Shown: positions 1-64,000 of the stretch, in pieces | Position numbering within the stretch: position 1 is the stretch's first letter | How the letters are laid out: every line of letters begins with the position of its first letter | Origin: Candidatus Magasanikiibacteriota bacterium | GTDB taxonomy: Bacteria; Patescibacteriota; Patescibacteriia; Magasanikbacterales; UBA922 | NCBI GenBank assembly: GCA_041674805.1 | Contig: JBAYVA010000001.1 | Span: 125,136-189,135, forward strand | Length of the DNA stretch: 64,000 bases | Reading direction: 5' to 3' | The notes under the pieces: model-generated | What the model saw: the letters and a program-made list of their open reading frames with translations, nothing else | What the model was told of the DNA's origin: nothing | The model's database searches: none | Position numbers and translations under genes: made by a program

Positions 1-10
1 ATTTTATTTT

Positions 11-1252
11 ATGCTTTTTAGAGATGTTTTACAACTTTCATATTTAGCCCTTGCTCGTCAAAAAATGCGTACTGTTTTGACAGTTATAGCGCTTAGTATT
101 GGTATTTCCGCTGTGATTATTATTGTTTCAGCGGGTAGAGGACTTGAATCTTTGGTTTTGGGTGAATTGGATATGTATAATGCTAATACTTTGAATATTG
201 AAGTGCGTGTGCCAAGTAAAGGTGGTTCTGGTAGTGCGACAAGTATGGCACAAGGTGTCAATATTACTTCACTCAAAAATTCTGATATGGAAGAGATAGT
301 GAAGCATCCAAATATTTCTATAGCTTACAACTATATTACCAATCAGCAGATGATAAAATATCGTGAAGAAAGTAAATCTTCAATAGTTTTTGGTTATGGT
401 GCCAATGCTGCTTTGATAGATAATATAAAAATGTCAGAAGGTAGATTTTATGATGTAGAAGAAGAGGAATCTTTGGCTCAAGTAATAGTGCTTGGTTTCA
501 AATTGAAAGACGAACTTTTTGGTACAGATGATGCTATTGGCAAAACTGTTTTTGTCAAAGGTAAATCGTTTAAAGTTGTGGGTGTGCAAGCCAAACGTGG
601 TGCTAGTTTTGGTATAGATTTTGATAAAATTGTATATATTCCTACCAAAACTTTGCAAAAGAAATTTTTAGGTACAGATTATGTTATGGGTATCAATGCT
701 CAAGTAATTGACATGGCTCAATTAGAGAGTACCAAAGAAGATGTTGAAATTATTTTGCGTGAAAGACATGATATTACTGATCCTGACAAAGATGATTTCA
801 AAGTTACAACTATGGATGAAATACGCAGTACTTTGGAGACTGTGGTTGGAGGTATTACTTTGTTATTGATTGCTTTGGTTTGTATTTCTTTATTAGTTGG
901 TGGAGTTGGTATTACCAATATTATGTATGTGACTGTGACAGAGCGTACTTTTGAAATAGGTCTTCGTAAATCTCTTGGTGCAAAATCAAAAGATATTTTG
1001 TGGCAATTTTTGACTGAAGCTATGATGCTTACTTTTGCAGGTGGAATTGTTGGTGTTATTTTTGGTATTATGATTTCTTATGTTATTTATTTAGGTGCTA
1101 ATAGTTTTGGTTTAAAATGGGTTTTTGACGTACCTGTGTATTCTATCATTTTAGCTATTGGTTTTTCTACTTCAGTTGGTTTGTTTTTTGGTATATATCC
1201 AGCCAAAAAAGCCGCTGAGTTGAATCCTATTACGGCAATTAGGAAAGAGTAG
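11..1252 (+). CDS. ABC transporter permease, FtsX/MacB-like
   Basis: 413 aa. The N-terminus (MLFRDVLQLSYLALARQKMRTVLT..., TM then a large extracytoplasmic loop, then a C-terminal 4-TM bundle) is typical of FtsX-family permeases. The frame is open to the window start, so the true start could lie upstream. Confidence 0.7.
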   Translation: MLFRDVLQLSYLALARQKMRTVLTVIALSIGISAVIIIVSAGRGLESLVLGELDMYNANTLNIEVRVPSKGGSGSATSMAQGVNITSLKNSDMEEIVKHPNISIAYNYITNQQMIKYREESKSSIVFGYGANAALIDNIKMSEGRFYDVEEEESLAQVIVLGFKLKDELFGTDDAIGKTVFVKGKSFKVVGVQAKRGASFGIDFDKIVYIPTKTLQKKFLGTDYVMGINAQVIDMAQLESTKEDVEIILRERHDITDPDKDDFKVTTMDEIRSTLETVVGGITLLLIALVCISLLVGGVGITNIMYVTVTERTFEIGLRKSLGAKSKDILWQFLTEAMMLTFAGGIVGVIFGIMISYVIYLGANSFGLKWVFDVPVYSIILAIGFSTSVGLFFGIYPAKKAAELNPITAIRKE

Positions 1253-1258
1253 GGAGAT

Positions 1259-1771
1259 GAGGAATGAGGTACGAGGAATGTGGAATGGGGGACCACGAAA
1301 AAATTAGCATTGGAATAAATGATGAAATTAAAATAATTTTTTATATAATATGTCTTTACCAAAATCTTTATTAGATTTGAAATTGGTACAAGAAACAAGA
1401 AAATTTATAGTTATTATTTATAAAGTAACTGACAAGTTACCAGAACATGAAAAATATGGTTTGGTATCACAAATGCGCAGGGCTGTTGTCTCTATATTGG
1501 CAAATATAGTGGAAGGTTATGGTAGAGAAACAAAAAAGGATAAATTACATTTTTATATAATTGCGCGAGGATCATTTAGAGAAATAGAATGTTTCATTTT
1601 GGTTTTGAAAGACTTAGATTATATTTCAGACAAACAATATGAATATTTAGTAAAAGTTAAGGATGTCGTTGGTGGTTTACTAACTAATTTTATAAAATCA
1701 AAATCTTGAGACAATCCATGTTACATTTTATTACACTTTCCTCATTCCCCATTCCTCGTACCTCATTCCTC
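1259..1771. repeat. 32-bp inverted-repeat pair (1259-1290 / 1740-1771) bracketing the four-helix-bundle gene; IVS-like cassette
   Basis: GAGGAATGAGGTACGAGGAATGTGGAATGGGG at 1259-1290 and its reverse complement at 1740-1771 (30/32 identical), read directly from the sequence. Confidence 0.75.
1350..1709 (+). CDS. four-helix-bundle protein, 23S rRNA intervening-sequence (S23/Avd-like) family
   Basis: 119 aa. Motifs SQMRRAVVSILANIVEGYGR...HFYIIARGSFREIECFILVLKDL match the PF05635 / TIGR02436 family. Confidence 0.7.
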   Translation: MSLPKSLLDLKLVQETRKFIVIIYKVTDKLPEHEKYGLVSQMRRAVVSILANIVEGYGRETKKDKLHFYIIARGSFREIECFILVLKDLDYISDKQYEYLVKVKDVVGGLLTNFIKSKS

Positions 1772-1840
1772 TATTACTTCTTGCTTTTTCTTCCAAAATT
1801 TGCTATTATATATACATAATTTATATCCAATATTTTTCTT

Positions 1841-2548
1841 ATGTGGAGTTTTATTTGGAACGATTTGTTGTATCAACCTGTTTTTAACATTTTGATTTGG
1901 CTCTACAATAATGTAGCCAACCAAAATTTGGGTTGGGCTGTAGTTTATCTTACTATACTTTTGCGTGTTTTGTTGTTGCCTTTGACTATTATAGGTGAAA
2001 GAAATAAGATTAGAGATGAAATGTTGCAAGAACAAATCAAACAAATTGAAAAAGATTTTCGTAATGATGTTGTGGCTCAAAAAGAAGAAATTAGAAAATT
2101 GGTCAAAAAAAATAAAATTAGTCCTTGGGCAAAAGTTTCTTCCCTTGGTATTCAGTTGTTGATGTTGATTTTGTTGTATCAAGTGTTTTTGCAAGGTATT
2201 ACTGGTGAAAAATTGCTTAGAACTTTGTATTACTGGGTAGATTTTCCAGGTAGTATAAATATTAATTTTTTAAGTTTTGATTTGTCTCATACTCATGATA
2301 TATTTTGGCCTGGTATTATAGCTGTTATATTGTTGGTAGAAATTTATTTAGAATTCAAAAAGAACAAAGAAAAATTGAATCAATCAGATTTATTTTATTT
2401 CATTTTATTCCCGGCATTTTCATTTTATATATTATGGATATTGCCAATGGTAAAATCATTATTTATTTTAACCTCAATACTTTTTGGCTTGGCAGTAGGC
2501 CCTATTATAAGAGCGATGTTTAAACCAAAGAAAAAAGATAATAATTAA
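1841..2548 (+). CDS. yidC: membrane protein insertase YidC/Oxa1 family (short form)
   Basis: 235 aa, multi-TM. Conserved YidC core with the amphipathic region KIRDEMLQEQIKQIEKDFRND and a basic C-terminal tail. Confidence 0.7.
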   Translation: MWSFIWNDLLYQPVFNILIWLYNNVANQNLGWAVVYLTILLRVLLLPLTIIGERNKIRDEMLQEQIKQIEKDFRNDVVAQKEEIRKLVKKNKISPWAKVSSLGIQLLMLILLYQVFLQGITGEKLLRTLYYWVDFPGSININFLSFDLSHTHDIFWPGIIAVILLVEIYLEFKKNKEKLNQSDLFYFILFPAFSFYILWILPMVKSLFILTSILFGLAVGPIIRAMFKPKKKDNN

Positions 2549-2558
2549 TATTAATTTT

Positions 2559-3167
2559 ATGGCTGGAGATTCACTAGACAAATTGATGTATTCATTTGTC
2601 ATGGAGGACGTTTTAAAAGGTTTGTTTATAAAAGTACCTCCTGGACATGTAGCTTGTGTTTATGATCTTGGTAGAGGAGTATTGAAAAAAGTTTTGACAC
2701 CAGGTCTTCATTTCAAAATTCCATTTTGGCAAAAAGCAAGATTATTTAATACTCAAACACTTGAGTATGCTATTTCTCGTGATTTTAATCAATTGAATTC
2801 TAGAGCCATGGGTGATGTGCCGATTGGAGCTGTGACTAAAAGTAACAAAAAAATTGCTATTGAAGGTACAGTGTTACTTCGTTTAGATATTCACCAAATT
2901 CCAAATATTTGGCAGACTATTGGTGAAGATTTTGTTGAAAAAATTATCCGTCCAACTATGCGTAGTCGTATGCGTATGGTTATCAGTCGTTTTGATTCTG
3001 AAGAAATCATCGGAGCTAAGCGTGATGCTGTAGAGACTGAACTAAAAAATGAATTAGAAAGAATATTTTATTCTCGTGGTATCTATGTAGAAAATGTTTT
3101 GCTAAGTGAAATTTCTAGTATTGCTGAGATTAGAAATGCTGGTAAGACTGTTGCAGAAGGAGAATAA
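2559..3167 (+). CDS. SPFH/band-7 (prohibitin/HflC-like) domain protein
   Basis: PGLHFKIPFWQKARLFNTQT and a following alpha/beta core typical of the SPFH domain. Confidence 0.6.
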   Translation: MAGDSLDKLMYSFVMEDVLKGLFIKVPPGHVACVYDLGRGVLKKVLTPGLHFKIPFWQKARLFNTQTLEYAISRDFNQLNSRAMGDVPIGAVTKSNKKIAIEGTVLLRLDIHQIPNIWQTIGEDFVEKIIRPTMRSRMRMVISRFDSEEIIGAKRDAVETELKNELERIFYSRGIYVENVLLSEISSIAEIRNAGKTVAEGE

Positions 3168-3198
3168 ACTTCATTAAAACACTAGAACATAAAAACAT

Positions 3199-3234
3199 TA
3201 AAACAACCTCAAAAAATGAGGTTGTTTTTTTATT
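3199..3234 (+). terminator. rho-independent terminator
   Basis: AACAACCTC-aaaaaat-GAGGTTGTT followed by a T-run. Confidence 0.6.
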
Positions 3235-3335
3235 TTGTTGGATAACACAAATAAATTATGTGTATTTTACCAACCCCCGCCGATTTGTCGGACGGTTAGG
3301 CATCCGTAAATCCGTATTATCCGTATGTTGATAAG

Positions 3336-3405
3336 TTATCACTTGACACCATAGAGTGATAATAGTATAATATCACTGTAGATATAAGAGTGCTAATATT
3401 ATAAT
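3336..3405 (+). promoter_or_regulatory. hrcA promoter (TTGACA 3343-3348, 17-nt spacer, TATAAT 3366-3371) overlapped by two tandem CIRCE-like operators (3336-3362 and 3370-3396)
   Basis: TTATCACTT-N9-GAGTGATAA and ATATCACTG-N9-GAGTGCTAA versus the CIRCE consensus TTAGCACTC-N9-GAGTGCTAA. A second TATAAT lies at 3400-3405, 3 nt before the hrcA ATG. Confidence 0.6.
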
Positions 3406-3407
3406 CT

Positions 3408-4088
3408 ATGTTAGATGAAAGAAAAGCCAAAATTTTGGCTCTAATAATCGAAAAATATACGAAATCAGCTGAACCTATTGGATCCAGTTTTTTGGTTGAT
3501 GAATGTGATTTGGAACTTAGTGGTGCCACTCTTAGAAATGAAATGCGTGACTTGGAAGAATTGGGTTATTTGACTCATCCTCATACTTCATCTGGTCGTA
3601 TTCCGACTGAAATTGGTTACAAATACTATGTGGAAAATATCATGAAGGTAAAGACTATTGCCAAAAAAGTTGCCGAAGATTTCGATAGTGTGTCAGCTGA
3701 AAAAATAAATGATGAACTAAAAACTATTGCCAAAAATATTTCTGAAAAAACTGGCAACTCTGTGATTATTGCTTTTGGTCCTGGTTCACTTTATTACACT
3801 GGTATCAAAAATCTTTTTTCACAGCCTGAGTTTCATGATTATGCTTACATGGTTAGTGTTTCAACAATTTTTGATCAATGTGAAGATATGATTGGTGAGA
3901 TGTACAAAGCGATTGAAAGTGCTGAACCAAAAATTTTGATTGGTGCAGAAAATCCTTTTGGCAGTATGTGTGGACTAGTCGGAGCTAAACTAAAAAACAA
4001 CATTTTGTTTATGGTTTTAGGTCCTGTCCGAATGGATTATTCTACCAATTATACTTTGTTGGATTATTTACTAAAAAAATTTAATTAA
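3408..4088 (+). CDS. hrcA: heat-inducible transcription repressor HrcA (short, 226 aa)
   Basis: N-terminal winged helix: ERKAKILALIIEKYTKSAEPIGSSFL...SGATLRNEMRDLEELGYLTHPHTSSGRIPTEIGYKYYV. CIRCE sites lie upstream. Confidence 0.75.
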   Translation: MLDERKAKILALIIEKYTKSAEPIGSSFLVDECDLELSGATLRNEMRDLEELGYLTHPHTSSGRIPTEIGYKYYVENIMKVKTIAKKVAEDFDSVSAEKINDELKTIAKNISEKTGNSVIIAFGPGSLYYTGIKNLFSQPEFHDYAYMVSVSTIFDQCEDMIGEMYKAIESAEPKILIGAENPFGSMCGLVGAKLKNNILFMVLGPVRMDYSTNYTLLDYLLKKFN

Positions 4089-4096
4089 AAATATTT

Positions 4097-5017
4097 ATGT
4101 CTGAGGAAAATATGCAAGTTATCCCAAGTGTTGGAATGTATATAGAAAACAAAAAAGGTGAATTATTACTTGTAAAATCACACAAATGGGATGATAAATA
4201 TGCTGTACCAGGTGGAAAAATAAAATATGGTGAAACTGCGGTGCAAGCCGTTGAGCGAGAACTATATGAAGAAGTTGGACTGAAAGCAAAAAGTGTAGAG
4301 TTCGTAGATAATATAGACATGATAAAAGATCCAGAATTTATTTATAAACCAGAAGCACATTATGTTTCTCGAAGATTTCAAGTTATAGTTTCTAATACTG
4401 ATGTTGTCTTAAACAATGAAGCTGAAAGTTTTGAATGGGTTGCGCCAGAAGAAATTTTGAAAAGAGATGATGTAGTAACTATTGTCAAAGATTATGTAAA
4501 ACAACACATGCTTTCCAAAGAAAATAAGAAAACAAATAAAAAAGTATTAGAATTAGAAGAAAAAATAGAAGAATACAAATCAGGTTGGCAAAGAGCCCAA
4601 GCTGATTACAAAAATTTGCAAACTGAAATAGAAAATAAAAGAAGTGAATGGGTGAAGATGAGTGAGTTGCAAGTGTTGGAAGATTTTATTCCTGTGTATG
4701 ACAATTTCAAAAAAGCTTTTTCACACCATCCAGAGCTTGATAGCGAAAATGAAAAAGACAAAAAAGTAAAAAATTGGGTAGACGGAATTGGTTATATCAT
4801 GAAACAATTTAGTGATGTATTAAAAAGATTTGAAATAGAAGAAATAAAAACAGTAGGGGAGATGTTCAATCCAGAATTTCATGAAGCAGTCGGTGAAGAA
4901 GATTCAGAAGAAATAGAAGGTAAAATTTTGAGAGAAATAGATGTTGGTTATACTATGAAAGGAAAAGTGATAAAAGTCGCGAAAGTAATAATTTCCAAAA
5001 ATTCCAATAACAAATAA
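4097..5017 (+). CDS. grpE: NUDIX hydrolase domain fused to GrpE nucleotide-exchange factor
   Basis: Residues 1-140 carry a Nudix box (GGKIKYGETAVQAVERELYEEVGL). Residues 150-306 are GrpE (coiled coil LELEEKIEEYKSGWQRAQADYKNLQ, then GEMFNPEFHEAVG...KGKVIKVAKV). Single continuous ORF. Confidence 0.7.
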   Translation: MSEENMQVIPSVGMYIENKKGELLLVKSHKWDDKYAVPGGKIKYGETAVQAVERELYEEVGLKAKSVEFVDNIDMIKDPEFIYKPEAHYVSRRFQVIVSNTDVVLNNEAESFEWVAPEEILKRDDVVTIVKDYVKQHMLSKENKKTNKKVLELEEKIEEYKSGWQRAQADYKNLQTEIENKRSEWVKMSELQVLEDFIPVYDNFKKAFSHHPELDSENEKDKKVKNWVDGIGYIMKQFSDVLKRFEIEEIKTVGEMFNPEFHEAVGEEDSEEIEGKILREIDVGYTMKGKVIKVAKVIISKNSNNK

Positions 5018-5086
5018 ACAAATTCCAAACAATACACAAATAACAATTTGGAATTTGTAATTTATTAATTTGTAATTTTAAAGCAT

Positions 5087-5518
5087 ATGTTACCAAGACT
5101 ATGGGATCCATTCGATGATATGGATAATATGGTAAGAAATTTTCCTGCTCTTACCAACAACAATGATTTCAATCGTAAAGGCTTCGTGCCAGCCGTCGAC
5201 GTCTATGAGACAAAAGACGCTGTCGTAGTCGAGACCTTACTTCCTGGTGTCAATCCAGAGCAAGTAGAAGTCAGTGTAGAAAAAGGAGTTTTGACTATTC
5301 AAGGTGAAAGTCAAAGAGAACATGAAATTGATGAAAAAAATTATTATCGCAAAGAAGTGCGTGGTGGATCATTTTTCCGCCAAGTATCTTTGCCAGTTTC
5401 GGTCAAAGAAAATGAAGTAAGTGCTGAATTTGAAGATGGCATACTCAAAATTACTTGTCCAAAAGCTGAGGAAAAGAAAATGAATAAGGTGGATGTGAAG
5501 GTGATTAAAAAACAATAA
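5087..5518 (+). CDS. Hsp20/alpha-crystallin small heat-shock protein
   Basis: ACD motifs: PAVDVYETKDAVVVETLLPGVNPEQVEVSVEKGVLTIQGE...AEFEDGILKITCPK. Confidence 0.85.
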   Translation: MLPRLWDPFDDMDNMVRNFPALTNNNDFNRKGFVPAVDVYETKDAVVVETLLPGVNPEQVEVSVEKGVLTIQGESQREHEIDEKNYYRKEVRGGSFFRQVSLPVSVKENEVSAEFEDGILKITCPKAEEKKMNKVDVKVIKKQ

Positions 5519-5522
5519 TTCT

Positions 5523-5948
5523 ATGATAAATAGATTTGATCCAATATGGGAAGGTCATCAAAAAGATACTAATACTATAAATAAGTATTTACTTATTACA
5601 AGTAGATTATATACTATTGCCATTGTTGTTACTTCATTCTTTGTTAGAATTTTTCTTACTAATTTCAAATCAAGTGAGATAATGTCTGGTATTTTATTAG
5701 TTTCTTTCATGATTACTTCTGCGCTCCTTGTATATAATTTTTCACTTTATAGAGAATTAGCAAGTGTTTTAGTTATTGAAAAGTTAAGAAAAATAATGTT
5801 TTTCATTTGGTTGATTATTTTTTTTCTTTTTAACATATTCCAAATTATTACTTTGTTTGTGAATTATGGATGGTGGATGGTAGTGTTAAATATCATATGG
5901 GGTATAGTTGGTGATTTATTAATAAATAAAGTTATAAAAAAGAATTAG
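5523..5948 (+). CDS. hypothetical membrane protein (4 TM)
   Basis: Hydrophobic segments; starts 5 nt after the hsp20 stop. Confidence 0.4.
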   Translation: MINRFDPIWEGHQKDTNTINKYLLITSRLYTIAIVVTSFFVRIFLTNFKSSEIMSGILLVSFMITSALLVYNFSLYRELASVLVIEKLRKIMFFIWLIIFFLFNIFQIITLFVNYGWWMVVLNIIWGIVGDLLINKVIKKN

Positions 5949-5958
5949 TATTTATTAA

Positions 5959-6004
5959 CTGGCAGTGGTGAACTGAACATTCTAAACTGCCAAGACTTTT
6001 TTCT
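5959..6004 (+). terminator. putative terminator hairpin
   Basis: Imperfect CTGGCAG...CTGCCAAG stem followed by a T-run. Confidence 0.35.
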
Positions 6005-6083
6005 ACATAATAAATATCTTATAATAGTTTGATATGTGGTACGCGTTGTGTGATATGTGAATTAACTAATTAATTTAATAAAT

Positions 6084-6893
6084 ATGGAAAGACGAAATCC
6101 AGAGCATTCATTTTCTACAGGTGCAAAAAAAGTAGAAGAAAAAGAGAAAAAAAAGAGTTTACGAGAACGTCTCATTAATAAATGGACTTTGCTTTTTACG
6201 GCACTAACTGTATTTGCAGGTCATGAAATTTCTTCTGCCGAAAAAAACAAATATAATGATGATTTTGCTGAAAGATTACCTCAAGATCCTGAGTCTTTAG
6301 CAGAAATTGATAAAGCTCTTGATATTGTAGAAGAAGCTATACAAGAAAGAACACAAAGACAAAAAAATAAAGATGTTGAAGAAGAACAACTAGAAAAGCT
6401 TGCGCGTGGTATCCAACGTGAACATGGTTGGAAAGGAGACCAAGAAAAAGCTTTAGTTGATTTAACTGATATTCCTAAAAAGGAAGAATTACCATCGAAT
6501 CAAATGTTCAAAGAAGATTATCAAGCCATTTTTGATGCTCTTCCTAATAAAAATTTTAATCTTGCACCTATAGAGCTTGGATATTTGAATTATCTTATTA
6601 CCAACTCTCAGGATGATTTTGAAGCTGAACTAGATTTTGAGCATGAAGTTGTAAAACCAGAAGAAGATGACAAGGATACTTCTGAATATGTTGTAAGTAA
6701 TTACAAATTAACTGTTGGATTAGAAGGAAAAACACAAGAATTTGTTGCAGGTACATTACAGGAGGTTGCAAAATTAGTTTCTTATACACATGATTTACAT
6801 AGTTTATGGAAATTTTATGAAAGTGGTGTATTAACTGAAGAACAATATCAAAATGATAAAAAGGAATTACAAACTAAACATGGTTTTAATTAA
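6084..6893 (+). CDS. hypothetical protein, acidic, single N-terminal TM; possible SHOCT-like C-terminus
   Basis: ORF only. The C-terminus LWKFYESGVLTEEQYQNDKKELQ resembles the short C-terminal (SHOCT) motif. Confidence 0.4.
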   Translation: MERRNPEHSFSTGAKKVEEKEKKKSLRERLINKWTLLFTALTVFAGHEISSAEKNKYNDDFAERLPQDPESLAEIDKALDIVEEAIQERTQRQKNKDVEEEQLEKLARGIQREHGWKGDQEKALVDLTDIPKKEELPSNQMFKEDYQAIFDALPNKNFNLAPIELGYLNYLITNSQDDFEAELDFEHEVVKPEEDDKDTSEYVVSNYKLTVGLEGKTQEFVAGTLQEVAKLVSYTHDLHSLWKFYESGVLTEEQYQNDKKELQTKHGFN

Positions 6894-6936
6894 ATTTTAT
6901 AAATAAAAAATAAACTAATTAAAATAATTTATATTT

Positions 6937-6977
6937 AAGAAAGATCCCTCGTCGTGCTTTCGCCGACTTCGGGATGA
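6937..6977 (+). promoter_or_regulatory. palindromic GC-rich leader motif, copy A (upstream of dnaK)
   Basis: AAGAAAGATCCCTCGTCG...CGACTTCGGGATGA ends 12 nt before the dnaK ATG. Same motif at 13956, 15877 and 51961. Confidence 0.45.
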
Positions 6978-6988
6978 AGTAAAAAAAT

Positions 6989-8926
6989 ATGTCAAAAATA
7001 TTAGGAATCGATCTAGGAACAACTAACTCATGTATGGCTATCATCGAAGGTGGTCAGCCAAAAGTGTTAGAAAACAAAGAAGGAAATCGTACTACTCCAT
7101 CTGTCGTGGCTATTTCCAAAACAGGTGAACGTCTTGTTGGGCAATTGGCTAAGCGTCAAGCTGTAACCAATCCTGGCAATACTTTGAATTCAATCAAGCG
7201 TCTTATTGGTCGCAGATTTGAAGACAAAGAAGTAAAAGATATTATAGAACATTCACCATATACTATTATCAAAGATGGCGAAAAATTGAAAATAAAAATG
7301 GGGGACAAAGAATATACACCTCCAGAAATTTCAGCCATGATTTTGCAAAAATTAAAAGCTGATGCCGAAGAAAAATTGGGAGAAAAAATTACAGAAGCTG
7401 TTATTACAGTTCCTGCATATTTCGATGATTCACAAAGACAGGCTACTATTGCTGCTGGTGAAATCGCAGGATTGAAAGTTGCTCGTATTATCAATGAACC
7501 AACTGCCGCTGCTTTTGCTTATGGCTTCGACAAAAAAGGTGACCAAAAAATAATGGTTTACGATTTGGGTGGTGGTACTTTCGATGTTTCAGTTTTGGAT
7601 ATCTCTCATGATGGCGAACAATCTACAGTAGAAGTTTTATCAACCAATGGTGATACACATCTTGGTGGTGACGACTTTGACAAAAAAGTTATTGAATGGA
7701 TTCTAGAAGAATTCAAAAAAACAGAAGGTATTGATTTGGCAAAAGATCCACTTTCACTGCAACGTGTCAAAGATGCTGCTGAAAAAGTAAAAATTGAACT
7801 TTCAAGTACTGTCGACGCTGAAATCAACGAACCATTTATTACTTCAGGTGCTGAAGGTCCAAAACATTTGAACTTGAAACTTAGTCGTGCTAAGTTGGAA
7901 GAGTTGGTAAATGATTTGGTAGAAAAAACTATGGGTCCAGTTAGAAAAGCTTTGGAAGATGCCAAAATGCAAAAAACTGAAATCAATGAAATCGTGCTAG
8001 TCGGTGGTATGACTCGTATGCCTCTTGTACAACAAAGTGTAGAAAAGTTTTTTGGTAAAAAACCAAACATTAGTGTCAATCCAGATGAAGTCGTCGCTGT
8101 TGGTGCTGCTATCCAAGCTGGACAATTGCAAGGTGACTTGGGCAAAGAAATTTTGCTTCTTGATGTCACTCCACTTTCATTAGGACTCGAAACTCTAGGT
8201 GGTGTATCTACCAAACTTATTGATAGAAATACAACTATTCCAACTAGTAAAACTCAAGTTTTCTCTACTGCTGCTGACAATCAGCCAAGTGTAGAAATTC
8301 ATGTTTTGCAAGGTGAACGTCAAATGGCAGTTGATAACAAAGCTCTTGGTAGATTTATGCTTGATGGTATTCCACCAGCTCCACGTGGCGTGCCACAAAT
8401 CGAAGTAAAATTTGATATTGATGCTAACGGTGTATTACAAGTATCTGCTAAAGACAAAGGAACTGGTAAAGAACAATCAATTCGTATCGAAGCTTCTTCT
8501 GGTTTATCTGATGAAGAAATAGAAAAAATGAAAAAAGATGCTGAAGCTCACGCTGACGAAGACAAGAAAAAACGTGAAATGATTGATATCAAAAATACAG
8601 CTGACACTATGATTTATACTACCGAAAAAATGATGAAAGATGTAGAAGAAAAGAAAATCGAAGTGACAGATGAAGAAAAACAAAAAGTAAATGATGCTTT
8701 GACAAAAATGAAAGAAGTCAAAGAAAAAGATGATATTGAAGAAATCAAAAAAGTTTCTGAAGAATTATCTACAGCTGCACAAGCTATTGGTATGAAGATG
8801 TATCAACAAGAACAAGCTCAACAGCAAGCAGGTAACAGTGAACAAAAAACAGGTGAACAACCAGCTGATGAAAAAAAGAATGAAGGTGAGTCTGTAGAGG
8901 GGGAAGTGGTTGATGGGGACAAATAG
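6989..8926 (+). CDS. dnaK: molecular chaperone DnaK (Hsp70)
   Basis: 645 aa. [26 protein letters not shown] and a full substrate-binding domain. Confidence 0.97.
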
Positions 8927-8968
8927 TAAGCAGAATAGGCAGAATAAGTAAATTAAGTAGACGAAATT

Positions 8969-9006
8969 GCCCTGTCCAAATTCGGACGGGGCAAATGGTT
9001 TGTTTA
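8969..9006 (+). terminator. terminator hairpin after dnaK
   Basis: GCCCTGTCC-aaattc-GGACGGGGC followed by a T-rich tail. Confidence 0.5.
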
Positions 9007-9065
9007 ATTGAAGACATTGTAGTAAAATGTATATGTTTAGAAATTTTTAATTTTAATATTTTTAT

Positions 9066-9674
9066 ATGAACGGAATGGAATCGTCTTTTTTGAAAGTTAT
9101 ACCAGAGGGAAAATTGGATGATGTGACTTTTGATGATTTAAAAGGTGTTTTGATGAAAGGTTGTGAAGATTTTTTTGAAAAATATTTTGCAGAAAAATTT
9201 TTTGGTAATAATAAAAAAACATCATCTCAATATTTAGATATTATTTCTGAACAAATTCACAATAGTGAAGAAAGTGTTCCAGAAGATTTGGACAAAAATT
9301 TTTATTTAGAAATAAAAAAAGTAATGAAAAAAGTTTTTTCTATTTTTAATATAGAAAATTTGCAAGAATTAGATAAAAATTTATTAGCTATTGAATCACA
9401 TATAAGTGAAACATTAAAAATTCAAGAATTTATTTTTACTTTGTTGTCGTATGTTGAAAAAGAATCAGAAGAAGTTAGAGAATTTGTGAGAGAACTGAGA
9501 GCTGAGATTGAAAGAGATGGTATTGGTGATATGGCAGGAATGTTAGAAGGTTTGGAGGACGTTTTTGGCTCTAAAGGTGAAAAAAAAGATGGAGAAGGTG
9601 AGGTAATAAAACTTTCAGAAAGAAGAAAACCAACTAATCCAGAAACAAATCCAAATGGTAATGGTAGAAAATAA
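9066..9674 (+). CDS. hypothetical acidic protein
   Basis: ORF in the dnaK-dnaJ interval; no recognisable motif. Confidence 0.4.
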   Translation: MNGMESSFLKVIPEGKLDDVTFDDLKGVLMKGCEDFFEKYFAEKFFGNNKKTSSQYLDIISEQIHNSEESVPEDLDKNFYLEIKKVMKKVFSIFNIENLQELDKNLLAIESHISETLKIQEFIFTLLSYVEKESEEVREFVRELRAEIERDGIGDMAGMLEGLEDVFGSKGEKKDGEGEVIKLSERRKPTNPETNPNGNGRK

Positions 9675-9694
9675 TTTATTTTTATAATAAAAAT

Positions 9695-9997
9695 ATGAAC
9701 AACCCACAACCACAAAACGAAAACAAAGGAATACAAATAAAAGTAACTGATGAAGTCTTGGCTGGTAAATATTCCAACATGGCGCAAATCTCTCACAATA
9801 GAGAAGAATTTGTGCTTGATTTCATGACAATACTGCCACCTGCTGGCACTCTAAATTCTCGTATTATCATGAGTCCAGGACATTACAAAAGAATGATCAA
9901 AGCTATGCAAGAAAATTTGCGTAGATATGAAGAAAGTTTTGGTGAAGTAAAAGAATCAAGTGAGCCTGAGACTATTCATGGGTTTCCTGTTAAGTAA
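9695..9997 (+). CDS. DUF3467-like protein
   Basis: The block YSNMAQISHNREEFVLDFMTILPP resembles the DUF3467 family. Confidence 0.45.
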   Translation: MNNPQPQNENKGIQIKVTDEVLAGKYSNMAQISHNREEFVLDFMTILPPAGTLNSRIIMSPGHYKRMIKAMQENLRRYEESFGEVKESSEPETIHGFPVK

Positions 9998-10005
9998 ATT
10001 TTAAT

Positions 10006-10611
10006 ATGAAGTCTACAACAGTGTTGTGTGCTTTTTGTGGAAAAAATCTTTCAAAAGAAGATCCTATAATTGTATTAAAAAAAAGTAAAAGAAATAATTA
10101 TTTAGCAAAATATAATTCTGTTTTAGAATTAAAAAAATATGTTTTCTTTCATAAAAATTGTTATTCTTCTAATTTAAAAGTAACAAAAAGAGTTAGTACA
10201 ACAAATGCTATAGACTCTGTTTCTGATTTTTTATTATTATTTATTTTTTTGGTAAGTTTAACTAGCCAGGCTATTTTCATAGCAATTTTACCTATGCAAG
10301 ATATGGTAATGAGAATTAGAGATTGGTTTACTTTAATATTATTTTTATTTTCAATAGGATTTATTTATTTTTTATTTTTTAGAGCTGTTTACATTTTATA
10401 TCTTGTTTACAAATATGATTTATTTATCAAAACTAAATTTTTGTGGGTAATATTTTCAAGTTTTATATTAGGAATGGTTTTGTATTTTGCAACAGTCGTA
10501 ATAAATATAAAATCTTTAGTATTAAATTCTGTTATAGGAAGTTTGGGGATTGCTTTTATTTGTTTAAGTATAGTTTGGGGTCATTTATCCTCATTTAAAA
10601 TAAAAGAATAA
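10006..10611 (+). CDS. membrane protein with N-terminal Cys-X2-Cys zinc-ribbon-like motif
   Basis: CAFCGKN...HKNC, then 4 predicted TM segments. Confidence 0.45.
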   Translation: MKSTTVLCAFCGKNLSKEDPIIVLKKSKRNNYLAKYNSVLELKKYVFFHKNCYSSNLKVTKRVSTTNAIDSVSDFLLLFIFLVSLTSQAIFIAILPMQDMVMRIRDWFTLILFLFSIGFIYFLFFRAVYILYLVYKYDLFIKTKFLWVIFSSFILGMVLYFATVVINIKSLVLNSVIGSLGIAFICLSIVWGHLSSFKIKE

Positions 10612-10623
10612 ATATAAAATATT

Positions 10624-11616
10624 ATGTCAATTGATAGTAAAGATATTTTAGAAACTGAAGCCGTCGCCGATTTTCAGTTTAAAAGAATACTTGAAAAAGG
10701 AGTTGTGATTGCCACCTCATCAAAATATAGAGAGGCAATTTTTAGAGATATTGGTTTTAAAGATTCTATTGGTATTCCAGTTGAACAGGTTGATGAAATG
10801 GGTATAAAAAAAGAGTATGAAGAAAAAAATCCTGTAGCTAACGAAGAAGATCCTTATAGAACTAAGATGGTAGAATCTGTAGCAAGAGGAAAAGTTGCTG
10901 AGTTAATGTCACAACTTAAGGAACATCCAGATTACAAAGATAAAGTATTAGTAGGATTAGATACAATGCCTATTTATTTTGGTTTTGATTTTGATGAAAA
11001 TGGTGGTATGTCTTACAGAGGTGACGCTATACCAAAACCTACACCACAAGAAAAATATAGTGAAAATTATGATCCAGAAAATGGTCATGTAGAATTAATG
11101 GCAGAAGAAATGATGGAAGATGAATTGACTTATTTAGTTGAGATGATAAGAAAAAAATTGGATGAAAAATATAAAGAAAAATTGAAATATAATGGAAATA
11201 CCATACATCGTTCAGTTGGAATTCAAGTAACAACAGGGTTAGCTATACATGTGCCAGGTGATTCTGAAGAAATTAGAACATTTTCTATTAGTAGTTTTCT
11301 TGAATTTATTAAATTAAAAGAAATAGCTAAGATTGAAGGTAGCGAAAAACGTAATATTGAAATAAAAAAATTAGTAAAGGAAATTGTTTCTCAATATGAT
11401 GATGAAAATTTAAAAAATAAAATAAGTGGTGGTATAAATTTTGGGGATGAAAGAATGAAAAAAATATTAGATGCAAAAGAAGTAAAATTGAATAATAGAG
11501 GAGATGTTGTGCATGATATGAATCTAGAAGTTGAATCAGGTATTTATCTTGGTGCACCTGAAAATGCTATAAAACAAGCTTTACAATATATTGCCAGACA
11601 AATGGTTACTAAATAA
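10624..11616 (+). CDS. Maf-like (nucleoside triphosphate pyrophosphatase) protein, divergent with insertions
   Basis: VVIATSSKYREAIFRDIGF, VLVGLDTMPIYF and SVGIQVTTGLAIHV align with Maf motifs (LILASGSPRR.ELL..LG; VLGADT; TGVAL). At 330 aa it is longer than canonical Maf (~190 aa). Confidence 0.4.
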   Translation: MSIDSKDILETEAVADFQFKRILEKGVVIATSSKYREAIFRDIGFKDSIGIPVEQVDEMGIKKEYEEKNPVANEEDPYRTKMVESVARGKVAELMSQLKEHPDYKDKVLVGLDTMPIYFGFDFDENGGMSYRGDAIPKPTPQEKYSENYDPENGHVELMAEEMMEDELTYLVEMIRKKLDEKYKEKLKYNGNTIHRSVGIQVTTGLAIHVPGDSEEIRTFSISSFLEFIKLKEIAKIEGSEKRNIEIKKLVKEIVSQYDDENLKNKISGGINFGDERMKKILDAKEVKLNNRGDVVHDMNLEVESGIYLGAPENAIKQALQYIARQMVTK

Positions 11617-11624
11617 AATAAACT

Positions 11625-12716
11625 ATGTCCAAAGACTATTACAAAATTCTTGGTGTTGATAAAAGCGCTAGCAAAGACGAAATCAAAAAATCTTTTCGTA
11701 AGCTAGCTCACGAACATCACCCGGATAAAAAAACTGGAAACGAAGAAAAATTCAAAGAAATAAATGAAGCTTTTCAAATCTTAGGTGATGACACCAAACG
11801 TGCACAATACGATCAATATGGTTCTGATTTTGAACAACAGGGCGGTTTTGGTGGTGGTATGAATTGGAACGACTTCATGAACTCTACTCGTGGTCAAGGT
11901 GGTGGTTTTGGTGGAGCAGGATTCAACGGGATTGATTTGGGTGATATCTTTGGTGACATCTTTGGTGGCGGTAGAAGTAGTAGAAGAGAAGCCAAAGGAC
12001 AAGATATTCAAGTCACAGTGGAACTCACTTTTCGTGAAGCTATTTTTGGTGTAGAAAAAGAAGTAAGATTGACCAAGAATAATCCTTGTAAAACTTGTGA
12101 AGGCTCAGGAGCCGAGCCAGGAGCTGGTACAGAGACTTGTAGTGACTGTCGTGGTCAAGGACAAGTAAAACGTGTCCAACAGACCATTTTGGGGGCTATG
12201 CAGACTGTCGCGACTTGTCCCAAGTGTCAGGGTGCTGGCAAAATACCAAAACAAGCTTGTAAACATTGTAATGGACGTGGTATGGAGCGTAGTGAATCGA
12301 AATATAACGTCAAGATTCCCGCTGGTATTGCCGACGGTGAGATGATCAGACTAACTGGTAAAGGTGAATCTGGTGGCATTGGCGCTCATCCAGGCGACCT
12401 TTATATTCGTGTTCATGCGAAAAAAGAAAATGGTTTTGAAAGACAAGATTTTGATATTTTTACCGAAATTACTATTTCTTATCCGCAAGCAGTACTTGGC
12501 GACAAAGTAGAAATAGATACTCTAGAGGGTAAGAAAAAATTAGTCATTCCCGAAGGCACCACTTCTGGACAAAAATTCAAATTAAAAGCACTTGGTGTAC
12601 CGAGATTGCAACGTAGTGGACGAGGGGATCAGTATGTGACAGTGATTATTGATGTGCCAAAAAAAGTTGATCGTAAGACAAAGAAACTTCTTGAAGATTT
12701 GAGGGAAATGTTATAG
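11625..12716 (+). CDS. dnaJ: molecular chaperone DnaJ
   Basis: J domain (DYYKILGVDKSASKDEIKKSFRKLAHEHHPD), G/F-rich region, four CxxCxGxG zinc-finger repeats. Confidence 0.93.
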   Translation: MSKDYYKILGVDKSASKDEIKKSFRKLAHEHHPDKKTGNEEKFKEINEAFQILGDDTKRAQYDQYGSDFEQQGGFGGGMNWNDFMNSTRGQGGGFGGAGFNGIDLGDIFGDIFGGGRSSRREAKGQDIQVTVELTFREAIFGVEKEVRLTKNNPCKTCEGSGAEPGAGTETCSDCRGQGQVKRVQQTILGAMQTVATCPKCQGAGKIPKQACKHCNGRGMERSESKYNVKIPAGIADGEMIRLTGKGESGGIGAHPGDLYIRVHAKKENGFERQDFDIFTEITISYPQAVLGDKVEIDTLEGKKKLVIPEGTTSGQKFKLKALGVPRLQRSGRGDQYVTVIIDVPKKVDRKTKKLLEDLREML

Positions 12717-12764
12717 AAGGCTTGAAATGCCTGAAAAGCTAAAAAGGCTTAAAAGGCTATTTTG
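12717..12764. repeat. phased A-tract GGCTTAAAAG-type repeat (family copy)
   Basis: GAAGGCTTGAAATGCCTGAAAAGCTAAAAAGGCTTAAAAGGCT. Confidence 0.6.
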
Positions 12765-12770
12765 AAAAAT

Positions 12771-12799
12771 AAAACTCCGTGATTAGCGGAGTTTTTTTA
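12771..12799. terminator. bidirectional terminator between dnaJ and the convergent thyA-like gene
   Basis: AAAACTCCG-tgattag-CGGAGTTTTTTT. Confidence 0.65.
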
Positions 12800-13385
12800 A
12801 TTTTTCAATATCATCTTTGTAAATATGTGCAGAAGTAATATTGGCGATTATTTTCATTTTTTGCAGACCTAGTTTTTCTTTTATTGGTTCAAATAATTTT
12901 GTTATTTCAATATAATCTGCATAAGATTTTTTGCCAATATCTTGGCTTTTGAAAGTAGCTGTGATTATAAGTATTTCATCTCTTACAATATATTGTAACA
13001 TCGCCAAACATGGCACGTGTGTTACATCTTCTTTTGGGATTAAAGTAGAAAAAATAGCATCCATAGAATTTTCTCTTTTTTCTAAATTAGCAAGAGAATT
13101 TTCTATTTGATTCAAACCATGATAATCAAAAAATCTTTGTCTATAAGTATAACCGAAGCCGACATTTTCGTCTGTTTCAAAATTTTTCTTCATGTATTCT
13201 AAAATATCTTTGTCGCCGTGCTTTTCAACTATTTCGTCATTAATATTTGGTTCATTGATTATAAGTTGTAAATTCAAAACTTCAAGCAACTCTGTCTCAC
13301 GATAATTTATTTCTTTTCCATTTTTCAAAATATATTTTACTGCTTCAAGCCAGACCTCACCAATTGTATTTTTTTCTATGATCAT
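12783..13385 (-). CDS. thyA: thymidylate synthase family protein (short, archaeal-type)
   Basis: FGYTYRQRF (compare YGxQWR), PCLAMLQYIVRD...ATFKSQDIG (compare PCHxxFQFYV...CQLYQRSxD), SAHIY (compare THLY). Confidence 0.55.
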   Translation of the reverse strand: MIIEKNTIGEVWLEAVKYILKNGKEINYRETELLEVLNLQLIINEPNINDEIVEKHGDKDILEYMKKNFETDENVGFGYTYRQRFFDYHGLNQIENSLANLEKRENSMDAIFSTLIPKEDVTHVPCLAMLQYIVRDEILIITATFKSQDIGKKSYADYIEITKLFEPIKEKLGLQKMKIIANITSAHIYKDDIEKLKKLR

Positions 13386-13395
13386 AATTTATTTG

Positions 13396-13800
13396 TTACA
13401 TGTTACGTGAATCAAGAACCTTATTCACTTCAGCATCTGCTTCTTTATTGCCAGCACGCAAAATATGTTTGATATTAACTTTTTTGAATTGTTGCATTTC
13501 ATTCCAAGCTTTGATAAATAATTTTTGAATGGTTGGCTCTTTTACTTTCCAATGTCTATTTAGTTGTTCGCAAACAAGCTTGCTGTCTACTATACAATCT
13601 ACTTCGTCGGCTCCTAGCTCTTTGGCTTTTTTGAGACCAGAAATAATAGCCATGTATTCGGCATAGTTATTAGTTTGCTTACCCAAATATTCACCATAAT
13701 TGGCGACATTTTGTCCTTCTTCATTTTTGATTACAATGCCTGTGGCAGATGGTCCCGGGTTGCCTCGTGAGCCACCGTCGGTATATAGGTATAATTTCAT
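13396..13800 (-). CDS. rnhA: ribonuclease HI
   Basis: LYTDGGSRGNPGP...NNYAEYMAIISGL...DSKLV...ILRAGNKEAD. Confidence 0.8.
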   Translation of the reverse strand: MKLYLYTDGGSRGNPGPSATGIVIKNEEGQNVANYGEYLGKQTNNYAEYMAIISGLKKAKELGADEVDCIVDSKLVCEQLNRHWKVKEPTIQKLFIKAWNEMQQFKKVNIKHILRAGNKEADAEVNKVLDSRNM

Positions 13801-13907
13801 AGTGTACTATAATCTCGAAGCGTAGCGAGAGATCTTTCTCAGCAAACGCTATTTTAATTAATTAATCGTTAATTGATTCTAAAAGACTTCAGAATCAATT
13901 AGCGTTT

Positions 13908-15746
13908 TTACTTTCCTAAAAATTTTTGTTTAAGAAACCTGCCTGCCGGTAGGCTGGGATCCCTCGTCGTATTCTCGACTCGGGATGATTTATGCAAATC
14001 AACTATCGTAAGTTGAAGCTCCCTATTCCCATTCCACTCATTCAAATCAATTTCAAACACTATATCTATTTTATCACCAATTCGCAAAATTTTACACCAA
14101 TTGATTTCACCTTCTTTATCACAAAGACTCCAGCCAATGGTTTTGCGGATTTTGTTGTCTTGTTTGACTGTCAATTTCAAATGTTTGGCGTCTTTGCCGA
14201 CTGTCGTCATGTCAAAGATTTCTACTTCGCGAGCCAGATATTTTGGTCGGTCGTTGTTCATACCAAAAGGTTTGAATTGTTCTAGCAAATCAAACAATTC
14301 CCAATCAACTTCTGTCAGTCTTAGTTCGGCATCTATTTTGATAGTTGAACGCATGTCTAGATCTTTGGTTTTTTCATTATACTTTTCTATCATGTGTGCT
14401 TTGAAATCTGCTAGTTGGTCTTTGTTTGCCAAAGTGAAACCACAGGCCATCGGATGTCCGCCATATTTGAGAAACAAATCAGCTTTTTCTTGGAAAGTCT
14501 CAATAATATTGAAGCCTTCAATACTTCGGCCTGAACCCATTATCTCTTTTTTATTTTCTGACATTACCAAAGTTGGTTTGTAATATTGTTGAACGATTCT
14601 GCCAGCAATAAGTCCGACTAAGCCACCTGGCCAATCTTTGCCCACGACAAAAAGTACGGGTTTGTCCTTTTGGTCTTTTTCGATTTGTTCAATTGCTTTT
14701 TTTAGTAATTCCTCGGTAATTTCTCTACGTTCTTTGTTGTTTTGATCCAGTTCAAAAGCAAGATCAATAGCGTCGGTAGCTCTATCAGTCATCATGAGAT
14801 TGTAGGCAACGTTGGCATGTTTTATTCTGCCAGCAGCATTTATTCGAGGAGCAATTTGGAAACCAATAGTGTAGGCATCAAGATTTTTTTTCATACTGCC
14901 ATCTTGTTCTATGATGCGAGCTTCCATCAAAAGTTTTTGCATGCCGATTCTTTTGGTTTTGTTCAAAACTAGTAATCCATATTTGGTTAGAGTTCTTGAT
15001 TCACCAATCAGTGGTACCATGTCAGCCACGCTAGAAACAGCTACCATATCTAGTAACCATTTTTCGTGAGCTTCATGTTTTTCGCCGTTTGCTAGTAGTT
15101 CATGTTTTTCTTTGTGTTTGATAAGCAAGGCTTGCATCAGTTTGAAAGCCACACCGCCACCAGACAGATTTTTGTCAGGATAAGTTTCTGTAGAAATCTT
15201 AGGATGAATTATAGCAAAAGCTTTTGGTAGTTGCGGAGGAATAGTATGATGATCGGTAATAATCACATCTACTTTTTGCTCATTGGCAAAATCAACTTCT
15301 TTGGTATTACTAATGCCACAATCACAAGTGATGATAAGTTTGGCCCCTTCATTTTTGAGTTCAGTGATAGCTCGTGTATTCAAGCCGTAGCCATCAGTTT
15401 CACGATGGGGGAGAAAAGCGTCAACATTATCATAACCCATGGCTTTGATAGTAGAAACAAGAATAACGGAAGCCGAGACACCATCAGCATCGTAATCACC
15501 ATAGACGATTATTTTTTCTTTTTTGTCTATCGCTTTCATGATTCTCTTGACTGTCTTTTTCATGTCATGAAACAAATAAGGATCATGAATATCTTGGCTG
15601 TAATCTGGATTCAAAAATTCGTCTATATCTTTTTGGGTACGCATGTTTCTGTGGTACAACAAAGAAGCTACGACTTTTGGTAGCTCAGGAAATTCTTCAA
15701 AAAAAGATTGAGGAGGGGATTCGAGTATTTTCCAGGTTTTTTGCAT
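13908..15746 (-). CDS. recJ: single-stranded-DNA-specific exonuclease RecJ
   Basis: DHH (YGDYDADGVSAS, ITCDCGI, DHH) and DHHA1 (GGGHPMACG) motifs plus a C-terminal OB region. The last ~25 codons read through palindromic motif copy C. Confidence 0.85.
   Translation of the reverse strand: MQKTWKILESPPQSFFEEFPELPKVVASLLYHRNMRTQKDIDEFLNPDYSQDIHDPYLFHDMKKTVKRIMKAIDKKEKIIVYGDYDADGVSASVILVSTIKAMGYDNVDAFLPHRETDGYGLNTRAITELKNEGAKLIITCDCGISNTKEVDFANEQKVDVIITDHHTIPPQLPKAFAIIHPKISTETYPDKNLSGGGVAFKLMQALLIKHKEKHELLANGEKHEAHEKWLLDMVAVSSVADMVPLIGESRTLTKYGLLVLNKTKRIGMQKLLMEARIIEQDGSMKKNLDAYTIGFQIAPRINAAGRIKHANVAYNLMMTDRATDAIDLAFELDQNNKERREITEELLKKAIEQIEKDQKDKPVLFVVGKDWPGGLVGLIAGRIVQQYYKPTLVMSENKKEIMGSGRSIEGFNIIETFQEKADLFLKYGGHPMACGFTLANKDQLADFKAHMIEKYNEKTKDLDMRSTIKIDAELRLTEVDWELFDLLEQFKPFGMNNDRPKYLAREVEIFDMTTVGKDAKHLKLTVKQDNKIRKTIGWSLCDKEGEINWCKILRIGDKIDIVFEIDLNEWNGNRELQLTIVDLHKSSRVENTTRDPSLPAGRFLKQKFLGK
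13956..13988. promoter_or_regulatory. palindromic GC-rich motif, copy C (inside the recJ 3' end)
   Basis: GGGATCCCTCGTCGTATTCTCGACTCGGGATGA. Confidence 0.4.
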
Positions 15747-15876
15747 AGTTCACACGTCATCTTGAGCTGAGAATACAGCGAAAGATCTTTCCTGAATTAA
15801 AACTTATTTATTTAATTGATTTTCTTAGACGAAAATTTTCGTTTTCAATGTATACCTATTCATCCACTTTCATCTT

Positions 15877-15932
15877 AAGAAAGATCCCTCATTCAATTTC
15901 TTCGTACCTCAGAAATTTCATTTCGGGATGAA
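15877..15932 (+). promoter_or_regulatory. palindromic motif, copy D (variant with a 32-nt inner insert)
   Basis: AAGAAAGATCCCTC-[32 nt]-TCGGGATGA, in the intergenic region between the NUDIX gene and recJ. Confidence 0.3.
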
Positions 15933-16040
15933 TTACTAAAAAGTACTAAACATCGGCATGATAGTAAAAAATATCATACTGATAACAGCAATGATTGAGA
16001 TTATTGTCCAAAGGACTTTCATTTTTTTTCCGTACATAGT

Positions 16041-16088
16041 AAAAGGCTTACAAAGCTTACGAGGCTGACAAGGCCTACAAGGCTTTTA
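16041..16088. repeat. A-tract repeat family copy (GGCTTACAAAG variant)
   Basis: AAAAGGCTTACAAAGCTTACGAGGCTGACAAGGCCTACAAGGCTTTTA. Confidence 0.5.
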
Positions 16089-16090
16089 AT

Positions 16091-16516
16091 TTATTTGTTA
16101 TTTAAATTTATTGCAATTTTTAAAGCATTACGTGCATCATCATGGCTTAATTTATTAATTGCGTCTTTAACAGGAAACCAATTACCATCTATGAATCCTT
16201 CAGAACTGTTTGGAACAATTGTTTGTTGTTTTTTTGTTAAGAAACAATGAACTCTGATTACCTTGAGAGCTTTTTCACCATCAAAATAAAATGAAAATTC
16301 TGTAACAAAGCCAAGGTGTTCATCATTTGAAATAATAACCTTAGTTTCTTCTTCGACTTCACGAATAGCAGTTTGAACTTCATTTTCACCTTTTTCAACA
16401 TGACCTTTTGGTAATACCCATTCGTTTTCATTATTTTGAAGCAAAAGAACATCCATTTCATCATGTGAATGTTTTTTATAAAAAACTATGCCCATTGCTG
16501 ATGTTTTTTTCTTCAT
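16091..16516 (-). CDS. NUDIX hydrolase
   Basis: Nudix box LPKGHVEKGENEVQTAIREVEEETKV. Confidence 0.75.
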   Translation of the reverse strand: MKKKTSAMGIVFYKKHSHDEMDVLLLQNNENEWVLPKGHVEKGENEVQTAIREVEEETKVIISNDEHLGFVTEFSFYFDGEKALKVIRVHCFLTKKQQTIVPNSSEGFIDGNWFPVKDAINKLSHDDARNALKIAINLNNK

Positions 16517-16567
16517 ATTAATTATTAAAATTCTTACATTCGTAAGTATTCGTAATTCGTATATAAT

Positions 16568-18358
16568 TTACCTCTTCAGTACAGCAAGATACGCTTCCGT
16601 CGGAATCGTCACTTTTCCTTTACCCATACTCATCATTTTCTTTTTACCTTTCTTTTGCTTTTCTAACAATTTTCTTTTACGAGTGACATCTCCACCATAT
16701 AGCTTAGCTGTAACATCTTTACGAAGAGCTGAGATTCTTTCGCCAGCAATTATTTTGCCACCGATAGTTGCTTGAATTTTGATAACGAATTGTTGTTTTG
16801 GCAAAGTGTCTTTGAGTGAATTGACTATTTTTTTACCGATTTTAAAAGCTTCATCATCCCAAACTAATGTTGATAATGCTTCGACTGGTTCGTCAGCAAT
16901 AAGAATATCTAGTTTAACAACTTTTGTTTTGCGGTAATCTTTGAATTCATAGTTGAGAGATGCATAACCACTGGTCACGGTTTTTAGTTTGTCATAAAAA
17001 TCAGTAATAAGAGAAGCTAGAGGCATTTCGTAGTGAAGCATAGCGCGCTGATCGCGACCAGTACTAAGATATTCAGTATTTGAATAAATTCCTTTGCGTT
17101 CAGCAACTAGACCCATGACGTTGCCGATGAAATCTTCAGGAGTGATAATATCGACATTCATCCAAGGTTCTTCGATATGTTCGATTTGTTGGACTTCTGG
17201 CAAATCTTGTGGACTTTTGACAATGATGTCATCTCCTTTTGTTTTGAAAACATGATAAGCTACACTTGGCACAGTCGCGATAATATTTATACCAAATTCG
17301 CGCCAGATACGTTCTTGAAAAATTTCTAAGTGAAGCATTCCCAAAAATCCACAACGGAAACCAAAGCCAAGTGCTTGAGAATGTTCTGGTTCGTAAAAAA
17401 GAGCTGAATCACTTAGTTTCAATTTATCCATGGCTTCACGCAAAGAATTGTAATCGTCACCTTCTTGAGGGAAGACACCTGCGAAGACCATTGGTTTGAC
17501 TTCTTTGTAACCTGGCAGTTGCTCTGGAGCTGGATTTTTTTCGAGAGTAACAGTATCACCGACGCGGACATTGCCAAGTTCTTTGAGGCCTGTCACCACA
17601 AAACCAATTTGGCCATTTTCCAAAAGTTGGTCAGAATTCATGTTTGGAGAATAGTGTCCAAGATCAAGAATTTCGGCGTGTTTTTCAGTACCCATGAAAA
17701 CTATTTTGTCACCTTTTTTTAGTTCACCTTCTTTGACACGGATTGACGCCACTACACCACGATAATCATCGTAAAAAGAATCAAAAATAAGAGCTCTCGT
17801 TTGAGTGATATTTTCTTGTGGTGGAGAAACACGTTTGATGACTTCTTGTAAAACATTTTCTACACCTTCACCAGTTTTGCCAGAACAAGCCAAAATTTCT
17901 TCTTTTTTGCAACCTAGTAAATGAATAATTTCTTCACTTACTTTTTCAACATCAGCATTTGGTAAATCAATTTTGTTGAGAACCGGAATAATTGTTAAGT
18001 TTTGTTCTATTGCTAAATATAAGTTTCCAATAGTTTGAGCTTGCACGCCTTGAGTCGCGTCAACTAGCAGAATTGCACCTTCGACAGCAGCGAGAGAGCG
18101 AGAAACTTCGTAAGTGAAGTCGACGTGGCCAGGAGTATCAATTAAGTTCAAGTTAAATTCTTTATATTTCATTCTGACTGGTTGTAATTTGATAGTAATA
18201 CCACGTTCTTGTTCAATATCCATTTGGTCAAGAAGTTGAGCATGCATTTTGCGTTTATCAACTGTATTGGTGATTTCCAAAAAACGGTCAGCCAAAGTGG
18301 ACTTACCGTGATCGATGTGAGCGATGATGCAGAAGTTGCGAGTGTTTTTTATTTCCAT
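16568..18358 (-). CDS. lepA: elongation factor 4 (LepA)
   Basis: 596 aa. G motifs AHIDHGKST and DTPGHVDF, plus the LepA-specific C-terminal domain. Confidence 0.95.
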   Translation of the reverse strand: MEIKNTRNFCIIAHIDHGKSTLADRFLEITNTVDKRKMHAQLLDQMDIEQERGITIKLQPVRMKYKEFNLNLIDTPGHVDFTYEVSRSLAAVEGAILLVDATQGVQAQTIGNLYLAIEQNLTIIPVLNKIDLPNADVEKVSEEIIHLLGCKKEEILACSGKTGEGVENVLQEVIKRVSPPQENITQTRALIFDSFYDDYRGVVASIRVKEGELKKGDKIVFMGTEKHAEILDLGHYSPNMNSDQLLENGQIGFVVTGLKELGNVRVGDTVTLEKNPAPEQLPGYKEVKPMVFAGVFPQEGDDYNSLREAMDKLKLSDSALFYEPEHSQALGFGFRCGFLGMLHLEIFQERIWREFGINIIATVPSVAYHVFKTKGDDIIVKSPQDLPEVQQIEHIEEPWMNVDIITPEDFIGNVMGLVAERKGIYSNTEYLSTGRDQRAMLHYEMPLASLITDFYDKLKTVTSGYASLNYEFKDYRKTKVVKLDILIADEPVEALSTLVWDDEAFKIGKKIVNSLKDTLPKQQFVIKIQATIGGKIIAGERISALRKDVTAKLYGGDVTRKRKLLEKQKKGKKKMMSMGKGKVTIPTEAYLAVLKR

Positions 18359-18500
18359 AGTTTGAAAATGCTCAAAAGGCCTTTAATGTTGTTGTTTATT
18401 TATATTTTTAATTTGGTAATTTTATTGCTCTATATTAGCAGTTTTTGGAGGGTTTGGCAATGTCTCGTTGGACAAACATTAAGTTTTGTCTGAAAGATTC

Positions 18501-18528
18501 AAAAAAACACGAAATTATCGTGTTTTTT
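18501..18528. terminator. bidirectional terminator
   Basis: AAAAACACG-aaattat-CGTGTTTTTT. Confidence 0.6.
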
Positions 18529-18556
18529 AAGTATTTAAATTTTGAAAAAGTGTTAA

Positions 18557-18660
18557 AATGTTTAGGTGTTAGGTTCTAGGTATTAGGTTCTAGGTTTTTA
18601 GTGTGATCAAGTAATCAGGTGACTTAAGTGTTCAGGTGATAAGGTGTCAAAGTGATTGAG
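18557..18660. repeat. TTAGGT/AGGTG-rich short tandem repeats
   Basis: GGTGTTAGGTTCTAGGTATTAGGTTCTAGGT... A related copy lies at 33617-33650. Confidence 0.5.
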
Positions 18661-18664
18661 TGAA

Positions 18665-20275
18665 TTACTGTGTAATATCCGTCTGCACATTACGCAACTT
18701 GAGCCAACGTTTTTTGAAACTTTCGGCAAAAAGGCTCATTTCTTTTAATTTTAATTGTTGGCAAATAAAGCCATAGACGAGCAATCCTATTATGGCTGAA
18801 ATTGTGGTTTGAAGTAATATTCCCCAAAATTTTTCCATGTTTACAAAAATAGAAATTAATTCTTTCAAAAGTTGGGTAACCAAAGCCATCAAGATACCAG
18901 CAATAAATATTTTTATTATTGAAACAAATATTTTTCTTTCATTGATATTACCAAGTTTGTTGCGAAGTAGTAGCCACATCAAAAAAAATTGAAAAATCAT
19001 ACTAAAAGAATAAGCTGAAACTAGTCCCAAAATAGCATATTTGTGTGATAAATAAATAGCCATAATGATATTGATAATAGTTGCTATAATACCTGTAACA
19101 AGAGGAGTAATCGTATCTTTTAGTGCATAAAAAGAACGGGATAAAAGAGGTATTAGTGTTTGCGCAAAAAGTGAAATAGCAAAAATAGAAAGAGCATTGA
19201 AAGTAGCACGAGTATTGTCCCAGTTGAAAGCACCTGTACCCAAAACTAGACGAACTATTTGTGCTTTTAATAATAAGATAATAATAGTAATAGGAATAAT
19301 CAAAAATAATATTTGTCGGATAGTTCTTTCTATTTGTTCTGACATTTTTTTGTAGTCATTATTGCTTGCCATTTGTGATAAAGTAGGAAAAATTGCAATA
19401 GCAAAAGACATACCAATAATACCAATAGGTACTGATTGTAAATTATCAGCAAAATTGAAAATAGCCAAACTACCTGATTGTAAAGTGGAAGCAATAATAG
19501 TAATTGCTAACAAATTTATTTGCATAGTTGCCATACCAAGAGTACGTGGTAACATTAGCAACATTATTTTTTTGAAATATTTATTTTTGAAATCAAAAAC
19601 AAATTGATATTTGAAACCTTGTTCAAAAAAAGAAGGAACTTGAATAAGTAAATGAAACAAAGCACCAATGACTACACCATAAGCCAAACCTTGGTAACCA
19701 AAAATTGGTACCAAAAAAATAGCACCAATAATAATACCCAAATTATACATGATAGGGGACAAAGAATAGATAAAAAATGCTTTGAAAGATTGTAATACAC
19801 CACTGACTATACTACTAATACCAAGTAAAATAGGACTGACAAACATAATTCTACTTAGTAATACAGTCAATTCAAATTTATCTTGTGAGAAACCTGGTAC
19901 CAAAAATTGTAAAATTTGAGGAGTAAAAAAAATCAATAAAGTACAACTAATAATAAGAAAAAATCCTAAAATATTTAGAACTATATTTGTCACTTTCCAA
20001 GCTTCTTTTTCATCTTTTTCTAGTAACTCAATAAAAATTGGAATGAATCCAGCAGACAAAGCACCAACTATCAAAAGATTGAAAACTAAATCAGGAATTT
20101 TGAAAGCCGCATAATAAGCGTCCATGACATCACCTGCCCCAAAATAATGTGCAAATATACGATCACGAAATAAAGCAATTATTTTACTAACAAAATAAGA
20201 CGCACCAATAACAATGGCTGCCCCTGTAATAGTATGGGATTTTATGTTAAGAATTTTTTTTAACATTTTTTTCAA
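18665..20275 (-). CDS. murJ: lipid II flippase MurJ/MviN
   Basis: 536 aa, 14 TM. N-terminal SKIIALFRDRIFAHYFGAGDVMDAYYAAFKIPD is typical of MurJ. Confidence 0.8.
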   Translation of the reverse strand: MKKMLKKILNIKSHTITGAAIVIGASYFVSKIIALFRDRIFAHYFGAGDVMDAYYAAFKIPDLVFNLLIVGALSAGFIPIFIELLEKDEKEAWKVTNIVLNILGFFLIISCTLLIFFTPQILQFLVPGFSQDKFELTVLLSRIMFVSPILLGISSIVSGVLQSFKAFFIYSLSPIMYNLGIIIGAIFLVPIFGYQGLAYGVVIGALFHLLIQVPSFFEQGFKYQFVFDFKNKYFKKIMLLMLPRTLGMATMQINLLAITIIASTLQSGSLAIFNFADNLQSVPIGIIGMSFAIAIFPTLSQMASNNDYKKMSEQIERTIRQILFLIIPITIIILLLKAQIVRLVLGTGAFNWDNTRATFNALSIFAISLFAQTLIPLLSRSFYALKDTITPLVTGIIATIINIIMAIYLSHKYAILGLVSAYSFSMIFQFFLMWLLLRNKLGNINERKIFVSIIKIFIAGILMALVTQLLKELISIFVNMEKFWGILLQTTISAIIGLLVYGFICQQLKLKEMSLFAESFKKRWLKLRNVQTDITQ

Positions 20276-20354
20276 TTTTATTTTTTGGGTAGAAAATTTA
20301 TTTGATTATAAATTTTTTAAAATAATTTGAGATAATTATTATTAGTCTTTGCTT

Positions 20355-21275
20355 TTATAATGTTTTTTTCTTTTTCATGATAAAAATCAAGAACAATATG
20401 AAAGTTGCAATAGCTATGAAAAGCCCCCAAACAAACCAAGGATTGTGAGCAAAAGGTAAGCCATCTATGTTCATACCATAAATACCAGACAATAGAGTAA
20501 GAGGCATTAAAGAAACAGAGATAACAGTAAGTAAGGTAATTATTTTGTTGGTTTTTTGATTGATAAGAGATTCTACTGTAATATGTAAACCATCCAAAGT
20601 TTCTTTGTAAGTATCAACAATTACCCAAAGTTTGTCCAAATAATCTTTGATATCATCAAAGTAAATACTTAATGATTCATCAAGAAATGGTTTGCGGATA
20701 TTTGACAAAGTAGAAACAATGAATCTTTGTGGATCCAAAATTCTTTTGAAATTCAAAACATTTCTTCTATAAATAGCCAATTGTCTAATCACATCAATAT
20801 CTTGTTTGTCAGAAAAAATATCATTTTCTATATTAGAAATTTGTTTGCCCACGGTATTTAGCATGAGTCTACTTTGGCTAAACAAAGATTCCAAAATTTT
20901 GTAAAGTAAATATCCTGAAGTTTTGTTTGTCCATTCATTGCGTACTTTTCTATTGTTCATTGAACGATAAAAAAAATCTTTTATTTCTTTATTTTTGCCA
21001 TGTTGAATAGTAATTAGAAAATCAGGTCCAACAAAAATATCTATTTCATGGTGAGTGATTTTTTGGATGTCAGCTCTCCATTGTGGAAAATGTACAACCA
21101 AAAAAAGATAATCTTTGTAAGTATCTAATTTTGGATTTTGACTTTCACTTTTTATATCTTCAATATCCAAATGATGAAATTTAAAATTTTTTTTCAAAAA
21201 TTCAATTGATTCTTCATTGACACTGCTGATGTTTGTCCAAGTTAAGCCTTTTTGTTTTATTTGTTTAACTGGCAT
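20355..21275 (-). CDS. corA: magnesium transporter CorA
   Basis: GMN motif (YGMNIDGLPF) and two C-terminal TM helices. Confidence 0.8.
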   Translation of the reverse strand: MPVKQIKQKGLTWTNISSVNEESIEFLKKNFKFHHLDIEDIKSESQNPKLDTYKDYLFLVVHFPQWRADIQKITHHEIDIFVGPDFLITIQHGKNKEIKDFFYRSMNNRKVRNEWTNKTSGYLLYKILESLFSQSRLMLNTVGKQISNIENDIFSDKQDIDVIRQLAIYRRNVLNFKRILDPQRFIVSTLSNIRKPFLDESLSIYFDDIKDYLDKLWVIVDTYKETLDGLHITVESLINQKTNKIITLLTVISVSLMPLTLLSGIYGMNIDGLPFAHNPWFVWGLFIAIATFILFLIFIMKKKKTL

Positions 21276-21304
21276 CTTGTTTGCGAAGTTAAAATTAAAA
21301 AATT

Positions 21305-21997
21305 TTATTGATTTGGTAGGTTGACAGTAATAGACATATAATCTGTATCCGTAGTTTCTACTGTATCTACTGTATATACTACACCATCAATATCTTTTTC
21401 TTCTTCAAAAAAAGTAAATTGTTTGGTATTGCCATTGTTACTTTCCTCGTCTATTTGAAAGCCTTTTTTCTTGAGTTCTGTTTTGTAATATTCGATCAAA
21501 AAATCTTGTTTAGCATGAAGTTTTATCCATTCTATTTTATAAGCATCTCTTTCATCAGACAAAGGTTTTTGCATAAAAGAAATTAACTTTTCTATGTTGT
21601 TCATTTTTTCACCTTCAGGTTTATTATTAGGTATATATTTATTTTCTTTATCAAAATAAATCAAAAATGGAGACAAAACTAATTTTGGCAAAAAAGCAGC
21701 TCTTTCTATTTTTTTGCTCTTTTCTTTGCCAGAAGTATGTGTAATTTTTTCTACATTTGAGACGTCGTAGATTGGTATTTTGGTAGTAAAAGTTTCTGGC
21801 AAATCTTTCAATTCTTTGCTAGTTGGACCAAAGGCAAATTTGAGTAAAACAATAGAAATTATAAATAAAATAGTAAAACAACCACAGCCTGTGGCACAGG
21901 TGGATTTTAGGCAAGATCGTTGTTTAGTAAGTTCCTCAATAGGAGGTTCTTTGATTTTGATTTTGTCTATTTCTTGACGCATATTTGTTGTGAGCAT
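21305..21997 (-). CDS. hypothetical membrane-anchored protein (start trimmed to Met 21997)
   Basis: The 22330 start of the ORF-track entry translates the A-tract repeat and overlaps the RNase J gene. The Met at 21995-21997 (MLTTNMRQ...) is the first start after the repeat. Confidence 0.4.
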   Translation of the reverse strand: MLTTNMRQEIDKIKIKEPPIEELTKQRSCLKSTCATGCGCFTILFIISIVLLKFAFGPTSKELKDLPETFTTKIPIYDVSNVEKITHTSGKEKSKKIERAAFLPKLVLSPFLIYFDKENKYIPNNKPEGEKMNNIEKLISFMQKPLSDERDAYKIEWIKLHAKQDFLIEYYKTELKKKGFQIDEESNNGNTKQFTFFEEEKDIDGVVYTVDTVETTDTDYMSITVNLPNQ

Positions 21998-22057
21998 TAT
22001 AGCAAAAAAACTTTGATTTGTATAGTCAAGTATATTTTGGTACAATATTATAATAGT

Positions 22058-22141
22058 AAGGCCTAAAAGGCTTAAAATGCTTGAAAAGCTGAAAAAGCCT
22101 TTTAAGCCTTTTGGGCATTTTAAGCCTTTCAAGCTTTTTTT
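22058..22141. repeat. A-tract repeat copy arranged as a long imperfect palindrome (forward units then reverse units)
   Basis: AAGGCCTAAAAGGCTTAAAATGCTTGAAAAGCTGAAAAAGCCTTTTAAGCCTTTTGGGCATTTTAAGCCTTTCAAGC. Confidence 0.6.
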
Positions 22142-23500
22142 ATGCATATAAAATTCTGCGGAGCCGACGAGGGCGTTACTGGTTCTTGTCATCTTTTGGA
22201 TACTGGCAAAATGAAGATACTCATTGATTGTGGGATGTTTCAAGGTGGAGATTTCAATGAAGGAAGAAATCATGATGTGTTTCCTTTTGATCCAAAAGAT
22301 ATTGATGTTTTGTTGGTTACTCACGGTCATTTAGATCATATTGGACGTATTCCAAAATTAGTAAAAGAAGGTTTTGCTGGCAAAATTTACTCTACCAAAG
22401 CGACTCAAGAATTTATGCCTCTTATTTGGTATGATGCTTACAATATTATGTCTTATGACAATCGTAAATTTGGTTATCCTGTTTTGTTTAATGAAGTAGA
22501 TATTGCTGAAGCTCAAGCTCTTTGTCATGGTCTAGATTATCATGAAGAATTGGATTTGGGTCATGATGTCAAAGCTGTTTGGAAAGATGCTGGACATATT
22601 TTTGGTTCAGCTTTTATTGAAATTACAGTTGATGGCAAAAAAATTGCTTTTTCTGGTGATTTGGGAAATGAACAAGTTCCAATTCTCAAAGATACAGAAA
22701 GTTTGAGTGACGATGTTACTTTGGTTGTCTGTGAATCTACTTATGGTAATCGTTTACATGAAGATATAGATACCAGAAAAAGTGTTATTTCTAATTTAAT
22801 TTTGGAAGGTATCAAACGTGGTGGTACTATTATGATTCCAGCTTTTTCACTTGAACGTACTCAAGAACTTTTGTATGAATTGAATCAGTTGAGTGAATAT
22901 GATAATACTTTGCCTCAGGTACCAATTTTCTTGGATAGTCCTTTGGCAATTGATGCTACCAAAGTTTACAAAAAATATGCTGAGTATTATGATAAAGCAG
23001 CTTTTGATTTGCATATGTCTGGAGATGATTTTTTACATTTTCCTCAATTACAAAATACTTATAGTAAACGTGAATCTCAAAAAATAAACAATACTCCTGG
23101 ACCAAAAATTATTATTTCAGGTGCAGGTATGATGAATGGCGGCAGAATTTTGCATCATGCTTTACGTTATTTATCAGATTCTTTGTCTACTCTTATGATT
23201 GTTGGTTATCAAGCAAATGGTACTTTGGGTAGAAGGCTTTTGGAAGGTGAAAAACATGTAAAAGTTATGGGTACAGATGTTGATGTCAGATGTGAAATAA
23301 AAGCCATTGGTGCTTTGTCAGCTCATGGTGATCAAGCAAAATTGTTGAAGTGGCTTGGCACTGGCAAAAAAGTCAAAAAAGTTTTTTGTGTACATGGTGA
23401 AGGCGACGCTTTGACTACTTTTGCAGACAAAATAAAAACTGATTTGAAAAAAGAAGCTTATATTGCTAAGTATGATGAAGTGGTGGAAATAAAGGCTTGA
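22142..23500 (+). CDS. rnj: MBL-fold beta-CASP ribonuclease (RNase J-like)
   Basis: HGHLDHIG metallo-beta-lactamase motif and a beta-CASP region. 452 aa, shorter than canonical RNase J. Confidence 0.7.
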   Translation: MHIKFCGADEGVTGSCHLLDTGKMKILIDCGMFQGGDFNEGRNHDVFPFDPKDIDVLLVTHGHLDHIGRIPKLVKEGFAGKIYSTKATQEFMPLIWYDAYNIMSYDNRKFGYPVLFNEVDIAEAQALCHGLDYHEELDLGHDVKAVWKDAGHIFGSAFIEITVDGKKIAFSGDLGNEQVPILKDTESLSDDVTLVVCESTYGNRLHEDIDTRKSVISNLILEGIKRGGTIMIPAFSLERTQELLYELNQLSEYDNTLPQVPIFLDSPLAIDATKVYKKYAEYYDKAAFDLHMSGDDFLHFPQLQNTYSKRESQKINNTPGPKIIISGAGMMNGGRILHHALRYLSDSLSTLMIVGYQANGTLGRRLLEGEKHVKVMGTDVDVRCEIKAIGALSAHGDQAKLLKWLGTGKKVKKVFCVHGEGDALTTFADKIKTDLKKEAYIAKYDEVVEIKA

Positions 23501-23530
23501 AAGGCTTAAAAAGCTTAAAATGCTCGAAAG
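23491..23530. repeat. A-tract repeat copy
   Basis: AAAGGCTTGAAAGGCTTAAAAAGCTTAAAATGCTCGAAAGG. Confidence 0.6.
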
Positions 23531-23562
23531 GCAATCTTTGTACTAAAAGATTGCCTTTTTTA
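23528..23562 (+). terminator. rho-independent terminator
   Basis: GGCAATCTTT-gtactaa-AAGATTGCC followed by TTTTTT. Confidence 0.7.
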
Positions 23563-23602
23563 TTTGATTTTTATCTAAATTTAAGTTAATATTAGTTTAT
23601 TA

Positions 23603-23649
23603 AAAGCCTTTTTGGTTTTTCTGGCCTTTTGAGCCTTTCAAGCTTTTTT
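23603..23649. repeat. A-tract repeat copy, reverse orientation
   Basis: AAAAGCCTTTTTGGTTTTTCTGGCCTTTTGAGCCTTTCAAGCTTTTTT. Confidence 0.6.
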
Positions 23650-25749
23650 ATGAAATTCAAACTAAAATCAAAATATAAACCAGCCGGTTCACAACCTGAA
23701 GCTATCAAAGAGCTTGTTTTGGGTTTGGACAAAGATTACAAAAATCAGACGCTTCTTGGTGTGACAGGATCAGGTAAAACTTTTACTGTTGCTAACGTGA
23801 TTGAAAAAGTGCAGATGCCGACACTTGTCATTGCTCACAACAAGACTTTGGCAGCTCAGCTCTGTAACGAATTTCGTGAATTCTTCCCCGACAATGCGGT
23901 AGAGTATTTTGTGTCATATTATGATTATTACCAACCAGAAGCCTACATGCCGGGCAGTGACACTTATATTGAAAAAGAAGCCCAGATAAATGAAGAAATA
24001 GATAGATTGCGTCACGCTTGTACTCAAGCGTTGATTACACGCAGTGATGTGATTGTTGTCGCCTCTGTTTCGGCTATTTACAATCTTGGTAATCCTCTTG
24101 ATTATGAAAAAACAGTTTTGCATTTAGAAGTCGGACAAAATCTAGATAGACGAGGAATGCTTGAAAAACTTATTTCTATGCAGTTTGAAAGAAATGATAC
24201 CGAACTCAAGCGCGGACAATTTCGTATGCGTGGACAAGTGTTTGAGATAATGCCAGTCAACGAAGAACTTATTTATCGTTTTGAGATTAGTGACAAAATT
24301 GATTTGATCGAAATCGTGGATCCTGTTACTCGCAATGTCAAAGTAAATAGCAATGATGCTTGGTTTTTTCCAGCCAAACATTATGTGATAAATGAAGAAG
24401 AACAAAATCAAGCTTTCCAAACTATTTCTAGTGAATTGGAAGACAGATTGAATACTTTCAAAAAACAAGGCAAAGCTCTAGAATACGAAAGATTGAAACG
24501 CAAAGTAAAATATGATTTGGAAATGATCAAAGAAGTTGGTTATTGTAATGGTATTGAAAATTATTCTCGTCATTTCGACGGACGTAAAGAAGGTGAGCCG
24601 GCTTTTACATTGATTGATTATTTCAAATACGCTGCCAAAGAAAAAGGTTTCCTCACAGTTATCGACGAGTCACATGTCACTTTGCCACAAATACGTGGTA
24701 TGTATGCTGGTGACCGCGCTCGCAAAGAAAATTTGGTTGAACACGGTTTCCGATTGCCAAGTGCTTTAGACAATCGTCCACTGATGTTTGACGAGTTTAG
24801 TGATAGAATTCAAAAAACTATTTTTGTATCAGCTACACCTTCTGTTTTTGAGATTGAACAAAGTGGACAAGTCGTCGAGCAAATCGTCCGTCCGACTGGT
24901 CTTATTGATCCTGAAATTATAATCTGCCCAGTGACCGAAAAACCAGGCAAAAATAAATCACAAGTGGAAGATGTGATAGAGAGAATAAAAGCTAGAGTGA
25001 GTATTGGGGAGAGAGCTCTTATCACTACTTTGACCAAGCGCATGGCCGAAGATTTGTCTGATTATCTCAAAGAACAAAAAATAAAAGTAGAATATTTGCA
25101 TAGTGATATCAAGACTATTGAGCGTATAGAAATTATTACCAAACTTCGCAAAGGTGAAATAGATGTTATCGTCGGTGTCAATCTGCTTCGTGAAGGCTTG
25201 GACATTCCAGAAGTTTCGCTCGTGGCCATTCTTGATGCTGACAAAGAAGGATTCCTCCGTAATGAAACTAGTCTTATCCAGACCATAGGTCGTGCTGCGC
25301 GTAATGTAAATGGACAAGTGATAATGTATGCCGACGAAATGACCAAGTCTATTGATAAGGCTGTTTCTGAGACCAAGAGACGTCGTGAGATTCAACTTGC
25401 TTACAATGAAAAGCATGGTATCACACCAAAGACTATCCAAAAAACTATTCGTAACATTTTGGAAGAATTTGGTTTGACTAGTAATAGTGTCAAAAATACC
25501 AAGACCAAAATTAATCGTCGTGATAGAAGTATTTTGAATCTTGATATTATGGGAGATGCTAGACCACTCAAAGAAATTATCAAAGAAAAAGAATTCAAGA
25601 TGCGGGAAGCGGCGACTAAACTTGAGTTTGAGTTGGCTGCGATTTTGAGAGATGAAGTGAGGGAGTTGAAGGCGAGAGAAAAGACGGGGGAGAGTCGAAA
25701 GTCTGTCCCGCCCAAGGCTGGCAAGAAAGTTCGTAAAGTCAAAAGTTAA
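23650..25749 (+). CDS. uvrB: excinuclease ABC subunit B
   Basis: GVTGSGKT Walker A, helicase motifs, the UvrB interaction domain and a C-terminal UVR domain. Start set at the ATG at 23650; the upstream TTG of the ORF track translates repeat sequence. Confidence 0.9.
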   Translation: MKFKLKSKYKPAGSQPEAIKELVLGLDKDYKNQTLLGVTGSGKTFTVANVIEKVQMPTLVIAHNKTLAAQLCNEFREFFPDNAVEYFVSYYDYYQPEAYMPGSDTYIEKEAQINEEIDRLRHACTQALITRSDVIVVASVSAIYNLGNPLDYEKTVLHLEVGQNLDRRGMLEKLISMQFERNDTELKRGQFRMRGQVFEIMPVNEELIYRFEISDKIDLIEIVDPVTRNVKVNSNDAWFFPAKHYVINEEEQNQAFQTISSELEDRLNTFKKQGKALEYERLKRKVKYDLEMIKEVGYCNGIENYSRHFDGRKEGEPAFTLIDYFKYAAKEKGFLTVIDESHVTLPQIRGMYAGDRARKENLVEHGFRLPSALDNRPLMFDEFSDRIQKTIFVSATPSVFEIEQSGQVVEQIVRPTGLIDPEIIICPVTEKPGKNKSQVEDVIERIKARVSIGERALITTLTKRMAEDLSDYLKEQKIKVEYLHSDIKTIERIEIITKLRKGEIDVIVGVNLLREGLDIPEVSLVAILDADKEGFLRNETSLIQTIGRAARNVNGQVIMYADEMTKSIDKAVSETKRRREIQLAYNEKHGITPKTIQKTIRNILEEFGLTSNSVKNTKTKINRRDRSILNLDIMGDARPLKEIIKEKEFKMREAATKLEFELAAILRDEVRELKAREKTGESRKSVPPKAGKKVRKVKS

Positions 25750-25757
25750 AAAGTAAT

Positions 25758-26261
25758 ATGTTTTTAGAAAAAACTTTTATAAATCCAAAAATTGAAATAA
25801 AGAATTCAGAAATTTCTAGCAAAGGTATGTTTGCAAAAGAAAAAATTTTTAAAGATGAAATTGTAATAAAATGGGGTGGTGAATTTTTTACAACAGAAGA
25901 AATAAAAAATAAAGATAAAAAATATTTTTTGATAATTCAAATTGATGAAGATTTGTGGAGTATAGAAAAAAGGGGAGAATATGAAGAAGATTATTTTATC
26001 AATCATTCTTGTGATTCCAATGTTTGGATGATAGATGGTAGGACTTTTGTAGCTAGAAGAAATATTGAAAAGGGAGAAGAAATTACAGTTGATTATTGTT
26101 TGTTTGAATCAGAAGATTATGTTGCTAAATGGGAATGTCATTGCGGTGTGTTCGATTGTCGAAAGAAAATAACTGGTAGAGATTGTTTATTACCAGAAAT
26201 TCAACTTAGATACAAAGGACATTTTTCACCAATAGTACAAAAGCGTATAAAAACAGTTTAA
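25758..26261 (+). CDS. SET-domain protein (putative lysine methyltransferase)
   Basis: NHSCDSN and EEITVDY motifs, and a post-SET Cys cluster CHCGVFDCRKK. Confidence 0.7.
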   Translation: MFLEKTFINPKIEIKNSEISSKGMFAKEKIFKDEIVIKWGGEFFTTEEIKNKDKKYFLIIQIDEDLWSIEKRGEYEEDYFINHSCDSNVWMIDGRTFVARRNIEKGEEITVDYCLFESEDYVAKWECHCGVFDCRKKITGRDCLLPEIQLRYKGHFSPIVQKRIKTV

Positions 26262-26284
26262 TATAAATTATTAATAATTAATAT

Positions 26285-26923
26285 ATGAAATGGGATAAAA
26301 TATATGAAACTAAAGGAGTTGTACAAAACAAGCCTTTAAGTATTTGTAAGAAATTATATAATATATTGCCTAATAAAAAATTAAATATTTTAGATTTGGG
26401 TTGTGGTACTGGTAGGCATTCATTTTTATTAGCTAATAATATTAAATGGAATATTATATCTTTAGATAATTCACAAAAAGCATTAAATTATATTGAAGAC
26501 AAAGCTAAGATTCATAACTTAAAAAATATTACAACAGTTAATGCTAATTTTGAGAAAATACCTTTTAAAGAAAATGAATTTGATGTAATTATATCTACTA
26601 AGGCAATACATCATGGTACTTTTAATACTATGAAAATAATTTCACGAGAAATTAATAGAGTACTGAAGCCTGGTGGTTTGTTGTTACTTGTTGTTCCATC
26701 TATAAAAGATTTTAGGTCTAATTTTGGTGATATTCTTGAGGATTATAATACTAGAGTAAATTGTCCTGCTTTAATTGATCCAGAGATTCCACATCATTTT
26801 TTTACAAAGGATGAATTACAAACCTTATTTAATTATAAATCTATTTATTTTAAAACAATAACACGTAGTTCTGTAAATGGATTTAAAAAAGTAACATATT
26901 TTGATTTGATATTCAAAAAATAA
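26285..26923 (+). CDS. class I SAM-dependent methyltransferase
   Basis: ILDLGCGTGRHS motif I; LKPGGLLLL. Confidence 0.65.
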   Translation: MKWDKIYETKGVVQNKPLSICKKLYNILPNKKLNILDLGCGTGRHSFLLANNIKWNIISLDNSQKALNYIEDKAKIHNLKNITTVNANFEKIPFKENEFDVIISTKAIHHGTFNTMKIISREINRVLKPGGLLLLVVPSIKDFRSNFGDILEDYNTRVNCPALIDPEIPHHFFTKDELQTLFNYKSIYFKTITRSSVNGFKKVTYFDLIFKK

Positions 26924-26950
26924 TCATTTAATAATTTAGCAACTTGAGAA

Positions 26951-26986
26951 TAAAAAAACCGAGCATCTAACTCGGTTTTGTTTTTA
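26951..26986. terminator. bidirectional terminator
   Basis: AAAAAAACCGAG-catctaa-CTCGGTTTTGTTTTT. Confidence 0.65.
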
Positions 26987-27019
26987 TGTTTTTATGTTCT
27001 TGTGCTTTTATGAAAAAAT

Positions 27020-27298
27020 TTATTTTTTCAAAGCATCTTTCAAACCTTTTCCAGCTTTGAATTTAGGAACAGTTACAGAAGGGATTTGAATTTTTTCAGT
27101 TGGGTTTTGTGGATTGACACCAACACGTCCAGCACGTACTTTGGCACTGAAAGCACCAAAACCTGAGATAGTGACTTCGCCACCATTTTTTAGAGTAGTT
27201 ACTGTGATTTCTACAAAAGATGCTAACATGTTTTCAGCTTCTTTTTTTGATACGCCAACTTGTTCGGCAATCTTTTGAGCTAATTCTGCTTTGTTCAT
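27020..27298 (-). CDS. hup: DNA-binding protein HU
   Basis: 92 aa: MNKAELAQKIAEQVGVSKKEAENML...GFGAFSAKVRAGRVGVNPQNP. Confidence 0.88.
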   Translation of the reverse strand: MNKAELAQKIAEQVGVSKKEAENMLASFVEITVTTLKNGGEVTISGFGAFSAKVRAGRVGVNPQNPTEKIQIPSVTVPKFKAGKGLKDALKK

Positions 27299-27394
27299 AA
27301 TTAAATAAATTATTCCCTTGTATTAAGGGTGAATTACTTTATGTCACTATTCTATAATATTTTAGAAAAACTGTCAATAGAGCCAAAAGCTTCG

Positions 27395-27500
27395 CTAATT
27401 TAGAAATTTTGAATTTTGAATTTTAAAACAATTTTAAAATTTTAAATTTAGAAATTAGAAATTGTTTTAAAATTAAAAATTACTAAATTCAAAATTAAAA
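27395..27500. repeat. AT-rich ~100-bp dispersed repeat (copy 1)
   Basis: Shares TTTTGAATTTTAAAACAAT, TTTAAATTTAGAAATT, AAATTGTTT and AAAATTACTAAATT blocks with 31245-31352. Confidence 0.55.
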
Positions 27501-27558
27501 ACAGCCCCATATTTCATGAGCTGTCTTTTGAGATTATATTTTTTTCAACTAAAACGTC

Positions 27559-29085
27559 TTACTTCGCGTATTCTACAACTCTCGATTCACGAATTACGTT
27601 TACTTTTATTTCACCAGGATATTGATGTTCGTTTTCAATTTTACGAGCAATATCTTTGGCTAGATTGTAAGCAGCATAATCATCCACTTGATCTGATTTT
27701 ACAAAGACACGTACTTCACGACCAGCTTGGATAGCGTAGACTTTATCAATGCCATCAAAACTTGAAGCGGTTTTTTCCAATTCTTCAAGACGAAGAACAT
27801 ATTGTTCATAAGAATCACGACGAGCACCGACACGAGAACCTGATATTGCATCAGCAGCTTTGACAATTTGAGTGATAATTCTTTCTGGTTTATCATCATG
27901 GTGATGACCAGCTGCCAATTGGATTTCTTCGTGAAGACCAAATTTTTTCAAAATTGTTTCACCAATTTCTGGATGTCCACCTTGAGTTTCTTGGTCAACA
28001 GATTTACCAATATCATGGAAGAATCCTGCTTTACGAGCCATCACTGGATCTACGCCAAGTTCTTCAGCGATAAGAGCTGACAATTGAGCAACTTCAGTCG
28101 AGTGGTTGATGATGTTTTGTCCATAACTTGTACGATATTTTAGACGACCAACGATAGAAACAAGTTTTGGATCAATACCTGTGATACCAAGTTTGTATAG
28201 TACTTCTTCACCAGCTTTTTTGATATCTAATGCCAATTCTTTTTTGGCTTCTAAAATGAATTCTTCAATTCTTGCAGGTTGAATACGTCCATCTTTGATA
28301 AGTTTTTCCAAAGCCAATTGACAAACACGACGACGGATAGGGGAAAAACCAGAGATAAGGATCACGCCAGGTGTATCGTCGATGACGAGTTCACAACCTG
28401 TCATTTTTTCAATAGTTTTGATATTGCGTCCATCTTTTCCAATGATACGTCCTTTCATTTCATCACTAGGTATGACTACTGCAGTAGAAGTAGTTTCACT
28501 AGAATGATCAGAAGCACAACGTTGGATTGAGTTGATAATTATTTCACGAGCTTTGACATCATATTTATCACTATTGTCATGTTCTACTTTTAGGACTCTA
28601 CTATAAAGTTCTTCAGAAGCATCTTTTTCTATTTTTTGGAAAAGTATTTCTTTGGCTTCTTCAACAGATAATTTGGCTACTTGTTCCAATTTTTCTGCTG
28701 TTTGAACTCTTAAATTTTCTATTTTTTCTTTTATTTTTTGAACTTCTTCTACTTTTTCTTGTAAATGACTTTTTTTATCTTCAAATTCCATTAATTTTTT
28801 GTCGAACATGTTTTCACGTTGTTCAAGACGCTTTTGTGTTTGACTGATTTCACCACGTCTATCATTTTCGTCCTTTTTGGCTTCGTCAATGATTTTGATA
28901 GCTTTTTCTTTGGCTTGAAGTAATACTTCTTGCTCTTTTTGTTTTGCTTCTGTAAGCATTTTTTCTGCTATAGCTTCAATAGAGTTTGCTTTAGCTTGGG
29001 CTGTTTGTTTACGAATGAAATAACCAAGACCAATACCGACGCCCACACCGGCAAGGATCCCGATTAATAGTAATACTTCTGACAT
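27559..29085 (-). CDS. rny: ribonuclease Y
   Basis: N-terminal TM, coiled coil, KH domain (GRIIGKDGRNIK) and HD domain (HHDIGK...GHH). Confidence 0.9.
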   Translation of the reverse strand: MSEVLLLIGILAGVGVGIGLGYFIRKQTAQAKANSIEAIAEKMLTEAKQKEQEVLLQAKEKAIKIIDEAKKDENDRRGEISQTQKRLEQRENMFDKKLMEFEDKKSHLQEKVEEVQKIKEKIENLRVQTAEKLEQVAKLSVEEAKEILFQKIEKDASEELYSRVLKVEHDNSDKYDVKAREIIINSIQRCASDHSSETTSTAVVIPSDEMKGRIIGKDGRNIKTIEKMTGCELVIDDTPGVILISGFSPIRRRVCQLALEKLIKDGRIQPARIEEFILEAKKELALDIKKAGEEVLYKLGITGIDPKLVSIVGRLKYRTSYGQNIINHSTEVAQLSALIAEELGVDPVMARKAGFFHDIGKSVDQETQGGHPEIGETILKKFGLHEEIQLAAGHHHDDKPERIITQIVKAADAISGSRVGARRDSYEQYVLRLEELEKTASSFDGIDKVYAIQAGREVRVFVKSDQVDDYAAYNLAKDIARKIENEHQYPGEIKVNVIRESRVVEYAK

Positions 29086-29518
29086 ACTTTTATATTAAAA
29101 TTAGTTATTAATAAAATTATTTTTTAAATAAAAAAATCTCTCAACTACAGAGATTTGCCAGAATTTTGATATTTTTTGTTTTTAAATAGAAGAATTACTG
29201 AAATTTGTTTTCAGTATTTTATTATTCTATTTTAGAAGATTTGCCATGATGGCAATTTGGAGAATAATAGCTAGTTTTTGCATTTTTTTTGACATTTTCA
29301 AACATAAAATGTTTAACAACGATCTTTATTTTTTCTAAACTAAGTAAACTCTAATATCAATATTCTGGTCAATTCCTGTAGTTTTTACTACAGATATAGT
29401 AGCACAAAAGTATGTATTTGTCAATTTTGTCTTTTGCCTATTTTTTGCTTGAGTAGCTGTGGATAATTTTATCCTTTGTTAGATTATGTTTTGAAATAAT
29501 CTAAATATTTGTATATAT

Positions 29519-30175
29519 TTAAATTTCTTTTACTTTTTTGGCATCTTCAACTTTATAATCTCCAATTTGTGTTCTACGTAATTCAAAACAGTACGCGCCA
29601 CAACCTAGTGCTTCACCAATATCTTGAGCGAGCTGACGGATATAGGTACCAGTAGAGCATTTTACTTCTATTTTCAATTTTGGATATTGATAGTCAATAA
29701 GCTTGATATCATAAATTTCAATATCATTGGCTTGTCTTTCAATTTCTATACCTTGTCTAGCTAATTCATAAAGTCTTTGTCCTTTGATTTTTTTGGCTGA
29801 GTGCATAGGTGGCATTTGTTGTTGTTTACCCAAAAATTTTTTTAAAACATCTTGAACTTGTTCTAAAGTAATGTCAGAAGTAAAATTTGTACTTTCAATT
29901 TCTCCTTCTGGATCTTGTGTATCTGAAATTTCACCAAATTGTAGTGTAGTTTCGTAAGTTTTGTCTAGATTTTTGAATTCGTCTAGTCTGACTGTGGCTT
30001 CTTTACCTACGCCAACAATAAGTAAGCCTGTAGCAAAAGGATCAAGTGTGCCTGCATGGCCAACTTTCAAATTTTTTATTCCTTTTTCTTTTTTGAGTTT
30101 ACCACGAAGAAAGGCCACCACATCATTGCTGGTCCAAGTTGTTTCTTTGTCAATTAGTAAAAAATTTCCTTCCAT
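29519..30175 (-). CDS. truB: tRNA pseudouridine(55) synthase TruB
   Basis: HAGTLDPFATGLLIVGVGKEATV. Confidence 0.85.
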   Translation of the reverse strand: MEGNFLLIDKETTWTSNDVVAFLRGKLKKEKGIKNLKVGHAGTLDPFATGLLIVGVGKEATVRLDEFKNLDKTYETTLQFGEISDTQDPEGEIESTNFTSDITLEQVQDVLKKFLGKQQQMPPMHSAKKIKGQRLYELARQGIEIERQANDIEIYDIKLIDYQYPKLKIEVKCSTGTYIRQLAQDIGEALGCGAYCFELRRTQIGDYKVEDAKKVKEI

Positions 30176-30277
30176 ATTTTCATTAAATCATAAAATCACT
30201 TGATTTTACATAATGTCACAAATTCGGTGATTAAAGCATTTTAAGTTTTTTAAGCTTTTGTGTTATAATAAATCAAT

Positions 30278-31222
30278 ATGATAGAAAAATCAAGACAAGT
30301 TATCTGTTGGGGTGCTTCTGAAAGAGGGGAAGAAGAAAAAGGAATAAATGATTTTTGGGATGCTAGACCCATTTTTGATCAAGATGAAGTTACTTGGAAA
30401 GACAAAGTAAAACTTTTGTTTTTTCCAAAAAAGTTGTTACTTTATAATTGGATTAGAAAAGCTTTGCAAGAAAAAAGAAAAGAAAATAAAAGAACTGGCA
30501 AATTTTCCAAATTAAAAATTTTGGATGTAGCTTGTGGTACAGGTGCCAATATTATTGAAATGAAAAAACTATGGTGTAAAGAAATAGAAGTATATGGAGT
30601 TGATAGAATTCATTTACAAGTAGATTTGGCAAATAGACGTATCAAAGAATATGGTGTTTGGGCTGATATTAGTTTTTATGAGGCTAATTCTTTGCCTTTC
30701 AACCATGATTTTTTTGATGTTGTTTTTAGTTCTGATATTTTAGTTAATATTGAAGACTTTTCAAGTTATTTGGAAGAGTTACAAAGAGTTTTGTCTTTTG
30801 GTGGTAGTTTGGTAATTTTTGCTGACTCAAAATTAGGTAAGCATGCTTATATAAAAAATTATTTGCATAAAAAAGGTTTGGATATATCCAATCACAAACC
30901 ATTTCATTTGTCTTCTTATTCAAAAGAAGATTTGATAAAAACTTTAACAGTCAATGATTTTGAAATAAAAAAAATGTATACAACTTTTTTCTTGGATTTT
31001 TTGACATATCCTGAAGATTTTTATGAAAGTTTACAATCACAAAACAAGTTTTTCTTTTTACGTAATATTAACAAATTTTTGTGTTGGTTAAAAATAAAAA
31101 CAAAACCAGTTTCTTCATTTTGTTCTGGATTATATAGTTTGATTGAAATGTTGACGATTGGTAGATTTTTGCAAGTGCAGGGGTATATTGTGTTAGCTAA
31201 GAAAAAGCACTATAATGAATGA
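30278..31222 (+). CDS. class I SAM-dependent methyltransferase
   Basis: ILDVACGTGANI motif I. Confidence 0.6.
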   Translation: MIEKSRQVICWGASERGEEEKGINDFWDARPIFDQDEVTWKDKVKLLFFPKKLLLYNWIRKALQEKRKENKRTGKFSKLKILDVACGTGANIIEMKKLWCKEIEVYGVDRIHLQVDLANRRIKEYGVWADISFYEANSLPFNHDFFDVVFSSDILVNIEDFSSYLEELQRVLSFGGSLVIFADSKLGKHAYIKNYLHKKGLDISNHKPFHLSSYSKEDLIKTLTVNDFEIKKMYTTFFLDFLTYPEDFYESLQSQNKFFFLRNINKFLCWLKIKTKPVSSFCSGLYSLIEMLTIGRFLQVQGYIVLAKKKHYNE

Positions 31223-31244
31223 TGTTTCAATTACTATATAGTTT

Positions 31245-31352
31245 TTAATTTTAAATTTAGCAATTTTGAATTTTAAAACAATGAATAAATTTTTAAATTT
31301 AGAAATTTAAAATTGTTTCGAAATTTAAAATTCCTAAATTACTAAATTTTAA
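31245..31352. repeat. AT-rich ~100-bp dispersed repeat (copy 2)
   Basis: See copy 1 at 27395-27500. Confidence 0.55.
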
Positions 31353-31355
31353 AAT

Positions 31356-33632
31356 ATGTCCTATAATTTATTAAACAAAACAGATTTCGAAAAATTCAAA
31401 AAAAATAATTCTAATAAATTCAAATATGATTTTGAAGGTGGGGCTTATTTGAATTTGCAAAATTTAGATTTGGAAAGTTTGCCTGGTATTGAAGTAGATA
31501 AATTAAATAAAATTGCCACACTCATGCGTGAGCTTATTTTTGCCACTGTTGAGGGAAGTCGCTCGGGTCATCCGGGTGGCTCTAGTTCCAAAGTCGAACA
31601 ATTTCTAGGGCTTACTCTTGGCGGTGCTTTGGCTTTTGATCCACTTGAACCAAAAAATACTTGTCGCGATAGAGTAATTTGGTCAGCCGGACATTGTACA
31701 CCAGGTCTTTATAGTGGTCTTGCTTTGTTTTATGAAAGTTTGAAAAAGAAAGGTGTAAAATTTGATGCCAAAAAGTTACATGCTGTTTTGGCCAGAGATT
31801 TGGCAAAATTTCGACGAGCTGGTGGACTTCCTGGTCATGCTGAAAGTTACACTCCTCTTTCAGATATTTCTACCGGTCCTTCTGGCCATGGTTTTTCGGC
31901 TGCTGGTGGATTAGCTATTACTCACAAATCAGCTGGCACGGGAAGTAAAGTTTGGGTTTTTATGGGTGACGCCGAGAGCGAAGAAGGTATGACTTACGAA
32001 GCTCGTAATCTTTTGCATACTGTTGGTGCTGACAATATGATTGTTTCTCTTGATTACAATAATTTTGGTATTGATGGTGATATAAGTGAAGTATTGTCGA
32101 ATAAATATATCAACAACTGGTTAGGCTTAGGTTGGAATGTGATTGAAATAAATGGTCATAATATTTTGGAGTGTGTCTATGCTTATCGTCTTGCTGCACA
32201 AAAAGTTTTTGACAACAATAATCCAACTGTTGTTATTGCTCATACTATTAAAGGTGAACAATATGGTAGTTTGGAAAACACCAATAAATCTCATGGTGAA
32301 GAAGTAAGTCATGAAGAATATGTAAGAATTGAAAGAAATTTAGATATTAACAAAAATACAGTTTTTCCAGATGCCGAAGGTGATATTAAAGATGATTTAT
32401 CAAGCATTGAATTGGATTTGGATATTGTCCTCTCAACTTACATTGTAAACAGACTAAAAGTCTCGGCCAAAAATATTCCAACTGAAAAAAAAGTTGTAGC
32501 ACAAATGAAAAAAACTTTATCTAAAAGAAAGTTTCAAAGTGTTACTTCAATCAAACGTCCTCTTAAATTGCCAAAAGAACTTATTTTTGAAGCAGTGAAT
32601 AAAGTGGCTACTCGCAAAGCTAGTCAAGCATTTTTTGAATACTTAATGAAAGAAAGTGCTTTTTTCTGGGCTGGAGCAGGGGATTTGTCAGAATCAGTCA
32701 AAACAGATAAGGCTGAAAATGTTTTTGGTGTTATAAATAAACAAAATCCTTACGGTCGTGGTATTCGTTATGGTATTGCTGAACAAAATATGGGAATGAT
32801 GGGCACAGGTATGACACTTGATAGATTGCCAGGGAGTTTTGCTCCAGCTTCTGTAATTGGTACTTATGCAGCGTTTACTTCGATGATGTGCAATGGTATT
32901 CGTGTGGCAGTGATAAATAATCATTTATATCCTGCTCACAAAGGTTTTTTCATTGTACTTGCTAGTCACGACGGACCAGAAGTTGGTGAGGATGGACCTA
33001 CACATCAAGGACTTTATTGGATGAGTATGTTTACAGCTTACCCTGGTATCAAAGTTTATAAGCCAACAGACGCTAACGAAACTATTGAAATGCTTTTTCA
33101 TGCTATCAAAATTGGAGAACCAATTGTACTTTCAGTTTCTCGTCCGGATGTAGCAGTACTAAAACGTGGTAAAAATGCTTGTTGTGGTCAGACAGTGCCT
33201 TCAGCCAAAGAAGCTATCAACGGCGCTTATATTTTCAAAGATTACAAAAATAATGGTAAACAAAAAATGTGTGTAGCTGTCTCGGGTGCAATTGTTTTGA
33301 ATAATTTGTTACAAATTTTACCAGAATTAGAAAATGAAAATAAAGACGTTAAAATTGTAGTAGTAACTTCACCAGAACTTTTTGCAGAATTAAAAAAGAA
33401 AAATAAGAAAAAAGCTGAAAGTATTTTCAATTCAAGTGACAGAAAAGTTTGTGTTACTCTGCATGCGGGCTGGAAAGGATTTTTAAGAGACTTCATTGAT
33501 AATGATTTTTATGATGAACGTTCAATTGGTCTTGAAACTTATTTGGAAAGTGGAAGTGTGGATGAAGTTTATGAAATGGCAAAATTGTCGAGTGAGGATA
33601 TAAAAAAGAAATTGTTGGGTATTAGGTTTTAG
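31356..33632 (+). CDS. tkt: transketolase (single-chain, unusually long at 758 aa)
   Basis: TPP-binding motifs GHPGGS and GDAESEEGMTYEARNL...DYNNFGIDG; pyrimidine-binding and C-terminal domains present. Confidence 0.8.
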   Translation: MSYNLLNKTDFEKFKKNNSNKFKYDFEGGAYLNLQNLDLESLPGIEVDKLNKIATLMRELIFATVEGSRSGHPGGSSSKVEQFLGLTLGGALAFDPLEPKNTCRDRVIWSAGHCTPGLYSGLALFYESLKKKGVKFDAKKLHAVLARDLAKFRRAGGLPGHAESYTPLSDISTGPSGHGFSAAGGLAITHKSAGTGSKVWVFMGDAESEEGMTYEARNLLHTVGADNMIVSLDYNNFGIDGDISEVLSNKYINNWLGLGWNVIEINGHNILECVYAYRLAAQKVFDNNNPTVVIAHTIKGEQYGSLENTNKSHGEEVSHEEYVRIERNLDINKNTVFPDAEGDIKDDLSSIELDLDIVLSTYIVNRLKVSAKNIPTEKKVVAQMKKTLSKRKFQSVTSIKRPLKLPKELIFEAVNKVATRKASQAFFEYLMKESAFFWAGAGDLSESVKTDKAENVFGVINKQNPYGRGIRYGIAEQNMGMMGTGMTLDRLPGSFAPASVIGTYAAFTSMMCNGIRVAVINNHLYPAHKGFFIVLASHDGPEVGEDGPTHQGLYWMSMFTAYPGIKVYKPTDANETIEMLFHAIKIGEPIVLSVSRPDVAVLKRGKNACCGQTVPSAKEAINGAYIFKDYKNNGKQKMCVAVSGAIVLNNLLQILPELENENKDVKIVVVTSPELFAELKKKNKKKAESIFNSSDRKVCVTLHAGWKGFLRDFIDNDFYDERSIGLETYLESGSVDEVYEMAKLSSEDIKKKLLGIRF

Positions 33633-33650
33633 GTATTAGGTGTTAGGAAT
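33617..33650. repeat. TTAGGT repeat copy
   Basis: GGTATTAGGTTTTAGGTATTAGGTGTTAGG, overlapping the tkt stop. Confidence 0.5.
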
Positions 33651-33796
33651 ATAATAAAAAGTCTTAAATTGATTATAATTTTAAAATTTTATTTTTGATT
33701 TAGGATTTAGGATCTCGTATTTTTTATTTTTCGCTAATTTATTGACTTTTCTTATTATTTCCTATATAATGTCAACAATTAAATAACAAAAGCATT

Positions 33797-33835
33797 TCTA
33801 GCCTTTCAGGCATTTTCAGCTTTTTAAGCATTTTT
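33797..33835. repeat. A-tract repeat copy, reverse orientation
   Basis: TCTAGCCTTTCAGGCATTTTCAGCTTTTTAAGCATTTTT. Confidence 0.55.
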
Positions 33836-33840
33836 ATCAC

Positions 33841-35862
33841 ATGAACGTCACTGAACTAGCCCGTCAACTTAGAATAAATACTGTAGAATTATTGGATGTT
33901 TTGCCTCAATACGGTTTTGATATTGGTCGCAAAGCTATCAAGATTGATGATGCCACTGCTGAACAAGTGATACGTCGTTGGAAATATATCAAACGTGAAA
34001 TGGAACAAAAGAAAAAACAAGAATTGGAAGAAAAAAAATTAAAAGAAAAAGAATTACGTAAAGAATTGGGACAGCATGTAACTTTGCCAGAAAAATTGAC
34101 AGTTAGAGAATTTGCAGAAAAGTTGAACATGTCTACCACTCAAATTATTACAGAACTCATGAAAAATGGTATTTTGGCAAATCAAAACCAAAATCTTGAT
34201 TATGACACTATGTCTATCATGTCTGAAGATTTGGGTTTTACTGTACACAAACAAGATGGTAATCCAGATGAAGCAAGAAAAGAAGAAGAAAGAATTCAAA
34301 ATCTTGAAGAAGCTTTGTCAAAAGCCAAAAACTTACAGCCACGTGCTCCAGTTATTGTTGTGATGGGTCATGTTGATCATGGTAAAACAAAATTGTTAGA
34401 CACTATTCGTCATGCAAATATTATTGATACAGAAGCTGGTGGTATCACCCAACATATTGGTGCTTACCAAACTATCTGGAAAGATCCAAAAACAAAAAAA
34501 GAACGTGCTTTGACTTTTATTGATACTCCTGGTCATGAAGCTTTTTCTATGATGCGTAGTCGTGGTGCCAAAGTCGCTGATATTGCTATTTTGATTGTTG
34601 CTGCTGATGATGGGGTCAAGCCTCAGACAGAAGAAGCTATTAGTATTATCAAAGCTGCTAAATTGCCGTATGTAGTTGCAATCAATAAAATTGATAAAGA
34701 AAGTGCTGATGTTCAAAAAACAAAAACTGATTTGTCACAAAAAGGTGTTTTGGCTGAAGAATGGGGTGGAAATATCCCAATGGTAGAAATTTCTGCAAAA
34801 CAAAATTTGAATATTGACAAATTATTGGATGTGTTAATTTTGGTTGCTGATATAAATGAAGACAAAATACAAGCTGACCCAGATTTGCAAGCTATTGGTA
34901 CTGTAGTAGAATCAAATGTAGATAAGGGTATGGGGCCTGTCGCCACTGTACTAGTGCAATCAGGTACTTTGCATAGAGGTGACAAACTTGTGGTAAATAA
35001 TGAAATTTATGGCAAAGTAAGAGCTATGAAAGATTATAAAGGAGATTTAGTAGACGAAGCTGGACCTTCTGTACCTATTCAAATCATTGGTTTCAAAATA
35101 GCACCTGAAGTAGGTGATGTCTTAGATATTACCAAAGAAAGTACTGCTACTGAAATAAATTTGAGAAAGAAAAAAGTAGAACAAACAGGTGCTGAAAGAA
35201 ACTTGGATGTTGATAACAATGTTGATGAAGAAGACAAAAAGAAGAGTTTGAACATAGTTGTAAAAGCAGATGTACTTGGTTCTCTTGAAGCAATTATTTC
35301 TTCTTTTGAAAAGATTAGACATGACGAAGTAGGTGTCAAAATTATTGGAAAAGGTCTTGGCAACATTACTGAAGATGACGTAAAAAAAGCAGCTACTAGT
35401 GGTGCTACTGTCATTGGTTTCAATGTCAATGCGACTCCTTTGGCTAACAGTATGATGCGTGAAGAAAGAGTTGACTTTTTGAAATATGATATTATTTATG
35501 ATTTGATAAATTGGGTAAAAGAAGAATTGGGTAAATTGCTTAGTGATGAAAAAATTATTACAGAATATGGTAAAATGAAAGTTATAGGCATTTTCCGCAA
35601 AGAAAAAGGTTCGATGATTGTTGGTGGCAAGATGGAATCTGGCAAAGTAGTCAAAAATGTTTTGGCTAGAGTAGTTCATGAAGGTTTGGTGATGGGTAAT
35701 GGCAAAATTACAGAATGTCGTCTTGGACAATCTATTGCTAAAGAAGTTCATGAAGGTATGGAATGTGGTGTTAGATTTGAAGGTAAAATTAAAATTGAAG
35801 TTGATGATGTATTGGAATTTTATACTGAGGAGACAAAAGCACGTGAAATTCAATTTTTATAA
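33841..35862 (+). CDS. infB: translation initiation factor IF-2
   Basis: N-terminal IF2_N, G domain (GHVDHGKTKLLD, DTPGHEAF, NKID) and C-terminal beta-barrels. Confidence 0.93.
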   Translation: MNVTELARQLRINTVELLDVLPQYGFDIGRKAIKIDDATAEQVIRRWKYIKREMEQKKKQELEEKKLKEKELRKELGQHVTLPEKLTVREFAEKLNMSTTQIITELMKNGILANQNQNLDYDTMSIMSEDLGFTVHKQDGNPDEARKEEERIQNLEEALSKAKNLQPRAPVIVVMGHVDHGKTKLLDTIRHANIIDTEAGGITQHIGAYQTIWKDPKTKKERALTFIDTPGHEAFSMMRSRGAKVADIAILIVAADDGVKPQTEEAISIIKAAKLPYVVAINKIDKESADVQKTKTDLSQKGVLAEEWGGNIPMVEISAKQNLNIDKLLDVLILVADINEDKIQADPDLQAIGTVVESNVDKGMGPVATVLVQSGTLHRGDKLVVNNEIYGKVRAMKDYKGDLVDEAGPSVPIQIIGFKIAPEVGDVLDITKESTATEINLRKKKVEQTGAERNLDVDNNVDEEDKKKSLNIVVKADVLGSLEAIISSFEKIRHDEVGVKIIGKGLGNITEDDVKKAATSGATVIGFNVNATPLANSMMREERVDFLKYDIIYDLINWVKEELGKLLSDEKIITEYGKMKVIGIFRKEKGSMIVGGKMESGKVVKNVLARVVHEGLVMGNGKITECRLGQSIAKEVHEGMECGVRFEGKIKIEVDDVLEFYTEETKAREIQFL

Positions 35863-35915
35863 TTTGGATGAAAACATAAAAGCATAAAAACATTAAAACA
35901 ATTTGAAAAAAGAAA

Positions 35916-35941
35916 AATCGAGGCTAGAACCTTGATTTTTT
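35916..35941 (+). terminator. terminator hairpin after infB
   Basis: AATCGAGG-ctagaa-CCTTGATT followed by TTTT. Confidence 0.5.
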
Positions 35942-36090
35942 ATTAGCATAATAAGCAAATTAAGCAGAACATGCAAAATAAGTGACTTTACAAACTTTTA
36001 ACTATTTTTGTCCACACCTTGCCACATTTTTTGAAAAGTAGTATATTATTTACACTATTCAAAAAAGTTAATTTTTAAGAAGTAAATAAT

Positions 36091-36414
36091 ATGTCAGAAG
36101 TAATTTTAACAGATGCAAATTTTGAAGCAGAAGTACTAAAATCAGAAGTACCTGTTTTGGTAGATTTTTGGGCTCCTTGGTGTGGTCCTTGTCAAATGAT
36201 GGGTCCCGTAGTATCTCAATTGTCAGATGAATTAGTTGGCAAAGCTAAAATTGCCAAAATGAATGTTGATGAAAACAATCTTACAGCTGGTAAATATCGT
36301 GTGATGAGTATCCCTACATTTTTGGTATTCAAAGGTGGTGAATTGGTAGATCAAATGATCGGTGGAGTACCAAAAGACAGATTAAAAGAAATGATTGAAA
36401 AACACGTATCATAA
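36091..36414 (+). CDS. trxA: thioredoxin
   Basis: WAPWCGPCQ active site; 107 aa. Confidence 0.92.
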   Translation: MSEVILTDANFEAEVLKSEVPVLVDFWAPWCGPCQMMGPVVSQLSDELVGKAKIAKMNVDENNLTAGKYRVMSIPTFLVFKGGELVDQMIGGVPKDRLKEMIEKHVS

Positions 36415-36516
36415 AAAAATTGAAACATAGAAAAAATAAGACAATCTTTCACAAGGTTGTTTTATTTTTGATAATGTATTAAACTTAAGATAAGTTATTT
36501 TTAAGTTTTTAAAATT

Positions 36517-36768
36517 ATGTCTGAATTTAATAATTCACCAATGCCAAGTAATTTATCTGGTGAAAGTGATAATAGATCTGAAATAGAAAACAAAAAAGAA
36601 ATAAAAGAAAAAATGGAAAGTCTTATTAATCATTTTTTTATGCAAAAAAATAAAAATGCTGCTGTTAGTGCTTTTGATAAGATTATGAAATATGCTAATA
36701 TTAATAATATATCTTTATCAAATGAAGAATGGGATAAATTAAAAGCACATGTAAATAAATTTGTATAA
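36517..36768 (+). CDS. hypothetical small protein
   Basis: ORF followed by a hairpin terminator. Confidence 0.4.
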   Translation: MSEFNNSPMPSNLSGESDNRSEIENKKEIKEKMESLINHFFMQKNKNAAVSAFDKIMKYANINNISLSNEEWDKLKAHVNKFV

Positions 36769-36795
36769 AAATGCTCAAAAAGAGCATTTTTGTTG
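36769..36795 (+). terminator. terminator
   Basis: AAAAATGCTC-aaaaa-GAGCATTTTTGTT. Confidence 0.55.
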
Positions 36796-36886
36796 CTATT
36801 GATTTTTGTCTTAAATTTTGTTAATGTAGTATTGTAACTCAGAACTTTAGTCCTGATATATTTTCTTGAAAAAATAATAAAATTTT

Positions 36887-39379
36887 ATGAACAAATACAA
36901 TCCTCAAGATATAGAGAAAAAATGGCAAAAATATTGGGAAGATAATAAATCTTTTTGTGCTCAAGATTCTTCTGACAAGCCAAAATTTTATCCTTTGATA
37001 GAATTTCCTTATCCATCTGGAGCAGGTTTGCACGTCGGTCATCCTCGTCCTTACACTGGTATGGATATTGTTGCTCGCAAAAAGAGAATGGAAGGATTCA
37101 ATGTCCTTTATCCAATTGGTTTCGATGCTTTTGGTTTGCCAACTGAAAATTATGCGATCAAGACTGGTCGTCCACCGGCTGATGTGACAGCTGAAAATAT
37201 TGCTAATTTTACTAGACAGATAAAAAGTCTTGGCATTAGTTTTGATTGGTCTCGTGTGGTAGATACTACTGATCCAAAATATTACAAATGGACACAATGG
37301 ATTTTTTTACAACTTTTCAAACACGGTCTTGCTTACAAGAAAAATATGCCAATCAATTGGTGTACTTCTTGCAAGATTGGTCTTGCTAATGAAGAAGTCG
37401 TCGATGGTAAATGTGAACGTTGTGGTGGAGAAGTAGAAAAAAGAGACAAATATCAATGGATGCTTGCTATTACCAAATACGCTGACAAACTTTTGTCTGG
37501 TCTTGAAGATGTAGATTATATTGAGCGTGCCAAAGTCCAACAACAAAATTGGATTGGGAAGAGTGAAGGTGCTAGCGTATTTTTCAATATCAAAGACTGT
37601 GAAGAAAAAATAGAAGTATTTACTACCAGACCGGACACTTTGTTTGGTGCGACTTATATGGTCTTGTCACCAGAACATAATTTGGTAGAAAAGTTGAAAG
37701 ATAAAATTAGTAATTTTGCAGATGTAGAAGATTATATAAATAAAGCCAAATTAAAATCAGACTTAGAACGTACCGAATTACAAAAAGAAAAAACAGGTGT
37801 GGAGTTGCAAGGTATCAAAGCAATCAATCCTGTCAACAACGAAGAGATTCCTGTTTTTGTTGCTGATTATGTTTTGGCTACTTACGGTACTGGAGCTATT
37901 ATGGCGGTACCTGCGCATGATGAAAGAGATTTTGAGTTTGCAAAGAAATATGATATAGCTATAAAAAAAGTTGTTTTGCCACCAGCTATTTATACATCAT
38001 ATAGAAATGCTGAAGATGTTGCTGCTGGAGCATCTAGTAGTATTAGAGTAGAATCTGAATGTTTTCCTGGTGAAGGAATTTCTGTTAACTCTGATTTCTT
38101 AAATGGATTGAAGACAGAAGAAGCCAAAGAAAAAATGATTACTTGGCTTGAAGAAAAAAATATTGGAAAAAAACAAATCAATTTCAAACTTCGTGATTGG
38201 GTTTTTTCACGTCAAAGATATTGGGGTGAACCTATTCCACTTGTTTATTGTGAAAAATGTGCGAGTGAAAATAAAGGTGGAAATGAACAAAATCCAGGTT
38301 GGTTTGCTATTGCCGAAAGTGAGTTGCCACTAGAATTGTCACAAGTTGAAAAATATGAACCGACAGACACAGGTGAATCTCCATTGTCACAAATTCCTGA
38401 ATGGGTGAAGACGACTTGTCCAAATTGTGGCGGAGAAGCAAATAGAGAAACCGATACTATGCCAAATTGGGCAGGAAGCTCTTGGTATTTCTTGCGTTAT
38501 ATTGATCCAAACAATGATACAGAATTTGCTAGTCAAGAAAAATTGAAATATTGGATGTCAGTTGATTGGTACAATGGCGGTATGGAACATACTGTTTTAC
38601 ATTTGCTTTATTCTCGTTTTTGGAATGAATTTTTGTATGATATTGGATTAGTGCCAACGAGTGAACCTTACAAAAAGCGTACTTCACATGGTATGATTTT
38701 GGCCAAAGGTGGTGAAAAGATGAGTAAATCCAAAGGCAATGTCGTCAATCCTGATGATGTGGTAGCTGAATTTGGGGCTGATACACTTCGTACTTATATT
38801 ATGTTTATGGGTCCATTTGATCAAGCGGTTGAATGGGATACCAATGGTCTTGTTGGTGTCAAAAGATTTCTTGATAGAGTTTGGAATTTGCAAGAAAAAA
38901 TAGGGGATAATACAAGTGATGATGTCACTCGTCTGCTTCATGTTGTAATCAAGAAAGTTACTGATGATATAGATAACATGAGATTTAATACAGCTGTAGC
39001 CAAGCTTATGGAGCTTAGTAATGAAGTTTCAAAAGCACCTTTTATTACCAAAGAAGACTATTTGCAAATTATCAAATTACTTTCACCATTTGCACCACAC
39101 ATGGCTGAGGAACTTTGGGCGATGTATGGAAATAGTCAAAGTATCTCCACACAAAAATGGCCAGAGTATGATGAATCAAAAACGAAAGAAGATGTGATTA
39201 CAATTGTCGTCCAAGTTAATGGCAAAGTACGTGATGAATTACAAGTTGGTGCAGAACTTTCTGAAGAAGATATCAAGTCTAAAGCGTTAGCACTTGAAAA
39301 TGTACAAAAATGGTTGGAAGGCAAAGATCCTAAAAAAGTTATTTATGTGAAAGGGAGACTTGTGAGTATTGTCGCTTAA
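36887..39379 (+). CDS. leuS: leucine--tRNA ligase
   Basis: HVGH (HIGH) and KMSKS motifs; editing domain; 830 aa. Confidence 0.95.
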
Positions 39380-39400
39380 AAAATTATTTTATATAGCATA

Positions 39401-39428
39401 AAACATCCTAAAAAAGGATGTTTTTTTG
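39401..39428 (+). terminator. terminator after leuS
   Basis: AAACATCCT-aaaaa-AGGATGTTTTTTT. Confidence 0.7.
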
Positions 39429-39498
39429 CACAGTTTTTTTTACAAATCTTAAATTTTTTTTTAATGTCTTTTTGTCTCTTCTTTATAGGGGGTGGAAA

Positions 39499-40311
39499 AT
39501 GTTGGACCTGAAAAGGTATACGACAATCCGCCTTCTGGGAGAAGGTGGATTTGCTCGTGTTCACCTCGTCGTGGACGAGGTGACAGGTGAGGAGTACGCT
39601 CTCAAAGAGCTTATTCCTCAAGAAGATGAAGTGAGTCATCTGCAAAATCTGGAAAAGTTACTCATGGAGTTTACTCTCCTGGTAGCTTTGCCACAACACT
39701 CGAACGTGGTTCGGGTGTTTGAAACCGATTTCAAAAATGGATATTTGATGGAGGCGTTTGGCGCTTCTCTCACTAAAAATATCCATTTGGTTGGAAAATT
39801 CCGTCATCTGATTCAGATTATGATGGGAATTTTTCAAGGTCTGAATCATTTTCACCAGAATGGGAAGCTTCATCTCGACGTGAAGCCTTCTAACGTCTTG
39901 ATCTCCCGAGATCAATACGGAAACATTCAGGTGAAACTCACCGATCCTCTTGTCCTTGGGAAAGACAAGAGTCTGTTCTTTGGGACTTCAGAATATGCTG
40001 CGCCAGAGTTCATGGCGTATGTAGGTGGAGATAGTCCCAAGGCAGATATGTTCGCCGCTGGTATCATTTTTTACCAACTTTTGTTTGGTAGTTTCAGATC
40101 GGACCCTTGGGGAGTTCGTCATGATAGTGATGCCAGTAAATTCTATGATTTTAGGTTTAATCGTAAACCTAGATCTTTGAAAATAAAGTGGCCAGAAGAA
40201 ATCCGCCAGCTGATTGCGGAACTTTTGTCCCACCGTCCAAAAAAACGGCCAGACGCCAGCTCGTGCATCGAGCGGCTGAAGCCTTTTTTGGAAGAAGAAG
40301 ACAAGGAGTGA
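39499..40311 (+). CDS. Hanks-type Ser/Thr protein kinase-like protein (atypical catalytic motifs) on a GC-rich islet
   Basis: G-loop LGEGGFARV, YALKEL, catalytic loop HLDVKPSNVL (non-RD), LTDP in place of DFG, AAPE. GC is about 48% against about 30% in the flanks. Start trimmed to the ATG at 39499 (MLDLKRYTT). Confidence 0.65.
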   Translation: MLDLKRYTTIRLLGEGGFARVHLVVDEVTGEEYALKELIPQEDEVSHLQNLEKLLMEFTLLVALPQHSNVVRVFETDFKNGYLMEAFGASLTKNIHLVGKFRHLIQIMMGIFQGLNHFHQNGKLHLDVKPSNVLISRDQYGNIQVKLTDPLVLGKDKSLFFGTSEYAAPEFMAYVGGDSPKADMFAAGIIFYQLLFGSFRSDPWGVRHDSDASKFYDFRFNRKPRSLKIKWPEEIRQLIAELLSHRPKKRPDASSCIERLKPFLEEEDKE

Positions 40312-40388
40312 GCCCGAGAGTCTTGAAAGACAGACAATCTCGGGCACACACAAAAGCAATTCATAATTATGAATTGCTTTTGTTTTTA
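40312..40388 (+). terminator. double hairpin terminator after the kinase gene
   Basis: GCCCGAGA...TCTCGGGC, then the perfect palindrome AAAAGCAATTCATAATTATGAATTGCTTTT and a T-run. Confidence 0.65.
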
Positions 40389-40434
40389 CTAACTAATTTA
40401 AGTTTAAGTGATGTTGTTTTTTTGTAAGTATGGA

Positions 40435-41304
40435 CTAATTTGTGATTTTTAGACTGTTAATTATATTTGTCCATTCTTCTATGATATTTGTTTCACTGTC
40501 CAAAGCGTGGTAACTAATAACGATATATTTGTCACCGACTTTTCTAGAAGAATATTTCATAGCACTATAAACATTGGAAGCTTTATATTGTTCTAGACTA
40601 TTCCAGACACTAATAACAGCACGATAAGATTGTGCACCTGGAGCTGTTTCAATAAAGTTGACTACAGAATTTGTCCAAGCAGCTGTGTCTACTGCGGTCT
40701 TGTAAGTAGTTGGATATTTTATTGTGAAATTGTGAGTAGCATTGCTATAAGTTTGCCAACTTTGAGTGCCATCATCCAAATTAGCAACAGTGAAGCTATC
40801 CATAATTGTACTGATTTCACGCCATCTAGCATCAAGAGATTCTATTTTGATATATTGAGATTGTCCACCATAATAATAAACTTGTCCATTGGTACCAAAA
40901 TATCTCATGTTTGGATGAGGATTTACTTCTGTTGGATAAACAGATATAGCAAACATGTCATCCCAATCTGATAATCCAATCCAAACAGTTTTTCCACCTA
41001 AATCGTTTTCAGTTGTTTTGGTAGTATAACCTGTCCAAGTAGCAGGAAGAGTTAGACTAAAATGAAATTCAGGATTAGTGTAAGTTATTGGATTTGTTAC
41101 AGTATTAGTGTTGGTATTTTGAGTAGTTGTCTCAGTATTATTTTGGTTACTAGTTTCGTTTGAAGTATCATCAGCTTGTTCAGTGGTAGCTGTTGTATTG
41201 TCAGTTGGAGTAGTGTTAGCAGGTGTATTGATGTTTACATTACAACCAGCTCCGAGCAACACGACTGTTGCCAAAACACTTCCCAAAGATATGATTTTTT
41301 TCAT
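40435..41304 (-). CDS. hypothetical lipoprotein with T/N-rich low-complexity linker
   Basis: Signal peptide with lipobox LLGAGC; an NTTxT-rich region, then a globular domain. Confidence 0.55.
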   Translation of the reverse strand: MKKIISLGSVLATVVLLGAGCNVNINTPANTTPTDNTTATTEQADDTSNETSNQNNTETTTQNTNTNTVTNPITYTNPEFHFSLTLPATWTGYTTKTTENDLGGKTVWIGLSDWDDMFAISVYPTEVNPHPNMRYFGTNGQVYYYGGQSQYIKIESLDARWREISTIMDSFTVANLDDGTQSWQTYSNATHNFTIKYPTTYKTAVDTAAWTNSVVNFIETAPGAQSYRAVISVWNSLEQYKASNVYSAMKYSSRKVGDKYIVISYHALDSETNIIEEWTNIINSLKITN

Positions 41305-41460
41305 AAATATTTATTATTATTTAAATGAATTAAGTACCTGCACTTTATCACAAAATAGTTGTAATATCAATAAGATTGTGTGATTAACTTTTTTGTATTT
41401 TTTATCACAATAATAAGCAATTTGATTACTTATTAATTTTGGATGCTTTATTTTTTTATC

Positions 41461-41766
41461 TTAATTTTTTTTATCATCATTTTCCTTTGGAATACCCCAT
41501 TGCCAACGTGGTTTTTCTCCTTTTTTGTAAGCAAGGAACATTAGCAAAAAAATAGCAACGGCTATTTTGGCAAAGAACCAATCAAGATCGTTTGTAGTGG
41601 CAGTTGGACTCAATGTTGTACCTGTCCAGATAATAAAGCCTACAAAAATTAGAGTAACTAACCAACCTTGCCATTTGACAGGTGTCCAACCCCAACCATA
41701 GAGTTTACGTTTGAACCATAAGCCTTTTGGATTGTCTTTGATGTAGTCTGTGTATTCTTTGAGCAT
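41461..41766 (-). CDS. hypothetical small membrane protein
   Basis: Two TM helices; Trp-rich N-terminus (KRKLYGWGWTPVKWQGW). Confidence 0.4.
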   Translation of the reverse strand: MLKEYTDYIKDNPKGLWFKRKLYGWGWTPVKWQGWLVTLIFVGFIIWTGTTLSPTATTNDLDWFFAKIAVAIFLLMFLAYKKGEKPRWQWGIPKENDDKKN

Positions 41767-41945
41767 AAGTTGTTTGTATTAAGAATTATTATTTTTTAAT
41801 TTTATAAGTTTATTTTATGATATAATTGTACTCCTTTGAAGATGATTGAGTCAAATTTATTGACAAATCAGCTAAAATATGAGATTATATGTCGGAATTA
41901 CGAACCTTTTTTAGGCTCGTTATTTATTCTTAAATTATATATAAT

Positions 41946-43397
41946 ATGGCTGAAGAAGTAATTCTACGTTTTGACAATGTTTGTTTTGAATATGCAGAAA
42001 GAAAACCAGTCTTGGACGAGGTCAGTTTTTCTGTACGTAAAGGTGCAAAACTTACATTAATGGGCCAAAATGGTGCTGGCAAAAGTACACTTTTTAAACT
42101 TATCAAAGGTGAAAATAAACCAAACTCAGGTAATGTTTTTTTGACAAATGAAGCTAGTATTGGTACAGCTGAGCAGATGATTGCCAAGAGTGATTTGGCT
42201 TTGACTATTGAAGATTATTTTGGCAAAGCCTTTCATGAAGTTCCAGGTAATATCAAAAGTCAAATAAGTAAGGTAATGGACGCTGTTAATCTTACAGTAC
42301 CAACTGATCGCAAAGTAGGAGATTTGTCTGGTGGACAGCAAGCACGTATTTTACTTGCTTTTGCTCTTATCCAAAATCCAGATATTTTGCTTTTGGACGA
42401 ACCTACAAACAATTTGGATAAAGACGGAATTGATCATCTTATCCAATTTTTGGTGATGTATGACAAAACAGTGATAGTGATTTCTCATGACGCTGATTTC
42501 CTCAATTGTTTTACTGAAGGTGTTATTTATCTTGATGTCTTTACCAAAAAAGTTGAGACTTATGTTGGTGACTATTATTCAGTAGTTGATGAAATTCAAA
42601 ATAGAATTGATAGAGAAATAAAGAAAAATGCTCAACTAAAAAAACAAATTCAAGATAATAAAGACAAAGTAAATTTCTTTTCCAACAAAGGTGGTAAAAT
42701 GCGTAAATTGGCGAGTAAATTGCGTGAAGAAATAGACGAATTTGAAGAAAATAAAGTAGAAGTTCGTCGCGAAGATAAGACAATTAGAGAATTTGATATT
42801 CCTGCTCAAGGAATTATTGGTGATATAGTGACTATCAAATCTATCAAAGTTATCAAAAATCACGAGGCTATTATAAAAGAAGTTGATATTATTTTGCGTC
42901 AAAGAGATAGACTACTTATTGCTGGTCCAAATGGCGTTGGAAAAAGTACTTTACTTAGAACTTTGGTCAATGGTAGCAATGAAGGTGTCACTATTATGAA
43001 AAATACTCGTGTAGGTTATTATAGCCAAGATTTTGCTACGCTTGATTATGATCAAACAGTTTTTGATTCTTTGCAAAGTGTAGTACAAGAGGGGACTACT
43101 ACTGAAAATATGCGTGCTGTAGCGGCTGGATTTTTACTTTCTGGTGAAACTATGGGGCTCAAAATTTCACATTTGTCAGAAGGACAAAAAGGTCTTTTAT
43201 CTTTTGCTAGATTGGTTTTATTGCAACCTGGTTTACTTGTTTTGGACGAACCTACCAATCATATCAATTTCCGTCATATACCCGTTATAGCTGAGGCTAT
43301 AAATAATTATAGTGGTGCTATTATTTTGATTAGTCATATGCCAGATTTTGTGGAAAAAATAAAATTTGACCAAGAATTGGATTTGGGAAGATATTAA
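41946..43397 (+). CDS. ABC-F family ATPase (tandem ABC domains, no TMD)
   Basis: Two Walker A motifs (GQNGAGKST, GPNGVGKST) and two signature motifs (LSGGQQARI, LSEGQKGLL) with an inter-domain linker. Confidence 0.8.
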   Translation: MAEEVILRFDNVCFEYAERKPVLDEVSFSVRKGAKLTLMGQNGAGKSTLFKLIKGENKPNSGNVFLTNEASIGTAEQMIAKSDLALTIEDYFGKAFHEVPGNIKSQISKVMDAVNLTVPTDRKVGDLSGGQQARILLAFALIQNPDILLLDEPTNNLDKDGIDHLIQFLVMYDKTVIVISHDADFLNCFTEGVIYLDVFTKKVETYVGDYYSVVDEIQNRIDREIKKNAQLKKQIQDNKDKVNFFSNKGGKMRKLASKLREEIDEFEENKVEVRREDKTIREFDIPAQGIIGDIVTIKSIKVIKNHEAIIKEVDIILRQRDRLLIAGPNGVGKSTLLRTLVNGSNEGVTIMKNTRVGYYSQDFATLDYDQTVFDSLQSVVQEGTTTENMRAVAAGFLLSGETMGLKISHLSEGQKGLLSFARLVLLQPGLLVLDEPTNHINFRHIPVIAEAINNYSGAIILISHMPDFVEKIKFDQELDLGRY

Positions 43398-43399
43398 AC

Positions 43400-43449
43400 A
43401 AGGCTTAAAAGGCCAGAAAAGCTTGAAAGGCTCAAAAGGCCTTTTTTGT
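43400..43449. repeat. A-tract repeat copy ending in an AAAAGGCCTTTT palindrome (acts as terminator)
   Basis: CAAGGCTTAAAAGGCCAGAAAAGCTTGAAAGGCTCAAAAGGCCTTTTTT. Confidence 0.6.
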
Positions 43450-43611
43450 TATGTTTTGCTTGTAGTTAGCAATTATATAATAACAAAAAGTAACTGGAAG
43501 TAATTAACAAAACATCATCCAGTTACCTTTAGTTACTTCAAGTTATTATGAGTGCATGTCTAATATTCGTGGTTAATATTTGTTTAGTATTTGAAATAAT
43601 ATTCGTGTTTC

Positions 43612-43640
43612 TTGACAAAGTGTTGAAATTCTGCTATACT
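43612..43640 (+). promoter_or_regulatory. sigma70-type promoter TTGACA-N17-TATACT
   Basis: TTGACA at 43612-43617, 17-nt spacer, TATACT at 43635-43640; about 38 nt upstream of the 43679 ATG. Confidence 0.55.
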
Positions 43641-43678
43641 AAGGGACAAATTACATTTAAGTAATTGGAATATTTTAT

Positions 43679-44377
43679 ATGGGAAGTTTTAATCGTGACG
43701 GCGATAGATCCGGTGGTGGTTTTGGCCGTGGTAGTAGTTTTGGTGGTAATAAATCATTTGGGGCCAAAAGATTTGGAGATAGAGGTGGTGACAGAGGTAG
43801 TAGAGGTGGAGATTTCCAAAAAACCATGCACAGAGCTGTCTGTGATGAATGTGGTGATAATTGTGAAGTACCTTTTAAACCTTCAGGAGACAAACCGGTT
43901 TTGTGCAGTCATTGTTTTGGCAAAAGTGGTGGTCCAGCACCTAGATTTGGTGGTGACAGAGGAGAAAGACGTGAAAGACCAAGTTTTGAAGATAGACAAA
44001 TGCATGATGCAATTTGTGATAAATGTGGTTCAGAATGTCAAGTACCTTTTAGACCTACACCTGGTAAAGAAATTTTTTGTAATAACTGTTTTGTAAGAAA
44101 AGACGATACAAGAGGAGGAAGTAGAGAAACAAAAGATTCTGGTGAACTTTTAGAAAAAATCAATCAATTGAATTATAAGGTTGATAAATTGATGAAACTT
44201 CTAGGTTATTCTGATGTAAAAGAAGAATCAAAAGAAAAAAAAGAAACAAAAGAAAAAACATCAAAAGAAACTAAAACAGAAGAAATAAAAGAAGAAAAAC
44301 CAAAAAAAGAAATAAAAGAAAAAACTACAAAAACAAAAGTAGCTAAGAAAAAAGAAACAACAAAAAAGAAAAAATAA
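43679..44377 (+). CDS. RGG-rich protein with two CxxCG-x3-C...C zinc-ribbon repeats and a Lys/Glu-rich tail
   Basis: RGG/GGF repeats; CDECGDNCEVPFKPSGDKPVLCSHCF and CDKCGSECQVPFRPTPGKEIFCNNCF; C-terminal KEKKETKEK... tail. Confidence 0.6.
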   Translation: MGSFNRDGDRSGGGFGRGSSFGGNKSFGAKRFGDRGGDRGSRGGDFQKTMHRAVCDECGDNCEVPFKPSGDKPVLCSHCFGKSGGPAPRFGGDRGERRERPSFEDRQMHDAICDKCGSECQVPFRPTPGKEIFCNNCFVRKDDTRGGSRETKDSGELLEKINQLNYKVDKLMKLLGYSDVKEESKEKKETKEKTSKETKTEEIKEEKPKKEIKEKTTKTKVAKKKETTKKKK

Positions 44378-44393
44378 TTGTTTTCTAAATTTT

Positions 44394-44428
44394 TAAAACG
44401 TACTTGTCTAGGTACGTTTTTTTTATCT
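44394..44428 (+). terminator. terminator
   Basis: AAAACGTAC-ttgtctag-GTACGTTTTTTTT. Confidence 0.65.
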
Positions 44429-44456
44429 TGACATAATAATAAATAAATACTATACT
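44428..44456 (+). promoter_or_regulatory. sigma70-type promoter TTGACA-N17-TATACT
   Basis: TTGACA at 44428-44433, 17-nt spacer, TATACT at 44451-44456. Confidence 0.5.
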
Positions 44457-44532
44457 AAATAAGTAGTGTATTAAATTTGTTTTGTTTATTGATGTAATGC
44501 AAAAATCTATTATTTATTCTTAACCACAAATC

Positions 44533-44694
44533 ATATGAGTTTATTTTCCGTAGATGAAACTGATGAAGAAAAGAAAGAAAAAGAAGAAGAAAAAGCAAAA
44601 AAAGATAAAAAATCTCTTTTTGATATAGGTGTAAAAGCCGGTAAAGAAGAGGCTCTAGAAGATGCTGAAGCAAAGAAAAATAAAAGTAGTTGGT
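44533..44694 (+). CDS. small Lys/Glu-rich protein (53 aa), unannotated in the ORF track
   Basis: ATG...TAA ORF (MSLFSVDETDEEKKEKEEEKAKKDKKSLFDIGVKAGKEEALEDAEAKKNKSSW), preceded by a consensus promoter and followed by a strong terminator. The overlapping minus-strand 85-aa ORF is low-complexity. Confidence 0.4.
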
Positions 44695-44700
44695 AAAACA

Positions 44701-44737
44701 AAAAAGACTCACTGGAAAATAGTGAGTCTTTTTTTAT
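44701..44737. terminator. bidirectional terminator
   Basis: AAAAAGACTCACT-ggaaaat-AGTGAGTCTTTTTTT. Confidence 0.7.
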
Positions 44738-45366
44738 TATAATTTTTTTATTTCACTTGCTGTCAAAATTTCTAATTCTTGCAATCTTTGCAACAGGCTT
44801 TCCATATTGGTATAGAGAATTGGTTCAAAACCTATTTCTTTGGCATTTTCCAAAACTCTGGGAGTATCGTCTATAAAAATCATTTCGGAAATATTTACTT
44901 CAAGTTTTTCTGCTAGCATTAGGAATGCTGCTGGGTCTGCTTTCATTACACCTACTTCGGCAGAAAATAAAGTGATATCAAACAAATCATCAACGCCAAG
45001 TTGTCTGGCTTCTTGTGCACCAGTTGCAGTGTGATTACTAAACAAACCAACTTTGTAACCTTTATTTTTTAATAATTTTATTAGAGGAAGTATCTCTTCA
45101 TTATATTTTCCTTTTGGAAAATTGTGAAGTAATTTCAAGAATTCATCTACTTTTGATTCTTTTCCTAAATCTGTAAATACTATAGTCCAAAATTCTTTTT
45201 CGTCTATATTGGTAGTATTTATAAGATGATTGTATTTGTAATAAGAATTACTAAATTCTTCATTGGAAATATTTAGAAGTTCTGAAATCATGGTGTGATA
45301 TCTAGAAGTAAAAAAGACTACTCCTACCCAATCAAAACCAATTGCTTTTATCTTTATCATAAACAT
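44737..45366 (-). CDS. HAD-superfamily hydrolase
   Basis: Motif I at the N-terminus (IKAIGFDWVGVVF, aspartate nucleophile); motif III FIDDTPRVLENAKEIG. Confidence 0.65.
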   Translation of the reverse strand: MFMIKIKAIGFDWVGVVFFTSRYHTMISELLNISNEEFSNSYYKYNHLINTTNIDEKEFWTIVFTDLGKESKVDEFLKLLHNFPKGKYNEEILPLIKLLKNKGYKVGLFSNHTATGAQEARQLGVDDLFDITLFSAEVGVMKADPAAFLMLAEKLEVNISEMIFIDDTPRVLENAKEIGFEPILYTNMESLLQRLQELEILTASEIKKL

Positions 45367-45800
45367 GTTGTTCTAGTGTGATCTACTTTTCCTCTATTTA
45401 CTATTCCTATTGCTTGATCAAATTTTTCATATCTAAGTCTTATTTTTTCCAGTTCGTCATCAGAAATATTAGTTTCATTTTTAATTGTTTGTATTTTGGT
45501 ATACATAGTTGATAGATCTGCTTTGGCAGGACTTCTTTTATTACGTTGTGGTGAGTTTTCTGGTCCTAATTCTTCAATTGCCATTAATTTTTGAATATTA
45601 TGATTTTGTTCAAATTCATCAAACATCCTTTCTAGTTCAGCAATATCTTCTCTACATTCTCTTTTTGTTTCAGGTATTACAGGTCCTTTATCTTCATGAA
45701 TTTCAGCAAGTTCTGCATATGCTGCATACATATCAGCTTCAGCAGCTTCCTTTTGTGAATTTATTTCTTCGGGTGTTGGCCCTGGTTTATCTATTCCCAT
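45357..45800 (-). CDS. hypothetical acidic protein
   Basis: ORF; its stop overlaps the HAD start by 10 nt (ATGTTTATGA). Confidence 0.4.
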   Translation of the reverse strand: MGIDKPGPTPEEINSQKEAAEADMYAAYAELAEIHEDKGPVIPETKRECREDIAELERMFDEFEQNHNIQKLMAIEELGPENSPQRNKRSPAKADLSTMYTKIQTIKNETNISDDELEKIRLRYEKFDQAIGIVNRGKVDHTRTTCL

Positions 45801-45844
45801 ATTGTATTTTGGTTAATAATAATTTAGTTAATATAATATATTTT

Positions 45845-46093
45845 TTAATCAGTTTGCTCTTCCCTTGTGCTATCTAAATAATCAACTAAAAAATCAGAAA
45901 AAATCTTTTCTAAATCTTCTTGATTTAATTCAATTATACTTTTATTTTCTTTTACTAAATATTTTTCTAAATATGGTTCTACATCAATTTCTTCAAATTC
46001 TTCGCCAGCTTGTTCTATAGTTTGTAATATAAAAGAGATTGCTTTTTTTTTAGCTTCAATTTCTAATTCTCGCATTTGTTCTGGTGGAGTCAT
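45845..46093 (-). CDS. hypothetical acidic small protein
   Basis: ORF 16 nt downstream of the helicase stop. Confidence 0.4.
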   Translation of the reverse strand: MTPPEQMRELEIEAKKKAISFILQTIEQAGEEFEEIDVEPYLEKYLVKENKSIIELNQEDLEKIFSDFLVDYLDSTREEQTD

Positions 46094-46109
46094 AATTTTA
46101 ATTTAAAAT

Positions 46110-47411
46110 TTATTTATTTAAATCCATAAACTTCTTTACTCTTTCATCAATGAAAATGTACTTAGCAAGCAGGGGAGTCGTGAGAGACATACCTTCTAGT
46201 GTGCGACAGCGACTAAGGGCGACATAAGCTTGTCCGTGAGCAAAAGTACCTGAACCAAAATCTATATGTACTTTGTCAAAAGTTTTTCCTTGTGCTTTGT
46301 GAATAGTTACTGCCCAAGCAAGTTTTAGTGGCAGTTGGGTGAAACTACCAACAACTTCAGATTCTATTTTTTTGTTTTCTCTGCTGTAGATAAAACGGAT
46401 AGCTTCTCTTGTCTGGGATGTAATATCTTCGTAAGTATTATCATCAAAAAGTACTCTTACACTATCTTTTTCTGTTTTTATTATTTTTACAATATCACCA
46501 TTTACCCAACGACCAAGAGGATCATTGCTAAGTATCATGACTTGAGAACCTTCTTTCAAAATTAAGTTTAGTTCGGTAGGTAAATCTCTTTCTTTGAATT
46601 GTCCTTCAATTGTCCCATTGTACATTTTTGCTTTGGCTGGCAATTTGTCCATTTCTTTTTTGTTTATAGTATTAGCGACATAATTGGTTGGGACAATAGA
46701 TAGCACAAATTCATCTTCAGGTTTTTTGTATTGTGGTATAAATCTGCTATTTATTAATTCTATATCTTGTTGGTCAAAACTGCAAGTTCTAATTTTGTCT
46801 AGAGCCTTGATAAATTTATTTTGTTTTTTGCTGTCTTGTCTATATATTTGTGTTAATTCTACTTTGAAAAAATTGCCATCTGAAAAACATTTGGCATCAA
46901 AGAAATAAGGACTTTCATAATGTAACTTGAAAAAAATTTCTTCATCATCTACGACGATAGGTGGCAATTGGTACAAGTCACCAATAGCAAATATTTGCAC
47001 TCCGCCAAAAGGTTCATCTGGTCTGTTACCATTTAGACGCATAAATTTGTCTATGCAATCCAACAAGTCAGCACGAACCATAGAGATTTCATCGATGATA
47101 ATAATATCTATTTTTTTATAAATATTATTGTTGTCATCATACATTTTTTTTATGCTGTCTAATGTAGTTTGTGGGTGAAAGCGAAAAAAAGAGTGAATAG
47201 TTTGTCCTTGGACATTGAGAGCTGCTACGCCAGTGTATGCCAAAGTTACCACATTTTTTTTGGTGGTAGCGCGAAAGTATTTGAGGAAGTGGGATTTACC
47301 AGTGCCAGCTCGGCCTGTCATAAAGATATTTCTATCGCTATTTTCCAGCAAGTCTATTATAGCTTTTTTTTCTTTGTTTAGATCAAAGTCTGTTGGTGCT
47401 GTGACACTCAC
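46110..47411 (-). CDS. PIF1/RecD-like SF1 DNA helicase
   Basis: Walker A GRAGTGKSH; YTGVAALNV; IIIIDEISMV; GDLYQLPPI; C-terminal AVTIHKAQGKTFD. Confidence 0.7.
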   Translation of the reverse strand: MSVTAPTDFDLNKEKKAIIDLLENSDRNIFMTGRAGTGKSHFLKYFRATTKKNVVTLAYTGVAALNVQGQTIHSFFRFHPQTTLDSIKKMYDDNNNIYKKIDIIIIDEISMVRADLLDCIDKFMRLNGNRPDEPFGGVQIFAIGDLYQLPPIVVDDEEIFFKLHYESPYFFDAKCFSDGNFFKVELTQIYRQDSKKQNKFIKALDKIRTCSFDQQDIELINSRFIPQYKKPEDEFVLSIVPTNYVANTINKKEMDKLPAKAKMYNGTIEGQFKERDLPTELNLILKEGSQVMILSNDPLGRWVNGDIVKIIKTEKDSVRVLFDDNTYEDITSQTREAIRFIYSRENKKIESEVVGSFTQLPLKLAWAVTIHKAQGKTFDKVHIDFGSGTFAHGQAYVALSRCRTLEGMSLTTPLLAKYIFIDERVKKFMDLNK

Positions 47412-47550
47412 TTTTTTTTGGCTTTCTCTTTTTTTGCCAATACCTTTTTTGATAAAAAAAGTCTTGAAAGGAGTCGCTTCTTTTGGTTTTGTTTGTTTTG
47501 TTGTTCTTTTGATATGTTTTGGTTTAGATTTTAGGTTGCTTTATTATATC

Positions 47551-47580
47551 ATAAAACGTATCGGGAGGGGATACGTTTTG
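47551..47580 (-). terminator. terminator for the DGQHR gene (minus strand)
   Basis: ACGTATC-gggagggg-GATACGT with flanking A/T runs. Confidence 0.5.
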
Positions 47581-47594
47581 TGGAGTTATGAATT

Positions 47595-48902
47595 TTAATT
47601 GTTATTAATATTTTGTTTTTTAATATTTTCTAATTCATCATCATTTATTATAGTTGTACTATTATCAAATGTTAAAATGTGGTGATTTCTGTTATATTCA
47701 TCTGATTTTCCATGTTCTATATCCAATATAATTAAATTATTATGTTTTTTACCAATAACATCTTTTTTATAATCTATTATTTCTTTCATTTTTTTGTATA
47801 ATCTTGATTGTAATCCTTCTCCACCACTTCTACTGAAATCTCCTTCAATACCAAATAATTTTTTTGCTTCTGTTTTATTTATTAATGAAAATATTTTGTT
47901 AAAATATTCTTTTAAATATTGTATATTATTGTTATTAAGTTTTATCTCTTTTTCAAAATCATTAAATAATTTCAAAAAGGCTCCTACGCCAGTAGTTTTA
48001 AATAATATAGATTGCTCAAATATTGAGTAACTTCCATCTATTTTTGGTTTTGGATAATGTTCTGAAAATTTTTCTTTTATTATTTGGAAATAAATTGATA
48101 ATATATTATATATTATTATAGGATCTGTTTTTTTATTTTTATATTCATCATATAATATTGAAAAAGCTTTTTCTGGTTTAAATAATTCTTTTATCTTTTC
48201 TACTAAAAAAGCCTGAGAAATAGTGCCTGAGCCAGTTCCTAACATTTTTATTAGACCAAAAAAAGGGTCACTTTTTGAATAATTAAGCTTTTTAACTATA
48301 GAGTGAGAAAGAGTATATTCATTATATTCTCCTTCTTGAGAACCAAATAAATCATAATATAAAGATTTATTTACGGCTTTTTGTTCAAAGTTTACTGTAG
48401 CAAATATTTTTGATTGTTCCCAAATATCATAACCGACAAGCATTGTAATTGGCAATTCAATATCTAATTCATCAAAAGTTAACTTGTTTTCTTCATAAAA
48501 TTTTTTTATTCCTAACAATCTGTGTTGTCCGTCAATAATAAAAGCTTTGTATAGTTTTGTGTCAAATGTTAAATATTCTCCATCCCAAGTTATTTCACTT
48601 TCTGTGTTTTCATCCCTTTCATTAATGGATAATATTATAGCAGTTGGAAAAAGTACTATAGATTTTTTATCTTTTTTTATTATTCCTTCTTCATCTATTA
48701 AAGAATTTTTTATGTAGTTAGCTATTTTTTTTATTTTTTCTTGGTCACTTAGTCTTTGAAAAAATTTATTATCTGATCCATCATTTTCTATTTTCCTATA
48801 TGTAAATTCAGAAATTTTGTCTAATTCAGAAAAAGACATCTTTCCTACAAAAGAAGATTTTATTAGATCTTTATTTAATTGTGATAATTTTAGTTTCATC
48901 AT
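47595..48902 (-). CDS. DGQHR-domain protein (DndB-like, ParB/Srx-like superfamily)
   Basis: FPTAIILS, IIDGQHRLLGIKKF, VNFEQKAVNKSLYYDLFG; 435 aa. Confidence 0.65.
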   Translation of the reverse strand: MMKLKLSQLNKDLIKSSFVGKMSFSELDKISEFTYRKIENDGSDNKFFQRLSDQEKIKKIANYIKNSLIDEEGIIKKDKKSIVLFPTAIILSINERDENTESEITWDGEYLTFDTKLYKAFIIDGQHRLLGIKKFYEENKLTFDELDIELPITMLVGYDIWEQSKIFATVNFEQKAVNKSLYYDLFGSQEGEYNEYTLSHSIVKKLNYSKSDPFFGLIKMLGTGSGTISQAFLVEKIKELFKPEKAFSILYDEYKNKKTDPIIIYNILSIYFQIIKEKFSEHYPKPKIDGSYSIFEQSILFKTTGVGAFLKLFNDFEKEIKLNNNNIQYLKEYFNKIFSLINKTEAKKLFGIEGDFSRSGGEGLQSRLYKKMKEIIDYKKDVIGKKHNNLIILDIEHGKSDEYNRNHHILTFDNSTTIINDDELENIKKQNINNN

Positions 48903-48903
48903 A

Positions 48904-49557
48904 TTAAATATCTATTTCTTTTTGACTTGTTATTTCATTTTCATAGGAATCTTCCTCTTTTGTATTTTTTATAGTTGAGTTACTGGCTATTTCTTTTAGA
49001 ACATTATCTATATCTGTATTTGTTTCTTTTCTTAACTCTTTAAATTGTTCCGATATATCAGTACGTATTTGTTCCTTTATATTTATCATTTCTTCTTTTA
49101 CTTTTATTTCGGCTTCTTTTACTAAAAGTTCTTTTTGTTCCTTAAATGACGTATCTAATTCTTTCTTTTTTATTTCTAATTCTTCAGATAGTTCCTTTTT
49201 TTTATCTTTTAATCTTTTATCTTCCATTATTCCAAAAAATATTAAAATAGCTGAGATCAAAAAACCAAAACCAGTAATCCACCATTTTAATTGATTAATT
49301 GCTTTATCATAAGCTGCCTCTTTTTCATCGGCTACATTTTTTTTGAAATCTATAGAAGTTATCAAGTTTTCAATACTTTTGTATTCAATAGTTTTTGAAT
49401 CTAATTTTTGGTTTTGAAATTCTTGATCTAATATTATTTTATTTATAATTTTTTGGTCTACTGAATTAAAAGCAAACACTTGTTTTATAAAAAGAGTAGA
49501 AAATCCTGATATTATGAATATTATTAATATCATTATTTTTTGATTAAATTTGATCAC
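48904..49557 (-). CDS. membrane protein with C-terminal coiled coil, translationally coupled to the DGQHR gene
   Basis: Two TM segments, then a long KE-rich heptad region. Its stop lies 1 nt before the DGQHR ATG. Confidence 0.5.
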   Translation of the reverse strand: MIKFNQKIMILIIFIISGFSTLFIKQVFAFNSVDQKIINKIILDQEFQNQKLDSKTIEYKSIENLITSIDFKKNVADEKEAAYDKAINQLKWWITGFGFLISAILIFFGIMEDKRLKDKKKELSEELEIKKKELDTSFKEQKELLVKEAEIKVKEEMINIKEQIRTDISEQFKELRKETNTDIDNVLKEIASNSTIKNTKEEDSYENEITSQKEIDI

Positions 49558-49740
49558 AGTGTTTATTTTTTTAGTTTAAAATACATATTTATAATACCTC
49601 TCTACTCTAATTATCGCAAATATACAAAAAAGTAGCTTGTTTTAGCAAAAAAATAGCTATTTTTAAAAAAACTTAAAATAAAATTAAAAGTTATTCACAC
49701 CATAATAACAAAAACAGCTAAATTAGCTGTTTCTTCTTAG

Positions 49741-49811
49741 TTCGGGGATAGGGATTCGAACCCCAATAGTCAGGATCAAAACCTGAAGTCCTACCATTAG
49801 ACGATCCCCGA
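49741..49811 (-). tRNA. tRNA-Gln (anticodon TTG)
   Basis: Hand-folded cloverleaf: acceptor TCGGGGA/TCCCCGA, D-stem GTCT/GGAC, anticodon stem TCAGG/CCTGA with loop TTTTGAT, T-arm GGGG-TTCGAAT-CCC. Confidence 0.8.
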
Positions 49812-49883
49812 ATGTTTGAATTGTTACTTCACAGAAAACATAATATCACAATAAAGACTTGAAATCAAGTCTTTATGTGGACA

Positions 49884-50492
49884 TTATTTCATATCAAATA
49901 ATACTGGTATTTCTAGCGTTGCGTCGTACTCAGGCAATCCAGAAGGATTGTCTTTCTTGAGTATTAGATGTCCATTATTTTTGTAGGTCGGTGTGTCAAA
50001 AGTTAGTGTCGCTTCAAATGCTACAAACTCTTCTGTCATCCAATCACTTTTGGCTGTAGCAATACCACTTGCGATGATGATTCCATCCCAGTCAGTCAAG
50101 ACGATAGGGAAGCTTGCTTCAAAAAACCAAGTACCACGAGCTTGACCAGTGATAGTCAAAGGACTGGTAACAATTTGATTGGGACGAATATTTTCCAAAA
50201 TTATTTGATCTCTTTGATTTAGTTCGTTACCAATATCTTCAATAAAATTTTTGTTATCAGTTGTTTTACATTGTCTTGGATAACTTTCCATTATTGGGAA
50301 ACCTGCTTCAAGACATTCTGTAAAATTAGTAATAATTTTTTCTTCTACTTGTGGAGTCAAAGGTGTTTGTGAAGTAGAACTAGGGGAGACATTATTATTT
50401 ATTTGTTTATTTTGTCTAGAATAGTTCAAGATAAAAATGTTTGCTACAATCAAAGTTACAAATATGAGACTTATAATGATAATTTTTTTCAT
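49884..50492 (-). CDS. secreted Gmad2 immunoglobulin-like domain protein
   Basis: Signal/TM, then VTSPLTITGQARGTWFFEASFPIVLTDWDGIII...EEFVAFEATL...NPSGLPE, typical of PF10648. Confidence 0.55.
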   Translation of the reverse strand: MKKIIIISLIFVTLIVANIFILNYSRQNKQINNNVSPSSTSQTPLTPQVEEKIITNFTECLEAGFPIMESYPRQCKTTDNKNFIEDIGNELNQRDQIILENIRPNQIVTSPLTITGQARGTWFFEASFPIVLTDWDGIIIASGIATAKSDWMTEEFVAFEATLTFDTPTYKNNGHLILKKDNPSGLPEYDATLEIPVLFDMK

Positions 50493-50496
50493 ATGT

Positions 50497-50548
50497 TTGA
50501 AAATGCTTAAAAGGCTTAAAATGCTGGAAAAGCTAGAAAGGCTAATTA
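50497..50548. repeat. A-tract repeat copy
   Basis: GAAAATGCTTAAAAGGCTTAAAATGCTGGAAAAGCTAGAAAGGCT. Confidence 0.6.
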
Positions 50549-50585
50549 TATTTATATTTCAAGCCTTTTGAACTTTTTTGTTTTT

Positions 50586-51425
50586 TTAATTTTTTTGTGA
50601 AATCATTTTTTTATATAATAAAATTACTTCTTTTGCTTCTTTGACATCATGCACTCGTAAGATTTTAGCACCTTTGGTCAGAGCTAGAGTGTTTAGTACA
50701 GTCGTGCCATTTAAGGCTTGCTCGGGAGTCGTGTTAATTACTTTGTTTATCATTGATTTTCGGGAAAAGCCAACTAATATAGGTAATCCAAATTTTTGAA
50801 AGATTTGCAAATTATTCAAAAGTTCATAATTGTGTTCTACAGTCTTGCCAAAACCAAAACCAGGATCAATGATAATATTTTTGACACCAAGTTTTTGGAG
50901 CTTGTTTATTTTTTCTGTAAAAAATTGTAATTCTTCTTCACAAATATTTTCATAACTTGGATTGTCTTGCATGGTTTGTGGTGTACCTTGCATATGCATA
51001 ATAATATATGGTACTTGCAAGTCAGCGACAGTTGTAAACATTTTTTCGTCCATGTTACCGGCAGAAATATCGTTGATAATACTAGCACCAGCTTGGATAG
51101 CTTGTTTGGCTACAGTACTACGGAAAGTATCAATTGAAATGACGATGTCAGGAAATTTTGTATTTAATAATTGGATAACAGGAATAACTCTGCTTAGTTC
51201 TTCTTCTTCGCTCACATAGTCAGCACCTGGGCGAGAAGAGTAGCCACCGATATCTACAAAAGTTGCACCATGATCTATCATTGTTTGGACTTTTTTCAAG
51301 ATGGTTTCTTGTCCAGAATTTTTGCCACCATCATAAAAAGAATCTGGTGTAATATTCAAAATACCCATTACATGAAGTTCATTTAGGTTTATTTCTTTAT
51401 TTTTTAGGGTAATGATATTTTTCAT
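50586..51425 (-). CDS. folP: dihydropteroate synthase
   Basis: ILNITPDSFYDGG, DIGGYSSRPG, pterin-binding barrel motifs. Confidence 0.85.
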   Translation of the reverse strand: MKNIITLKNKEINLNELHVMGILNITPDSFYDGGKNSGQETILKKVQTMIDHGATFVDIGGYSSRPGADYVSEEEELSRVIPVIQLLNTKFPDIVISIDTFRSTVAKQAIQAGASIINDISAGNMDEKMFTTVADLQVPYIIMHMQGTPQTMQDNPSYENICEEELQFFTEKINKLQKLGVKNIIIDPGFGFGKTVEHNYELLNNLQIFQKFGLPILVGFSRKSMINKVINTTPEQALNGTTVLNTLALTKGAKILRVHDVKEAKEVILLYKKMISQKN

Positions 51426-51508
51426 AATTTGATATTTTTATATCATCTATTATCTTTAGTATAACCTTTTTCATATGATATGGGAATACTTATACACATA
51501 TTGTGTGT

Positions 51509-51558
51509 TTGTTTAAGTTTTGTTTCAATGCTATAATACCTATACCTGGGGTATAGGT
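51509..51558 (+). promoter_or_regulatory. csoR promoter (TTGTTT-N17-TATAAT) with a perfect 9-bp inverted-repeat operator ACCTATACC-TGG-GGTATAGGT immediately after the -10
   Basis: -35 at 51509-51514, -10 at 51532-51537, operator at 51538-51558. It resembles CsoR-type GC-cored pseudo-palindromes. Confidence 0.5.
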
Positions 51559-51582
51559 TATTTATTATTAAAAACAAGTTAT

Positions 51583-51867
51583 ATGCAAACAAATTTAAGT
51601 CCAAACAAACAAAAAGCTTTACTCAATGCCAAAAAAGCTTATACCTCACTTGGTAAAATTATGAAAATGTTGGAAGAAAATAAATATTGTGTAGATATTA
51701 TGCAACAAAATTTGGCAGTAATAGGACTCTTAAAATCTGCCAATAATTTACTTTTGGAAGGTCATCTAAAATCTTGTTTCAAAAATGCGATTGTTAGTAA
51801 CGATGACGTCAAACAAGAAGAAAAAATTCAAGAGATTATCAAAGTTACGAAGTTGTCACAGAAATAG
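51583..51867 (+). CDS. csoR: CsoR/RcnR-family metal-sensing transcriptional repressor
   Basis: YCVDIMQQ (Cys), EGHLKSC (His/Cys), DUF156 helical core. Start trimmed to the ATG at 51583; the upstream extension translates the operator. Confidence 0.6.
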   Translation: MQTNLSPNKQKALLNAKKAYTSLGKIMKMLEENKYCVDIMQQNLAVIGLLKSANNLLLEGHLKSCFKNAIVSNDDVKQEEKIQEIIKVTKLSQK

Positions 51868-51960
51868 TAATTATCAAATAACAATTAATAACTAATAATT
51901 AATTTAATTTAAAATTTTATTTAGTTTGAAATATTTTGTTAAATAAATAAGTATAATTTT

Positions 51961-51997
51961 AAGAAAGATCCCTCGTCGTATTCTCGACTCGGGATTA
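51961..51997 (+). promoter_or_regulatory. palindromic GC-rich leader motif, copy B (upstream of the HMA membrane-protein gene)
   Basis: AAGAAAGATCCCTCGTCGTATTCTCGACTCGGGATTA, directly after a TATAAT and 12 nt before the ATG. Confidence 0.45.
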
Positions 51998-52008
51998 TAT
52001 AAAAAACT

Positions 52009-53358
52009 ATGAGCCAGTACAAAAAAATCTATATCAATGGTATGACTTGTGTGTCGTGCGAGCATCTTATTTCTGAAGATGTAAAAAAAATACCAAACGT
52101 TGAGAAAGTAGAAGTCTCACACAAGACTCAAATTGCGCAAGTCTATTTTTCAAACGAAAAACCAGATAGTCAAGAAATAATCAAGACGATTGAAAAATTG
52201 GGTTATAGCGCTTCCGAAAATCCGATTGACAAAAAAGAAAAGAAAAACAAAGCGACAGGTGCACAGTGGGCTTGGTCACTTTTTATTGTTTTTTGTATTT
52301 ATCTAGTTTATAAATACTTTTCTTGGATCGGAGTTTTTGATTGGATTCAAATTGATTCCAAAAATATTGGTTATGGTGCTGCTTTTCTCATCGGTATTGT
52401 GGCTTCAATGTCTACTTGTCTGGCTGTTGTTGGAGCGGTGGTTATGTCTTTTGGTGCCAAATACAAAACTGTAGAAAATAAGTTTAGCAAAAATGCCAAA
52501 CCTCATTTACTTTTTCATGCTGGACGTATCGGAAGTTTTTTCTTGTTGGGTGGATTGCTAGGGATTCTTGGCAACTTCGTCCAATTTTCAGCAAGTGTAC
52601 TTAGTATCTTTACTATTTTGATTGCTCTTATACTTTTCTGGCTGGCCTTAAATATTTTGGGATTTTTGCCATCGATGACAACTCTAGGGATTCACATGCC
52701 AAAAAAAAGTATGGGTGTTTGGAATAAATTGAAAGATTCGGAACATGCCATGGCTCCGATTCTTTTGGGAGCTTTTACTTTTTTCTTGCCTTGTGGTTTC
52801 ACTCAGAGCATGCAACTTTTTGCCGTTAGTTCGGGGAATTTTTGGGTCGGTGGTCTGACTTTGGCTATTTTTGCTCTTGGAACTAGTCCAATATTATTTA
52901 GTATTGGGATGGCGAGTAGTAAAGCTAGTAGCAAAAAAAATGTGGTGATGCAAAAAGTAATTGGTTTTATTATTCTTGCTTTTGCTTTTTATACTTTGTC
53001 ATCTGGATTAGCTGTTCGTGGTATTGGTTTGACTGATTTTTTGAAAAATACAAATGCACAAAGTAATTCTGCAGTATCTATCGTAAATTCAGAAGGTGTG
53101 CAAGTAGTTAAAATGGCGGTGGAATATAGTGGTTACAATCCTGAAGTGATAAAAATAAAAGCAGGTGTGCCAGTGCGTTGGGAAATAGATGGTAAACAAG
53201 TGACTGGTTGTACTAGTGAAATTGTGGTGCCGGATTTGAATATTAAGAAAAAATTAAATCAAGGTTTAAATATTGTAGAATTTACAGCAACAGAAAAAGG
53301 AACTTTGAATTTTAGTTGTTGGATGGGGATGGTGAGAGGGAAGTTTATTGTGGAATAG
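52009..53358 (+). CDS. HMA-domain / DsbD_2-like (TauE-CcdA-like) membrane / C-terminal cupredoxin-like fusion protein
   Basis: N-terminal GMTCVSCEHL; TM region with paired Cys (SMSTC, FLPCGF); C-terminus NPEVIKIKAGVPVRWEIDGKQVTGCTSE...FSCWMGM. Confidence 0.65.
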   Translation: MSQYKKIYINGMTCVSCEHLISEDVKKIPNVEKVEVSHKTQIAQVYFSNEKPDSQEIIKTIEKLGYSASENPIDKKEKKNKATGAQWAWSLFIVFCIYLVYKYFSWIGVFDWIQIDSKNIGYGAAFLIGIVASMSTCLAVVGAVVMSFGAKYKTVENKFSKNAKPHLLFHAGRIGSFFLLGGLLGILGNFVQFSASVLSIFTILIALILFWLALNILGFLPSMTTLGIHMPKKSMGVWNKLKDSEHAMAPILLGAFTFFLPCGFTQSMQLFAVSSGNFWVGGLTLAIFALGTSPILFSIGMASSKASSKKNVVMQKVIGFIILAFAFYTLSSGLAVRGIGLTDFLKNTNAQSNSAVSIVNSEGVQVVKMAVEYSGYNPEVIKIKAGVPVRWEIDGKQVTGCTSEIVVPDLNIKKKLNQGLNIVEFTATEKGTLNFSCWMGMVRGKFIVE

Positions 53359-53371
53359 TCCTGAATTGGTT

Positions 53372-53465
53372 CTCCCCCTAGTAGGGGGAGTTAGAGGGGG
53401 TCTATCTTTGAGCTAGACGTTTTATCTTGCTAAAGACCCCTCCTAGCCTCCCCTAATAGGGGAGG
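53372..53465 (+). other. cluster of three GC-rich hairpins between the copper genes
   Basis: CTCCCCC-TAGTA-GGGGGAG (53372-53390), GAGGGGGTCT...AGACCCCTC (53394-53442), CCTCCCC-TAATA-GGGGAGG (53447-53465). Confidence 0.5.
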
Positions 53466-53510
53466 AAATCGTTAAGTAAATTTAAAATTTAAAATTTTAT
53501 AAAAAATCTT

Positions 53511-55649
53511 ATGAAAAAAGATACTCTCAAAATTGAAGGTATGCACTGCGCTTCATGTGCGGTCAGTATCGAACGCAGTTTGCAAAAACAGCCTGGTATG
53601 AAAAGTGCTAGTGTGAATTATGCTTTAGCACAAGCTTATCTTGAATATGATGAAAAGCAAGTCAAAGATGAAGATCTTGCCAAAGCTGTAGCGAGTGCCG
53701 GGGATTACAAAGTCATGATTGCTGAAGCCAAAGACAAAACAAAAAATAATATCAAAAAAAGTTTTCAAAAATTTGTTTGGTCACTTATTTTCACTTTGCC
53801 GATGCTCGTGGCAATGTTTTTTGAAATGGCTATGTGGTTTCCTTGGGTTGCTCTTGCTTTGTCATTTATAGTTGTCTTTGTGATTGGTTTTCAATTTCAT
53901 CGTGGTATGCTAAGTCAACTGAGACATTTTCAAGCCAATATGGATACACTTGTTTCTGTTGGAACTTCTTCGGCCTTTTTTTATAGTGTTTATGCTATGA
54001 GTATTGGTAGTCCTCTATATTTTGAGACAGCTGCCACTATTATCATGCTTATTTTGCTTGGAAAATATTTGGAAATTAAAAGTAAAGGACGAGCGTCAGA
54101 AGCTATAAAAAAACTTTTTGCGCTTGGTGTGAAGAAAGCTCGTCTGCTAGAAAATAATAAAGAAAAAGAAGTTGTTGTTGAAGATTTACAAGTTGGTGAT
54201 ATCTTGCTTGTCAAAGCAGGGGAGAAGATTCCGCTTGATGCTAAGATTATAGAAGGTAGTACTTCTATTGATGAATCAATGCTGACTGGTGAAAGTGTGG
54301 CTGTGGAAAAAAACATTGGAGACCAAGTTTTCGCGGCAACTATCAATGGTACAGGAGTTATCAAAATACAAGTAAGTAAAATCGCTAGCGAAACTATGCT
54401 TTCCAAGATTATAAAATTGGTAGAGCAAGCTCAAAGTAGCAAAGCACCAATGCAAAAGTTGGTGGACAAAGTCTCAAGTATTTTTGTGCCGAGTGTGATT
54501 GTGATTGCTGTAGTCACTTTTGCAATTTGGTATTTTTTGCTAGGCGCGGGCTTTGAAGCTAGTATTATCAACGCAGTAGCAGTGCTCGTCATCGCTTGTC
54601 CTTGTGCTTTGGGTCTAGCTACACCGACAGCTATCATGGTCGGTAGTGGTAAGGGTGCAGAAAAAGGAATTTTGATCAAAGATTCTGAGAGTTTAGAAAT
54701 AGCCCACAAAATCCAAGTGGTGATGTTTGATAAGACTGGTACTTTGACACAAGGCAAACCAGAAATCACCAATATTCAGGTAATAAAAAGTAATTTAGTG
54801 GAAAATGATGCCTTAATATTAGCTTGTGCTTTGGAAAAACAAAGTGAACATTCACTTGCCTTGGCTTTTGCTAAATTTGCTACAGAAAAAAGTTTGACTA
54901 TTTCGGAAGCTAAAAAAGTTCAAACAGTAAAAGGTAGAGGAATAAAAGGTGTAATAAATAATCAAGAAATATTTTTGGGTAATGCCAAATTTGTTGTTGA
55001 AGAAAAAGTGAAGATAAACAAAGACGCTGAAGAAATTTTTGAAAATTATGCGGAAAAAGGCAAAACACCAATTTATCTTTTTGATAAGAACGAAATCTTG
55101 GCTGTCATCGCTGTAGCTGATATTTTGCGTGAGACTGCCAAAGAAGCGGTACAGAAATTGCAAGACAAAAATATTGAAGTCTACATGATTACAGGTGATC
55201 ATCGCAAAACTGCTGAGGCTATTGCTAATAAATTGGGAATTAGCAAATTTGTGGCTGAAGTCTTGCCCCAAAATAAGGCAGAAGAAGTGAAGAAGCTACA
55301 AGCTCAAAACAAAGTCGTGGCATTTGTTGGCGACGGTATCAACGACGCTCCTGCGCTCGCACAAGCCGATTTGGGGCTAGCTATGGGTGGTGGCAGTGAT
55401 ATTGCCCTAGAAACAGGAAATATCGTCCTAACCAATAGTAATCCAGTCAAAGTCTATGAGGCGATAACTTTATCAAAGAAGACTTTTTCAACTATCAAAC
55501 AAAATTTGTTTTTTGCTTTTTTCTACAATGTTGTGGCTATTCCACTGGCAGCTTTGGGATTACTCAACCCGATGATTGCGGCTTTGGCTATGAGTTTGAG
55601 TAGTTTTTCTGTAGTAGTAAATAGTTTAAGAATTAAAATATCTAAATAA
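53511..55649 (+). CDS. copA: copper-translocating P1B-type ATPase
   Basis: HMA GMHCASCA, CPC, DKTGTLT, GDGINDAP. Confidence 0.92.
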   Translation: MKKDTLKIEGMHCASCAVSIERSLQKQPGMKSASVNYALAQAYLEYDEKQVKDEDLAKAVASAGDYKVMIAEAKDKTKNNIKKSFQKFVWSLIFTLPMLVAMFFEMAMWFPWVALALSFIVVFVIGFQFHRGMLSQLRHFQANMDTLVSVGTSSAFFYSVYAMSIGSPLYFETAATIIMLILLGKYLEIKSKGRASEAIKKLFALGVKKARLLENNKEKEVVVEDLQVGDILLVKAGEKIPLDAKIIEGSTSIDESMLTGESVAVEKNIGDQVFAATINGTGVIKIQVSKIASETMLSKIIKLVEQAQSSKAPMQKLVDKVSSIFVPSVIVIAVVTFAIWYFLLGAGFEASIINAVAVLVIACPCALGLATPTAIMVGSGKGAEKGILIKDSESLEIAHKIQVVMFDKTGTLTQGKPEITNIQVIKSNLVENDALILACALEKQSEHSLALAFAKFATEKSLTISEAKKVQTVKGRGIKGVINNQEIFLGNAKFVVEEKVKINKDAEEIFENYAEKGKTPIYLFDKNEILAVIAVADILRETAKEAVQKLQDKNIEVYMITGDHRKTAEAIANKLGISKFVAEVLPQNKAEEVKKLQAQNKVVAFVGDGINDAPALAQADLGLAMGGGSDIALETGNIVLTNSNPVKVYEAITLSKKTFSTIKQNLFFAFFYNVVAIPLAALGLLNPMIAALAMSLSSFSVVVNSLRIKISK

Positions 55650-55825
55650 ATTGTTATAAAAAAATTAATCCACTGTTTTTATAATGGATTTTTTTTGCTT
55701 TTTGTGATACAATAGCAATGTATTTATTGGCTAATTTTAGCTAAAAATGCTTATTTTACTATTGACAAAAGAGCATTTTTGTGCTATACTTGGCTGTTTT
55801 AAATCTACTATAATCATTTATTTAT

Positions 55826-57325
55826 ATGAAAAAGTATCTTCTATATTTCATTAGTCTTTTCGTCGCTATCGTGACTGTCTTTTTTGCTACGGGTGAAGAA
55901 ACTTTGGCCGCTACATATCCAGCTGGTAGTCTTATCAAATTGTCTAGTAAATCAGCAATATATTATGTTGGTTCTGATAATTTGAAGTATCTTATACCTG
56001 ATGAAGTTACTTTCAAAAGTTGGTATGATAATTTTTCTGAAATAAAAGTGTTGTCAAGCAAAGATTTCAATAGTGTCAAAACTGCTAAATACAATGTAAC
56101 TATTCGTCCTATAAAACAATTGGTAAAATTTTCTAATAGTAATAAAGTTTATGTAGTAGATACAGCAGCTAGATTGCGTTGGGTTGTGGATGAAAAAACT
56201 GCCAAAAAATATTATGATGATGATTGGAACAAAAAAATTGTAATTTTGTCTAGTAGTAGATTTGATGATTATCGTTTGGCTTCTGATTTGGATAGTAAGA
56301 CTATTTTTTCAAAAACACGTGTAGCTAATTCTAGTAATGATATTAATGCTGAATTAAAAAACAGAAAAGTCTTAGTGGAAAAAACAACATCTGTAAGTTC
56401 AAATAATACGACAGTAGAAGTTTCAGAACCTTTTTTGAAGTACATGTCTGAAAATTTGAAATATAGTTTGCAACCAAAATTTTCTTCTACCGTGAATAAT
56501 TATTTTATGAATGCTCAATTTTCAGAGATAACTCTCAATTTGAAATTGGCTGTTGTAGACAAAAATCATAAAATTTATGTAAATGATGTTCCTGTTAATA
56601 ATGCTAGTAGTATCAAATTAGCTTTGTCAATTGGAAAAAATATGTTTAAGATAAAAGTTGTAAGTAATACTGGTAAAGAAAATATTTACAATTTGGAAGT
56701 TTTACGTGAACAAGCCGCTAACAATAGTTATTTAAAATCTCTTACTGAAAATTTGAATGCAAAACTTGATCCATTGTTTGATCCAAGTATCAAAGAATAT
56801 GAAATAAAAGCTGATTATACTGAAAGTGTCTTGAAATTGACTTTGCGTGCTGATGATATCAAATCTTCTATTTATGTAAATGAAGAATTATTGAAGAGTA
56901 AATATTATGGTACCAAGAGTTTGTTACTTTCTTCTGGCGAAAACAAAATAATTGTCAGAGTAGTAGCTGAAAATGGCTATAGTAGAGAATACAAATTGAC
57001 AGTAACTAGATACAAATATCCAAAATTAGGTGACAATGATTTATCTTCATTGAAAATAAGTGGTATTGTTGATACACTTTCACCAGTCTTTGATCCAAAA
57101 CAATCATTGTATTATTTACAAGCCAATGAAGATGAAGATCGCATAGTGATTACGGCCAAAGCAAAAAATAAAAATGCTAGAGTAATAATTGATGGTAGTT
57201 ATACTACTTCTAAATCAGTTTATCTAGATTATGAAGAAAATGAAATCTTTGTAACTGTTGAGATTTCAGGTTATCCTGAATTCACCAAAAAGTATAAAAT
57301 AAGAGTTTATAGAGATTGGGAATAA
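55826..57325 (+). CDS. secreted surface protein with three cadherin-like beta-sandwich repeats
   Basis: Signal peptide; repeated blocks ending ...YxLxVTR (e.g. NGYSREYKLTVTRY). Confidence 0.5.
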   Translation: MKKYLLYFISLFVAIVTVFFATGEETLAATYPAGSLIKLSSKSAIYYVGSDNLKYLIPDEVTFKSWYDNFSEIKVLSSKDFNSVKTAKYNVTIRPIKQLVKFSNSNKVYVVDTAARLRWVVDEKTAKKYYDDDWNKKIVILSSSRFDDYRLASDLDSKTIFSKTRVANSSNDINAELKNRKVLVEKTTSVSSNNTTVEVSEPFLKYMSENLKYSLQPKFSSTVNNYFMNAQFSEITLNLKLAVVDKNHKIYVNDVPVNNASSIKLALSIGKNMFKIKVVSNTGKENIYNLEVLREQAANNSYLKSLTENLNAKLDPLFDPSIKEYEIKADYTESVLKLTLRADDIKSSIYVNEELLKSKYYGTKSLLLSSGENKIIVRVVAENGYSREYKLTVTRYKYPKLGDNDLSSLKISGIVDTLSPVFDPKQSLYYLQANEDEDRIVITAKAKNKNARVIIDGSYTTSKSVYLDYEENEIFVTVEISGYPEFTKKYKIRVYRDWE

Positions 57326-57334
57326 AAAATAAAA

Positions 57335-57366
57335 AAAACTCTCGTAACAACGAGAGTTTTTTATTT
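57335..57366. terminator. bidirectional terminator
   Basis: AAAAAAAACTCTCGT-aaca-ACGAGAGTTTTTTATTTT. Confidence 0.7.
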
Positions 57367-57371
57367 TGTAT

Positions 57372-58394
57372 TTAATTCTTTTTTCTGTTTTTCAAGGCTA
57401 ATTGTCCGCAAGCTGCATTGATATCTTGTCCAAAAGCAAATCTTTCAGTAGTTTTTATGCCAGCGCGAAGTAAAATATTTTTGAATTTTTTGATGTTTTG
57501 TGTTTGAGATGGTCTAAATTTACCTGTTGGGTTGTAACGAATCAAATTGACCATATATAATGTTGTATCATTGCCTAGAAGCTCTACTAACTGTTTGGCA
57601 TGAATTTCTTTGTCATTTATGCCATCCATCATTAAATATTCAAACATTATTTGTCTGTCACGTGCTTCTTTGTATTCTTCTACGGCTTGCATTACTTTTT
57701 CAATAGGGAATCTATCATTTATGGGCATAAGAGAAGAACGTAATTCATTATTTGGTGCATGTAGTGATATTGCTAAATTCAATTGTAAAGGTTCTTTGGC
57801 AAATTTTTTGATACCAGTGACTATACCACTAGTAGAAATAGATATATGTCTAGCACCAATGTTGAAAGCATCTTTGTCATTTAACATTTTTACAGAAGCC
57901 ATTACATTGTCATAATTCAAAAATGGTTCACCCATACCCATATAGACGACATTGGTAATGCGATTGTTTTCAGCTTCATTTTTCTTTAGATATCTAGCAA
58001 AAAATAGAACTTGTAAGATAATTTCACTTACAGTCAAATTGCGACCAAGTCCGAGTGTACCTGTAGCACAAAAAGCACAACCAACAGGACATCCAACTTG
58101 TGAAGAAACGCAGACAGTATTGCGTCCGTCTTTATGTAGCATTAAAACAGTTTCAATTAGAGAGTTATCTTCCAATTGGATTAGTGCTTTGATAGTGTCA
58201 GTATTATTGGAATCAAAAGCAGTTGATTTGATAGTCAAAGGACATTCTTCATTTAGTTTGTCACGTAAAGCTTTTGGTAGAGTAGTGTTTTCATTCCAAT
58301 CTTCTATTAAATCTACAAAAACAGCTTGCCAGACTTGTTTGTAACGAAATTTAGGCTGTTCTCGTAGTACTTCTTTTAGTTTGTCTATGTTCAT
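57372..58394 (-). CDS. rlmN: 23S rRNA (adenine2503-C2)-methyltransferase RlmN (radical SAM)
   Basis: CPVGCAFCATG radical-SAM motif; MGMGEP. Confidence 0.85.
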   Translation of the reverse strand: MNIDKLKEVLREQPKFRYKQVWQAVFVDLIEDWNENTTLPKALRDKLNEECPLTIKSTAFDSNNTDTIKALIQLEDNSLIETVLMLHKDGRNTVCVSSQVGCPVGCAFCATGTLGLGRNLTVSEIILQVLFFARYLKKNEAENNRITNVVYMGMGEPFLNYDNVMASVKMLNDKDAFNIGARHISISTSGIVTGIKKFAKEPLQLNLAISLHAPNNELRSSLMPINDRFPIEKVMQAVEEYKEARDRQIMFEYLMMDGINDKEIHAKQLVELLGNDTTLYMVNLIRYNPTGKFRPSQTQNIKKFKNILLRAGIKTTERFAFGQDINAACGQLALKNRKKN

Positions 58395-58622
58395 AGTGTA
58401 TGTTATAGGTATTGAAGTTGTTAAATCACTTCGTTTGTTGTAATTGAATCTAGGGTATTCTAGCTAAAGTTATCATTTATAACATTTAGAACAGTTACAA
58501 TATTCATAACAATACTACCTTATTTTAGCTTTTTTTTCAAGGGGTTGCTAAATTATATCTTTTTGGTATAATATATCTATAATTTATTAAAGCCTAGTTT
58601 AGGGCAAATTAACTAATGTTAT

Positions 58623-59309
58623 ATGAAAAAGAATTTATTTTTTTTGGCACTAATTTTTTTATTAGTTGGTGCTGGTTGTGAAGAAACTAGTAAATTAAGT
58701 AATAGTGACAGTGAAGATCTGGAAAAGATTGTCATGGATAATGAGTTTTTGGAAGATGAAAGTGGAGAACAAAATGTAACAAATACAGAAAAAATGGAAT
58801 TAGATGATTCTACTAAAGAAAATTCTGGTGAAATCAAAAAAGAAACAAAAACAGTAGAAAATAAATTATCAAAAAAAGAAGAGAATGAAGACGAGGATGA
58901 AGATAAAGAATTTGAAGATGAAGATGGGGAAGACGATGATAAATCACCTTCTCAAGTAACAACACCAGCACCTGTTACTCCAAAACCAACCACACCTACT
59001 ACGCCAACTACGCCAACTACGCCAACTACACCTACTACACCTACTACACCTACTACACCTACTACACCTACTGTAAAATCTTATACTATGGTAGAAGTAA
59101 AAGCTGCTAATAGTGCTCAAAAATGTTGGACAGCAGTAAGTGGCAAAGTTTATGATCTTACTCCTGCTTTGACTCAACATCCTGGTGGAAAAGCAGCTAT
59201 TATGTCACTTTGTGGAATTGATGGCACTTCAGCTTTTAATAATCAACATGGTGGTCAATCAAATCCAATAAGTATGTTGAATGGTTTACAAATTGGTATT
59301 TTGAAATAA
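58623..59309 (+). CDS. lipoprotein with acidic region, (TPTTP)n linker and C-terminal cytochrome b5-like heme-binding domain
   Basis: Lipobox LVGAGC; acidic stretch ENEDEDEDKEFEDEDGEDDD; cyt b5 core KCWTAVSGKVYDLTPALTQHPGG...GIDGTSAFNNQH. Confidence 0.6.
   Translation: MKKNLFFLALIFLLVGAGCEETSKLSNSDSEDLEKIVMDNEFLEDESGEQNVTNTEKMELDDSTKENSGEIKKETKTVENKLSKKEENEDEDEDKEFEDEDGEDDDKSPSQVTTPAPVTPKPTTPTTPTTPTTPTTPTTPTTPTTPTTPTVKSYTMVEVKAANSAQKCWTAVSGKVYDLTPALTQHPGGKAAIMSLCGIDGTSAFNNQHGGQSNPISMLNGLQIGILK
58960..59075 (+). repeat. 6-bp tandem repeat (ACGCCA/ACACCT)n encoding the (TP)n linker
   Basis: ACGCCAACTACGCCAACTACGCCAACTACACCTACTACACCTACT... Confidence 0.7.
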
Positions 59310-59444
59310 AATAATAATTTTATATCTCGTTTCTAATTCTATCATTTAGATTAGGATCAAAAAATTAGGTACGAAAGTATCTAATTTTTGTTTTTTTATA
59401 TATTGTAGTATAATATATAAAATATTAATATTTAAGTTATCTTT

Positions 59445-59810
59445 ATGAATAAATATGTAATCGTTTTTCCTTTATGTTTAATTTTGGCGGGATGTACTGC
59501 TCAAAAAAATGGAAATCCTTCTTTGTCTAATTCAACAGGTAAAATTAATTCTGTTGAAAGTACAAATAATGTGGATGTCTATGATTTGACGCAAGTAGCT
59601 AGTGCTAGTAATAAAGAAAAATGTTGGTCTATTATTAATAATAATGTTTATGATTTAACTAGTTATATAGATAAACATCCTAATGGTCCAAAAGACATTT
59701 TAGCTATTTGTGGTAAAGATGGTACGAATTTATTTGATAGTCAACATATTGGTAATAGAAAAGTTGAAAACATTTTGTCTCAATATAAAATAGGAACTTT
59801 TAAAAAATAA
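59445..59810 (+). CDS. second cytochrome b5-like domain lipoprotein (paralogue)
   Basis: Lipobox LILAGC; KCWSIINNNVYDLTSYIDKHPNGPKDILAICGKDGTNLFDSQH. Confidence 0.55.
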   Translation: MNKYVIVFPLCLILAGCTAQKNGNPSLSNSTGKINSVESTNNVDVYDLTQVASASNKEKCWSIINNNVYDLTSYIDKHPNGPKDILAICGKDGTNLFDSQHIGNRKVENILSQYKIGTFKK

Positions 59811-59819
59811 AATAATAAA

Positions 59820-59850
59820 AAAACTCACTTATTTAAGTGAGTTTTTTATA
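59820..59850 (+). terminator. terminator
   Basis: AAAAAACTCACTTA-ttt-AAGTGAGTTTTTTAT. Confidence 0.7.
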
Positions 59851-59922
59851 TTTAGTTAAGTTGTTATAATATGGACTGGCTTTTTTATAGCATGTAGATA
59901 TTGTCTATATTTACTATAATGA

Positions 59923-60375
59923 CTATTTATTCATTAATCTCGCATTGTGTAAGGCTGCAGATACTGCGTCAGAGCCAATGCTAACACGTTCTTCGGCTAG
60001 TTGTTGATTTGGTGTAGTAAGTACAGCAAAACCAATAGAAATTGTATTATCCAACATTACACGTAAAACACCATCAGTAACCATGTTACAAACATAAGTG
60101 TAATGATCAGTTTCACCTTTGATAATAGTACCAATAGCCACAAGACAATCATATTTTTTACTTTGAGCTAGATGTTGTAATAATACTGGTATTTCTACAC
60201 TTCCCGCTACTTGAAACACTTCTGTATTGTCTTTTGGGACTTGAAATTCTTGTAATTTTTGTAAAGCAGAGGTTTTGATTTTTTCTATAATATTTGAATT
60301 GAAAGTTGCACAAACAAGAGCTACTTTGTAAGAAGAAGCGTCAAATATTTCTAATTCTTTTTTTCCTTCATGCAT
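59923..60375 (-). CDS. ribH: 6,7-dimethyl-8-ribityllumazine synthase
   Basis: VAGSVEIPV; IGTIIKGETDHYTYVCN; 150 aa. Confidence 0.75.
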   Translation of the reverse strand: MHEGKKELEIFDASSYKVALVCATFNSNIIEKIKTSALQKLQEFQVPKDNTEVFQVAGSVEIPVLLQHLAQSKKYDCLVAIGTIIKGETDHYTYVCNMVTDGVLRVMLDNTISIGFAVLTTPNQQLAEERVSIGSDAVSAALHNARLMNK

Positions 60376-60448
60376 ATTATGTATGATTAAGAGTTAGTAA
60401 ATTAGTTATTACTAAGTTAGAAGCTAAATTAAAGTTTTTTTTCTTTAG

Positions 60449-60519
60449 TTCGGGACTAGGGATTCGAACCCCAATAGACAGGACCAGAACCTGCCGTCCT
60501 ACCATTAGACGAGCCCCGA
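60449..60519 (-). tRNA. tRNA-Gln (anticodon CTG)
   Basis: Same scaffold as the 49741 tRNA with anticodon loop TTCTGGT; acceptor TCGGGGC/GTCCCGA. Confidence 0.8.
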
Positions 60520-60570
60520 TTGTTTTCTTTATGTTATAATACTAGCATAAAGAAAAGACAAGTCAATATT

Positions 60571-62199
60571 TTAGACGATTATTTCTCCACCAAGAGCTGC
60601 CGCTAAGTCGCCAATCTGACTATAGGAATTATCATTTTGTTTGTCTGAGTTGGCTATTTCCAAAATTTCTAATTTTATACTTGAGCCTAGTAATTCAGAA
60701 AAAAAGTTTTCAAATTTTGTTTTGTTGCTTGTTTCTAATAATTTTTCTTTATGAAAGGAATATTCTACCGCAATTTTGATTACATTTTTTTCAACACCAT
60801 TTATTTTGGCCATTTTCAAAATAAAGGTCATAGAAGGTGCTTCTTTTTCTACTTTTTTGATGAATTCATTCCATACACTTTCTACTTGAGAAATTGAAAT
60901 GTCTTTTATTATTTCAGGAGAACTGGTTTTTTCTACTACAATTTCTTCTGATTTTTCGGATGTTTGTTTTTCAAAATTTTCTTCTTTTTTTGATTCTATT
61001 TTTTCAATGTTAGAAATATTTTGTGGAATGGTTTCAGATTTTTTTTCTGGTAAAGATTTGGGAGTTGGTAGGGGAGTAGTCGTTTTGTTTTCAGTCGTTA
61101 TAATTGATTGTCCCAAATTACACCATTCTATTACGAGCATTTCTAATGGTAATTGTGGTAAAACTGAATTTTTGATTTCACTATCTCGTTTGATAGCTAA
61201 ATCTAGAAGTTTTATAATTTCTGGTGCAGAAATAATATTAAGTACATCTTCAATTTGTTTTTTTTGTTCGTTGTTTAGATCCATTTCTTGTTCTGCTAAT
61301 TTTTTGTCAACACTAGAAATCATCATAATACGTAAAAATTCGATGAATTCTTTTGAAAAATAAGAAATATTTGTTCCTTCCAAATTTAATTTTCCAATAA
61401 ATTTGATAGCTTCTTTATCATTTTTGTTTGCTAAGTATTCTACGAATTCAATTTGTTGTTCTATATTGGCTGTTGGCAAAATCAGAGAAGCTGTTTTTTC
61501 AGTAATCTTTTTTTCACCAGTTGCTAATAATTGTTCCAAAAGACTAATACCATCACGTAAACAACCTTCACTTTTTTTGGCGATTCTAAACAAGACATCT
61601 TTGTCAATTTTTATACCTTCTTTTTTGGCAATAGCTTCTAGCGTGTTTTGCATTTCAGTATTTGGTACTTTGGTAAAAGTATATCTTTGACAACGAGAGA
61701 TAATCGTTGCAGGTATTTTTTGGGTGTCAGTAGTTGCTAAAATAAATGTTACATAACTTGGTGGTTCTTCCAATGTTTTTAGCAAAGCATTGAAGGCAGC
61801 TGTGGACAACATATGAACCTCATCTATGATGAAAATTTTGTATTTTGATCTAGTTGGTTTGAATTGAGAATTTTCGATGATATTTTGTCTGACATTGTCT
61901 ACGCCTGTATGACTAGCAGCATCTATTTCAATTACATCAATAGAGCTAGAATTGCTTATTTCAAGACAAGAAGAACATTTGTTACAAGGTTCAAAAGTGC
62001 CTTCTTTTCGGTCATCACAATTCAAAGATTTGGCTAAAATACGGGCTGTTGTTGTCTTGCCAACACCTCGAGGACCTGTAAAAAGGTAAGCATGAGAAAC
62101 TTTGTTGTATTTTATTTGATTGGTCAAAGTTTGAATGATGTGTCTTTGTTCTACAATTTCAGAAAATACTTGAGGACGGTAAATGTGGTATAGAGCCAT
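60571..62199 (-). CDS. dnaX: DNA polymerase III subunit gamma/tau
   Basis: GPRGVGKTT Walker A; zinc module CNKCSSC; IIDEVHML; SRCQ. Confidence 0.85.
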   Translation of the reverse strand: MALYHIYRPQVFSEIVEQRHIIQTLTNQIKYNKVSHAYLFTGPRGVGKTTTARILAKSLNCDDRKEGTFEPCNKCSSCLEISNSSSIDVIEIDAASHTGVDNVRQNIIENSQFKPTRSKYKIFIIDEVHMLSTAAFNALLKTLEEPPSYVTFILATTDTQKIPATIISRCQRYTFTKVPNTEMQNTLEAIAKKEGIKIDKDVLFRIAKKSEGCLRDGISLLEQLLATGEKKITEKTASLILPTANIEQQIEFVEYLANKNDKEAIKFIGKLNLEGTNISYFSKEFIEFLRIMMISSVDKKLAEQEMDLNNEQKKQIEDVLNIISAPEIIKLLDLAIKRDSEIKNSVLPQLPLEMLVIEWCNLGQSIITTENKTTTPLPTPKSLPEKKSETIPQNISNIEKIESKKEENFEKQTSEKSEEIVVEKTSSPEIIKDISISQVESVWNEFIKKVEKEAPSMTFILKMAKINGVEKNVIKIAVEYSFHKEKLLETSNKTKFENFFSELLGSSIKLEILEIANSDKQNDNSYSQIGDLAAALGGEIIV

Positions 62200-62371
62200 A
62201 TGTTTGTTTTTTGATAAATTTGGAAAAAATTATAAAGACATTATAGCGTATTTTTGTACATAGGTAAACCTCTTTTTTTGGTATTTGTGATTAGAAGACT
62301 TGCGGCTATTTAGGAGAAGTGCTATACTATTTGTAGTTAAGTTAATTTAATTTAATATTAATTTTAATATT

Positions 62372-62641
62372 ATGCCAAGAAAAGTAAACCCTGCGTTACT
62401 TAAACCACAAAATCTTTCAGCACAATTGGAAGCTATTGTAGGAAAAGGTCCTATGCCTCGTTCTCAAGTTGTAAAAAAACTTTGGGAATACATCAAAAAA
62501 AATAATTTACAAAATCCAGAAAATAAAAGAAATATTTTTGCAGATGATATTCTTATGCCAATCTTTGGTAAAAAGGAAATCAACATGTTTGAAATGACAA
62601 AACTTGTTTCACAACATATTACAGATCCTGATAAAAAATAA
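62372..62641 (+). CDS. SWIB/MDM2-domain protein
   Basis: LSAQLEAIVGKGPMPRSQVVKKLWEYIKKNNLQNPENKRNIFADDILMPIFG matches the SWIB consensus. Confidence 0.7.
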   Translation: MPRKVNPALLKPQNLSAQLEAIVGKGPMPRSQVVKKLWEYIKKNNLQNPENKRNIFADDILMPIFGKKEINMFEMTKLVSQHITDPDKK

Positions 62642-62652
62642 TTTTTTCAAAA

Positions 62653-62685
62653 TCAAAACGTCCTCTAGTAGAGGACGTTTTTTTT
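62653..62685 (+). terminator. terminator
   Basis: AAAACGTCCTCTA-cta-GAGGACGTTTTTTTT. Confidence 0.75.
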
Positions 62686-62702
62686 ATTTGATAGTATTTT
62701 AT

Positions 62703-63473
62703 TTATTTACTTATTACATTTTCCATTGCACACCAATCACTAGCATCATCTTTCGGGATAAGAGCTACAGCTTCATCATATGGCCTTCCTTTATAAAAAG
62801 TAACAGAGGCAGTCAATACTTTGTAACTTTTTCCTTGATAAAAAACATTCCACATTTGTCGTTCTTCATCAAATTCTAGTATGCCAATGATTCTTTTGCG
62901 TGGTATAGGTCCTATTTGTTTGTAAATAAATTTGCCATTATCATTGACTGTCAATTTCATAACATCTCCTTCTACTAACTTAGATTTACTAGCATAATTT
63001 GGAGGTACAGCATATTCTTTACCGTCAGCATCTATCATTTTTTCTCCGTTGAAAACACCTTCAATTATTTTTTCATTTGGATTGATAGATATTATCTCAG
63101 TGGCATTTGCAATATATGGTTTTTTGACCATATTTTTTTCAACAATAGTTTCTATTTTTGTCTCAGTAACTATATTATTTTTTTCTTCGACTGTTGGTAT
63201 TGCTTTGTCTTCTAATAATAGTAAAATTTGGTCTACATCGGTTCTTAATTTTAAAAGTGATTCTTTTAATTTTGATAAATCAATAGTAGGAGCAGTTTCT
63301 AATGTAGTTTTTTCTTCTACTATTTCTTTTTTTTCAATTACTTTTTTTTCGGGTACTTCTATAAGGTCATCTTCTTGTAAAAAAGGGGAGATATTTGAAC
63401 TTATTTTATTGATAGCATCATCATCAAAAATGTTTGACAAATGGTTTGTCATTATATTAGAAAATTGGTCCAT
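62703..63473 (-). CDS. hypothetical protein
   Basis: ORF; acidic N-terminal half, basic beta-rich C-terminal half. Confidence 0.45.
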   Translation of the reverse strand: MDQFSNIMTNHLSNIFDDDAINKISSNISPFLQEDDLIEVPEKKVIEKKEIVEEKTTLETAPTIDLSKLKESLLKLRTDVDQILLLLEDKAIPTVEEKNNIVTETKIETIVEKNMVKKPYIANATEIISINPNEKIIEGVFNGEKMIDADGKEYAVPPNYASKSKLVEGDVMKLTVNDNGKFIYKQIGPIPRKRIIGILEFDEERQMWNVFYQGKSYKVLTASVTFYKGRPYDEAVALIPKDDASDWCAMENVISK

Positions 63474-63530
63474 ATATATTTATTTTATGTTTGTTTATTT
63501 TTTGGTATTTGTAAATTGAAAATTGTAATT

Positions 63531-64000
63531 TTACAAGGTTGCCTCAATCATGTCGTCTTTACTAAGTTTTGTACTTTTGTCTACTTGAGTTCTTTCCATA
63601 ATTTCTGCCTCTACGATACTTCTTTCACGTCCATATTTGAGACGAGAGAGTTGTTTGATAGCTTCAGCCATTTTTAGGTTGCCATCCTGTGGTGGATAAA
63701 TTGACATATTGAAAGGTTTGGTTGGTTCATTGTCAATAATTATTTTGGTATTGGCTGTAAATTTTTCTACATTCATAAGATCATAAGGTCCGAAAACAGG
63801 TGCCATTTCTTTGGCCAAAATATCTGCGTCGTCAGGACCAATACGAAAGATAGACATACTGCCTACGTTACCTAATACTGCGTCTTTGATTTCAGCCTTT
63901 CCTTTGTCGTCTACAAGCTGATTTAGGTATTGGTGGGCAATAATCAAGTCTAGACGATATTTACGGGCCTCAGACAAGATTGTAGCGATAGAATCAGTAA
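63531..64000 (-). CDS. partial CDS: C-terminal region of a TraG/TraD/VirD4-like (T4SS coupling / AAA-like ATPase) protein
   Basis: RLDLIIAHQYLNQL...GNVGSMSIFRIG resembles the TraG-D_C block (R.G..l.lA.Q...QL). The frame stays open upstream of the TTG picked by the ORF track, so the gene continues past the window end. Confidence 0.4.
   Translation of the reverse strand, partial: TDSIATILSEARKYRLDLIIAHQYLNQLVDDKGKAEIKDAVLGNVGSMSIFRIGPDDADILAKEMAPVFGPYDLMNVEKFTANTKIIIDNEPTKPFNMSIYPPQDGNLKMAEAIKQLSRLKYGRERSIVEAEIMERTQVDKSTKLSKDDMIEATL

Follow-up and report, generated by a model that had tools for sequence, protein, structure and literature searches.

Oriented arrays of a 9-bp unit at gene starts and stops in Candidatus Magasanikbacteria

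Genomes of the candidate phyla radiation are tiny and tightly packed, and to our knowledge almost nothing is known of their non-coding DNA and gene expression. What, in such a setting, are the short A-tract repeats that recur at one gene boundary after another, and what keeps them there? We pursued this question in a window of 64 kb, lying on a 744-kb contig from the genome of an uncultivated Candidatus Magasanikbacteria, for which an original prediction had listed nine repeat copies; all nine are present where it placed them. Extrapolating from the 12 arms in these 64 kb, a genome of ~0.75 Mb would carry more than 100 (about 170) modules of 45 bp, a load that is surprising in so streamlined a genome. 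Position and polarity were assessed family-wide on 92 arrays in 342 kb, comprising the window and 43 related loci, and array lengths on 65 non-redundant arrays.

Anatomy of the five-unit module

The unit period is exactly 9 bp, as given by TRF and by a period test, and not the 10–11 bp originally read from the letters. When an array was defined as three units in succession with 14 or more of the 15 fixed positions matched, and 100 dinucleotide-preserving shuffles served as the null, the window held nine arrays of at least three units, where the shuffles averaged 0.01 (maximum 1), and all nine of these significant arrays are intergenic; periods 7, 8, 10, 11 and 12 in the same test gave 0–1 arrays, with none at 10 or 11. 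The predicted dispersed family at gene boundaries is thus borne out both in its excess over base composition and in its intergenic preference. Single AADGCYNRA units are similarly distributed, with 36 of 70 in the non-coding 11% of the window (7.9 expected).

The predominant consensus is AADGCYNRA, that is A-A-[G/A/T]-G-C-[T/C]-N-[A/G]-A (RA type), and a rare subfamily has AADGCYNAC (AC type); the two were never seen mixed within one array, and there are no heterotypic hairpins. One module consists of five non-identical units spanning ~45 bp. Five of the nine unit positions are 90–99% conserved (about 97% intact), solo arrays included, and at positions 6 and 8 the degeneracy is confined to transitions; adjacent units share their position-3 base below chance (40 vs 53.7, P 0.0065), and the window arrays differ from one another at nearly all degenerate positions. 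About a third of the arrays are solo, many of them scoring 24/24; doublets match 22.8 of the 24 fixed positions on average and singlets 21.1 (p 0.045), a difference driven by a few weak matches.

Where three to six units per copy had been proposed, the arrays prove to be mostly of one length, with exactly five units in 44 of the 65, despite the occurrence of single 9-bp indels. This length distribution, together with the differences between adjacent units, led us to reject a slippage-type tandem repeat (VNTR, STRR). Cyanobacterial STRR heptamer arrays and mycobacterial MIRUs are short-unit tandem arrays dispersed in intergenic regions, the MIRUs lying within operons and overlapping the stop and start codons of flanking genes; however, they have near-identical units in variable copy number, whereas the present units are heterogeneous, come five to an array and form arrays that pair as palindromes.

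The period also bears on intrinsically bent DNA, which had been predicted from A-tracts phased with the helix. Each unit does carry an A3-5 tract, but at a helical repeat of 10.5 bp five tracts set 9.0 bp apart sum to only 1.8 of 5 in-plane bend units, and hence we consider bending a highly improbable role; moreover, it would need neither the invariant GC dinucleotide nor a polarity facing the gene.

Placement and polarity at gene ends

Although 87.5% of the DNA is coding, 76 of the 92 arrays lie outside naive gene calls, the other 16 being ORF-caller extensions or weak matches. Their polarity is strict: the A-rich strand always reads 5′ to 3′ away from the abutting gene. In 5′ leaders the array therefore has its U-rich form, extending from just past the −10 box to 3–8 nt before the ATG (33 T arms stop about 5 nt short of it), and in trailers its A-rich form, extending from at or within the stop codon, which the first unit often supplies, to an intrinsic terminator (for about 23 A arms the start lies 0 or −9 nt from the stop). 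The outer ends thus keep an almost nucleotide-exact distance to start and stop codons, whereas the distance from the inner ends to promoters and terminators varies; −10 boxes precede many solo T arms, though not all of them, by 2–23 nt. Neighbouring arrays run A-then-T in 28 instances (24 with a gap below 80 bp) and T-then-A in none. The module anatomy, namely five-unit 45-bp arrays, gene-end placement and polarity, is established by these observations; the original prediction had overlooked the strict polarity, the near-fixed codon spacing and the five-unit length, as well as the restriction to one lineage.

Individual copies in the window illustrate these rules. An A-rich RA-type array of five units (12717..12761, plus strand) directly follows the TAG stop of dnaJ (11625-12716), and 9 nt past it lies an intrinsic-terminator-like bidirectional hairpin (12771..12795, flagged on both strands). 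The AC-subfamily array at 16043..16087 (plus; AAGGCTTAC x4 + AAGGC) starts 3 nt past the stop codon of a Nudix gene (16091-16516, minus); read on the minus strand, it forms the T-rich leader of a 33-aa conserved membrane ORF (15936-16037, minus) and ends 5 nt (16038-16042) before its ATG. The copy at 18361..18390 (plus), whose minus strand forms a T-rich leader before the lepA ATG (18358), is real but partial, with only two units. The palindrome listed at 22058-22141 combines an A-rich arm (22058..22098, plus), placed ~7 nt past a −10-like box (the promoter-like match ends at 22051), with a T-rich arm (22095..22141, minus) whose T7 end on the plus strand abuts the ATG at 22142. The gene starting there (22142-23500) had been called rnj, but encodes a beta-CASP metallo-beta-lactamase-fold protein closest to the aCPSF1 and Cas14 models, and its score falls far short of the RNase J models. 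Its stop (...E I K A stop) is provided by the first unit of an A-rich array (23491..23536, plus), the last unit of which belongs to the stem of an intrinsic-terminator-like hairpin (23526..23559, plus; a 14-bp stem, then a T run).

Further along, a T-rich array (23602..23649, minus), with a promoter-like TTGATT-17-TAATAT upstream (read by eye), abuts the uvrB ATG (23650) with its T6 end on the plus strand. A five-unit T-rich array stands 5–8 nt before the infB ATG (33841), downstream of TTGACT-17-TATAAT (also read by eye); it had been listed as 33797-33835, but reaches back to 33788 (33788..33835, minus). An A-rich array (43400..43449, plus) with a AAAAGGCCTTTTTT end begins 2 nt past the TAA stop of an ABC-F gene (41946-43397), and the array at 50497..50548 (plus) is, on the minus strand, the T-rich leader of a gene encoding a Gmad2 domain (49884-50492), with a TATAAT box at its inner end. 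Two copies were missing from the list: a three-unit T-rich array (30232..30259, minus), placed 19 nt before a methyltransferase gene ATG (30278) with a TGTTATAAT box in between, and a single inverted unit (AAGGCTTGA; 50559..50567, minus), a remnant partner arm beside 50497-50548.

The ORF-caller artefacts attributed to the repeats were likewise upheld. The N-terminal extension of uvrB uses a TTG start at 23629 inside the array, whereas in the alignment to the UvrB profile the match begins at residue 2 of the protein that starts at ATG-23650; the ORF 21305-22330 reads across the palindrome, and its orthologues of 221–243 aa fit a start at 21982. Knowledge of the family would avert false N-terminal extensions and spurious ORFs across palindromes in the annotation of these MAGs.

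The organism uses no Shine–Dalgarno sequence. As they stand, 29 leader arrays contain two ATGs but would contain 38 if flipped, and the U-rich RNA folds less than the A-rich RNA (−8.3 vs −10.3 kcal/mol, p 2e-8). The orientation rule agrees with the lack of Shine–Dalgarno sequences and the avoidance of upstream AUGs, and together they provide a concrete handle on start-codon choice in these organisms. The genes flanked by arrays share no common functional theme; in different genomes arrays precede infB, era, atpC, htpX and ruvB.

Arrays at gene starts and at gene stops share one unit matrix, which raises an alternative at the level of double-stranded DNA, namely that the arrays are sites for a lineage-specific protein that binds cooperatively at 9-bp intervals and acts as a polar barrier, operator or nucleoid organizer. 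Ribbon-helix-helix repressors and plasmid centromere proteins bind cooperatively on repeats of 7–11 bp (omega on 7-bp heptads, MetJ on 8-bp boxes, ParR on 10–11-bp iterons), and their sites likewise comprise several direct or inverted short repeats, closely packed, with a period near or below the helical repeat and few conserved positions per unit; however, each is found at one locus, a promoter or a plasmid centromere, in contrast to about 170 copies per genome at start and stop codons. One such factor would account for the same matrix, length and polarity at both gene ends, five conserved positions of nine with free ones between them are typical of protein recognition, and both the independence of partner arms at degenerate positions and the avoidance of identity by adjacent units would fit. 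Nevertheless, we regard this as unlikely: the tight codon spacing and the avoidance of ATG in leaders are left without a reason, hairpin arms share a subfamily and keep their pairing in an AC-type version, relatives free of arrays keep the same genes and order, and no candidate protein was identified in the window, where the DNA-binding proteins encountered were limited to HU, a CsoR-type repressor and HrcA.

Palindromic pairs and their predicted folds

Back-to-back modules, A then T, give palindromic hairpins of about 85–100 nt, with predicted stems of −25 to −55 kcal/mol across the arrays. The long imperfect palindrome at 22058-22141 is confirmed as an ~80-nt imperfect hairpin of about 33 AU-rich pairs (−34.5 kcal/mol, z −3.6), and uninterrupted helices of 21 bp are predicted both there and at 23491..23649. 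Taken singly, arms pair with themselves weakly and in a generic way (mean −10 kcal/mol), and no stem recurs consistently among them. Partner arms do not exceed random arms in mutual complementarity, and the stability of the hairpins has no consistent strand bias; these comparisons thus give no sign of selection for the hairpin itself.

It had been proposed that palindromic versions are terminators or RNA processing sites, which would make the solo copies remnants. The A-then-T order does give an A-rich 5′ arm and a U-rich 3′ arm, with a U run in both directions, the stems are stable, and helices of 21 bp are long enough for RNase III. Yet the AU-rich palindrome at 22058-22141 is not flagged by the terminator scan and lies after the predicted beta-CASP promoter, where a strong terminator would silence the gene, and we rejected it as an intrinsic terminator. 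Other hairpins too, such as those of atpC and atpH, stand directly before start codons with no space for a further promoter, none of the convergent gene pairs in the window is marked by an array pair, and many of the solo arrays are perfectly conserved. Separate canonical terminators follow A arms: fusion to a terminator, said to affect several copies, was found for two arrays that run directly into hairpins (12771-12795 and 23526-23559). With A arrays preceding separate terminators and T arrays forming 5′ leaders, termination as their general role is not supported, and we consider it very unlikely that the palindromic copies are simply terminators or processing sites.

Variation among relatives and likeness to known repeats

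Some copies are conserved in place. The dnaJ trailer array at 12717..12761 is kept in place in the relatives L032, where one 9-bp unit is missing, and L066; the terminator hairpin at 12771..12795 is identical in both, and the trailer, at about 95% identity, exceeds the aligned DNA (87%). In L237 the beta-CASP hairpin retains about 93% identity and the protein 77%, and L085 likewise has an array before infB, in flanking DNA of 72% identity. Other sites have changed. The array at 16043, of AC type in the window, is of RA type in L032, L066 and L091 (genomes 87–95% identical), and the beta-CASP upstream hairpin, of RA type in the window and L237, has two AC-type arms in L368 and L242, where it retains the same fold with three A-U to C-G compensations. 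These orthologous sequences indicate that one subfamily replaces the other at a given site, entire arrays and hairpins being exchanged. The lepA array (18361..18390) is missing at the orthologous site of L091, where the sequence has been replaced; this is the sole presence/absence case among close relatives. In syntenic loci of more distant relatives (61–72% protein identity), eight have no array and one (L367) has a decayed copy, the array-free relatives retaining the same genes and gene order. The suggested comparison with relatives thus revealed arrays that are absent, decayed or subfamily-swapped at syntenic sites. Gain or loss of a unit moves a stop codon. The compared loci yielded neither a clean empty site nor a target-site duplication; TA often flanks the outer array ends in this AT-rich genome.

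The conserved copies invite the reading that the arrays are host-functional RNA modules, the U-rich form being a standard 5′ leader, a single-stranded loading platform in an organism devoid of Shine–Dalgarno sequences, and the A-rich form a 3′ trailer element, read by a putative sequence-specific RNA-binding factor or by the arrays mutually (coupling across a hairpin, or trailer–leader pairing). The precise outer and loose inner ends, the fixed five-unit length, the roughly 97% conservation of the fixed positions whether an array is paired or solo, the recurrence before orthologous genes in diverged genomes and the conservation of some copies beyond neighbouring coding DNA are all consistent with it; so are the transition-only positions 6 and 8, which preserve generic pairing via G-U wobble, and the hairpins between atpD and atpC and before atpH, which adjoin genes for low-stoichiometry subunits. 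Against this, the same housekeeping genes are array-free in syntenic relatives, copies are gained, lost and swapped at one site, the genes served have no theme, partner-specific complementarity is absent, and a single unit matrix serves leader and trailer, though their RNAs are complementary rather than alike. Hence, we consider this reading possible, though rather unlikely.

We have seen the family only in some Candidatus Magasanikbacteria MAGs. An Rfam 15 scan of the window at the gathering score returned two tRNAs only, and no match to this 9-bp repeat family was found in the literature; it is apparently undescribed and lineage-restricted. It resembles known intergenic palindromic repeats, yet its construction differs. 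REP sequences, whose doublets (REPINs) form hairpins and which are associated with RAYT transposases in Pseudomonas and enterobacteria, are likewise short extragenic repeats, occurring about once per 6 kb (PMC3116915, PMC3337134). The likeness extends to inverted doublets forming a ~90-nt hairpin beside singlets, A and T runs flanking the doublet, a position in transcribed intergenic DNA beside gene ends, and persistence in one lineage by vertical inheritance with decay elsewhere; as in a REPIN, the A-then-T inverted pairs fold into hairpins with arms of one subfamily. However, where a REP is a short imperfect palindrome, each arm here consists of five degenerate 9-bp units, no degenerate position is constant among the copies, singlets seem about as intact as doublets, and polarity is strict with near-fixed start and stop spacing. 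RAYT genes encode IS200-like tyrosine transposases and typically have the repeats on their flanks; no transposase or RAYT was found among the window's long ORFs, a scan covering 64 of 744 kb in which a few ORFs were compared with NCBIfam only, not Pfam.

Correia elements (nemis) of Neisseria and other bacterial MITEs are also roughly 100 bp long with inverted ends, near genes, co-transcribed and variably present among related genomes, and their hairpins are RNase III substrates that alter the expression of neighbours (PMC2649163, PMC2229807, PMC10969869). Copies of the Correia element are nearly identical and carry defined 26-bp terminal repeats, an IHF site and a TA target duplication; in contrast, we found neither target duplication nor a conserved core, the ends have an internal period, and solo arms, which are oriented, occur commonly. 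Near-identity of copies, a mark of young MITE families, is likewise absent, the window arrays varying as described above.

Weighing these likenesses, we tentatively favour, with a little less than even confidence, a REPIN/MITE-like persistent repeat population, tolerated only in untranslated regions and in the AUG-free leader orientation, with side effects at the RNA level. Arrays and palindromic doublets would be copied or replaced whole, by recombination or by a putative enzyme reading the 9-bp unit, and would survive only where a compact genome tolerates them, in short leaders and trailers, so that they come to abut start and stop codons. An orientation filter would retain only copies that keep leaders AUG-free and less structured, and a unit of three codons would let arrays lengthen or shorten across a stop codon with the reading frame kept. 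A transcript with both arms would fold into a long AU-rich hairpin with its U run at the next start codon, acting as an attenuator or insulator, a 5′-terminal stem or possibly an RNase III substrate; effects on the host would thus be exerted via RNA and not via DNA bending. Should the arrays depend for their maintenance on a specific enzyme or binding protein, the system would be a counterpart of REPIN–RAYT with a different architecture, and since the distribution is patchy among syntenic relatives, such a protein should be findable by phyletic profiling.

This REPIN/MITE-like reading explains the A orientation at gene 3′ ends only weakly, and the lack of near-identity among copies within a genome counts against it. 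With fixed positions ~97% intact while the degenerate ones all vary, the pattern looks more like purifying selection per copy, or homogenization, than like the decay of selfish DNA. It is conceivable, if distinctly unlikely, that the 9-nt unit is the code of a putative dedicated factor punctuating genes in an ultra-small genome devoid of Shine–Dalgarno sequences. The 45-nt arrays would then be caps that mark every RNA entering (U-rich) or leaving (A-rich) a gene, and any trailer could pair with any leader for genome-wide insulation, translational coupling or antisense control, in which case the repeat would be a host regulatory invention and not selfish DNA. Two further observations sit uneasily with a REPIN/MITE-like population: some copies outdo adjacent coding DNA in conservation, and the same genes are preceded by arrays across genomes.

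The repeat unit and the anatomy of its arrays

All nine copies of the dispersed intergenic repeat listed in the original prediction are present at the positions assigned to them; the unit of 10-11 bp ascribed to them is wrong. With the copies set in register by the invariant GC dinucleotide, the unit measures exactly 9 bp and has the consensus A-A-[G/A/T]-G-C-[T/C]-N-[A/G]-A, and Tandem Repeats Finder returns period 9 for every copy. Bent DNA arising from A-tracts, as first proposed, is a poor fit and very improbable indeed. Three-unit arrays that match 14 or all 15 of their fixed positions number nine in the window against a mean of 0.01 in dinucleotide-preserving shuffles, and the same search at periods 7, 8, 10, 11 and 12 yields zero or one array; single units in the non-coding 11% of the window number 36 where 7.9 are expected, a 4.5-fold enrichment. 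The repeat thus exceeds base composition and prefers intergenic DNA, and is a real, intergenic family, to which a three-unit array (30232-30259) and a lone inverted unit (50559-50567), both previously overlooked, can be added.

We surveyed 92 arrays in 342 kb, comprising the window and 43 related loci, the comparison loci carrying naive ORF calls except for L237-L244 and L365-L368. Exactly five units are seen in 44 of the 65 non-redundant arrays, and higher counts reflect over-extension into the partner arm. The units inside one array differ from one another: adjacent units share the position-3 base 40 times, which is rarer than the 53.7 expected by chance (P 0.0065). Two discrete subfamilies exist, RA (AADGCYNRA), toward which the loci found by pattern are biased, and the rare AC (AADGCYNAC), and they are never mixed within an array. 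While 87.5% of the DNA is coding, 76 of the 92 arrays lie outside naive gene calls, the remaining 16 being ORF-caller extensions or weak matches. The earlier suspicion that the ORF at 21305-22330 is a caller artefact holds, as its reading frame runs through the palindrome at 22058-22141. The shorter gene at 21305-21982 (-) codes for a conserved hypothetical protein of ~225 aa with no Pfam match, and in the Magasanikbacteria loci compared it is always divergent from the beta-CASP gene at 22142-23500 (+). An alternative genetic code was rejected, since long table-11 ORFs span 89% of the window.

Polarity at gene ends and predicted transcription

Where neighboring arrays lie less than 400 bp apart, the order is A-rich then T-rich in 28 cases and the reverse in none. 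In most of 33 cases (ORFs of at least 60 aa), 3-8 nt (mode 5) separate the outer end of the T-rich arm from an ATG 3′ of it. Of about 23 A-rich arms at stop codons, most start 0 or 9 nt ahead of the codon's end, and the stop is then the unit's own TAA or TGA in the frame Lys-Ala-stop. We also considered, and rejected, these in-frame units as a tandem-stop device; by hand count about 12 of 20 independent cases are in that frame, an excess that ascertainment would produce, and both remaining frames are likewise open. The A-rich strand always points away from the abutting gene; the few apparent exceptions are mostly orthologues of the array at 16043-16087, whose outer neighbor is a 33-aa ORF under the 60-aa cut-off. 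This conserved hydrophobic ORF (MYGKKMKVLWTIISIIAVISMIFFTIMPMFSTF; 15936-16037 (-)) lies between the Nudix gene and recJ, is below the 60-aa ORF list, and is conserved in the related loci L032, L066 and L091. Gene calls as short as 28 and 32 aa occur in L237 (beside the gene for the RNase H-like protein) and in L244 (in the recJ-lepA interval).

Sigma-70-type -10 boxes, often with a -35 box, occur 2-23 nt upstream of the inner end in many (not all) solo T-rich arms, as judged by consensus and in part read by eye, and canonical terminator hairpins follow A-rich arms at 12771-12795 and 23526-23559. From predicted promoters before T-rich arms and terminators after A-rich arms, we infer that the arrays are transcribed, the U-rich form making up most of a putative leader of ~50 nt and the A-rich form the start of the predicted trailer. 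Pure terminators are a poor fit and improbable. The unit matrices are alike in start-context and stop-context arrays, and a candidate distinction between leader- and trailer-specific matrices was dropped, no difference being seen. The U-rich unit GCCUUUUAA resembles boxA (GCUCUUUAA); reading it as boxA was likewise rejected because it leaves the A-rich copies unexplained. No tRNA genes were found beside the arrays.

The orientation of the leader copies may bear on start-codon choice. As oriented, the 29 non-redundant leader arrays have 2 ATG among them, versus 38 if flipped, the U-rich unit being unable to form ATG by construction, and the U-rich RNA forms slightly less structure than its A-rich counterpart (-8.3 vs -10.3 kcal/mol, p 2e-8). 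None of about 60 genes in the window is preceded by a Shine-Dalgarno-like motif, and many have a TATAAT-like -10 box ending 5-10 nt before the ATG, a proximity which suggests that leaderless or very short-leader mRNAs are the default in this organism. Start choice without a Shine-Dalgarno sequence would then have to rely on an open, AUG-free leader; together with the ATG avoidance and weaker structure of the U-rich form, this points to a selective filter on orientation at 5′ ends. Leaders and trailers in array-free relatives are only 10-35 nt long, so that any insertion there would end up against a start or stop codon, and because 9 bp make three codons, a unit can be gained or lost across a stop codon with no shift in frame. 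The beta-CASP protein ends in ...EIKA in the window and ...EI in L237. For the A orientation at 3′ ends this explanation is weaker.

Hairpins, subfamilies and turnover among relatives

The window palindrome at 22058-22141 folds at -34.5 kcal/mol (z -3.6), and the pair spanning 23491 to 23649 folds around a terminator and a promoter at -57.8 kcal/mol (z -7.6). The gene downstream of the palindrome had been called rnj; its product is a beta-CASP metallo-beta-lactamase-fold protein that scores far under RNase J models and matches, at 100% identity, a protein encoded on a 743,922-bp contig of a Candidatus Magasanikbacteria MAG. Partner-specific complementarity of the arms was rejected over 27 pairs (partners -38.5 vs non-partners -40.4 kcal/mol, permutation p 0.975). 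In the two window hairpins all five arm differences are G-U wobbles on the sense strand, which follows from unit positions 6 and 8 varying by transitions only; a strand-specific RNA selection on these wobbles was discarded, since across the 27 pairs neither strand is consistently more stable. Thus, fine-scale compensatory selection on the hairpins is not demonstrated in these 27 pairs. By subfamily, the arm pairs are RA/RA in 27-28 cases, AC/AC in 2 and mixed in none, and the AC hairpin of the related locus L242 has the same consensus structure as the window RA hairpin, from which three double changes (A-U to C-G) set it apart. The subfamily shared by both arms and the structure kept in L242 indicate that the two arms of a doublet are inherited, or replaced, together. 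A further apparent array in the uvrC gene of L242 (20640-20680) is a false positive of the pattern scans, namely DNA coding for the Cys-rich motif CKPCEPGKLCKPC, with its CKPC, that mimics the AC-type repeat (TGTAAGCCTTGT...).

In close relatives (87-95% identity) the dnaJ trailer array is kept with 0-3 changes and one 9-bp deletion, and the whole intergenic region there has diverged less than the flanking DNA in the alignment. In front of the 33-aa ORF the array is of the RA type in three relatives and AC in all four full units of the window copy, which argues for replacement of the whole array, and the lepA leader array is absent from L091. Syntenic loci were collected via beta-CASP homologues. 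At 77% protein identity, L237 retains a beta-CASP upstream hairpin ~93% identical by hand count, with shortened arrays 3′ of beta-CASP and before uvrB; in L368 (82%) this intergenic site is occupied by a hairpin of the AC type that stands 75 nt away from the ATG; in L242 (63%) an AC-type hairpin abuts the beta-CASP ATG; and L367 (66%) has a decayed A-rich arm upstream of beta-CASP. Eight relatives at 61-72% (L238-L241, L243, L244, L365, L366) share the gene order where contigs reach and have no array in up to 21 kb each. Arrays precede infB, era, atpC, htpX and ruvB in different genomes, and their degenerate positions differ. The T-rich array before uvrB in L237 (11490-11530, aligned to window 23640) is split by a ~31-bp G+C-rich insert (CGAGACGGATCCGCCTTGGGTGGACAAGC...) within which the annotated uvrB start falls, and a similar small hairpin (CTACCTGTCGGTAGACAGG) splits a T-rich arm in L007 (~6585-6603).

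The nature of the family and other features of the window

When one genome per species was scanned for the three-unit pattern, chance singletons appeared in many phyla; among the matches listed, loci with several heterogeneous arrays are confined to MAGs of Candidatus Magasanikbacteria, a ‘Patescibacteria’ MAG with 95% identity to the window and one Gammaproteobacteria-binned contig. A metagenome scan added at least ~25 further loci of the same type (GC 26-51%), the other matches listed being homogeneous coding repeats; in both scans the range is a lower bound. A phage association was rejected, as all matches among the 120 viral-contig stretches listed are coding K/A/E-type repeats. Rfam has no family matching the arrays, and our literature search found no report on repeats in Magasanikbacteria and the repeat sequence only in unrelated primers.

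The closest known systems are REP/REPIN-RAYT (PMC3116915, PMC3337134) and Correia-type MITEs (PMC2649163, PMC2229807), which share with this family an extragenic site, inverted doublets forming ~90-nt hairpins, A and T runs at the flanks, lineage persistence and co-transcription. Unlike in REP/REPIN, the arm is not itself a palindrome and, unlike in MITEs, the copies are not near-identical; what sets the family apart is that its arms are internally periodic, each with five heterogeneous 9-bp units, that its polarity toward the gene is strict and that its distance from start and stop codons is nearly fixed. We tentatively favor, as a reading that could well be correct, a persistent REPIN/MITE-like population confined to a Magasanikbacteria subclade. 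Whole arrays and doublets would be copied or replaced as units, and selection would leave copies only in untranslated regions and in one orientation, with consequences in RNA that may include a long AU-rich hairpin whose end is a U run at the start codon that follows, together with a 5′-terminal stem for beta-CASP.

Four points speak against an element that is purely selfish: the five fixed positions are ~97% intact, solo arrays included; arrays have a fixed length; some copies exceed the coding level in conservation; and neither a transposase among the long ORFs of the 64-kb window nor a target duplication flanking the arrays was found. These keep alive two other explanations, namely host-functional RNA modules read by a hypothetical factor, which we consider unlikely though worth weighing, and DNA-binding arrays, which appear less probable still. 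A shared regulon was rejected: the genes next to arrays are an unrelated housekeeping mix with no common function. The window genes are likewise ordinary housekeeping ones (hrcA-grpE-dnaK-dnaJ, recJ, lepA, murJ, corA, uvrB, RNase Y, truB, infB and leuS).

The window also bears a second, unrelated repeat family of ~37 nt (AAGAAAGATCCCTCGTCGTATTCTCGACTCGGGATGA), with copies at 6950-6985 (+), 13805-13845 (-), 15750-15790 (-), 51960-51998 (+) and 13962-13990 (+). Copies in sense orientation stand 5-15 nt ahead of the ATG in dnaK, the RNase H-like gene at 13396-13800, recJ and the gene at 52009-53358, with one further copy within the 3′ part of recJ; the family holds a short inverted repeat (ATCCC...GGGAT), has no Rfam match and apparently has a related copy in L091. 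A near-perfect 9-bp tandem repeat (ACACCTACT x9, 94% matches) at 58992-59072, inside a cytochrome b5-domain gene (58623-59309), codes for Thr-Pro-Thr and is unrelated to the intergenic family. The low-GC stretch (25-30%) at 44200-50000 encodes a PIF1-like helicase, a DndB-like protein, tRNA-Gln, a Lys-rich CxxC-x17-CxxC protein whose gene has long AAAGAA-type repeats, and several ORFs that match no family; it may represent an island that was acquired horizontally or is related to defence. Finally, genes for a ‘23S rRNA intervening sequence protein’ (a bAvd-like four-helix bundle) occur at 1350-1709 (+) in the window and, in a different place, at 7707-8087 in L238; they may mark relics of diversity-generating retroelements or another mobile gene family.

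What the first reader, a model, noticed from the sequence alone, without database searches (positions are those of the whole stretch)
39430..40392. Compositional islet (~48% GC in a ~30% GC genome) encoding an atypical Hanks-type Ser/Thr kinase
Seen in sequence: from about 39490 to 40360 the sequence becomes GC-rich (e.g. GGTGGATTTGCTCGTGTTCACCTCGTCGTGGACGAGGTGACAGGTGAGGAGTACGC). The change is sharply bounded by the leuS terminator upstream and a double-hairpin terminator downstream.

The single gene has a kinase G-loop (LGEGGFARV), the VAIK-equivalent YALKEL and APE (AAPE). Its catalytic loop is HLDVKPSN (non-RD) and DFG is replaced by TDP, which suggests a non-canonical or pseudokinase-like enzyme.

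Inference: recent horizontal acquisition, possibly from a host or neighbour with higher GC. Alternatively an assembly chimera.
Basis: partly seen in the sequence, partly recalled or inferred. Interest (0 to 1): 0.6.

Follow-up and report, generated by a model that had tools for sequence, protein, structure and literature searches.

The report
GC-rich mobile kinase cassette in Magasanikbacteria
A real, sharply bounded GC-rich single-gene insert in an AT-rich Candidatus Magasanikbacteria genome encodes a probably active minimal protein kinase from a very rare family whose members are all GC-richer than their host genomes, differ greatly even between close strains, and all carry the same structured element after the stop codon.

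Summary
The gene at 39499-40311 is 44.8% GC, not the ~48% stated, in a 32.1% GC window. Its synonymous-site GC is 0.44 against 0.18±0.06 for the other 59 genes. It is bounded by the leuS terminator and a double hairpin.

An assembly chimera is very unlikely. Two other assemblies carry the same gene, and six homologous loci show the same contrast.

The protein is a confident Hanks-type kinase fold. All catalytic residues are present. DFG is DPL (the Asp is kept) and HRD is HLD, so it is probably active rather than a pseudokinase.

About 15 billion proteins yielded only five other clusters (34-38% identity over the full alignment). The two named members are Ca. Magasanikbacteria. All five have H[LN]D and [IT]DP[LN].

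New findings:
- Every member is 8.5-12.7 GC points above its contig.
- Every member is followed by a conserved ~75-nt double hairpin.
- Strains with 72-99% identical flanking proteins carry kinases only 47% identical.
- Relatives sit beside tRNA-Lys, with duplicated tRNA ends.
- In the window the cassette lies at a synteny breakpoint and is missing from the sister genome.

Best reading: a mobile, exchangeable single-gene kinase cassette, possibly conflict-related. "One recent import from a GC-rich donor" is only partly right. Function and the cause of the GC offset are unresolved.

The parts
36887..39379 (+). leuS (830 aa). This is the left synteny block shared with the sister genome; homology ends at 39367.
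   Evidence: ORF. 92% aa and 91% nt identity to L002 (Patescibacteria STC_93) up to window 39367.
39401..39427 (+). leuS intrinsic terminator hairpin (AAAACATCC-TAAAAA-AGGATGTTTT plus T-run), the upstream edge of the islet. The stem AACATCC/GGATGTT occurs only once in the window. It recurs twice beside the kinase and tRNA-Lys in L096.
   Evidence: RNA fold -14.9 kcal/mol, z = -5.1. One match in 64 kb, none expected. Also at L096 10844-10866 and 11677-11699. Absent after leuS in the sister genome.
39439..39467 (+). Putative own promoter (TTTACA, 17-nt spacer, TAATGT), read by eye. Weak evidence.
   Evidence: Sequence. It is not listed by the consensus scan, because the -10 matches only 3 of 6. 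Relatives have TTGACA-N17-TAGTGT at the equivalent place.
39487..39495 (+). Ribosome-binding site AGGGGGTGG, ending 3 nt before the ATG.
   Evidence: Sequence. The family alignment supports the start at 39499.
39499..40311 (+). Kinase CDS, 270 aa, a minimal Hanks-type Ser/Thr kinase domain. HLD replaces HRD and DPL replaces DFG. GC is 44.8% and GC3s is 0.44.
   Evidence: Pfam PF00069 117.7 bits against a cut-off of 31.7. AF2 pLDDT 91.2, pTM 0.91. Foldseek TM 0.70-0.77 to CaMKII and PknB. Composition.
40312..40345 (+). Hairpin 1 of the conserved 3' element (GCCCGAGA...TCTCGGGC). It is GC-rich, starts directly after the stop codon and has no T-run.
   Evidence: 100% identical (34 of 34) to the hairpin after the L089 kinase, whose protein is 36% identical (BLASTP). 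A short-loop form, GCCCGAGGCAGGAAGACTCGGGC, follows the other four members. It is found only after family kinases among 341 loci.
40350..40388 (+). Hairpin 2 (15-17 bp) plus T-tract, the intrinsic terminator of the cassette.
   Evidence: Terminator scan. 96.6% of cells paired and two pairs with compensatory changes across six loci. The whole element folds at -36.7 kcal/mol, z = -8.7. A covariance model built without the window sequence scores it 59.9 bits, E = 2e-12; the next best hit in the window is 21.4 bits.
40435..41304 (-). Convergent lipoprotein gene (289 aa). It begins the right synteny block shared with the sister genome; nucleotide homology resumes at about 40584.
   Evidence: ORF. 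L352 5923-8721 matches window 43454-40584 at 82%. In the sister genome a different gene (VTT_dom) follows it.

Best explanation
The islet is a genuine, chromosomally integrated single-gene cassette of about 1 kb in a Candidatus Magasanikbacteria (Patescibacteria/CPR) genome.

Structure. It is a self-contained transcription unit. It has a probable own promoter, an RBS, a 270-aa ORF, and a conserved two-hairpin 3' element whose second hairpin is an intrinsic terminator.

Product. The protein is a bare Hanks-type kinase domain with no signal peptide, membrane segment or sensor domain. Every catalytic residue is kept, so it most likely phosphorylates Ser/Thr. HLD (non-RD), a short activation segment and DPL in place of DFG are fixed across its family. 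This suggests activity that does not depend on activation-loop phosphorylation (inferred).

Family behaviour. The gene belongs to a tiny family that behaves as an exchangeable accessory cassette.
- It sits in three different genomic contexts.
- In relatives it lies at a tRNA-Lys integration hot spot.
- Alleles are replaced between closely related strains. In the L084/L096 pair the crossovers fall in the conserved 5' ~110 nt and in the 3' element.
- In the window it lies exactly at a synteny breakpoint and is missing from the sister genome.

Composition. The GC-richness is shared by all members. It marks the cassette pool rather than one recent import from an identifiable donor.

Function (inferred only). 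It is probably a conflict-type function, either abortive-infection-like phage defence or an inter-bacterial or host-directed effector, rather than housekeeping signalling.

Shown: composition, fold, motifs, family rarity, the 3' element, mosaicism and the synteny break. Inferred: kinase activity, constitutive regulation, the mode of mobility and the biological role.
For: Composition and codon outlier.

Independent assemblies: L001 is identical over window 38603-40379, and NCBI MFA7244688.1 is 100% identical on a 474,546-bp contig.

Kinase fold and residues.

Family rarity. The exhaustive search gave P0029-P0032 at E = 1e-37 to 1e-43. Generic, mostly long kinases follow from 2.5e-33. P0099 (E = 2e-22) was assigned to the family by its motifs. 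All five have H[LN]D plus [IT]DP[LN]. The named members are Ca. Magasanikbacteria.

GC offset. The kinase is GC-richer than its neighbours in all six contexts: +8.5 to +12.7 points, with GC3 0.40-0.58 against roughly 0.2-0.3 in the AT-rich contigs.

Ancient divergence. Four-fold sites are saturated between members (identity 0.20-0.43).

Decoupled divergence. For L084 vs L096, flanking proteins are 72-99% identical and the kinases 47%. For L083 vs L096 the figures are 63-83% and 43%. DNA similarity between L084 and L096 survives only in the first 114 nt and the last 48 nt of the ORF plus the flanks. L084 vs L086 is 99.9% identical over the kinase half and 89% over the other half.

3' element. 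It is conserved in all members, structured, covarying and specific.

tRNA-Lys. It is adjacent in L096 and L089, and read by eye in L083, where the contig ends inside the gene. L089 has extra partial tRNA copies. In L096 a GC-rich 148-aa gene is flanked by a repeated ~35-nt hairpin segment.

Synteny break and absence from the sister genome.

Context. No PP2C or FHA partner appeared among the window genes scanned. The 483-aa ABC ATPase nearby is an ordinary ABC-F.
Against: - No recombinase, transposase, phage gene or flanking direct repeat lies next to the cassette in the window, so the way it moves is unknown.
- The family has only six clusters, so the evolutionary inferences rest on few sequences.
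- In one lineage (P0258) the gene is identical in at least 24 contigs from many samples. There it behaves as a stable resident gene.
- The defence-library matches (mad6 142.9 bits, PD-T4-6 90 bits) are generic kinase-domain matches. PD-T4-6 models also pick up what looks like the housekeeping PASTA kinase of streptococci (PMC11514479).
- No family member or 3' element was found in viral contigs.
- A conflict role therefore has only circumstantial support: hypervariability, accessory distribution and a hot-spot location.
- The sister MAG is fragmented, so absence from the whole genome is not proven.
Confidence: 0.6

Rival explanations
1. Simple recent horizontal transfer. The gene came recently and directly from a distantly related organism of higher GC content (a host or neighbour) and has not yet ameliorated.
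For: - GC3s z = 4.3 and codon log-likelihood z = -5.9.
- The gene is absent at both corresponding sites of the sister genome and lies at a synteny breakpoint.
- One family member (L082) sits in a 47.8% GC contig, where its composition deviates less (GC 53.8%, GC3 0.58 against 0.38-0.55 for most neighbours). GC-richer carriers therefore exist.
Against: - Nothing above ~40% identity exists in 1.84 billion cluster representatives of ~15 billion proteins.
- Five of six contexts are AT-rich contigs in which the gene is equally anomalous.
- The window's gene shares its 3' element, 34 of 34 nt in hairpin 1, with one of those AT-rich loci.
- The offset is nearly constant (+8.5 to +12.7 points) rather than spread across stages of amelioration.
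Confidence: 0.2
2. A native, vertically inherited regulatory kinase that evolves fast. Its GC-rich codon choice is held by selection, for example to keep translation low or conditional in an AT-rich genome, or by GC-biased conversion at a recombination hot spot.
For: - The locus is the same (p221/DUF2202 - kinase - tRNA-Lys) in L083, L084, L089 and L096.
- The gene is stable and clonal in at least 24 contigs of one population.
- The GC offset is constant despite saturated synonymous sites.
- The gene has a probable own promoter and a terminator.
Against: - Kinase divergence does not scale with genome divergence: 47% identity between near-identical backgrounds against 43% between distant ones.
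- There are breakpoints inside the ORF.
- The gene occupies three unrelated genomic contexts (window; L082; the tRNA-Lys loci).
- It is absent from the sister genome.
Confidence: 0.15
3. Assembly chimera. A fragment from a GC-richer organism was misjoined into the Magasanikbacteria contig.
For: Sharp compositional boundaries. No read-level data were available here. The right-hand junction (40384-40434) is not covered by the second assembly.
Against: - A Logan assembly reproduces leuS, the intergenic region, the kinase and the hairpins at 100% identity.
- An NCBI MAG has the identical protein on a 474.5-kb contig.
- Six homologous loci from JGI, ENA and Logan assemblies show the same GC-rich kinase embedded in AT-rich flanks with the same 3' element.
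Confidence: 0.02
4. Catalytically dead pseudokinase that acts as a scaffold or decoy, because the DFG and HRD motifs are degenerate.
For: DFG is replaced by DPL, so the regulatory-spine Phe and the flexible Gly are lost. HRD is replaced by HLD. The third glycine of the G-loop is Ala.
Against: The β3 Lys, αC Glu, catalytic Asp, Lys and Asn, the metal-binding Asp, APE and the subdomain XI Arg are all present and invariant across the family. The model is a complete, high-confidence kinase fold. Non-RD kinases are commonly active (general knowledge).
Confidence: 0.1

Closest known systems
Bacterial Hanks-type (eukaryote-like) Ser/Thr kinases, e.g. PknB/Stk1
   Same: Same fold and catalytic machinery. 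Pfam Pkinase scores 117.7 bits and Foldseek gives TM 0.76 to the PknB kinase domain.
   Different: No transmembrane segment or PASTA/sensor domain (270 aa in total). NF033483 scores 76 bits against a cut-off of 450. It is non-RD (HLD) with DPL in place of DFG. No adjacent PP2C phosphatase was found. It is accessory, hypervariable and compositionally foreign.
Single-gene anti-phage kinases (staphylococcal Stk2; PD-T4-6 of E. coli)
   Same: Kinase-centred, horizontally distributed accessory genes. PADLOC PD-T4-6 models match over the full length (90 bits, including a 292-aa model), and Stk2 matches partially (40.8 bits). Fast evolution and a variable-locus position fit a defence gene.
   Different: The matches are generic for Hanks kinases. 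The PD-T4-6-matching gene present in every S. thermophilus genome has a kinase domain followed by kinase-binding modules resembling PDB 3py9 (PMC11514479). No defence phenotype, trigger or neighbouring defence genes were shown. Nothing related was found on viral contigs.
MAD6 kinase of the methylation-associated defence system (MADS)
   Same: It is the best-scoring named profile for the kinase domain: PADLOC mad6 142.9 bits and NCBIfam NF047741 101 bits.
   Different: MAD6 profiles are 612-659 positions long, with extra regions that are absent here. The score is far below the NCBIfam cut-off of 460. No mad operon is present. The nearby 'mad3' hit is an ordinary ABC-F translation factor (NF000355, 325 bits).
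Prophage 'morons' and tRNA-linked genomic islets
   Same: A single gene with its own promoter and factor-independent terminator, with nucleotide composition unlike its neighbours. Relatives sit at a tRNA-Lys 3' end with duplicated tRNA fragments.
   Different: No prophage or integrase lies around it, and in the window it is not at a tRNA. It is GC-richer rather than AT-richer than the host. The conserved GC-rich hairpin directly after the stop codon has no counterpart that I know of.
Eukaryotic CAMK-group kinases (CDPK, CaMKII, MARK)
   Same: These are the top sequence hits among solved structures (E ~3e-19) and the top Foldseek hits.
   Different: Identity is only 21-28%, and PknB scores equally well by fold. 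Nothing indicates a eukaryotic origin.

Membership tests
Hanks-type / eukaryote-like protein kinase (Pfam PF00069) | Profile match above the curated cut-off, and a bilobal kinase fold | tested here: met
   117.7 bits against a cut-off of 31.7. AF2 pLDDT 91.2 and pTM 0.91. TM 0.70-0.77 to CaMKII and PknB.
Hanks-type / eukaryote-like protein kinase (Pfam PF00069) | ATP-binding residues: Gly-rich loop, β3 Lys, αC Glu | tested here: met
   G14-E-G16-G17-F-A19 (the third Gly is Ala), K36 and E57. They are invariant or nearly invariant in the family and in canonical kinases.
Hanks-type / eukaryote-like protein kinase (Pfam PF00069) | Catalytic loop HRDxKxxN | tested here: met
   H125-L-D127-V-K129-P-S-N132. 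The catalytic Asp, Lys and Asn are present, and Arg is replaced by Leu, making it non-RD.
Hanks-type / eukaryote-like protein kinase (Pfam PF00069) | DFG metal-binding motif | tested here: inconclusive
   D149 aligns with the DFG Asp (VKLTDPL against VKLTDFG). Phe-Gly is replaced by Pro-Leu in the window, and by Pro-Leu or Pro-Asn in all family members. The effect on activity was not tested.
Hanks-type / eukaryote-like protein kinase (Pfam PF00069) | Phosphotransfer activity | not testable with these tools
   This needs an in vitro kinase assay.
PASTA kinases (PknB/Stk1 family, NF033483) | Kinase domain plus a transmembrane helix plus extracellular PASTA repeats | tested here: not met
   The protein is 270 aa and the kinase domain spans residues 5-264. 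The score is 76.3 bits against a cut-off of 450.
MADS defence system, MAD6 kinase (NF047741 / PDLC04138) | Full-length ~610-660-aa protein above the cut-off, within a mad1-8 operon that includes a methyltransferase | tested here: not met
   101 bits against a cut-off of 460, with only the kinase part matched. Of ten downstream ORFs scanned (40435-49533), only the ABC ATPase hit mad models (mad3, mad8), and it is an ABC-F.
PD-T4-6 / Stk2 single-gene anti-phage kinases | Specific profile membership and protection against phage | tested here: inconclusive
   PD-T4-6 models score 30-90 bits and Stk2 scores 40.8 bits. These models also hit what appear to be housekeeping kinases (PMC11514479). The phenotype is not testable here.
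Integron gene cassette | attC site (imperfect palindrome with RYYYAAC/GTTRRRY cores and extrahelical bases) 3' of a promoterless ORF, with intI nearby | tested here: not met
   Hairpin 2 is a perfect 17+17 palindrome with a T-run, i.e. a terminator. No core sites were seen by eye, no integrase ORF lies within ±5 kb, and the gene has a plausible promoter.
Prophage moron | An autonomous promoter-gene-terminator unit of deviant composition, inside a prophage | tested here: not met
   The architecture and the deviant composition are met. No phage genes surround it: the PHROGs scan of the neighbours was empty, and the Pfam neighbours are leuS, thioredoxin and ABC-F.
tRNA-linked genomic islet | Insertion at a tRNA 3' end with duplication of the tRNA end | tested here: not met
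   This is met in relatives: L096 and L089, L083 by eye, and extra partial tRNA-Lys copies in L089. It is not met in the window, where the nearest tRNAs are at 49740 and 60448.
Known RNA families (Rfam 15) for the 3' element | Match at the gathering score | tested here: not met
   The best match is PyrR at 27.4 bits against a gathering score of 54, E = 0.23.

The most novel reading that the evidence does not exclude
The kinase ORF plus its conserved stop-codon-abutting hairpin may form a previously undescribed exchangeable single-gene conflict cassette of CPR bacteria. Anciently diverged kinase alleles would be swapped between strains by recombination anchored on the conserved 5' end and the 3' element. 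The constant GC excess would be actively maintained, for example rare-codon throttling of a potentially toxic kinase or biased conversion at the hot spot. The GC-rich hairpin would be a functional RNA or DNA site for regulation or mobility rather than a mere terminator accessory.
Probability: 0.25. Interest if true: 0.75.

Novelty: new variant of a known kind. Interest (0 to 1): 0.55.

Why it matters
CPR/Patescibacteria have tiny genomes, few recognisable defence or signalling systems, and an epibiotic lifestyle whose molecular tools are mostly unknown.

This cassette is a minimal kinase that is kept as an accessory gene. It is exchanged between strains at recombination or integration hot spots. 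It always travels with the same structured 3' element and always has foreign-looking composition. That makes it a concrete, testable candidate for a conflict function (phage defence or an effector) in these organisms.

The DFG-to-DP[LN] substitution, fixed in a family that keeps every catalytic residue, is also a natural experiment on what the DFG motif is needed for.

The case carries a methodological warning as well. A GC or codon-usage islet is usually read as 'recent HGT, not yet ameliorated'. Here the same offset is seen in all anciently diverged relatives, so that standard inference does not hold as stated.

Tried and rejected
1. Chimera: rejected on two further assemblies and six homologous loci.
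2. Donor search. A word-indexed search gave nothing above 33% identity. The exhaustive search gave only five related clusters at 37-40% identity. The profile search added none. The metagenome scan gave one more locus, L096, of the P0032/P0258 lineage. The viral scan gave only 20-32% generic kinases.
3. MADS system: rejected. The 'mad3' neighbour is an ABC-F.
4. PADLOC PD-T4-6 and Stk2 matches were judged non-specific.
5. Rfam: no family for the 3' element.
6. DNA pattern scans of viral contigs. A loose pattern gave only chance hits, none with the full element. Exact hairpin-1 patterns gave zero hits.
7. Integron attC, DGR and overlapping antisense gene. There are no attC features and no recombinase. 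No reverse transcriptase appeared among the ORFs annotated. There is no consistently conserved antisense ORF.
8. A functional link to the ECF sigma/anti-sigma genes upstream of the relatives' kinases was considered. It is not supported for the window, which has no such genes, and a terminator and promoter separate them in the relatives.
9. Residual synteny with ABC-F. Both the window and L082 have one within 4 kb (58% identical). This was judged uninformative.
10. Population polymorphism in the P0258 lineage: all contigs are at least 99.98% identical, so there is no signal.
11. Taxonomic naming of L082-L089 by cluster look-up gave no names.
12. The literature search found no paper on Magasanikbacteria kinases. 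The MADS search was swamped by plant MADS-box papers.
Full report
**1. The observation**

The window is 32.1% GC. The ORF is in fact 39499-40311: an ATG preceded by AGGGGGTGG, giving 270 aa. It is 44.8% GC, and 39490-40360 is 45.1%. The edges are sharp. In 100-nt windows GC goes from 0.25 to 0.54 at the start, and from 0.53 through 0.37 to 0.25 at the end.

The excess lies at synonymous positions. GC1 and GC2 are ordinary (0.53 and 0.32). GC3s is 0.444 against 0.176±0.062 (maximum 0.309) for the other 59 ORFs, z = 4.3. The likelihood of its codon choices under the window's usage is the worst of 60 genes, z = -5.9. CTG makes up 10 of 34 Leu codons against 2% in the background.

The leuS terminator (39401-39427) and the downstream pair of hairpins (40312-40345, and 40350-40383 plus a T-run) are as described. 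All quoted motifs are present.

**2. Not an assembly artefact**

- The exact protein occurs on the 743,922-bp contig. It also occurs on an independent Logan contig from SRR6484325 that equals window 38603-40379 at 100% identity. That contig spans leuS, the spacer, the kinase and both hairpins, and ends inside the perfect palindrome.
- An NCBI MAG protein (MFA7244688.1, Candidatus Magasanikbacteria) is 100% identical and sits on a 474,546-bp contig.
- The same 'GC-rich kinase in AT-rich flanks' arrangement recurs in six homologous loci from JGI, ENA and Logan assemblies (section 4).
- Only read mapping could close the case for the right-hand junction (40384-40434).

**3. The protein**

Pfam Pkinase matches residues 7-258 (117.7 bits, E = 7.7e-34). 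AlphaFold2 with the family alignment gives a complete kinase fold (pLDDT 91.2, pTM 0.91). The fold resembles CaMKII, DCLK1, Nek7 and PknB about equally (TM 0.70-0.77). The best sequence matches among solved structures are CDPK, PLK3 and MARK at E ~1e-19.

Alignment with canonical bacterial kinases shows 'VKLTDPL' against 'VKLTDFG'. The DFG equivalent is therefore D149-P150-L151, not 'TDP', and the metal-binding Asp is kept.

These residues are present and conserved: G14/G16/G17, K36, E57, H125, D127, K129, N132, D149, T163, P169-E170, D183 and R250. The enzyme is non-RD (HLD) and has a short, 22-residue activation segment. There is no signal peptide, membrane segment or extra domain; the kinase fold covers the whole chain.

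I conclude that it is probably an active Ser/Thr kinase that does not need activation-loop phosphorylation. This is an inference from sequence. A pseudokinase is unlikely but not excluded.

**4. A tiny family with three shared oddities**

*Size of the family.* A word-indexed search of 5.8 billion cluster representatives found nothing above 33% identity. The exhaustive HMMER search of 1.84 billion representatives, standing for ~15 billion proteins, found four stand-alone proteins of 253-285 aa (P0029-P0032) at E = 1e-37 to 1e-43. Generic, mostly long kinases follow from E = 2.5e-33. P0099 (260 aa, E = 2e-22) joins the family through its motifs. All five have H[LN]D and [IT]DP[LN]. The named members are Ca. 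Magasanikbacteria. One more locus of the P0032/P0258 lineage came from the metagenome scan (L096). None came from viral contigs.

*(a) GC offset.* In every context the kinase is GC-richer than its contig.

| Locus | Kinase GC (%) | Contig or window GC (%) |
|---|---|---|
| window | 44.8 | 32.1 |
| L096 | 45.9 | 33.8 |
| L089 | 46.3 | 35.1 |
| L083 | 44.8 | 35.1 |
| L084 | 43.8 | 34.3 |
| L082 | 53.8 | 47.8 |

GC3 is 0.40-0.58, against roughly 0.2-0.3 for neighbours in the AT-rich contigs. Yet four-fold sites at identical residues are only 0.20-0.43 identical between members, which means saturated. The members therefore separated long ago but all keep the offset.

*(b) A conserved 3' element.* Directly after the stop codon (0-3 nt) every member has a GC-rich hairpin. 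A 15-17-bp A/T-rich hairpin with a T-run follows.
- The first hairpin reads GCCCGAG-GCAGGAAGA-CTCGGGC in four loci, one with a C-to-T change in the 5' arm and one in the 3' arm. The window and L089 carry a long-loop form that is identical in both (34 of 34 nt), although their proteins are 36% identical.
- The second hairpin keeps 96.6% pairing, with two pairs changed on both sides.
- The whole element folds with z = -7.5 to -8.7.
- It matches no Rfam family.
- A covariance model built from the four short-loop copies alone finds the window's copy at 59.9 bits (E = 2e-12). Nothing else in the window exceeds 21.4 bits, and nothing in the sister-genome contigs exceeds 21.5 bits.
- Among 341 loci held, the element occurs only after family kinases.
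- The second hairpin resembles other terminators of these genomes (AAAACAACTC...GAGTTGTTTT). The first hairpin is the specific signature.

*(c) Hypervariability and mosaicism.* L084 and L096 have flanking proteins 72-99% identical (DsbA 98.9%, sigma 93%, p267 87%, p221 72%), but their kinases, at the same position, are 47% identical. The more distant pair L083/L096 has flanks 63-83% identical and kinases 43% identical. Kinase divergence is thus decoupled from genome divergence.

At the DNA level, L084 and L096 remain ~80-85% identical upstream, through the first 114 nt of the ORF, again over the last 48 nt, and through the 3' element. The middle is unalignable. This is the pattern expected from allele replacement with crossovers in the conserved ends. 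L084 and L086 are 99.9% identical over the kinase-containing half but 89% over the other half.

**5. Genomic contexts**

In L083, L084, L089 and L096 the kinase follows ECF sigma - p267 - p221 (- DUF2202). In L096 and L089 it abuts the 3' end of tRNA-Lys(UUU). The same is read by eye in L083, where the contig ends inside the gene. The L084 contig shows no tRNA. L089 carries two extra partial tRNA-Lys copies. In L096 a 148-aa gene of 52.6% GC lies between two copies of a ~35-nt hairpin segment next to the tRNA. These are the marks of an integration hot spot. L082 is a third context (GIY-YIG / kinase / uvrA).

In the window the cassette lies between leuS and a convergent lipoprotein gene. The sister genome is GCA_028687045.1 (STC_93), with LeuS 92% identical. 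It shares the left block up to the leuS stop (window 39367) and the right block (PIF1 ... ABC-F ... lipoprotein) down to about window 40584. In the sister these blocks are on different contigs and are followed by other genes: PDDEXK_3 on one, VTT_dom and GreA on the other. No family kinase from that MAG appeared in any search.

The cassette therefore sits exactly at a synteny breakpoint and is lineage-specific. This is gain in the window's lineage or loss in the sister; MAG incompleteness is a caveat. No recombinase, transposase, phage gene or flanking repeat lies next to it.

**6. What it most likely is**

It is a self-contained, exchangeable single-gene cassette encoding a minimal, probably constitutively competent Hanks kinase, drawn from a pool of anciently diverged alleles.

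Whether the pool resides in an unsampled GC-richer reservoir is unresolved. L082, at 48% GC, hints that GC-richer carriers exist. The alternative is that the offset is maintained in place, by selection on codon choice or by biased conversion at a recombination hot spot. The near-constant offset in six contexts argues against six chance snapshots of amelioration.

Function is inferred only. Accessory distribution, hot-spot location, allele turnover and the absence of any partner domain fit a conflict role better than housekeeping signalling. So does the lack of a PP2C or FHA neighbour among the genes scanned. The conflict role could be Stk2-like abortive-infection defence or a host- or competitor-directed effector.

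The defence-library matches (mad6 142.9 bits, PD-T4-6 90 bits, Stk2 40.8 bits) are not specific. The mad6 score is far below NCBI's cut-off (101 against 460). The neighbouring 'mad3' hit is an ABC-F. PD-T4-6 models also pick up what looks like the housekeeping PASTA kinase of streptococci (PMC11514479).

**7. Novelty and verdict**

The fold and chemistry are known. Three things are new to my knowledge, and a literature search found nothing on Magasanikbacteria kinases:
- a family-wide DP[LN]/H[LN]D variant with all catalytic residues intact;
- a conserved hairpin abutting the stop codon;
- a family-wide GC offset combined with cassette-like allele exchange in CPR genomes.

I rate it a new variant of a known kind, of moderate-to-good interest. 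It is wrong on chimera and on pseudokinase, and incomplete on the origin of the GC signal.

Noticed in passing
window 47595-49533 (minus strand), next to tRNA-Gln at 49740-49811: An AT-rich pair of genes (22.6% and 23.0% GC against 32% for the window). The first is a DGQHR/DndB-like protein (TIGR03187 122 bits; DpdB 63 bits). The second has no family match. This may be a second, AT-rich, defence-type islet beside a tRNA, with a PIF1/RecD-like helicase (46110-47321) just upstream.
   Followed up: partly
L096 10843-11710 (same in L342-L351): A 148-aa acidic ORF (11065-11511, minus strand) has 52.6% GC and GC3 0.64 in a 34% GC contig. It lies between two copies of a ~35-nt segment holding the AACATCC...GGATGTT hairpin (10844-10866 and 11677-11699), beside tRNA-Lys. 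It has no Pfam or PHROG match. Its own 3' end carries a GC-hairpin plus an AACTCA/TGGGTT terminator that resembles the kinase's 3' element (covariance model, 34.9 bits).
   Followed up: partly
L089 2640-2980: Three successive copies of the tRNA-Lys 3' end (GTGATCCGGGTGGGG...), each preceded by a terminator-like hairpin. One is a pseudo-tRNA with a replaced anticodon arm. This is the footprint of repeated site-specific integrations right after the kinase cassette.
   Followed up: partly
window 39402-39422; L096 10844-10866 and 11677-11699: The stem of the leuS terminator in the window (AACATCC/GGATGTT) is unique in the 64 kb. The same stem occurs in the two hairpins flanking the insertion next to the kinase in L096. 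The sister genome has no such hairpin after leuS. This may be coincidence, or part of what moved with the cassette.
   Followed up: partly
L082 150-1028: A 292-aa ORF with 62.6% GC (GC3 0.81) sits in a 47.8% GC contig that also carries a family kinase. It has no Pfam match. It is another strongly GC-shifted single gene.
   Followed up: no
L084 vs L086 (loci of P0030): Two assemblies from different samples are 99.93% identical over the p221-DUF2202-kinase half but only 89% identical over the DsbA-sigma-p267 half. This indicates a recent recombination tract that includes the kinase.
   Followed up: partly
L083-L088 and L001 contig ends: Seven assemblies break 67-214 nt after the kinase stop codon. 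L001 breaks inside the perfect palindrome and L083 inside tRNA-Lys. This suggests repeat- or strain-variation-induced fragmentation downstream of the cassette.
   Followed up: no
L002 3957-4349 (sister genome, directly after leuS): Where the window has the kinase, the sister genome has a PD-(D/E)XK nuclease family gene (PF13366, 146.8 bits) of 27.7% GC. The position downstream of leuS is therefore variable in both genomes.
   Followed up: partly
window 43679-44377: A 232-aa protein with two treble-clef zinc fingers (PF23477), RGG/GGDRG-rich spacers and a lysine/glutamate-rich tail. It is conserved next to ABC-F in the sister genome.
   Followed up: no

Follow-up and report, generated by a model that had tools for sequence, protein, structure and literature searches.

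The window analysed here is a stretch of 64 kb from a small, low-GC genome of the Patescibacteria type. Our interest lies in one part of its minus strand, between a tRNA gene and a helicase gene. The tRNA is a tRNA-Gln(ttg) at 49740-49811 (-), called by ARAGORN and matching the Rfam tRNA model with 60.6 bits. Immediately after it, the terminator scan found a terminator-like hairpin (49710-49734 (-); 11-bp stem and T-run). Further downstream lie a gene for a 217-aa membrane protein, here called the partner (48904-49557 (-)), and a gene for a 435-aa DGQHR protein (47595-48902 (-)). The two genes meet at GAT ATT TAA T ATG ATG with a 1-nt spacer; the public gene call starts the DGQHR protein at the second Met and gives it 434 aa. 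A conserved non-coding element follows (47486-47579 (-)), in which a hairpin (47551-47577) is followed by TATAAT and a stretch rich in CA. Next come a gene for a 433-aa PIF1-like (SF1) helicase (46110-47411 (-)) and two ORFs for acidic proteins (pI 4.20 and 4.86), one of 82 aa (45845-46093 (-)) and one of 147 aa (45357-45800 (-)), the latter with a 10-nt overlap with a HAD gene (44737-45366). The genes surrounding the pair in the window are housekeeping genes. The two genes of the pair have GC contents of 22.6-22.8%, which compared with the 58 genes of the window gives z = -2; the window mean is 32%. An initial annotation had described these ORFs and their motifs, the 1-nt junction, the tRNA-Gln, the helicase and the small acidic ORFs, and all were found in place; the sequences IIDGQHRL, FPTAIILS and VNFEQK, on which its reading of the DGQHR ORF relied, are present in the translation.

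Profile searches place the larger protein of the pair in the DGQHR family. It matches TIGR03187 with 122.4 bits (E 2.8e-35, cutoff 58.85) and Pfam DndB (PF14072) with 45.8 bits (cutoff 29.1) over profile positions 14-213 of 338. The DGQHR/DndB-like assignment of the initial annotation is thus borne out by significant matches, as is that of the helicase to PIF1 (PF05970, E 1.9e-29). Judged by its profile matches, the 435-aa product is a genuine DGQHR-domain protein. It scores 75.6 bits with the DndB equivalog TIGR04172, against a cutoff of 450, and 63.5 bits with the DpdB equivalog NF041060, against a cutoff of 300; the PADLOC DpdB model (PDLC02811) gives 62.7 bits. Both DpdB models are matched over nearly their full length (NF041060 34-321 of 352; PADLOC DpdB 39-322 of 370). 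The N-domain has a ParB/Srx fold with the DGQHR, QR and FxxxN motifs. Across 23 aligned homologues, no variation is seen at D123, Q125, H126, R127, R49, F166 or N170, and at least 90% keep G124 and Q48; the NTP-pocket motif is intact. The C-domain is helical, like that of DpdB, and gave no confident structural match, and a small C-terminal beta domain (residues ~385-428) is confined to the Patescibacteria clade. Within the DGQHR protein there was no HTH, ParBc or Spo0J family match, no parS-type centromere-binding domain, no match to DUF262 or DUF1524 and no nuclease motif, and EHxxP is absent from the homologue alignment. Of its relatives, DpdB is a homodimeric, DNA-stimulated ATPase without nuclease activity (PMC10164549), DndB is a homodimeric, ATP-modulated DNA-binding protein and an autoregulating repressor (PMC4507180), and a DndB-like protein binds ATP and GTP (PMC10164549; PMC4507180; bioRxiv 10.1101/2025.10.10.680097). 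By analogy, we infer that the DGQHR protein binds DNA as an NTP-gated dimer, rather than being an established nuclease, the role that the initial annotation had offered as one possibility.

The partner has two hydrophobic segments, one at residues ~10-28, an N-terminal anchor or signal, and a second, TM2, at residues ~92-111. Between them lies a helical ectodomain of ~63 aa with a conserved VADEKEAAYDKAINQLK. TM2 is followed by a charged region of ~106 residues, probably a coiled coil, with an acidic-aromatic C-terminal tail (DSYENE...). Because six K/R residues occur within 15 residues directly after TM2, the tail should be cytoplasmic. No Pfam, NCBIfam or PADLOC family matched the partner, and its AF2 model is all-helical but of low confidence (pLDDT 49.8) and unreliable. 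The partner is described here as a predicted bitopic or hairpin membrane protein, with its coiled coil and acidic tail facing the cytoplasm.

How the pair came to lie beside the tRNA can be read from syntenic relatives. The same tRNA is found at the equivalent place in L006, L093 and L094. L093 is syntenic on both sides and has an empty site: its tRNA-Gln is followed by the same helicase, and a 99-nt spacer stands where the window has 2,124 nt. BLASTN aligns L093 7155-7781 with window 50328-49704 and L093 7881-9324 with window 47579-46112, which leaves an inserted segment at 47580-49703 (-). This segment holds the partner and DGQHR genes with their upstream region and nothing else, and in a five-way alignment its junction is sharp at AAAACGTATCC. 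Homology to L093 ends at 49704 and homology to L094 at 49738, and measured against L094 the inserted segment reaches the tRNA end (49739). The 3' end of tRNA-Gln is thus the left boundary of a variable segment, and the non-coding element at 47486-47579 its right boundary. The hairpin that follows the tRNA sits within the variable segment, and L006 and L093 have different hairpins there. The L094 group and L102 carry other cargo at the same site. In L093, 18 nt of the tRNA 3' end are repeated without a mismatch (18/18), and in L006 a 17/18 repeat bounds a 4-kb islet holding the pair; in the window no direct repeat of the tRNA 3' end was found with up to three mismatches allowed, and no integrase was found in the islet. 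The segment lies at the 3' end of a tRNA whose flank is unoccupied in the syntenic L093, and in this it is a tRNA-linked islet; the acquisition at tRNA-Gln suggested in the initial annotation agrees with relatives that show an empty site or other cargo.

The right boundary bears on the terminator that had been assigned to the cassette at 47551-47580. A hairpin does exist there (47551-47577 (-)), with a 10-bp stem AAAACGUAUC/GAUACGUUUU that starts 17 nt past the DGQHR stop, but it was not reported by the consensus terminator scan. The element that contains it (~94 nt) is identical in the window, L094 and L103, has 2 mismatches in L102 and is recognisable in L093; it gave no Rfam match. Because the hairpin is conserved in relatives without the cassette, it is not the cassette's own terminator but native DNA upstream of the helicase, common to the empty-site relatives.

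The helicase is a resident gene outside the cassette. L093, L094 and L098-L105, none of which has the cassette, carry it beside tRNA-Gln, and the 147/148-aa ORF and HAD gene keep the same synteny in the cassette-free L093 and occur in L094 and L098-L105 with other cargo. Its GC content of 34.2% is native, in contrast to that of the pair, and its family counts more than 8000 homologues at E<1e-30 in Patescibacteria, many with 50-77% identity. No PIF1-like helicase lies beside the pair in any of the 26 other close-clade loci.

What is conserved is the pair alone, as a unit, across several phyla. We examined 27 close-clade loci (5 Patescibacteria contexts and 22 GTDB genomes), which cover Patescibacteria, Bacteroidota, Campylobacterales, one betaproteobacterium and one Methanoperedens archaeon. 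Every neighbourhood has an abutting upstream membrane ORF (~190-277 aa), and the two genes are at most 9 nt apart or overlapping at 21 of 25 junctions. The tight coupling to a membrane protein that had been proposed for the window is thus conserved in the clade. The close-clade partners can be aligned: TM2 has G(F/L)(F/W)G(F/Y)(K/R) as a common motif, and the C-terminus is an acidic-aromatic tail (NPFDNE / PTFD / S[YF]E[ND]). No third gene recurs in the 27 loci. In more distant DGQHR clades and on three plasmids, the partner is replaced by unrelated membrane proteins; in the distant clades these are of 4-TM, 3-TM, 1-TM with coiled-coil, and soluble-domain with 2-TM types.

The pair moves between genomic contexts, and these are often restriction-modification (R-M) systems. 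In L021 it separates the Mod and Res genes of a Type III operon, and in L003-5 it follows an MmeI-type IIG enzyme at a distance of 5 nt. In L010 it comes after Dcm, an uncharacterised ORF and Vsr, and on plasmid pTR3_1 after a BglII-type R-C-M system. D12 methylases are found near it in L013, L014, L023, L024, L033 and L038, and type II and III methylase models occur among its neighbours. It is carried on plasmids of Acinetobacter, Lactococcus and Lactiplantibacillus, where MazEF and RelE/ParE stand alongside. No recognisable defence neighbour was seen at many loci, including the window, L006, L008 and several Bacteroidota loci by TonB-receptor genes. The pair is often within or beside R-M and other conflict genes, the enrichment being an informal estimate with no computed background.

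Because it recurs across phyla and plasmids, often beside R-M genes, the pair looks like an undescribed defence-type module. Our preferred reading, which we consider reasonably probable, is of a module that is complete in itself and moves horizontally, that probably serves defence, and that would join an NTP-gated DNA-binding protein to the membrane. A role in defence or modification sensing, as the initial annotation had supposed, is suggested by gene context in other genomes. The compact two-gene cassette was acquired horizontally, at a variable hotspot flanked by the tRNA-Gln(ttg) 3' end and the resident helicase gene. The DGQHR dimer would dock at the membrane's inner face by way of the coiled coil and tail on the cytoplasmic side of the partner, the basis for this predicted interaction being the translational coupling and the conserved tail. 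The pair may then capture or mark foreign DNA as it arrives at the envelope, and so give R-M systems an accessory layer, or DNA recognition may be signalled to the membrane protein, which would act as an abortive-infection effector. We divide our expectation among these roughly in thirds, with tethering or exclusion and some other role each receiving a little more than a third and the membrane effector a little less.

The same arrangement might be seen in an addiction module of the toxin-antitoxin (TA) type, in which the partner would be a holin-like toxin and the DGQHR protein a DNA-binding repressor or antidote, and which would stabilise the islet or plasmid rather than defend the host. There are two translationally coupled genes, carried on small plasmids with other TA systems alongside; a holin-like toxin gene lies near the pair on pVF21, the partner is exchanged for unrelated membrane proteins, and DndB, as an autoregulating repressor, offers a precedent (PMC4507180). 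However, the partner is no minimal pore-former, being 190-277 aa long and having a conserved ectodomain helix, a coiled coil and a tail that resembles a docking element. An NTPase of 400 aa would also be a large antitoxin, and embedding in R-M operons fits immunity better. We therefore regard an addiction module as unlikely. It overlaps with the effector version of the preferred reading, because a module may have a TA-type function and act in abortive infection as well.

A modification system split across the genome would make the protein a DndB or DpdB orthologue serving dndACDE, sspABCD or dpdA located elsewhere. This would be in line with its homology to DndB and DpdB across most of its length, with the scattering of dnd genes in some genomes (PMC3632139; PMC10853773), and with L042 of the distant 4-TM clade, where PbeC and PbeA accompany a genuine DndD-DndE-...-DGQHR locus. 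The equivalog scores far below cutoff argue against it. In addition, among the best 25 PADLOC families (to E 2.6e-15) for the 57 ORFs of the 64 kb, the DGQHR protein's own weak DpdB-like match is the only one to a Dnd or Dpd component. Real DndA, DndC, DndD or DpdA proteins would be expected to have a far better score than E 2.6e-15. The initial annotation had called this an orphan DGQHR/DndB-like protein, and it is indeed one with no dnd or dpd genes detected nearby. Dnd and Dpd components are likewise missing from the 25 most frequent of the 219 PADLOC families matched by 129 ORFs around 24 loci of the two-TM clade, and DpdA and DpdC have no match in the window or among the neighbour families listed. 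The sole invariably linked gene encodes a membrane protein, which canonical DndB and DpdB lack, and on 8-22-kb plasmids the pair occurs on its own. On the evidence of the 64 kb and of the neighbour families listed, a split system is very improbable.

A housekeeping DNA-membrane tether, with a Noc- or ParB-like protein and a membrane adaptor for chromosome organisation, segregation or DNA uptake in cells of this small size, has in its favour the ParB fold, the housekeeping genes around the pair in the window, and Noc, which couples NTP binding to membrane association (bioRxiv 10.1101/2025.10.10.680097). We give it a shade less credence still, as the pair is missing from close syntenic relatives, has atypical GC and a patchy distribution (~500 clusters at 50% identity among 1.84 billion representatives), travels on plasmids, associates with R-M genes and carries no detected HTH or parS-type centromere-binding domain. 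Least credible of all is a single multi-gene system acquired at the tRNA that would unite the pair with the helicase and the two small acidic proteins: all genes share a strand, the helicase begins 183 nt after the pair, it has weak PADLOC matches to PDC-S68 and typeIV_RecD, and RecD/PIF1-like helicases are known in defence systems, but a conserved native leader with a hairpin separates pair from helicase, and the empty site and the neighbourhood census refute a conserved pair-helicase system and with it the cooperation of the two that had been envisaged.

Returning to the mobile, membrane-linked module that we prefer, the pair may typify a widespread, unnamed two-gene immunity family, in which a DpdB/DndB-like ParB-fold NTPase without modification machinery is combined with interchangeable membrane proteins; we put this forward tentatively, as a possibility somewhat short of even. 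If true, such a family would connect the envelope with the recognition of DNA that is foreign or unmodified, either intercepting entering DNA or triggering a membrane effector. It would often be an add-on layer to restriction-modification, and would operate in tiny Patescibacteria genomes as well.

PADLOC 2.0 has no model for the pair, with no match for the partner and only a weak DpdB match for the DGQHR protein. DndB, the phosphorothioation regulator, shares with it the DGQHR signature, the QR pair, FxxxN and a score above the Pfam DndB threshold, but dndCDE are not adjacent in the window or the 27 related loci. DpdB of the 7-deazaguanine Dpd system differs in its surroundings, as no DpdA (TGT), DpdC or DpdD-K is nearby here; the obligate partner is a membrane protein rather than a transglycosylase, and the Patescibacteria clade adds the C-terminal beta domain. 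SspE, GmrSD/BrxU and DndI, of the DUF262 type, have a C-terminal HNH/DUF1524 or EHxxP nuclease module and DGQQR, which are missing here, and unlike the pair they are without a membrane partner. In the canonical CTPase clamps ParB, Noc and KorB, the ParB N-domain precedes an HTH that binds the centromere and a dimerisation domain; the N-domain fold matches here, but the HTH has no counterpart among the family matches. As an insertion, the cassette resembles tRNA-linked islets and hotspots in its placement at a tRNA 3' end, the empty site, the alternative cargo and the repeats of L093 and L006; it differs in having no integrase, no repeat in the window and an unusually small size (2.1 kb, two genes). 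Kiwa, which consists of the membrane protein KwaA and the DNA-binding effector KwaB, has no sequence relationship to the pair, and PADLOC gives no Kiwa model for either protein. Any likeness, to Kiwa as to other two-protein defence systems that include a membrane component, would be one of design only: a small multi-TM protein and a DNA-binding protein of the cytosol are combined in a two-gene module. In CBASS, Pycsar and retron systems TM effectors are exchanged much as unrelated TM proteins are at the partner position.

Two genes of the window, inserted on the minus strand between a tRNA gene and a helicase gene, encode a membrane protein and a DGQHR protein and form a self-contained, translationally coupled pair that moves horizontally. 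The membrane partner (217 aa, 48904-49557) stops a single nucleotide before the start of the DGQHR ORF (435 aa, 47595-48902), the junction reading TAA T ATG; the public gene call of the latter (P0001) begins at its second methionine. A six-frame ORF list and ARAGORN reproduced every feature of the initial annotation at its position, including tRNA-Gln(ttg) on the left (49740-49811, minus strand), an SF1 helicase of 433 aa assigned to the PIF1 family by Pfam on the right (46110-47411, minus strand), and two small acidic ORFs of 82 aa (pI 4.2; 45845-46093, minus strand) and 147 aa (pI 4.9), the second of which overlaps a HAD hydrolase gene. Pfam, NCBIfam and PADLOC have no match for the partner or for either small ORF. 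The genome is of Patescibacteria type with low GC (~32%), and the window is an ordinary part of its chromosome, on a contig of 743,922 bp (ENA ERZ27247358, k141_1563332), with genes for IF-2, LeuS, UvrB, DnaK, LepA, RecJ, DnaX and RNase Y.

Elsewhere in the window, a Ser/Thr protein kinase gene (39418-40311, plus strand) has a GC content of 43%, strikingly high here, with a GC3 z-score of +3.3; it was possibly acquired horizontally, and it explains the PD-T4-6 matches given by PADLOC. The PADLOC models mad2, mad3, mad6 and mad8 (E down to 3e-43), AriA and MkoA also match some ORFs, most likely as generic hits from housekeeping ATPases, chaperones or helicases. A second tRNA-Gln gene, with anticodon ctg, lies at 60448-60519 (minus strand), its 3' end differing from that of tRNA-Gln(ttg) at 2 of 23 bases. 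Between the helicase and the 147-aa ORF, the 82-aa acidic ORF marks a small indel specific to the lineage: the syntenic relative L093 lacks it, positions 9320-10502 of L093 aligning with window 45847-44680.

The 435-aa protein belongs to the DGQHR domain family, whose defining features were all looked for and are all present in it. It scores 122.4 bits against TIGR03187 (DGQHR domain; cutoff 58.85) and 45.8 bits against Pfam DndB (cutoff 29.1), in agreement with its initial description as a DGQHR/DndB-like protein; against the equivalogs for dnd-associated DGQHR protein 1 and DpdB it falls far short, with 75.6 (cutoff 450) and 63.5 (cutoff 300), respectively. It is also an orphan within the window, as had been proposed, since the PADLOC matches listed for the 57 ORFs of the window include no Dnd or Dpd component other than the protein's own weak DpdB-like match. 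An alignment of 23 homologues keeps the DGQHR motif, a QR pair (Q48, R49), FxxxN (F166, N170), YYD, H199, SQA and KTTG. AF2 models the protein well (pLDDT 85.5), with an alpha/beta domain at the N terminus, a helical domain and, in the Patescibacteria clade only, a small beta domain at ~385-428. Because DpdB profiles match the protein almost end to end, its helical domain is taken to be of the DpdB type. A profile search of PDB sequences gave nothing meaningful, and Foldseek against the PDB returned weak ParB matches only. Neither an HNH or DUF1524 module, nor an EHxxP nicking motif, nor a HEPN signal was found in the protein, so that nuclease activity, and with it the earlier label of a ParB-like nuclease, is unsupported. 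Of the relatives with known biochemistry, DpdB hydrolyses ATP as a homodimer and is stimulated by DNA (PMC10164549), DndB binds DNA as a homodimer and acts as a repressor (PMC4507180), and a DndB-like protein binds both ATP and GTP (bioRxiv 10.1101/2025.10.10.680097). By analogy with these, we infer that the DGQHR protein may be an NTP-gated DNA-binding dimer. At E<=1e-30, its family comprises ~500 clusters at 50% identity in 1.84 billion representatives.

The partner has two hydrophobic segments by hydropathy, at ~10-28 and ~92-111. The 15 residues past the second segment include six K/R and are followed by a charged region of 106 residues; because of these six residues, the coiled-coil-like tail (residues 112-217) is predicted to be cytoplasmic, and the helix of ~63 residues that separates the segments to lie outside. 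The AF2 prediction of the partner alone (pLDDT 49.8) is too low for use. A homologue search recovered only three proteins, which indicates a fast-evolving family, and its members were therefore collected by gene position and not by sequence similarity. Directly upstream of DGQHR homologues of 65, 55, 53, 40, 32 and 26% identity there is in every case a gene without a Pfam match. Relatives were then sought in one genome per GTDB species, and 295 were found; the 22 best loci among those with sufficient sequence each have an ORF of 190-277 aa that abuts on the same strand, with hydrophobic segments at the same relative positions, both over threshold in 19 and only one in 3. The hosts of these loci are Patescibacteria, Flavobacteriia and Bacteroidia, Campylobacterales, a betaproteobacterium and a Methanoperedens archaeon. 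The partners can be aligned, with a common second transmembrane segment ending in G(F/L)(F/W)G(F/Y)(K/R), then a coiled-coil region, and finally a short acidic-aromatic tail (NPFDNE, PTFD; S-[YF]-E-[ND] in the window's clade) whose sequence makes it a plausible docking peptide. Pfam searches of ten partner proteins gave sub-threshold coiled-coil noise only. The partner stop and the DGQHR start lie within 9 nt of each other or overlap at 21 of 25 loci, in keeping with the proposed coupling to a membrane protein.

Unrelated membrane proteins occupy the partner position at more distant loci: 4-TM proteins (L013, L036, L038, L042, L043), a 3-TM protein in L041, another 3-TM protein on the Acinetobacter plasmid pTR3_1 (pair WP_136459416/WP_136459414), a 1-TM protein with a coiled coil (L011, L012), and soluble-domain proteins with two TM segments (the plasmids pVF21 of Lactococcus and pCD033 of L. 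plantarum). No third conserved gene emerged from an all-against-all BLAST of flanking ORFs at 27 loci, and the functional unit is thus the pair. At one locus, in a Sulfuricurvum MAG, the gene for a 1514-aa protein that includes an ATPase domain of HerA/FtsK type (L034, 25-4569) ends 1 nt ahead of the partner gene, and the system may there take a fused or extended form.

The borders of the cassette are set by L093, a relative with an empty site, in which tRNA-Gln plus 99 nt stand at the place of 2,124 nt of the window (47580-49703). The two sequences are collinear upstream (Radical-SAM, cadherin-like, CopA, HMA/DsbD, CsoR, Gmad2) and downstream (helicase, 148-aa ORF, HAD, zf_Tbcl_2, ABC-F). The initial annotation had the pair possibly cooperating with the helicase, which is not borne out: most decisively, L093 keeps the helicase in synteny without the pair (75% identity to that of the window), helicase homologues number >8000 at E<1e-30 across Patescibacteria, many of them 50-77% identical, and the GC content of the gene is native (34.2%). 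The helicase as part of the pair's system is therefore ruled out. The GC content of the two cassette genes is 22.6-22.8%, ~2 standard deviations under the window's genes. The right junction is sharp: alignment with five relatives sets in precisely at AAAACGTATCC (window 47579), which forms the 5' arm of what was initially described as the cassette's own terminator hairpin; a 40-nt BLASTN extension into the 3' end of the DGQHR gene proved to be AT-rich noise. The hairpin is part of a non-coding element of 94 nt (47486-47579, minus strand) upstream of the helicase, which combines a 10-bp hairpin with a TATAAT box and a CA-rich run and is identical in the window and in two relatives (L094, L103) and has 2 mismatches in a third (L102), the adjoining helicase genes being only ~76% identical at the DNA level. 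This is native helicase-upstream DNA and not a terminator belonging to the cassette; a consensus terminator scan did not call the hairpin (47551-47577). Rfam found only the tRNA in window 47300-49950 and left the element unmatched; it could be a leader or a small RNA, or serve the hotspot as a target for recombination. As the empty-site comparison fixes the borders within a few bases, the minimal cloning unit of the cassette is known.

The same site holds other cargo elsewhere. In a Magasanikbacteria MAG (L094) and its relatives L098-L101 and L103-L105, this tRNA and this hairpin enclose 4.7 kb (L094, 3110-7830) with five genes, namely DUF3800 and four ORFs without a Pfam match (119, 266, 62 and 652 aa); the 652-aa protein was considered as a DGQHR relative and rejected as unrelated on testing. 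L102 carries yet another sequence, and the pair is missing from all eight further relatives that a search with the hairpin brought in. The spacer of L093 contains an exact repeat of the tRNA-Gln 3' end (18/18 nt, 7857-7874). In a different genome (L006), tRNA-Gln likewise lies directly ahead of the pair, and a 17/18 repeat of its 3' end 4 kb downstream (13055-13072) bounds an islet of the pair and three small ORFs, of which one weakly resembles HEPN_Cthe2314. An integrase is seen neither in L093 nor in the L006 islet; the window has none either, and a search there for att-like copies of the tRNA 3' end was negative. From the empty site, the other cargo, the repeats and the low GC, it follows that the pair is one of several alternative inserts at a cargo hotspot 3' of tRNA-Gln. 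Acquisition at the tRNA site, as initially proposed, is thus borne out, and of that interpretation the orphan DGQHR protein and its membrane coupling stand as well, whereas the helicase link and the terminator do not. Patescibacteria have few recognised defence systems, and a tRNA-Gln cargo hotspot is here documented in them.

The neighbourhoods of the pair often contain restriction-modification (R-M) genes. In L021 it lies within a Type III R-M operon, with the Mod methylase on one side and the Res subunit on the other, and adjoins a DUF3987/BT4734 mobile-element gene; in L003-L005 only 5 nt separate it from a preceding MmeI-type IIG enzyme, and DUF6119 is found upstream. In L010 the order is Dcm, an unknown ORF, Vsr and the pair, with a Schlafen-like helicase and MazG nearby; on pTR3_1 the pair comes after a BglII-type R-C-M unit with RelE/ParE close by, and on pCD033 it adjoins MazEF. 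Related D12 N6-adenine methylases, 37-52% identical to one another, lie at varying positions near the pair in L014, L023, L024, L033 and L038, the gene overlapping that of the partner in L038; further D12 methylases occur in L013 and on the L095 plasmid. Methylase and pair may form a three-gene variant with a link to methylation. The commonest PADLOC matches among 129 neighbours are Type II and III methylase models, several loci, the window included, have no recognisable defence neighbour, and tblastn against phage genomes gave no match. The association with R-M and defence genes is suggestive. One distant DGQHR gene, in Aequorivita sinensis (L042, 2610-12152), lies with a 4-TM upstream ORF inside a true DndD/DndE locus with PbeC and PbeA. 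The superfamily therefore bridges to modification systems, and a membrane partner can accompany DGQHR proteins inside systems of the phosphorothioation type.

How the pair might work can be sketched from its parts. The DGQHR dimer would bind NTP and DNA, as its relatives do, the coiled coil and tail of the partner would hold it at the cytoplasmic face of the membrane, and the module would act in genetic conflict. Two versions of its action are conceivable. The complex could meet DNA at its entry into the cell and either block it or pass it to co-resident restriction enzymes; a tether or sensor of this kind fits the partner's long coiled coil, its conserved ectodomain helix and its conserved tail. 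Alternatively, recognition of DNA by the DGQHR protein could activate the membrane protein and so bring about cell arrest, which would agree with the free exchange of unrelated membrane partners, typical of effector swapping.

To our knowledge, the only role assigned to DGQHR proteins until now is that of accessories of DNA modification, namely DndB in phosphorothioation and DpdB in 7-deazaguanine insertion. The 435-aa protein is an orthologue of neither, its scores and its gene linkage fitting neither family, and it differs from DUF262-type restriction enzymes in being without a nuclease module. PADLOC 2.0 has no model for the pair, and full-text searches, which took in recent papers reappraising the Dnd and BREX systems and one surveying ParB-fold fusions, turned up no account of a module that joins a DGQHR protein to a membrane protein. 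At the loci examined, this DGQHR clade of ~500 clusters goes with a membrane protein instead of modification genes, and the pair ranges over several bacterial phyla, one archaeon and plasmids, repeatedly inside or beside R-M operons. As a candidate for a new defence module coupled to the membrane it is concrete and testable, with sharp borders, a wide distribution and good access to experiment, and it gives the ParB-fold NTP switch a new functional context. We place the pair, as an apparently undescribed form, among the ParB-fold, NTP-dependent conflict proteins.
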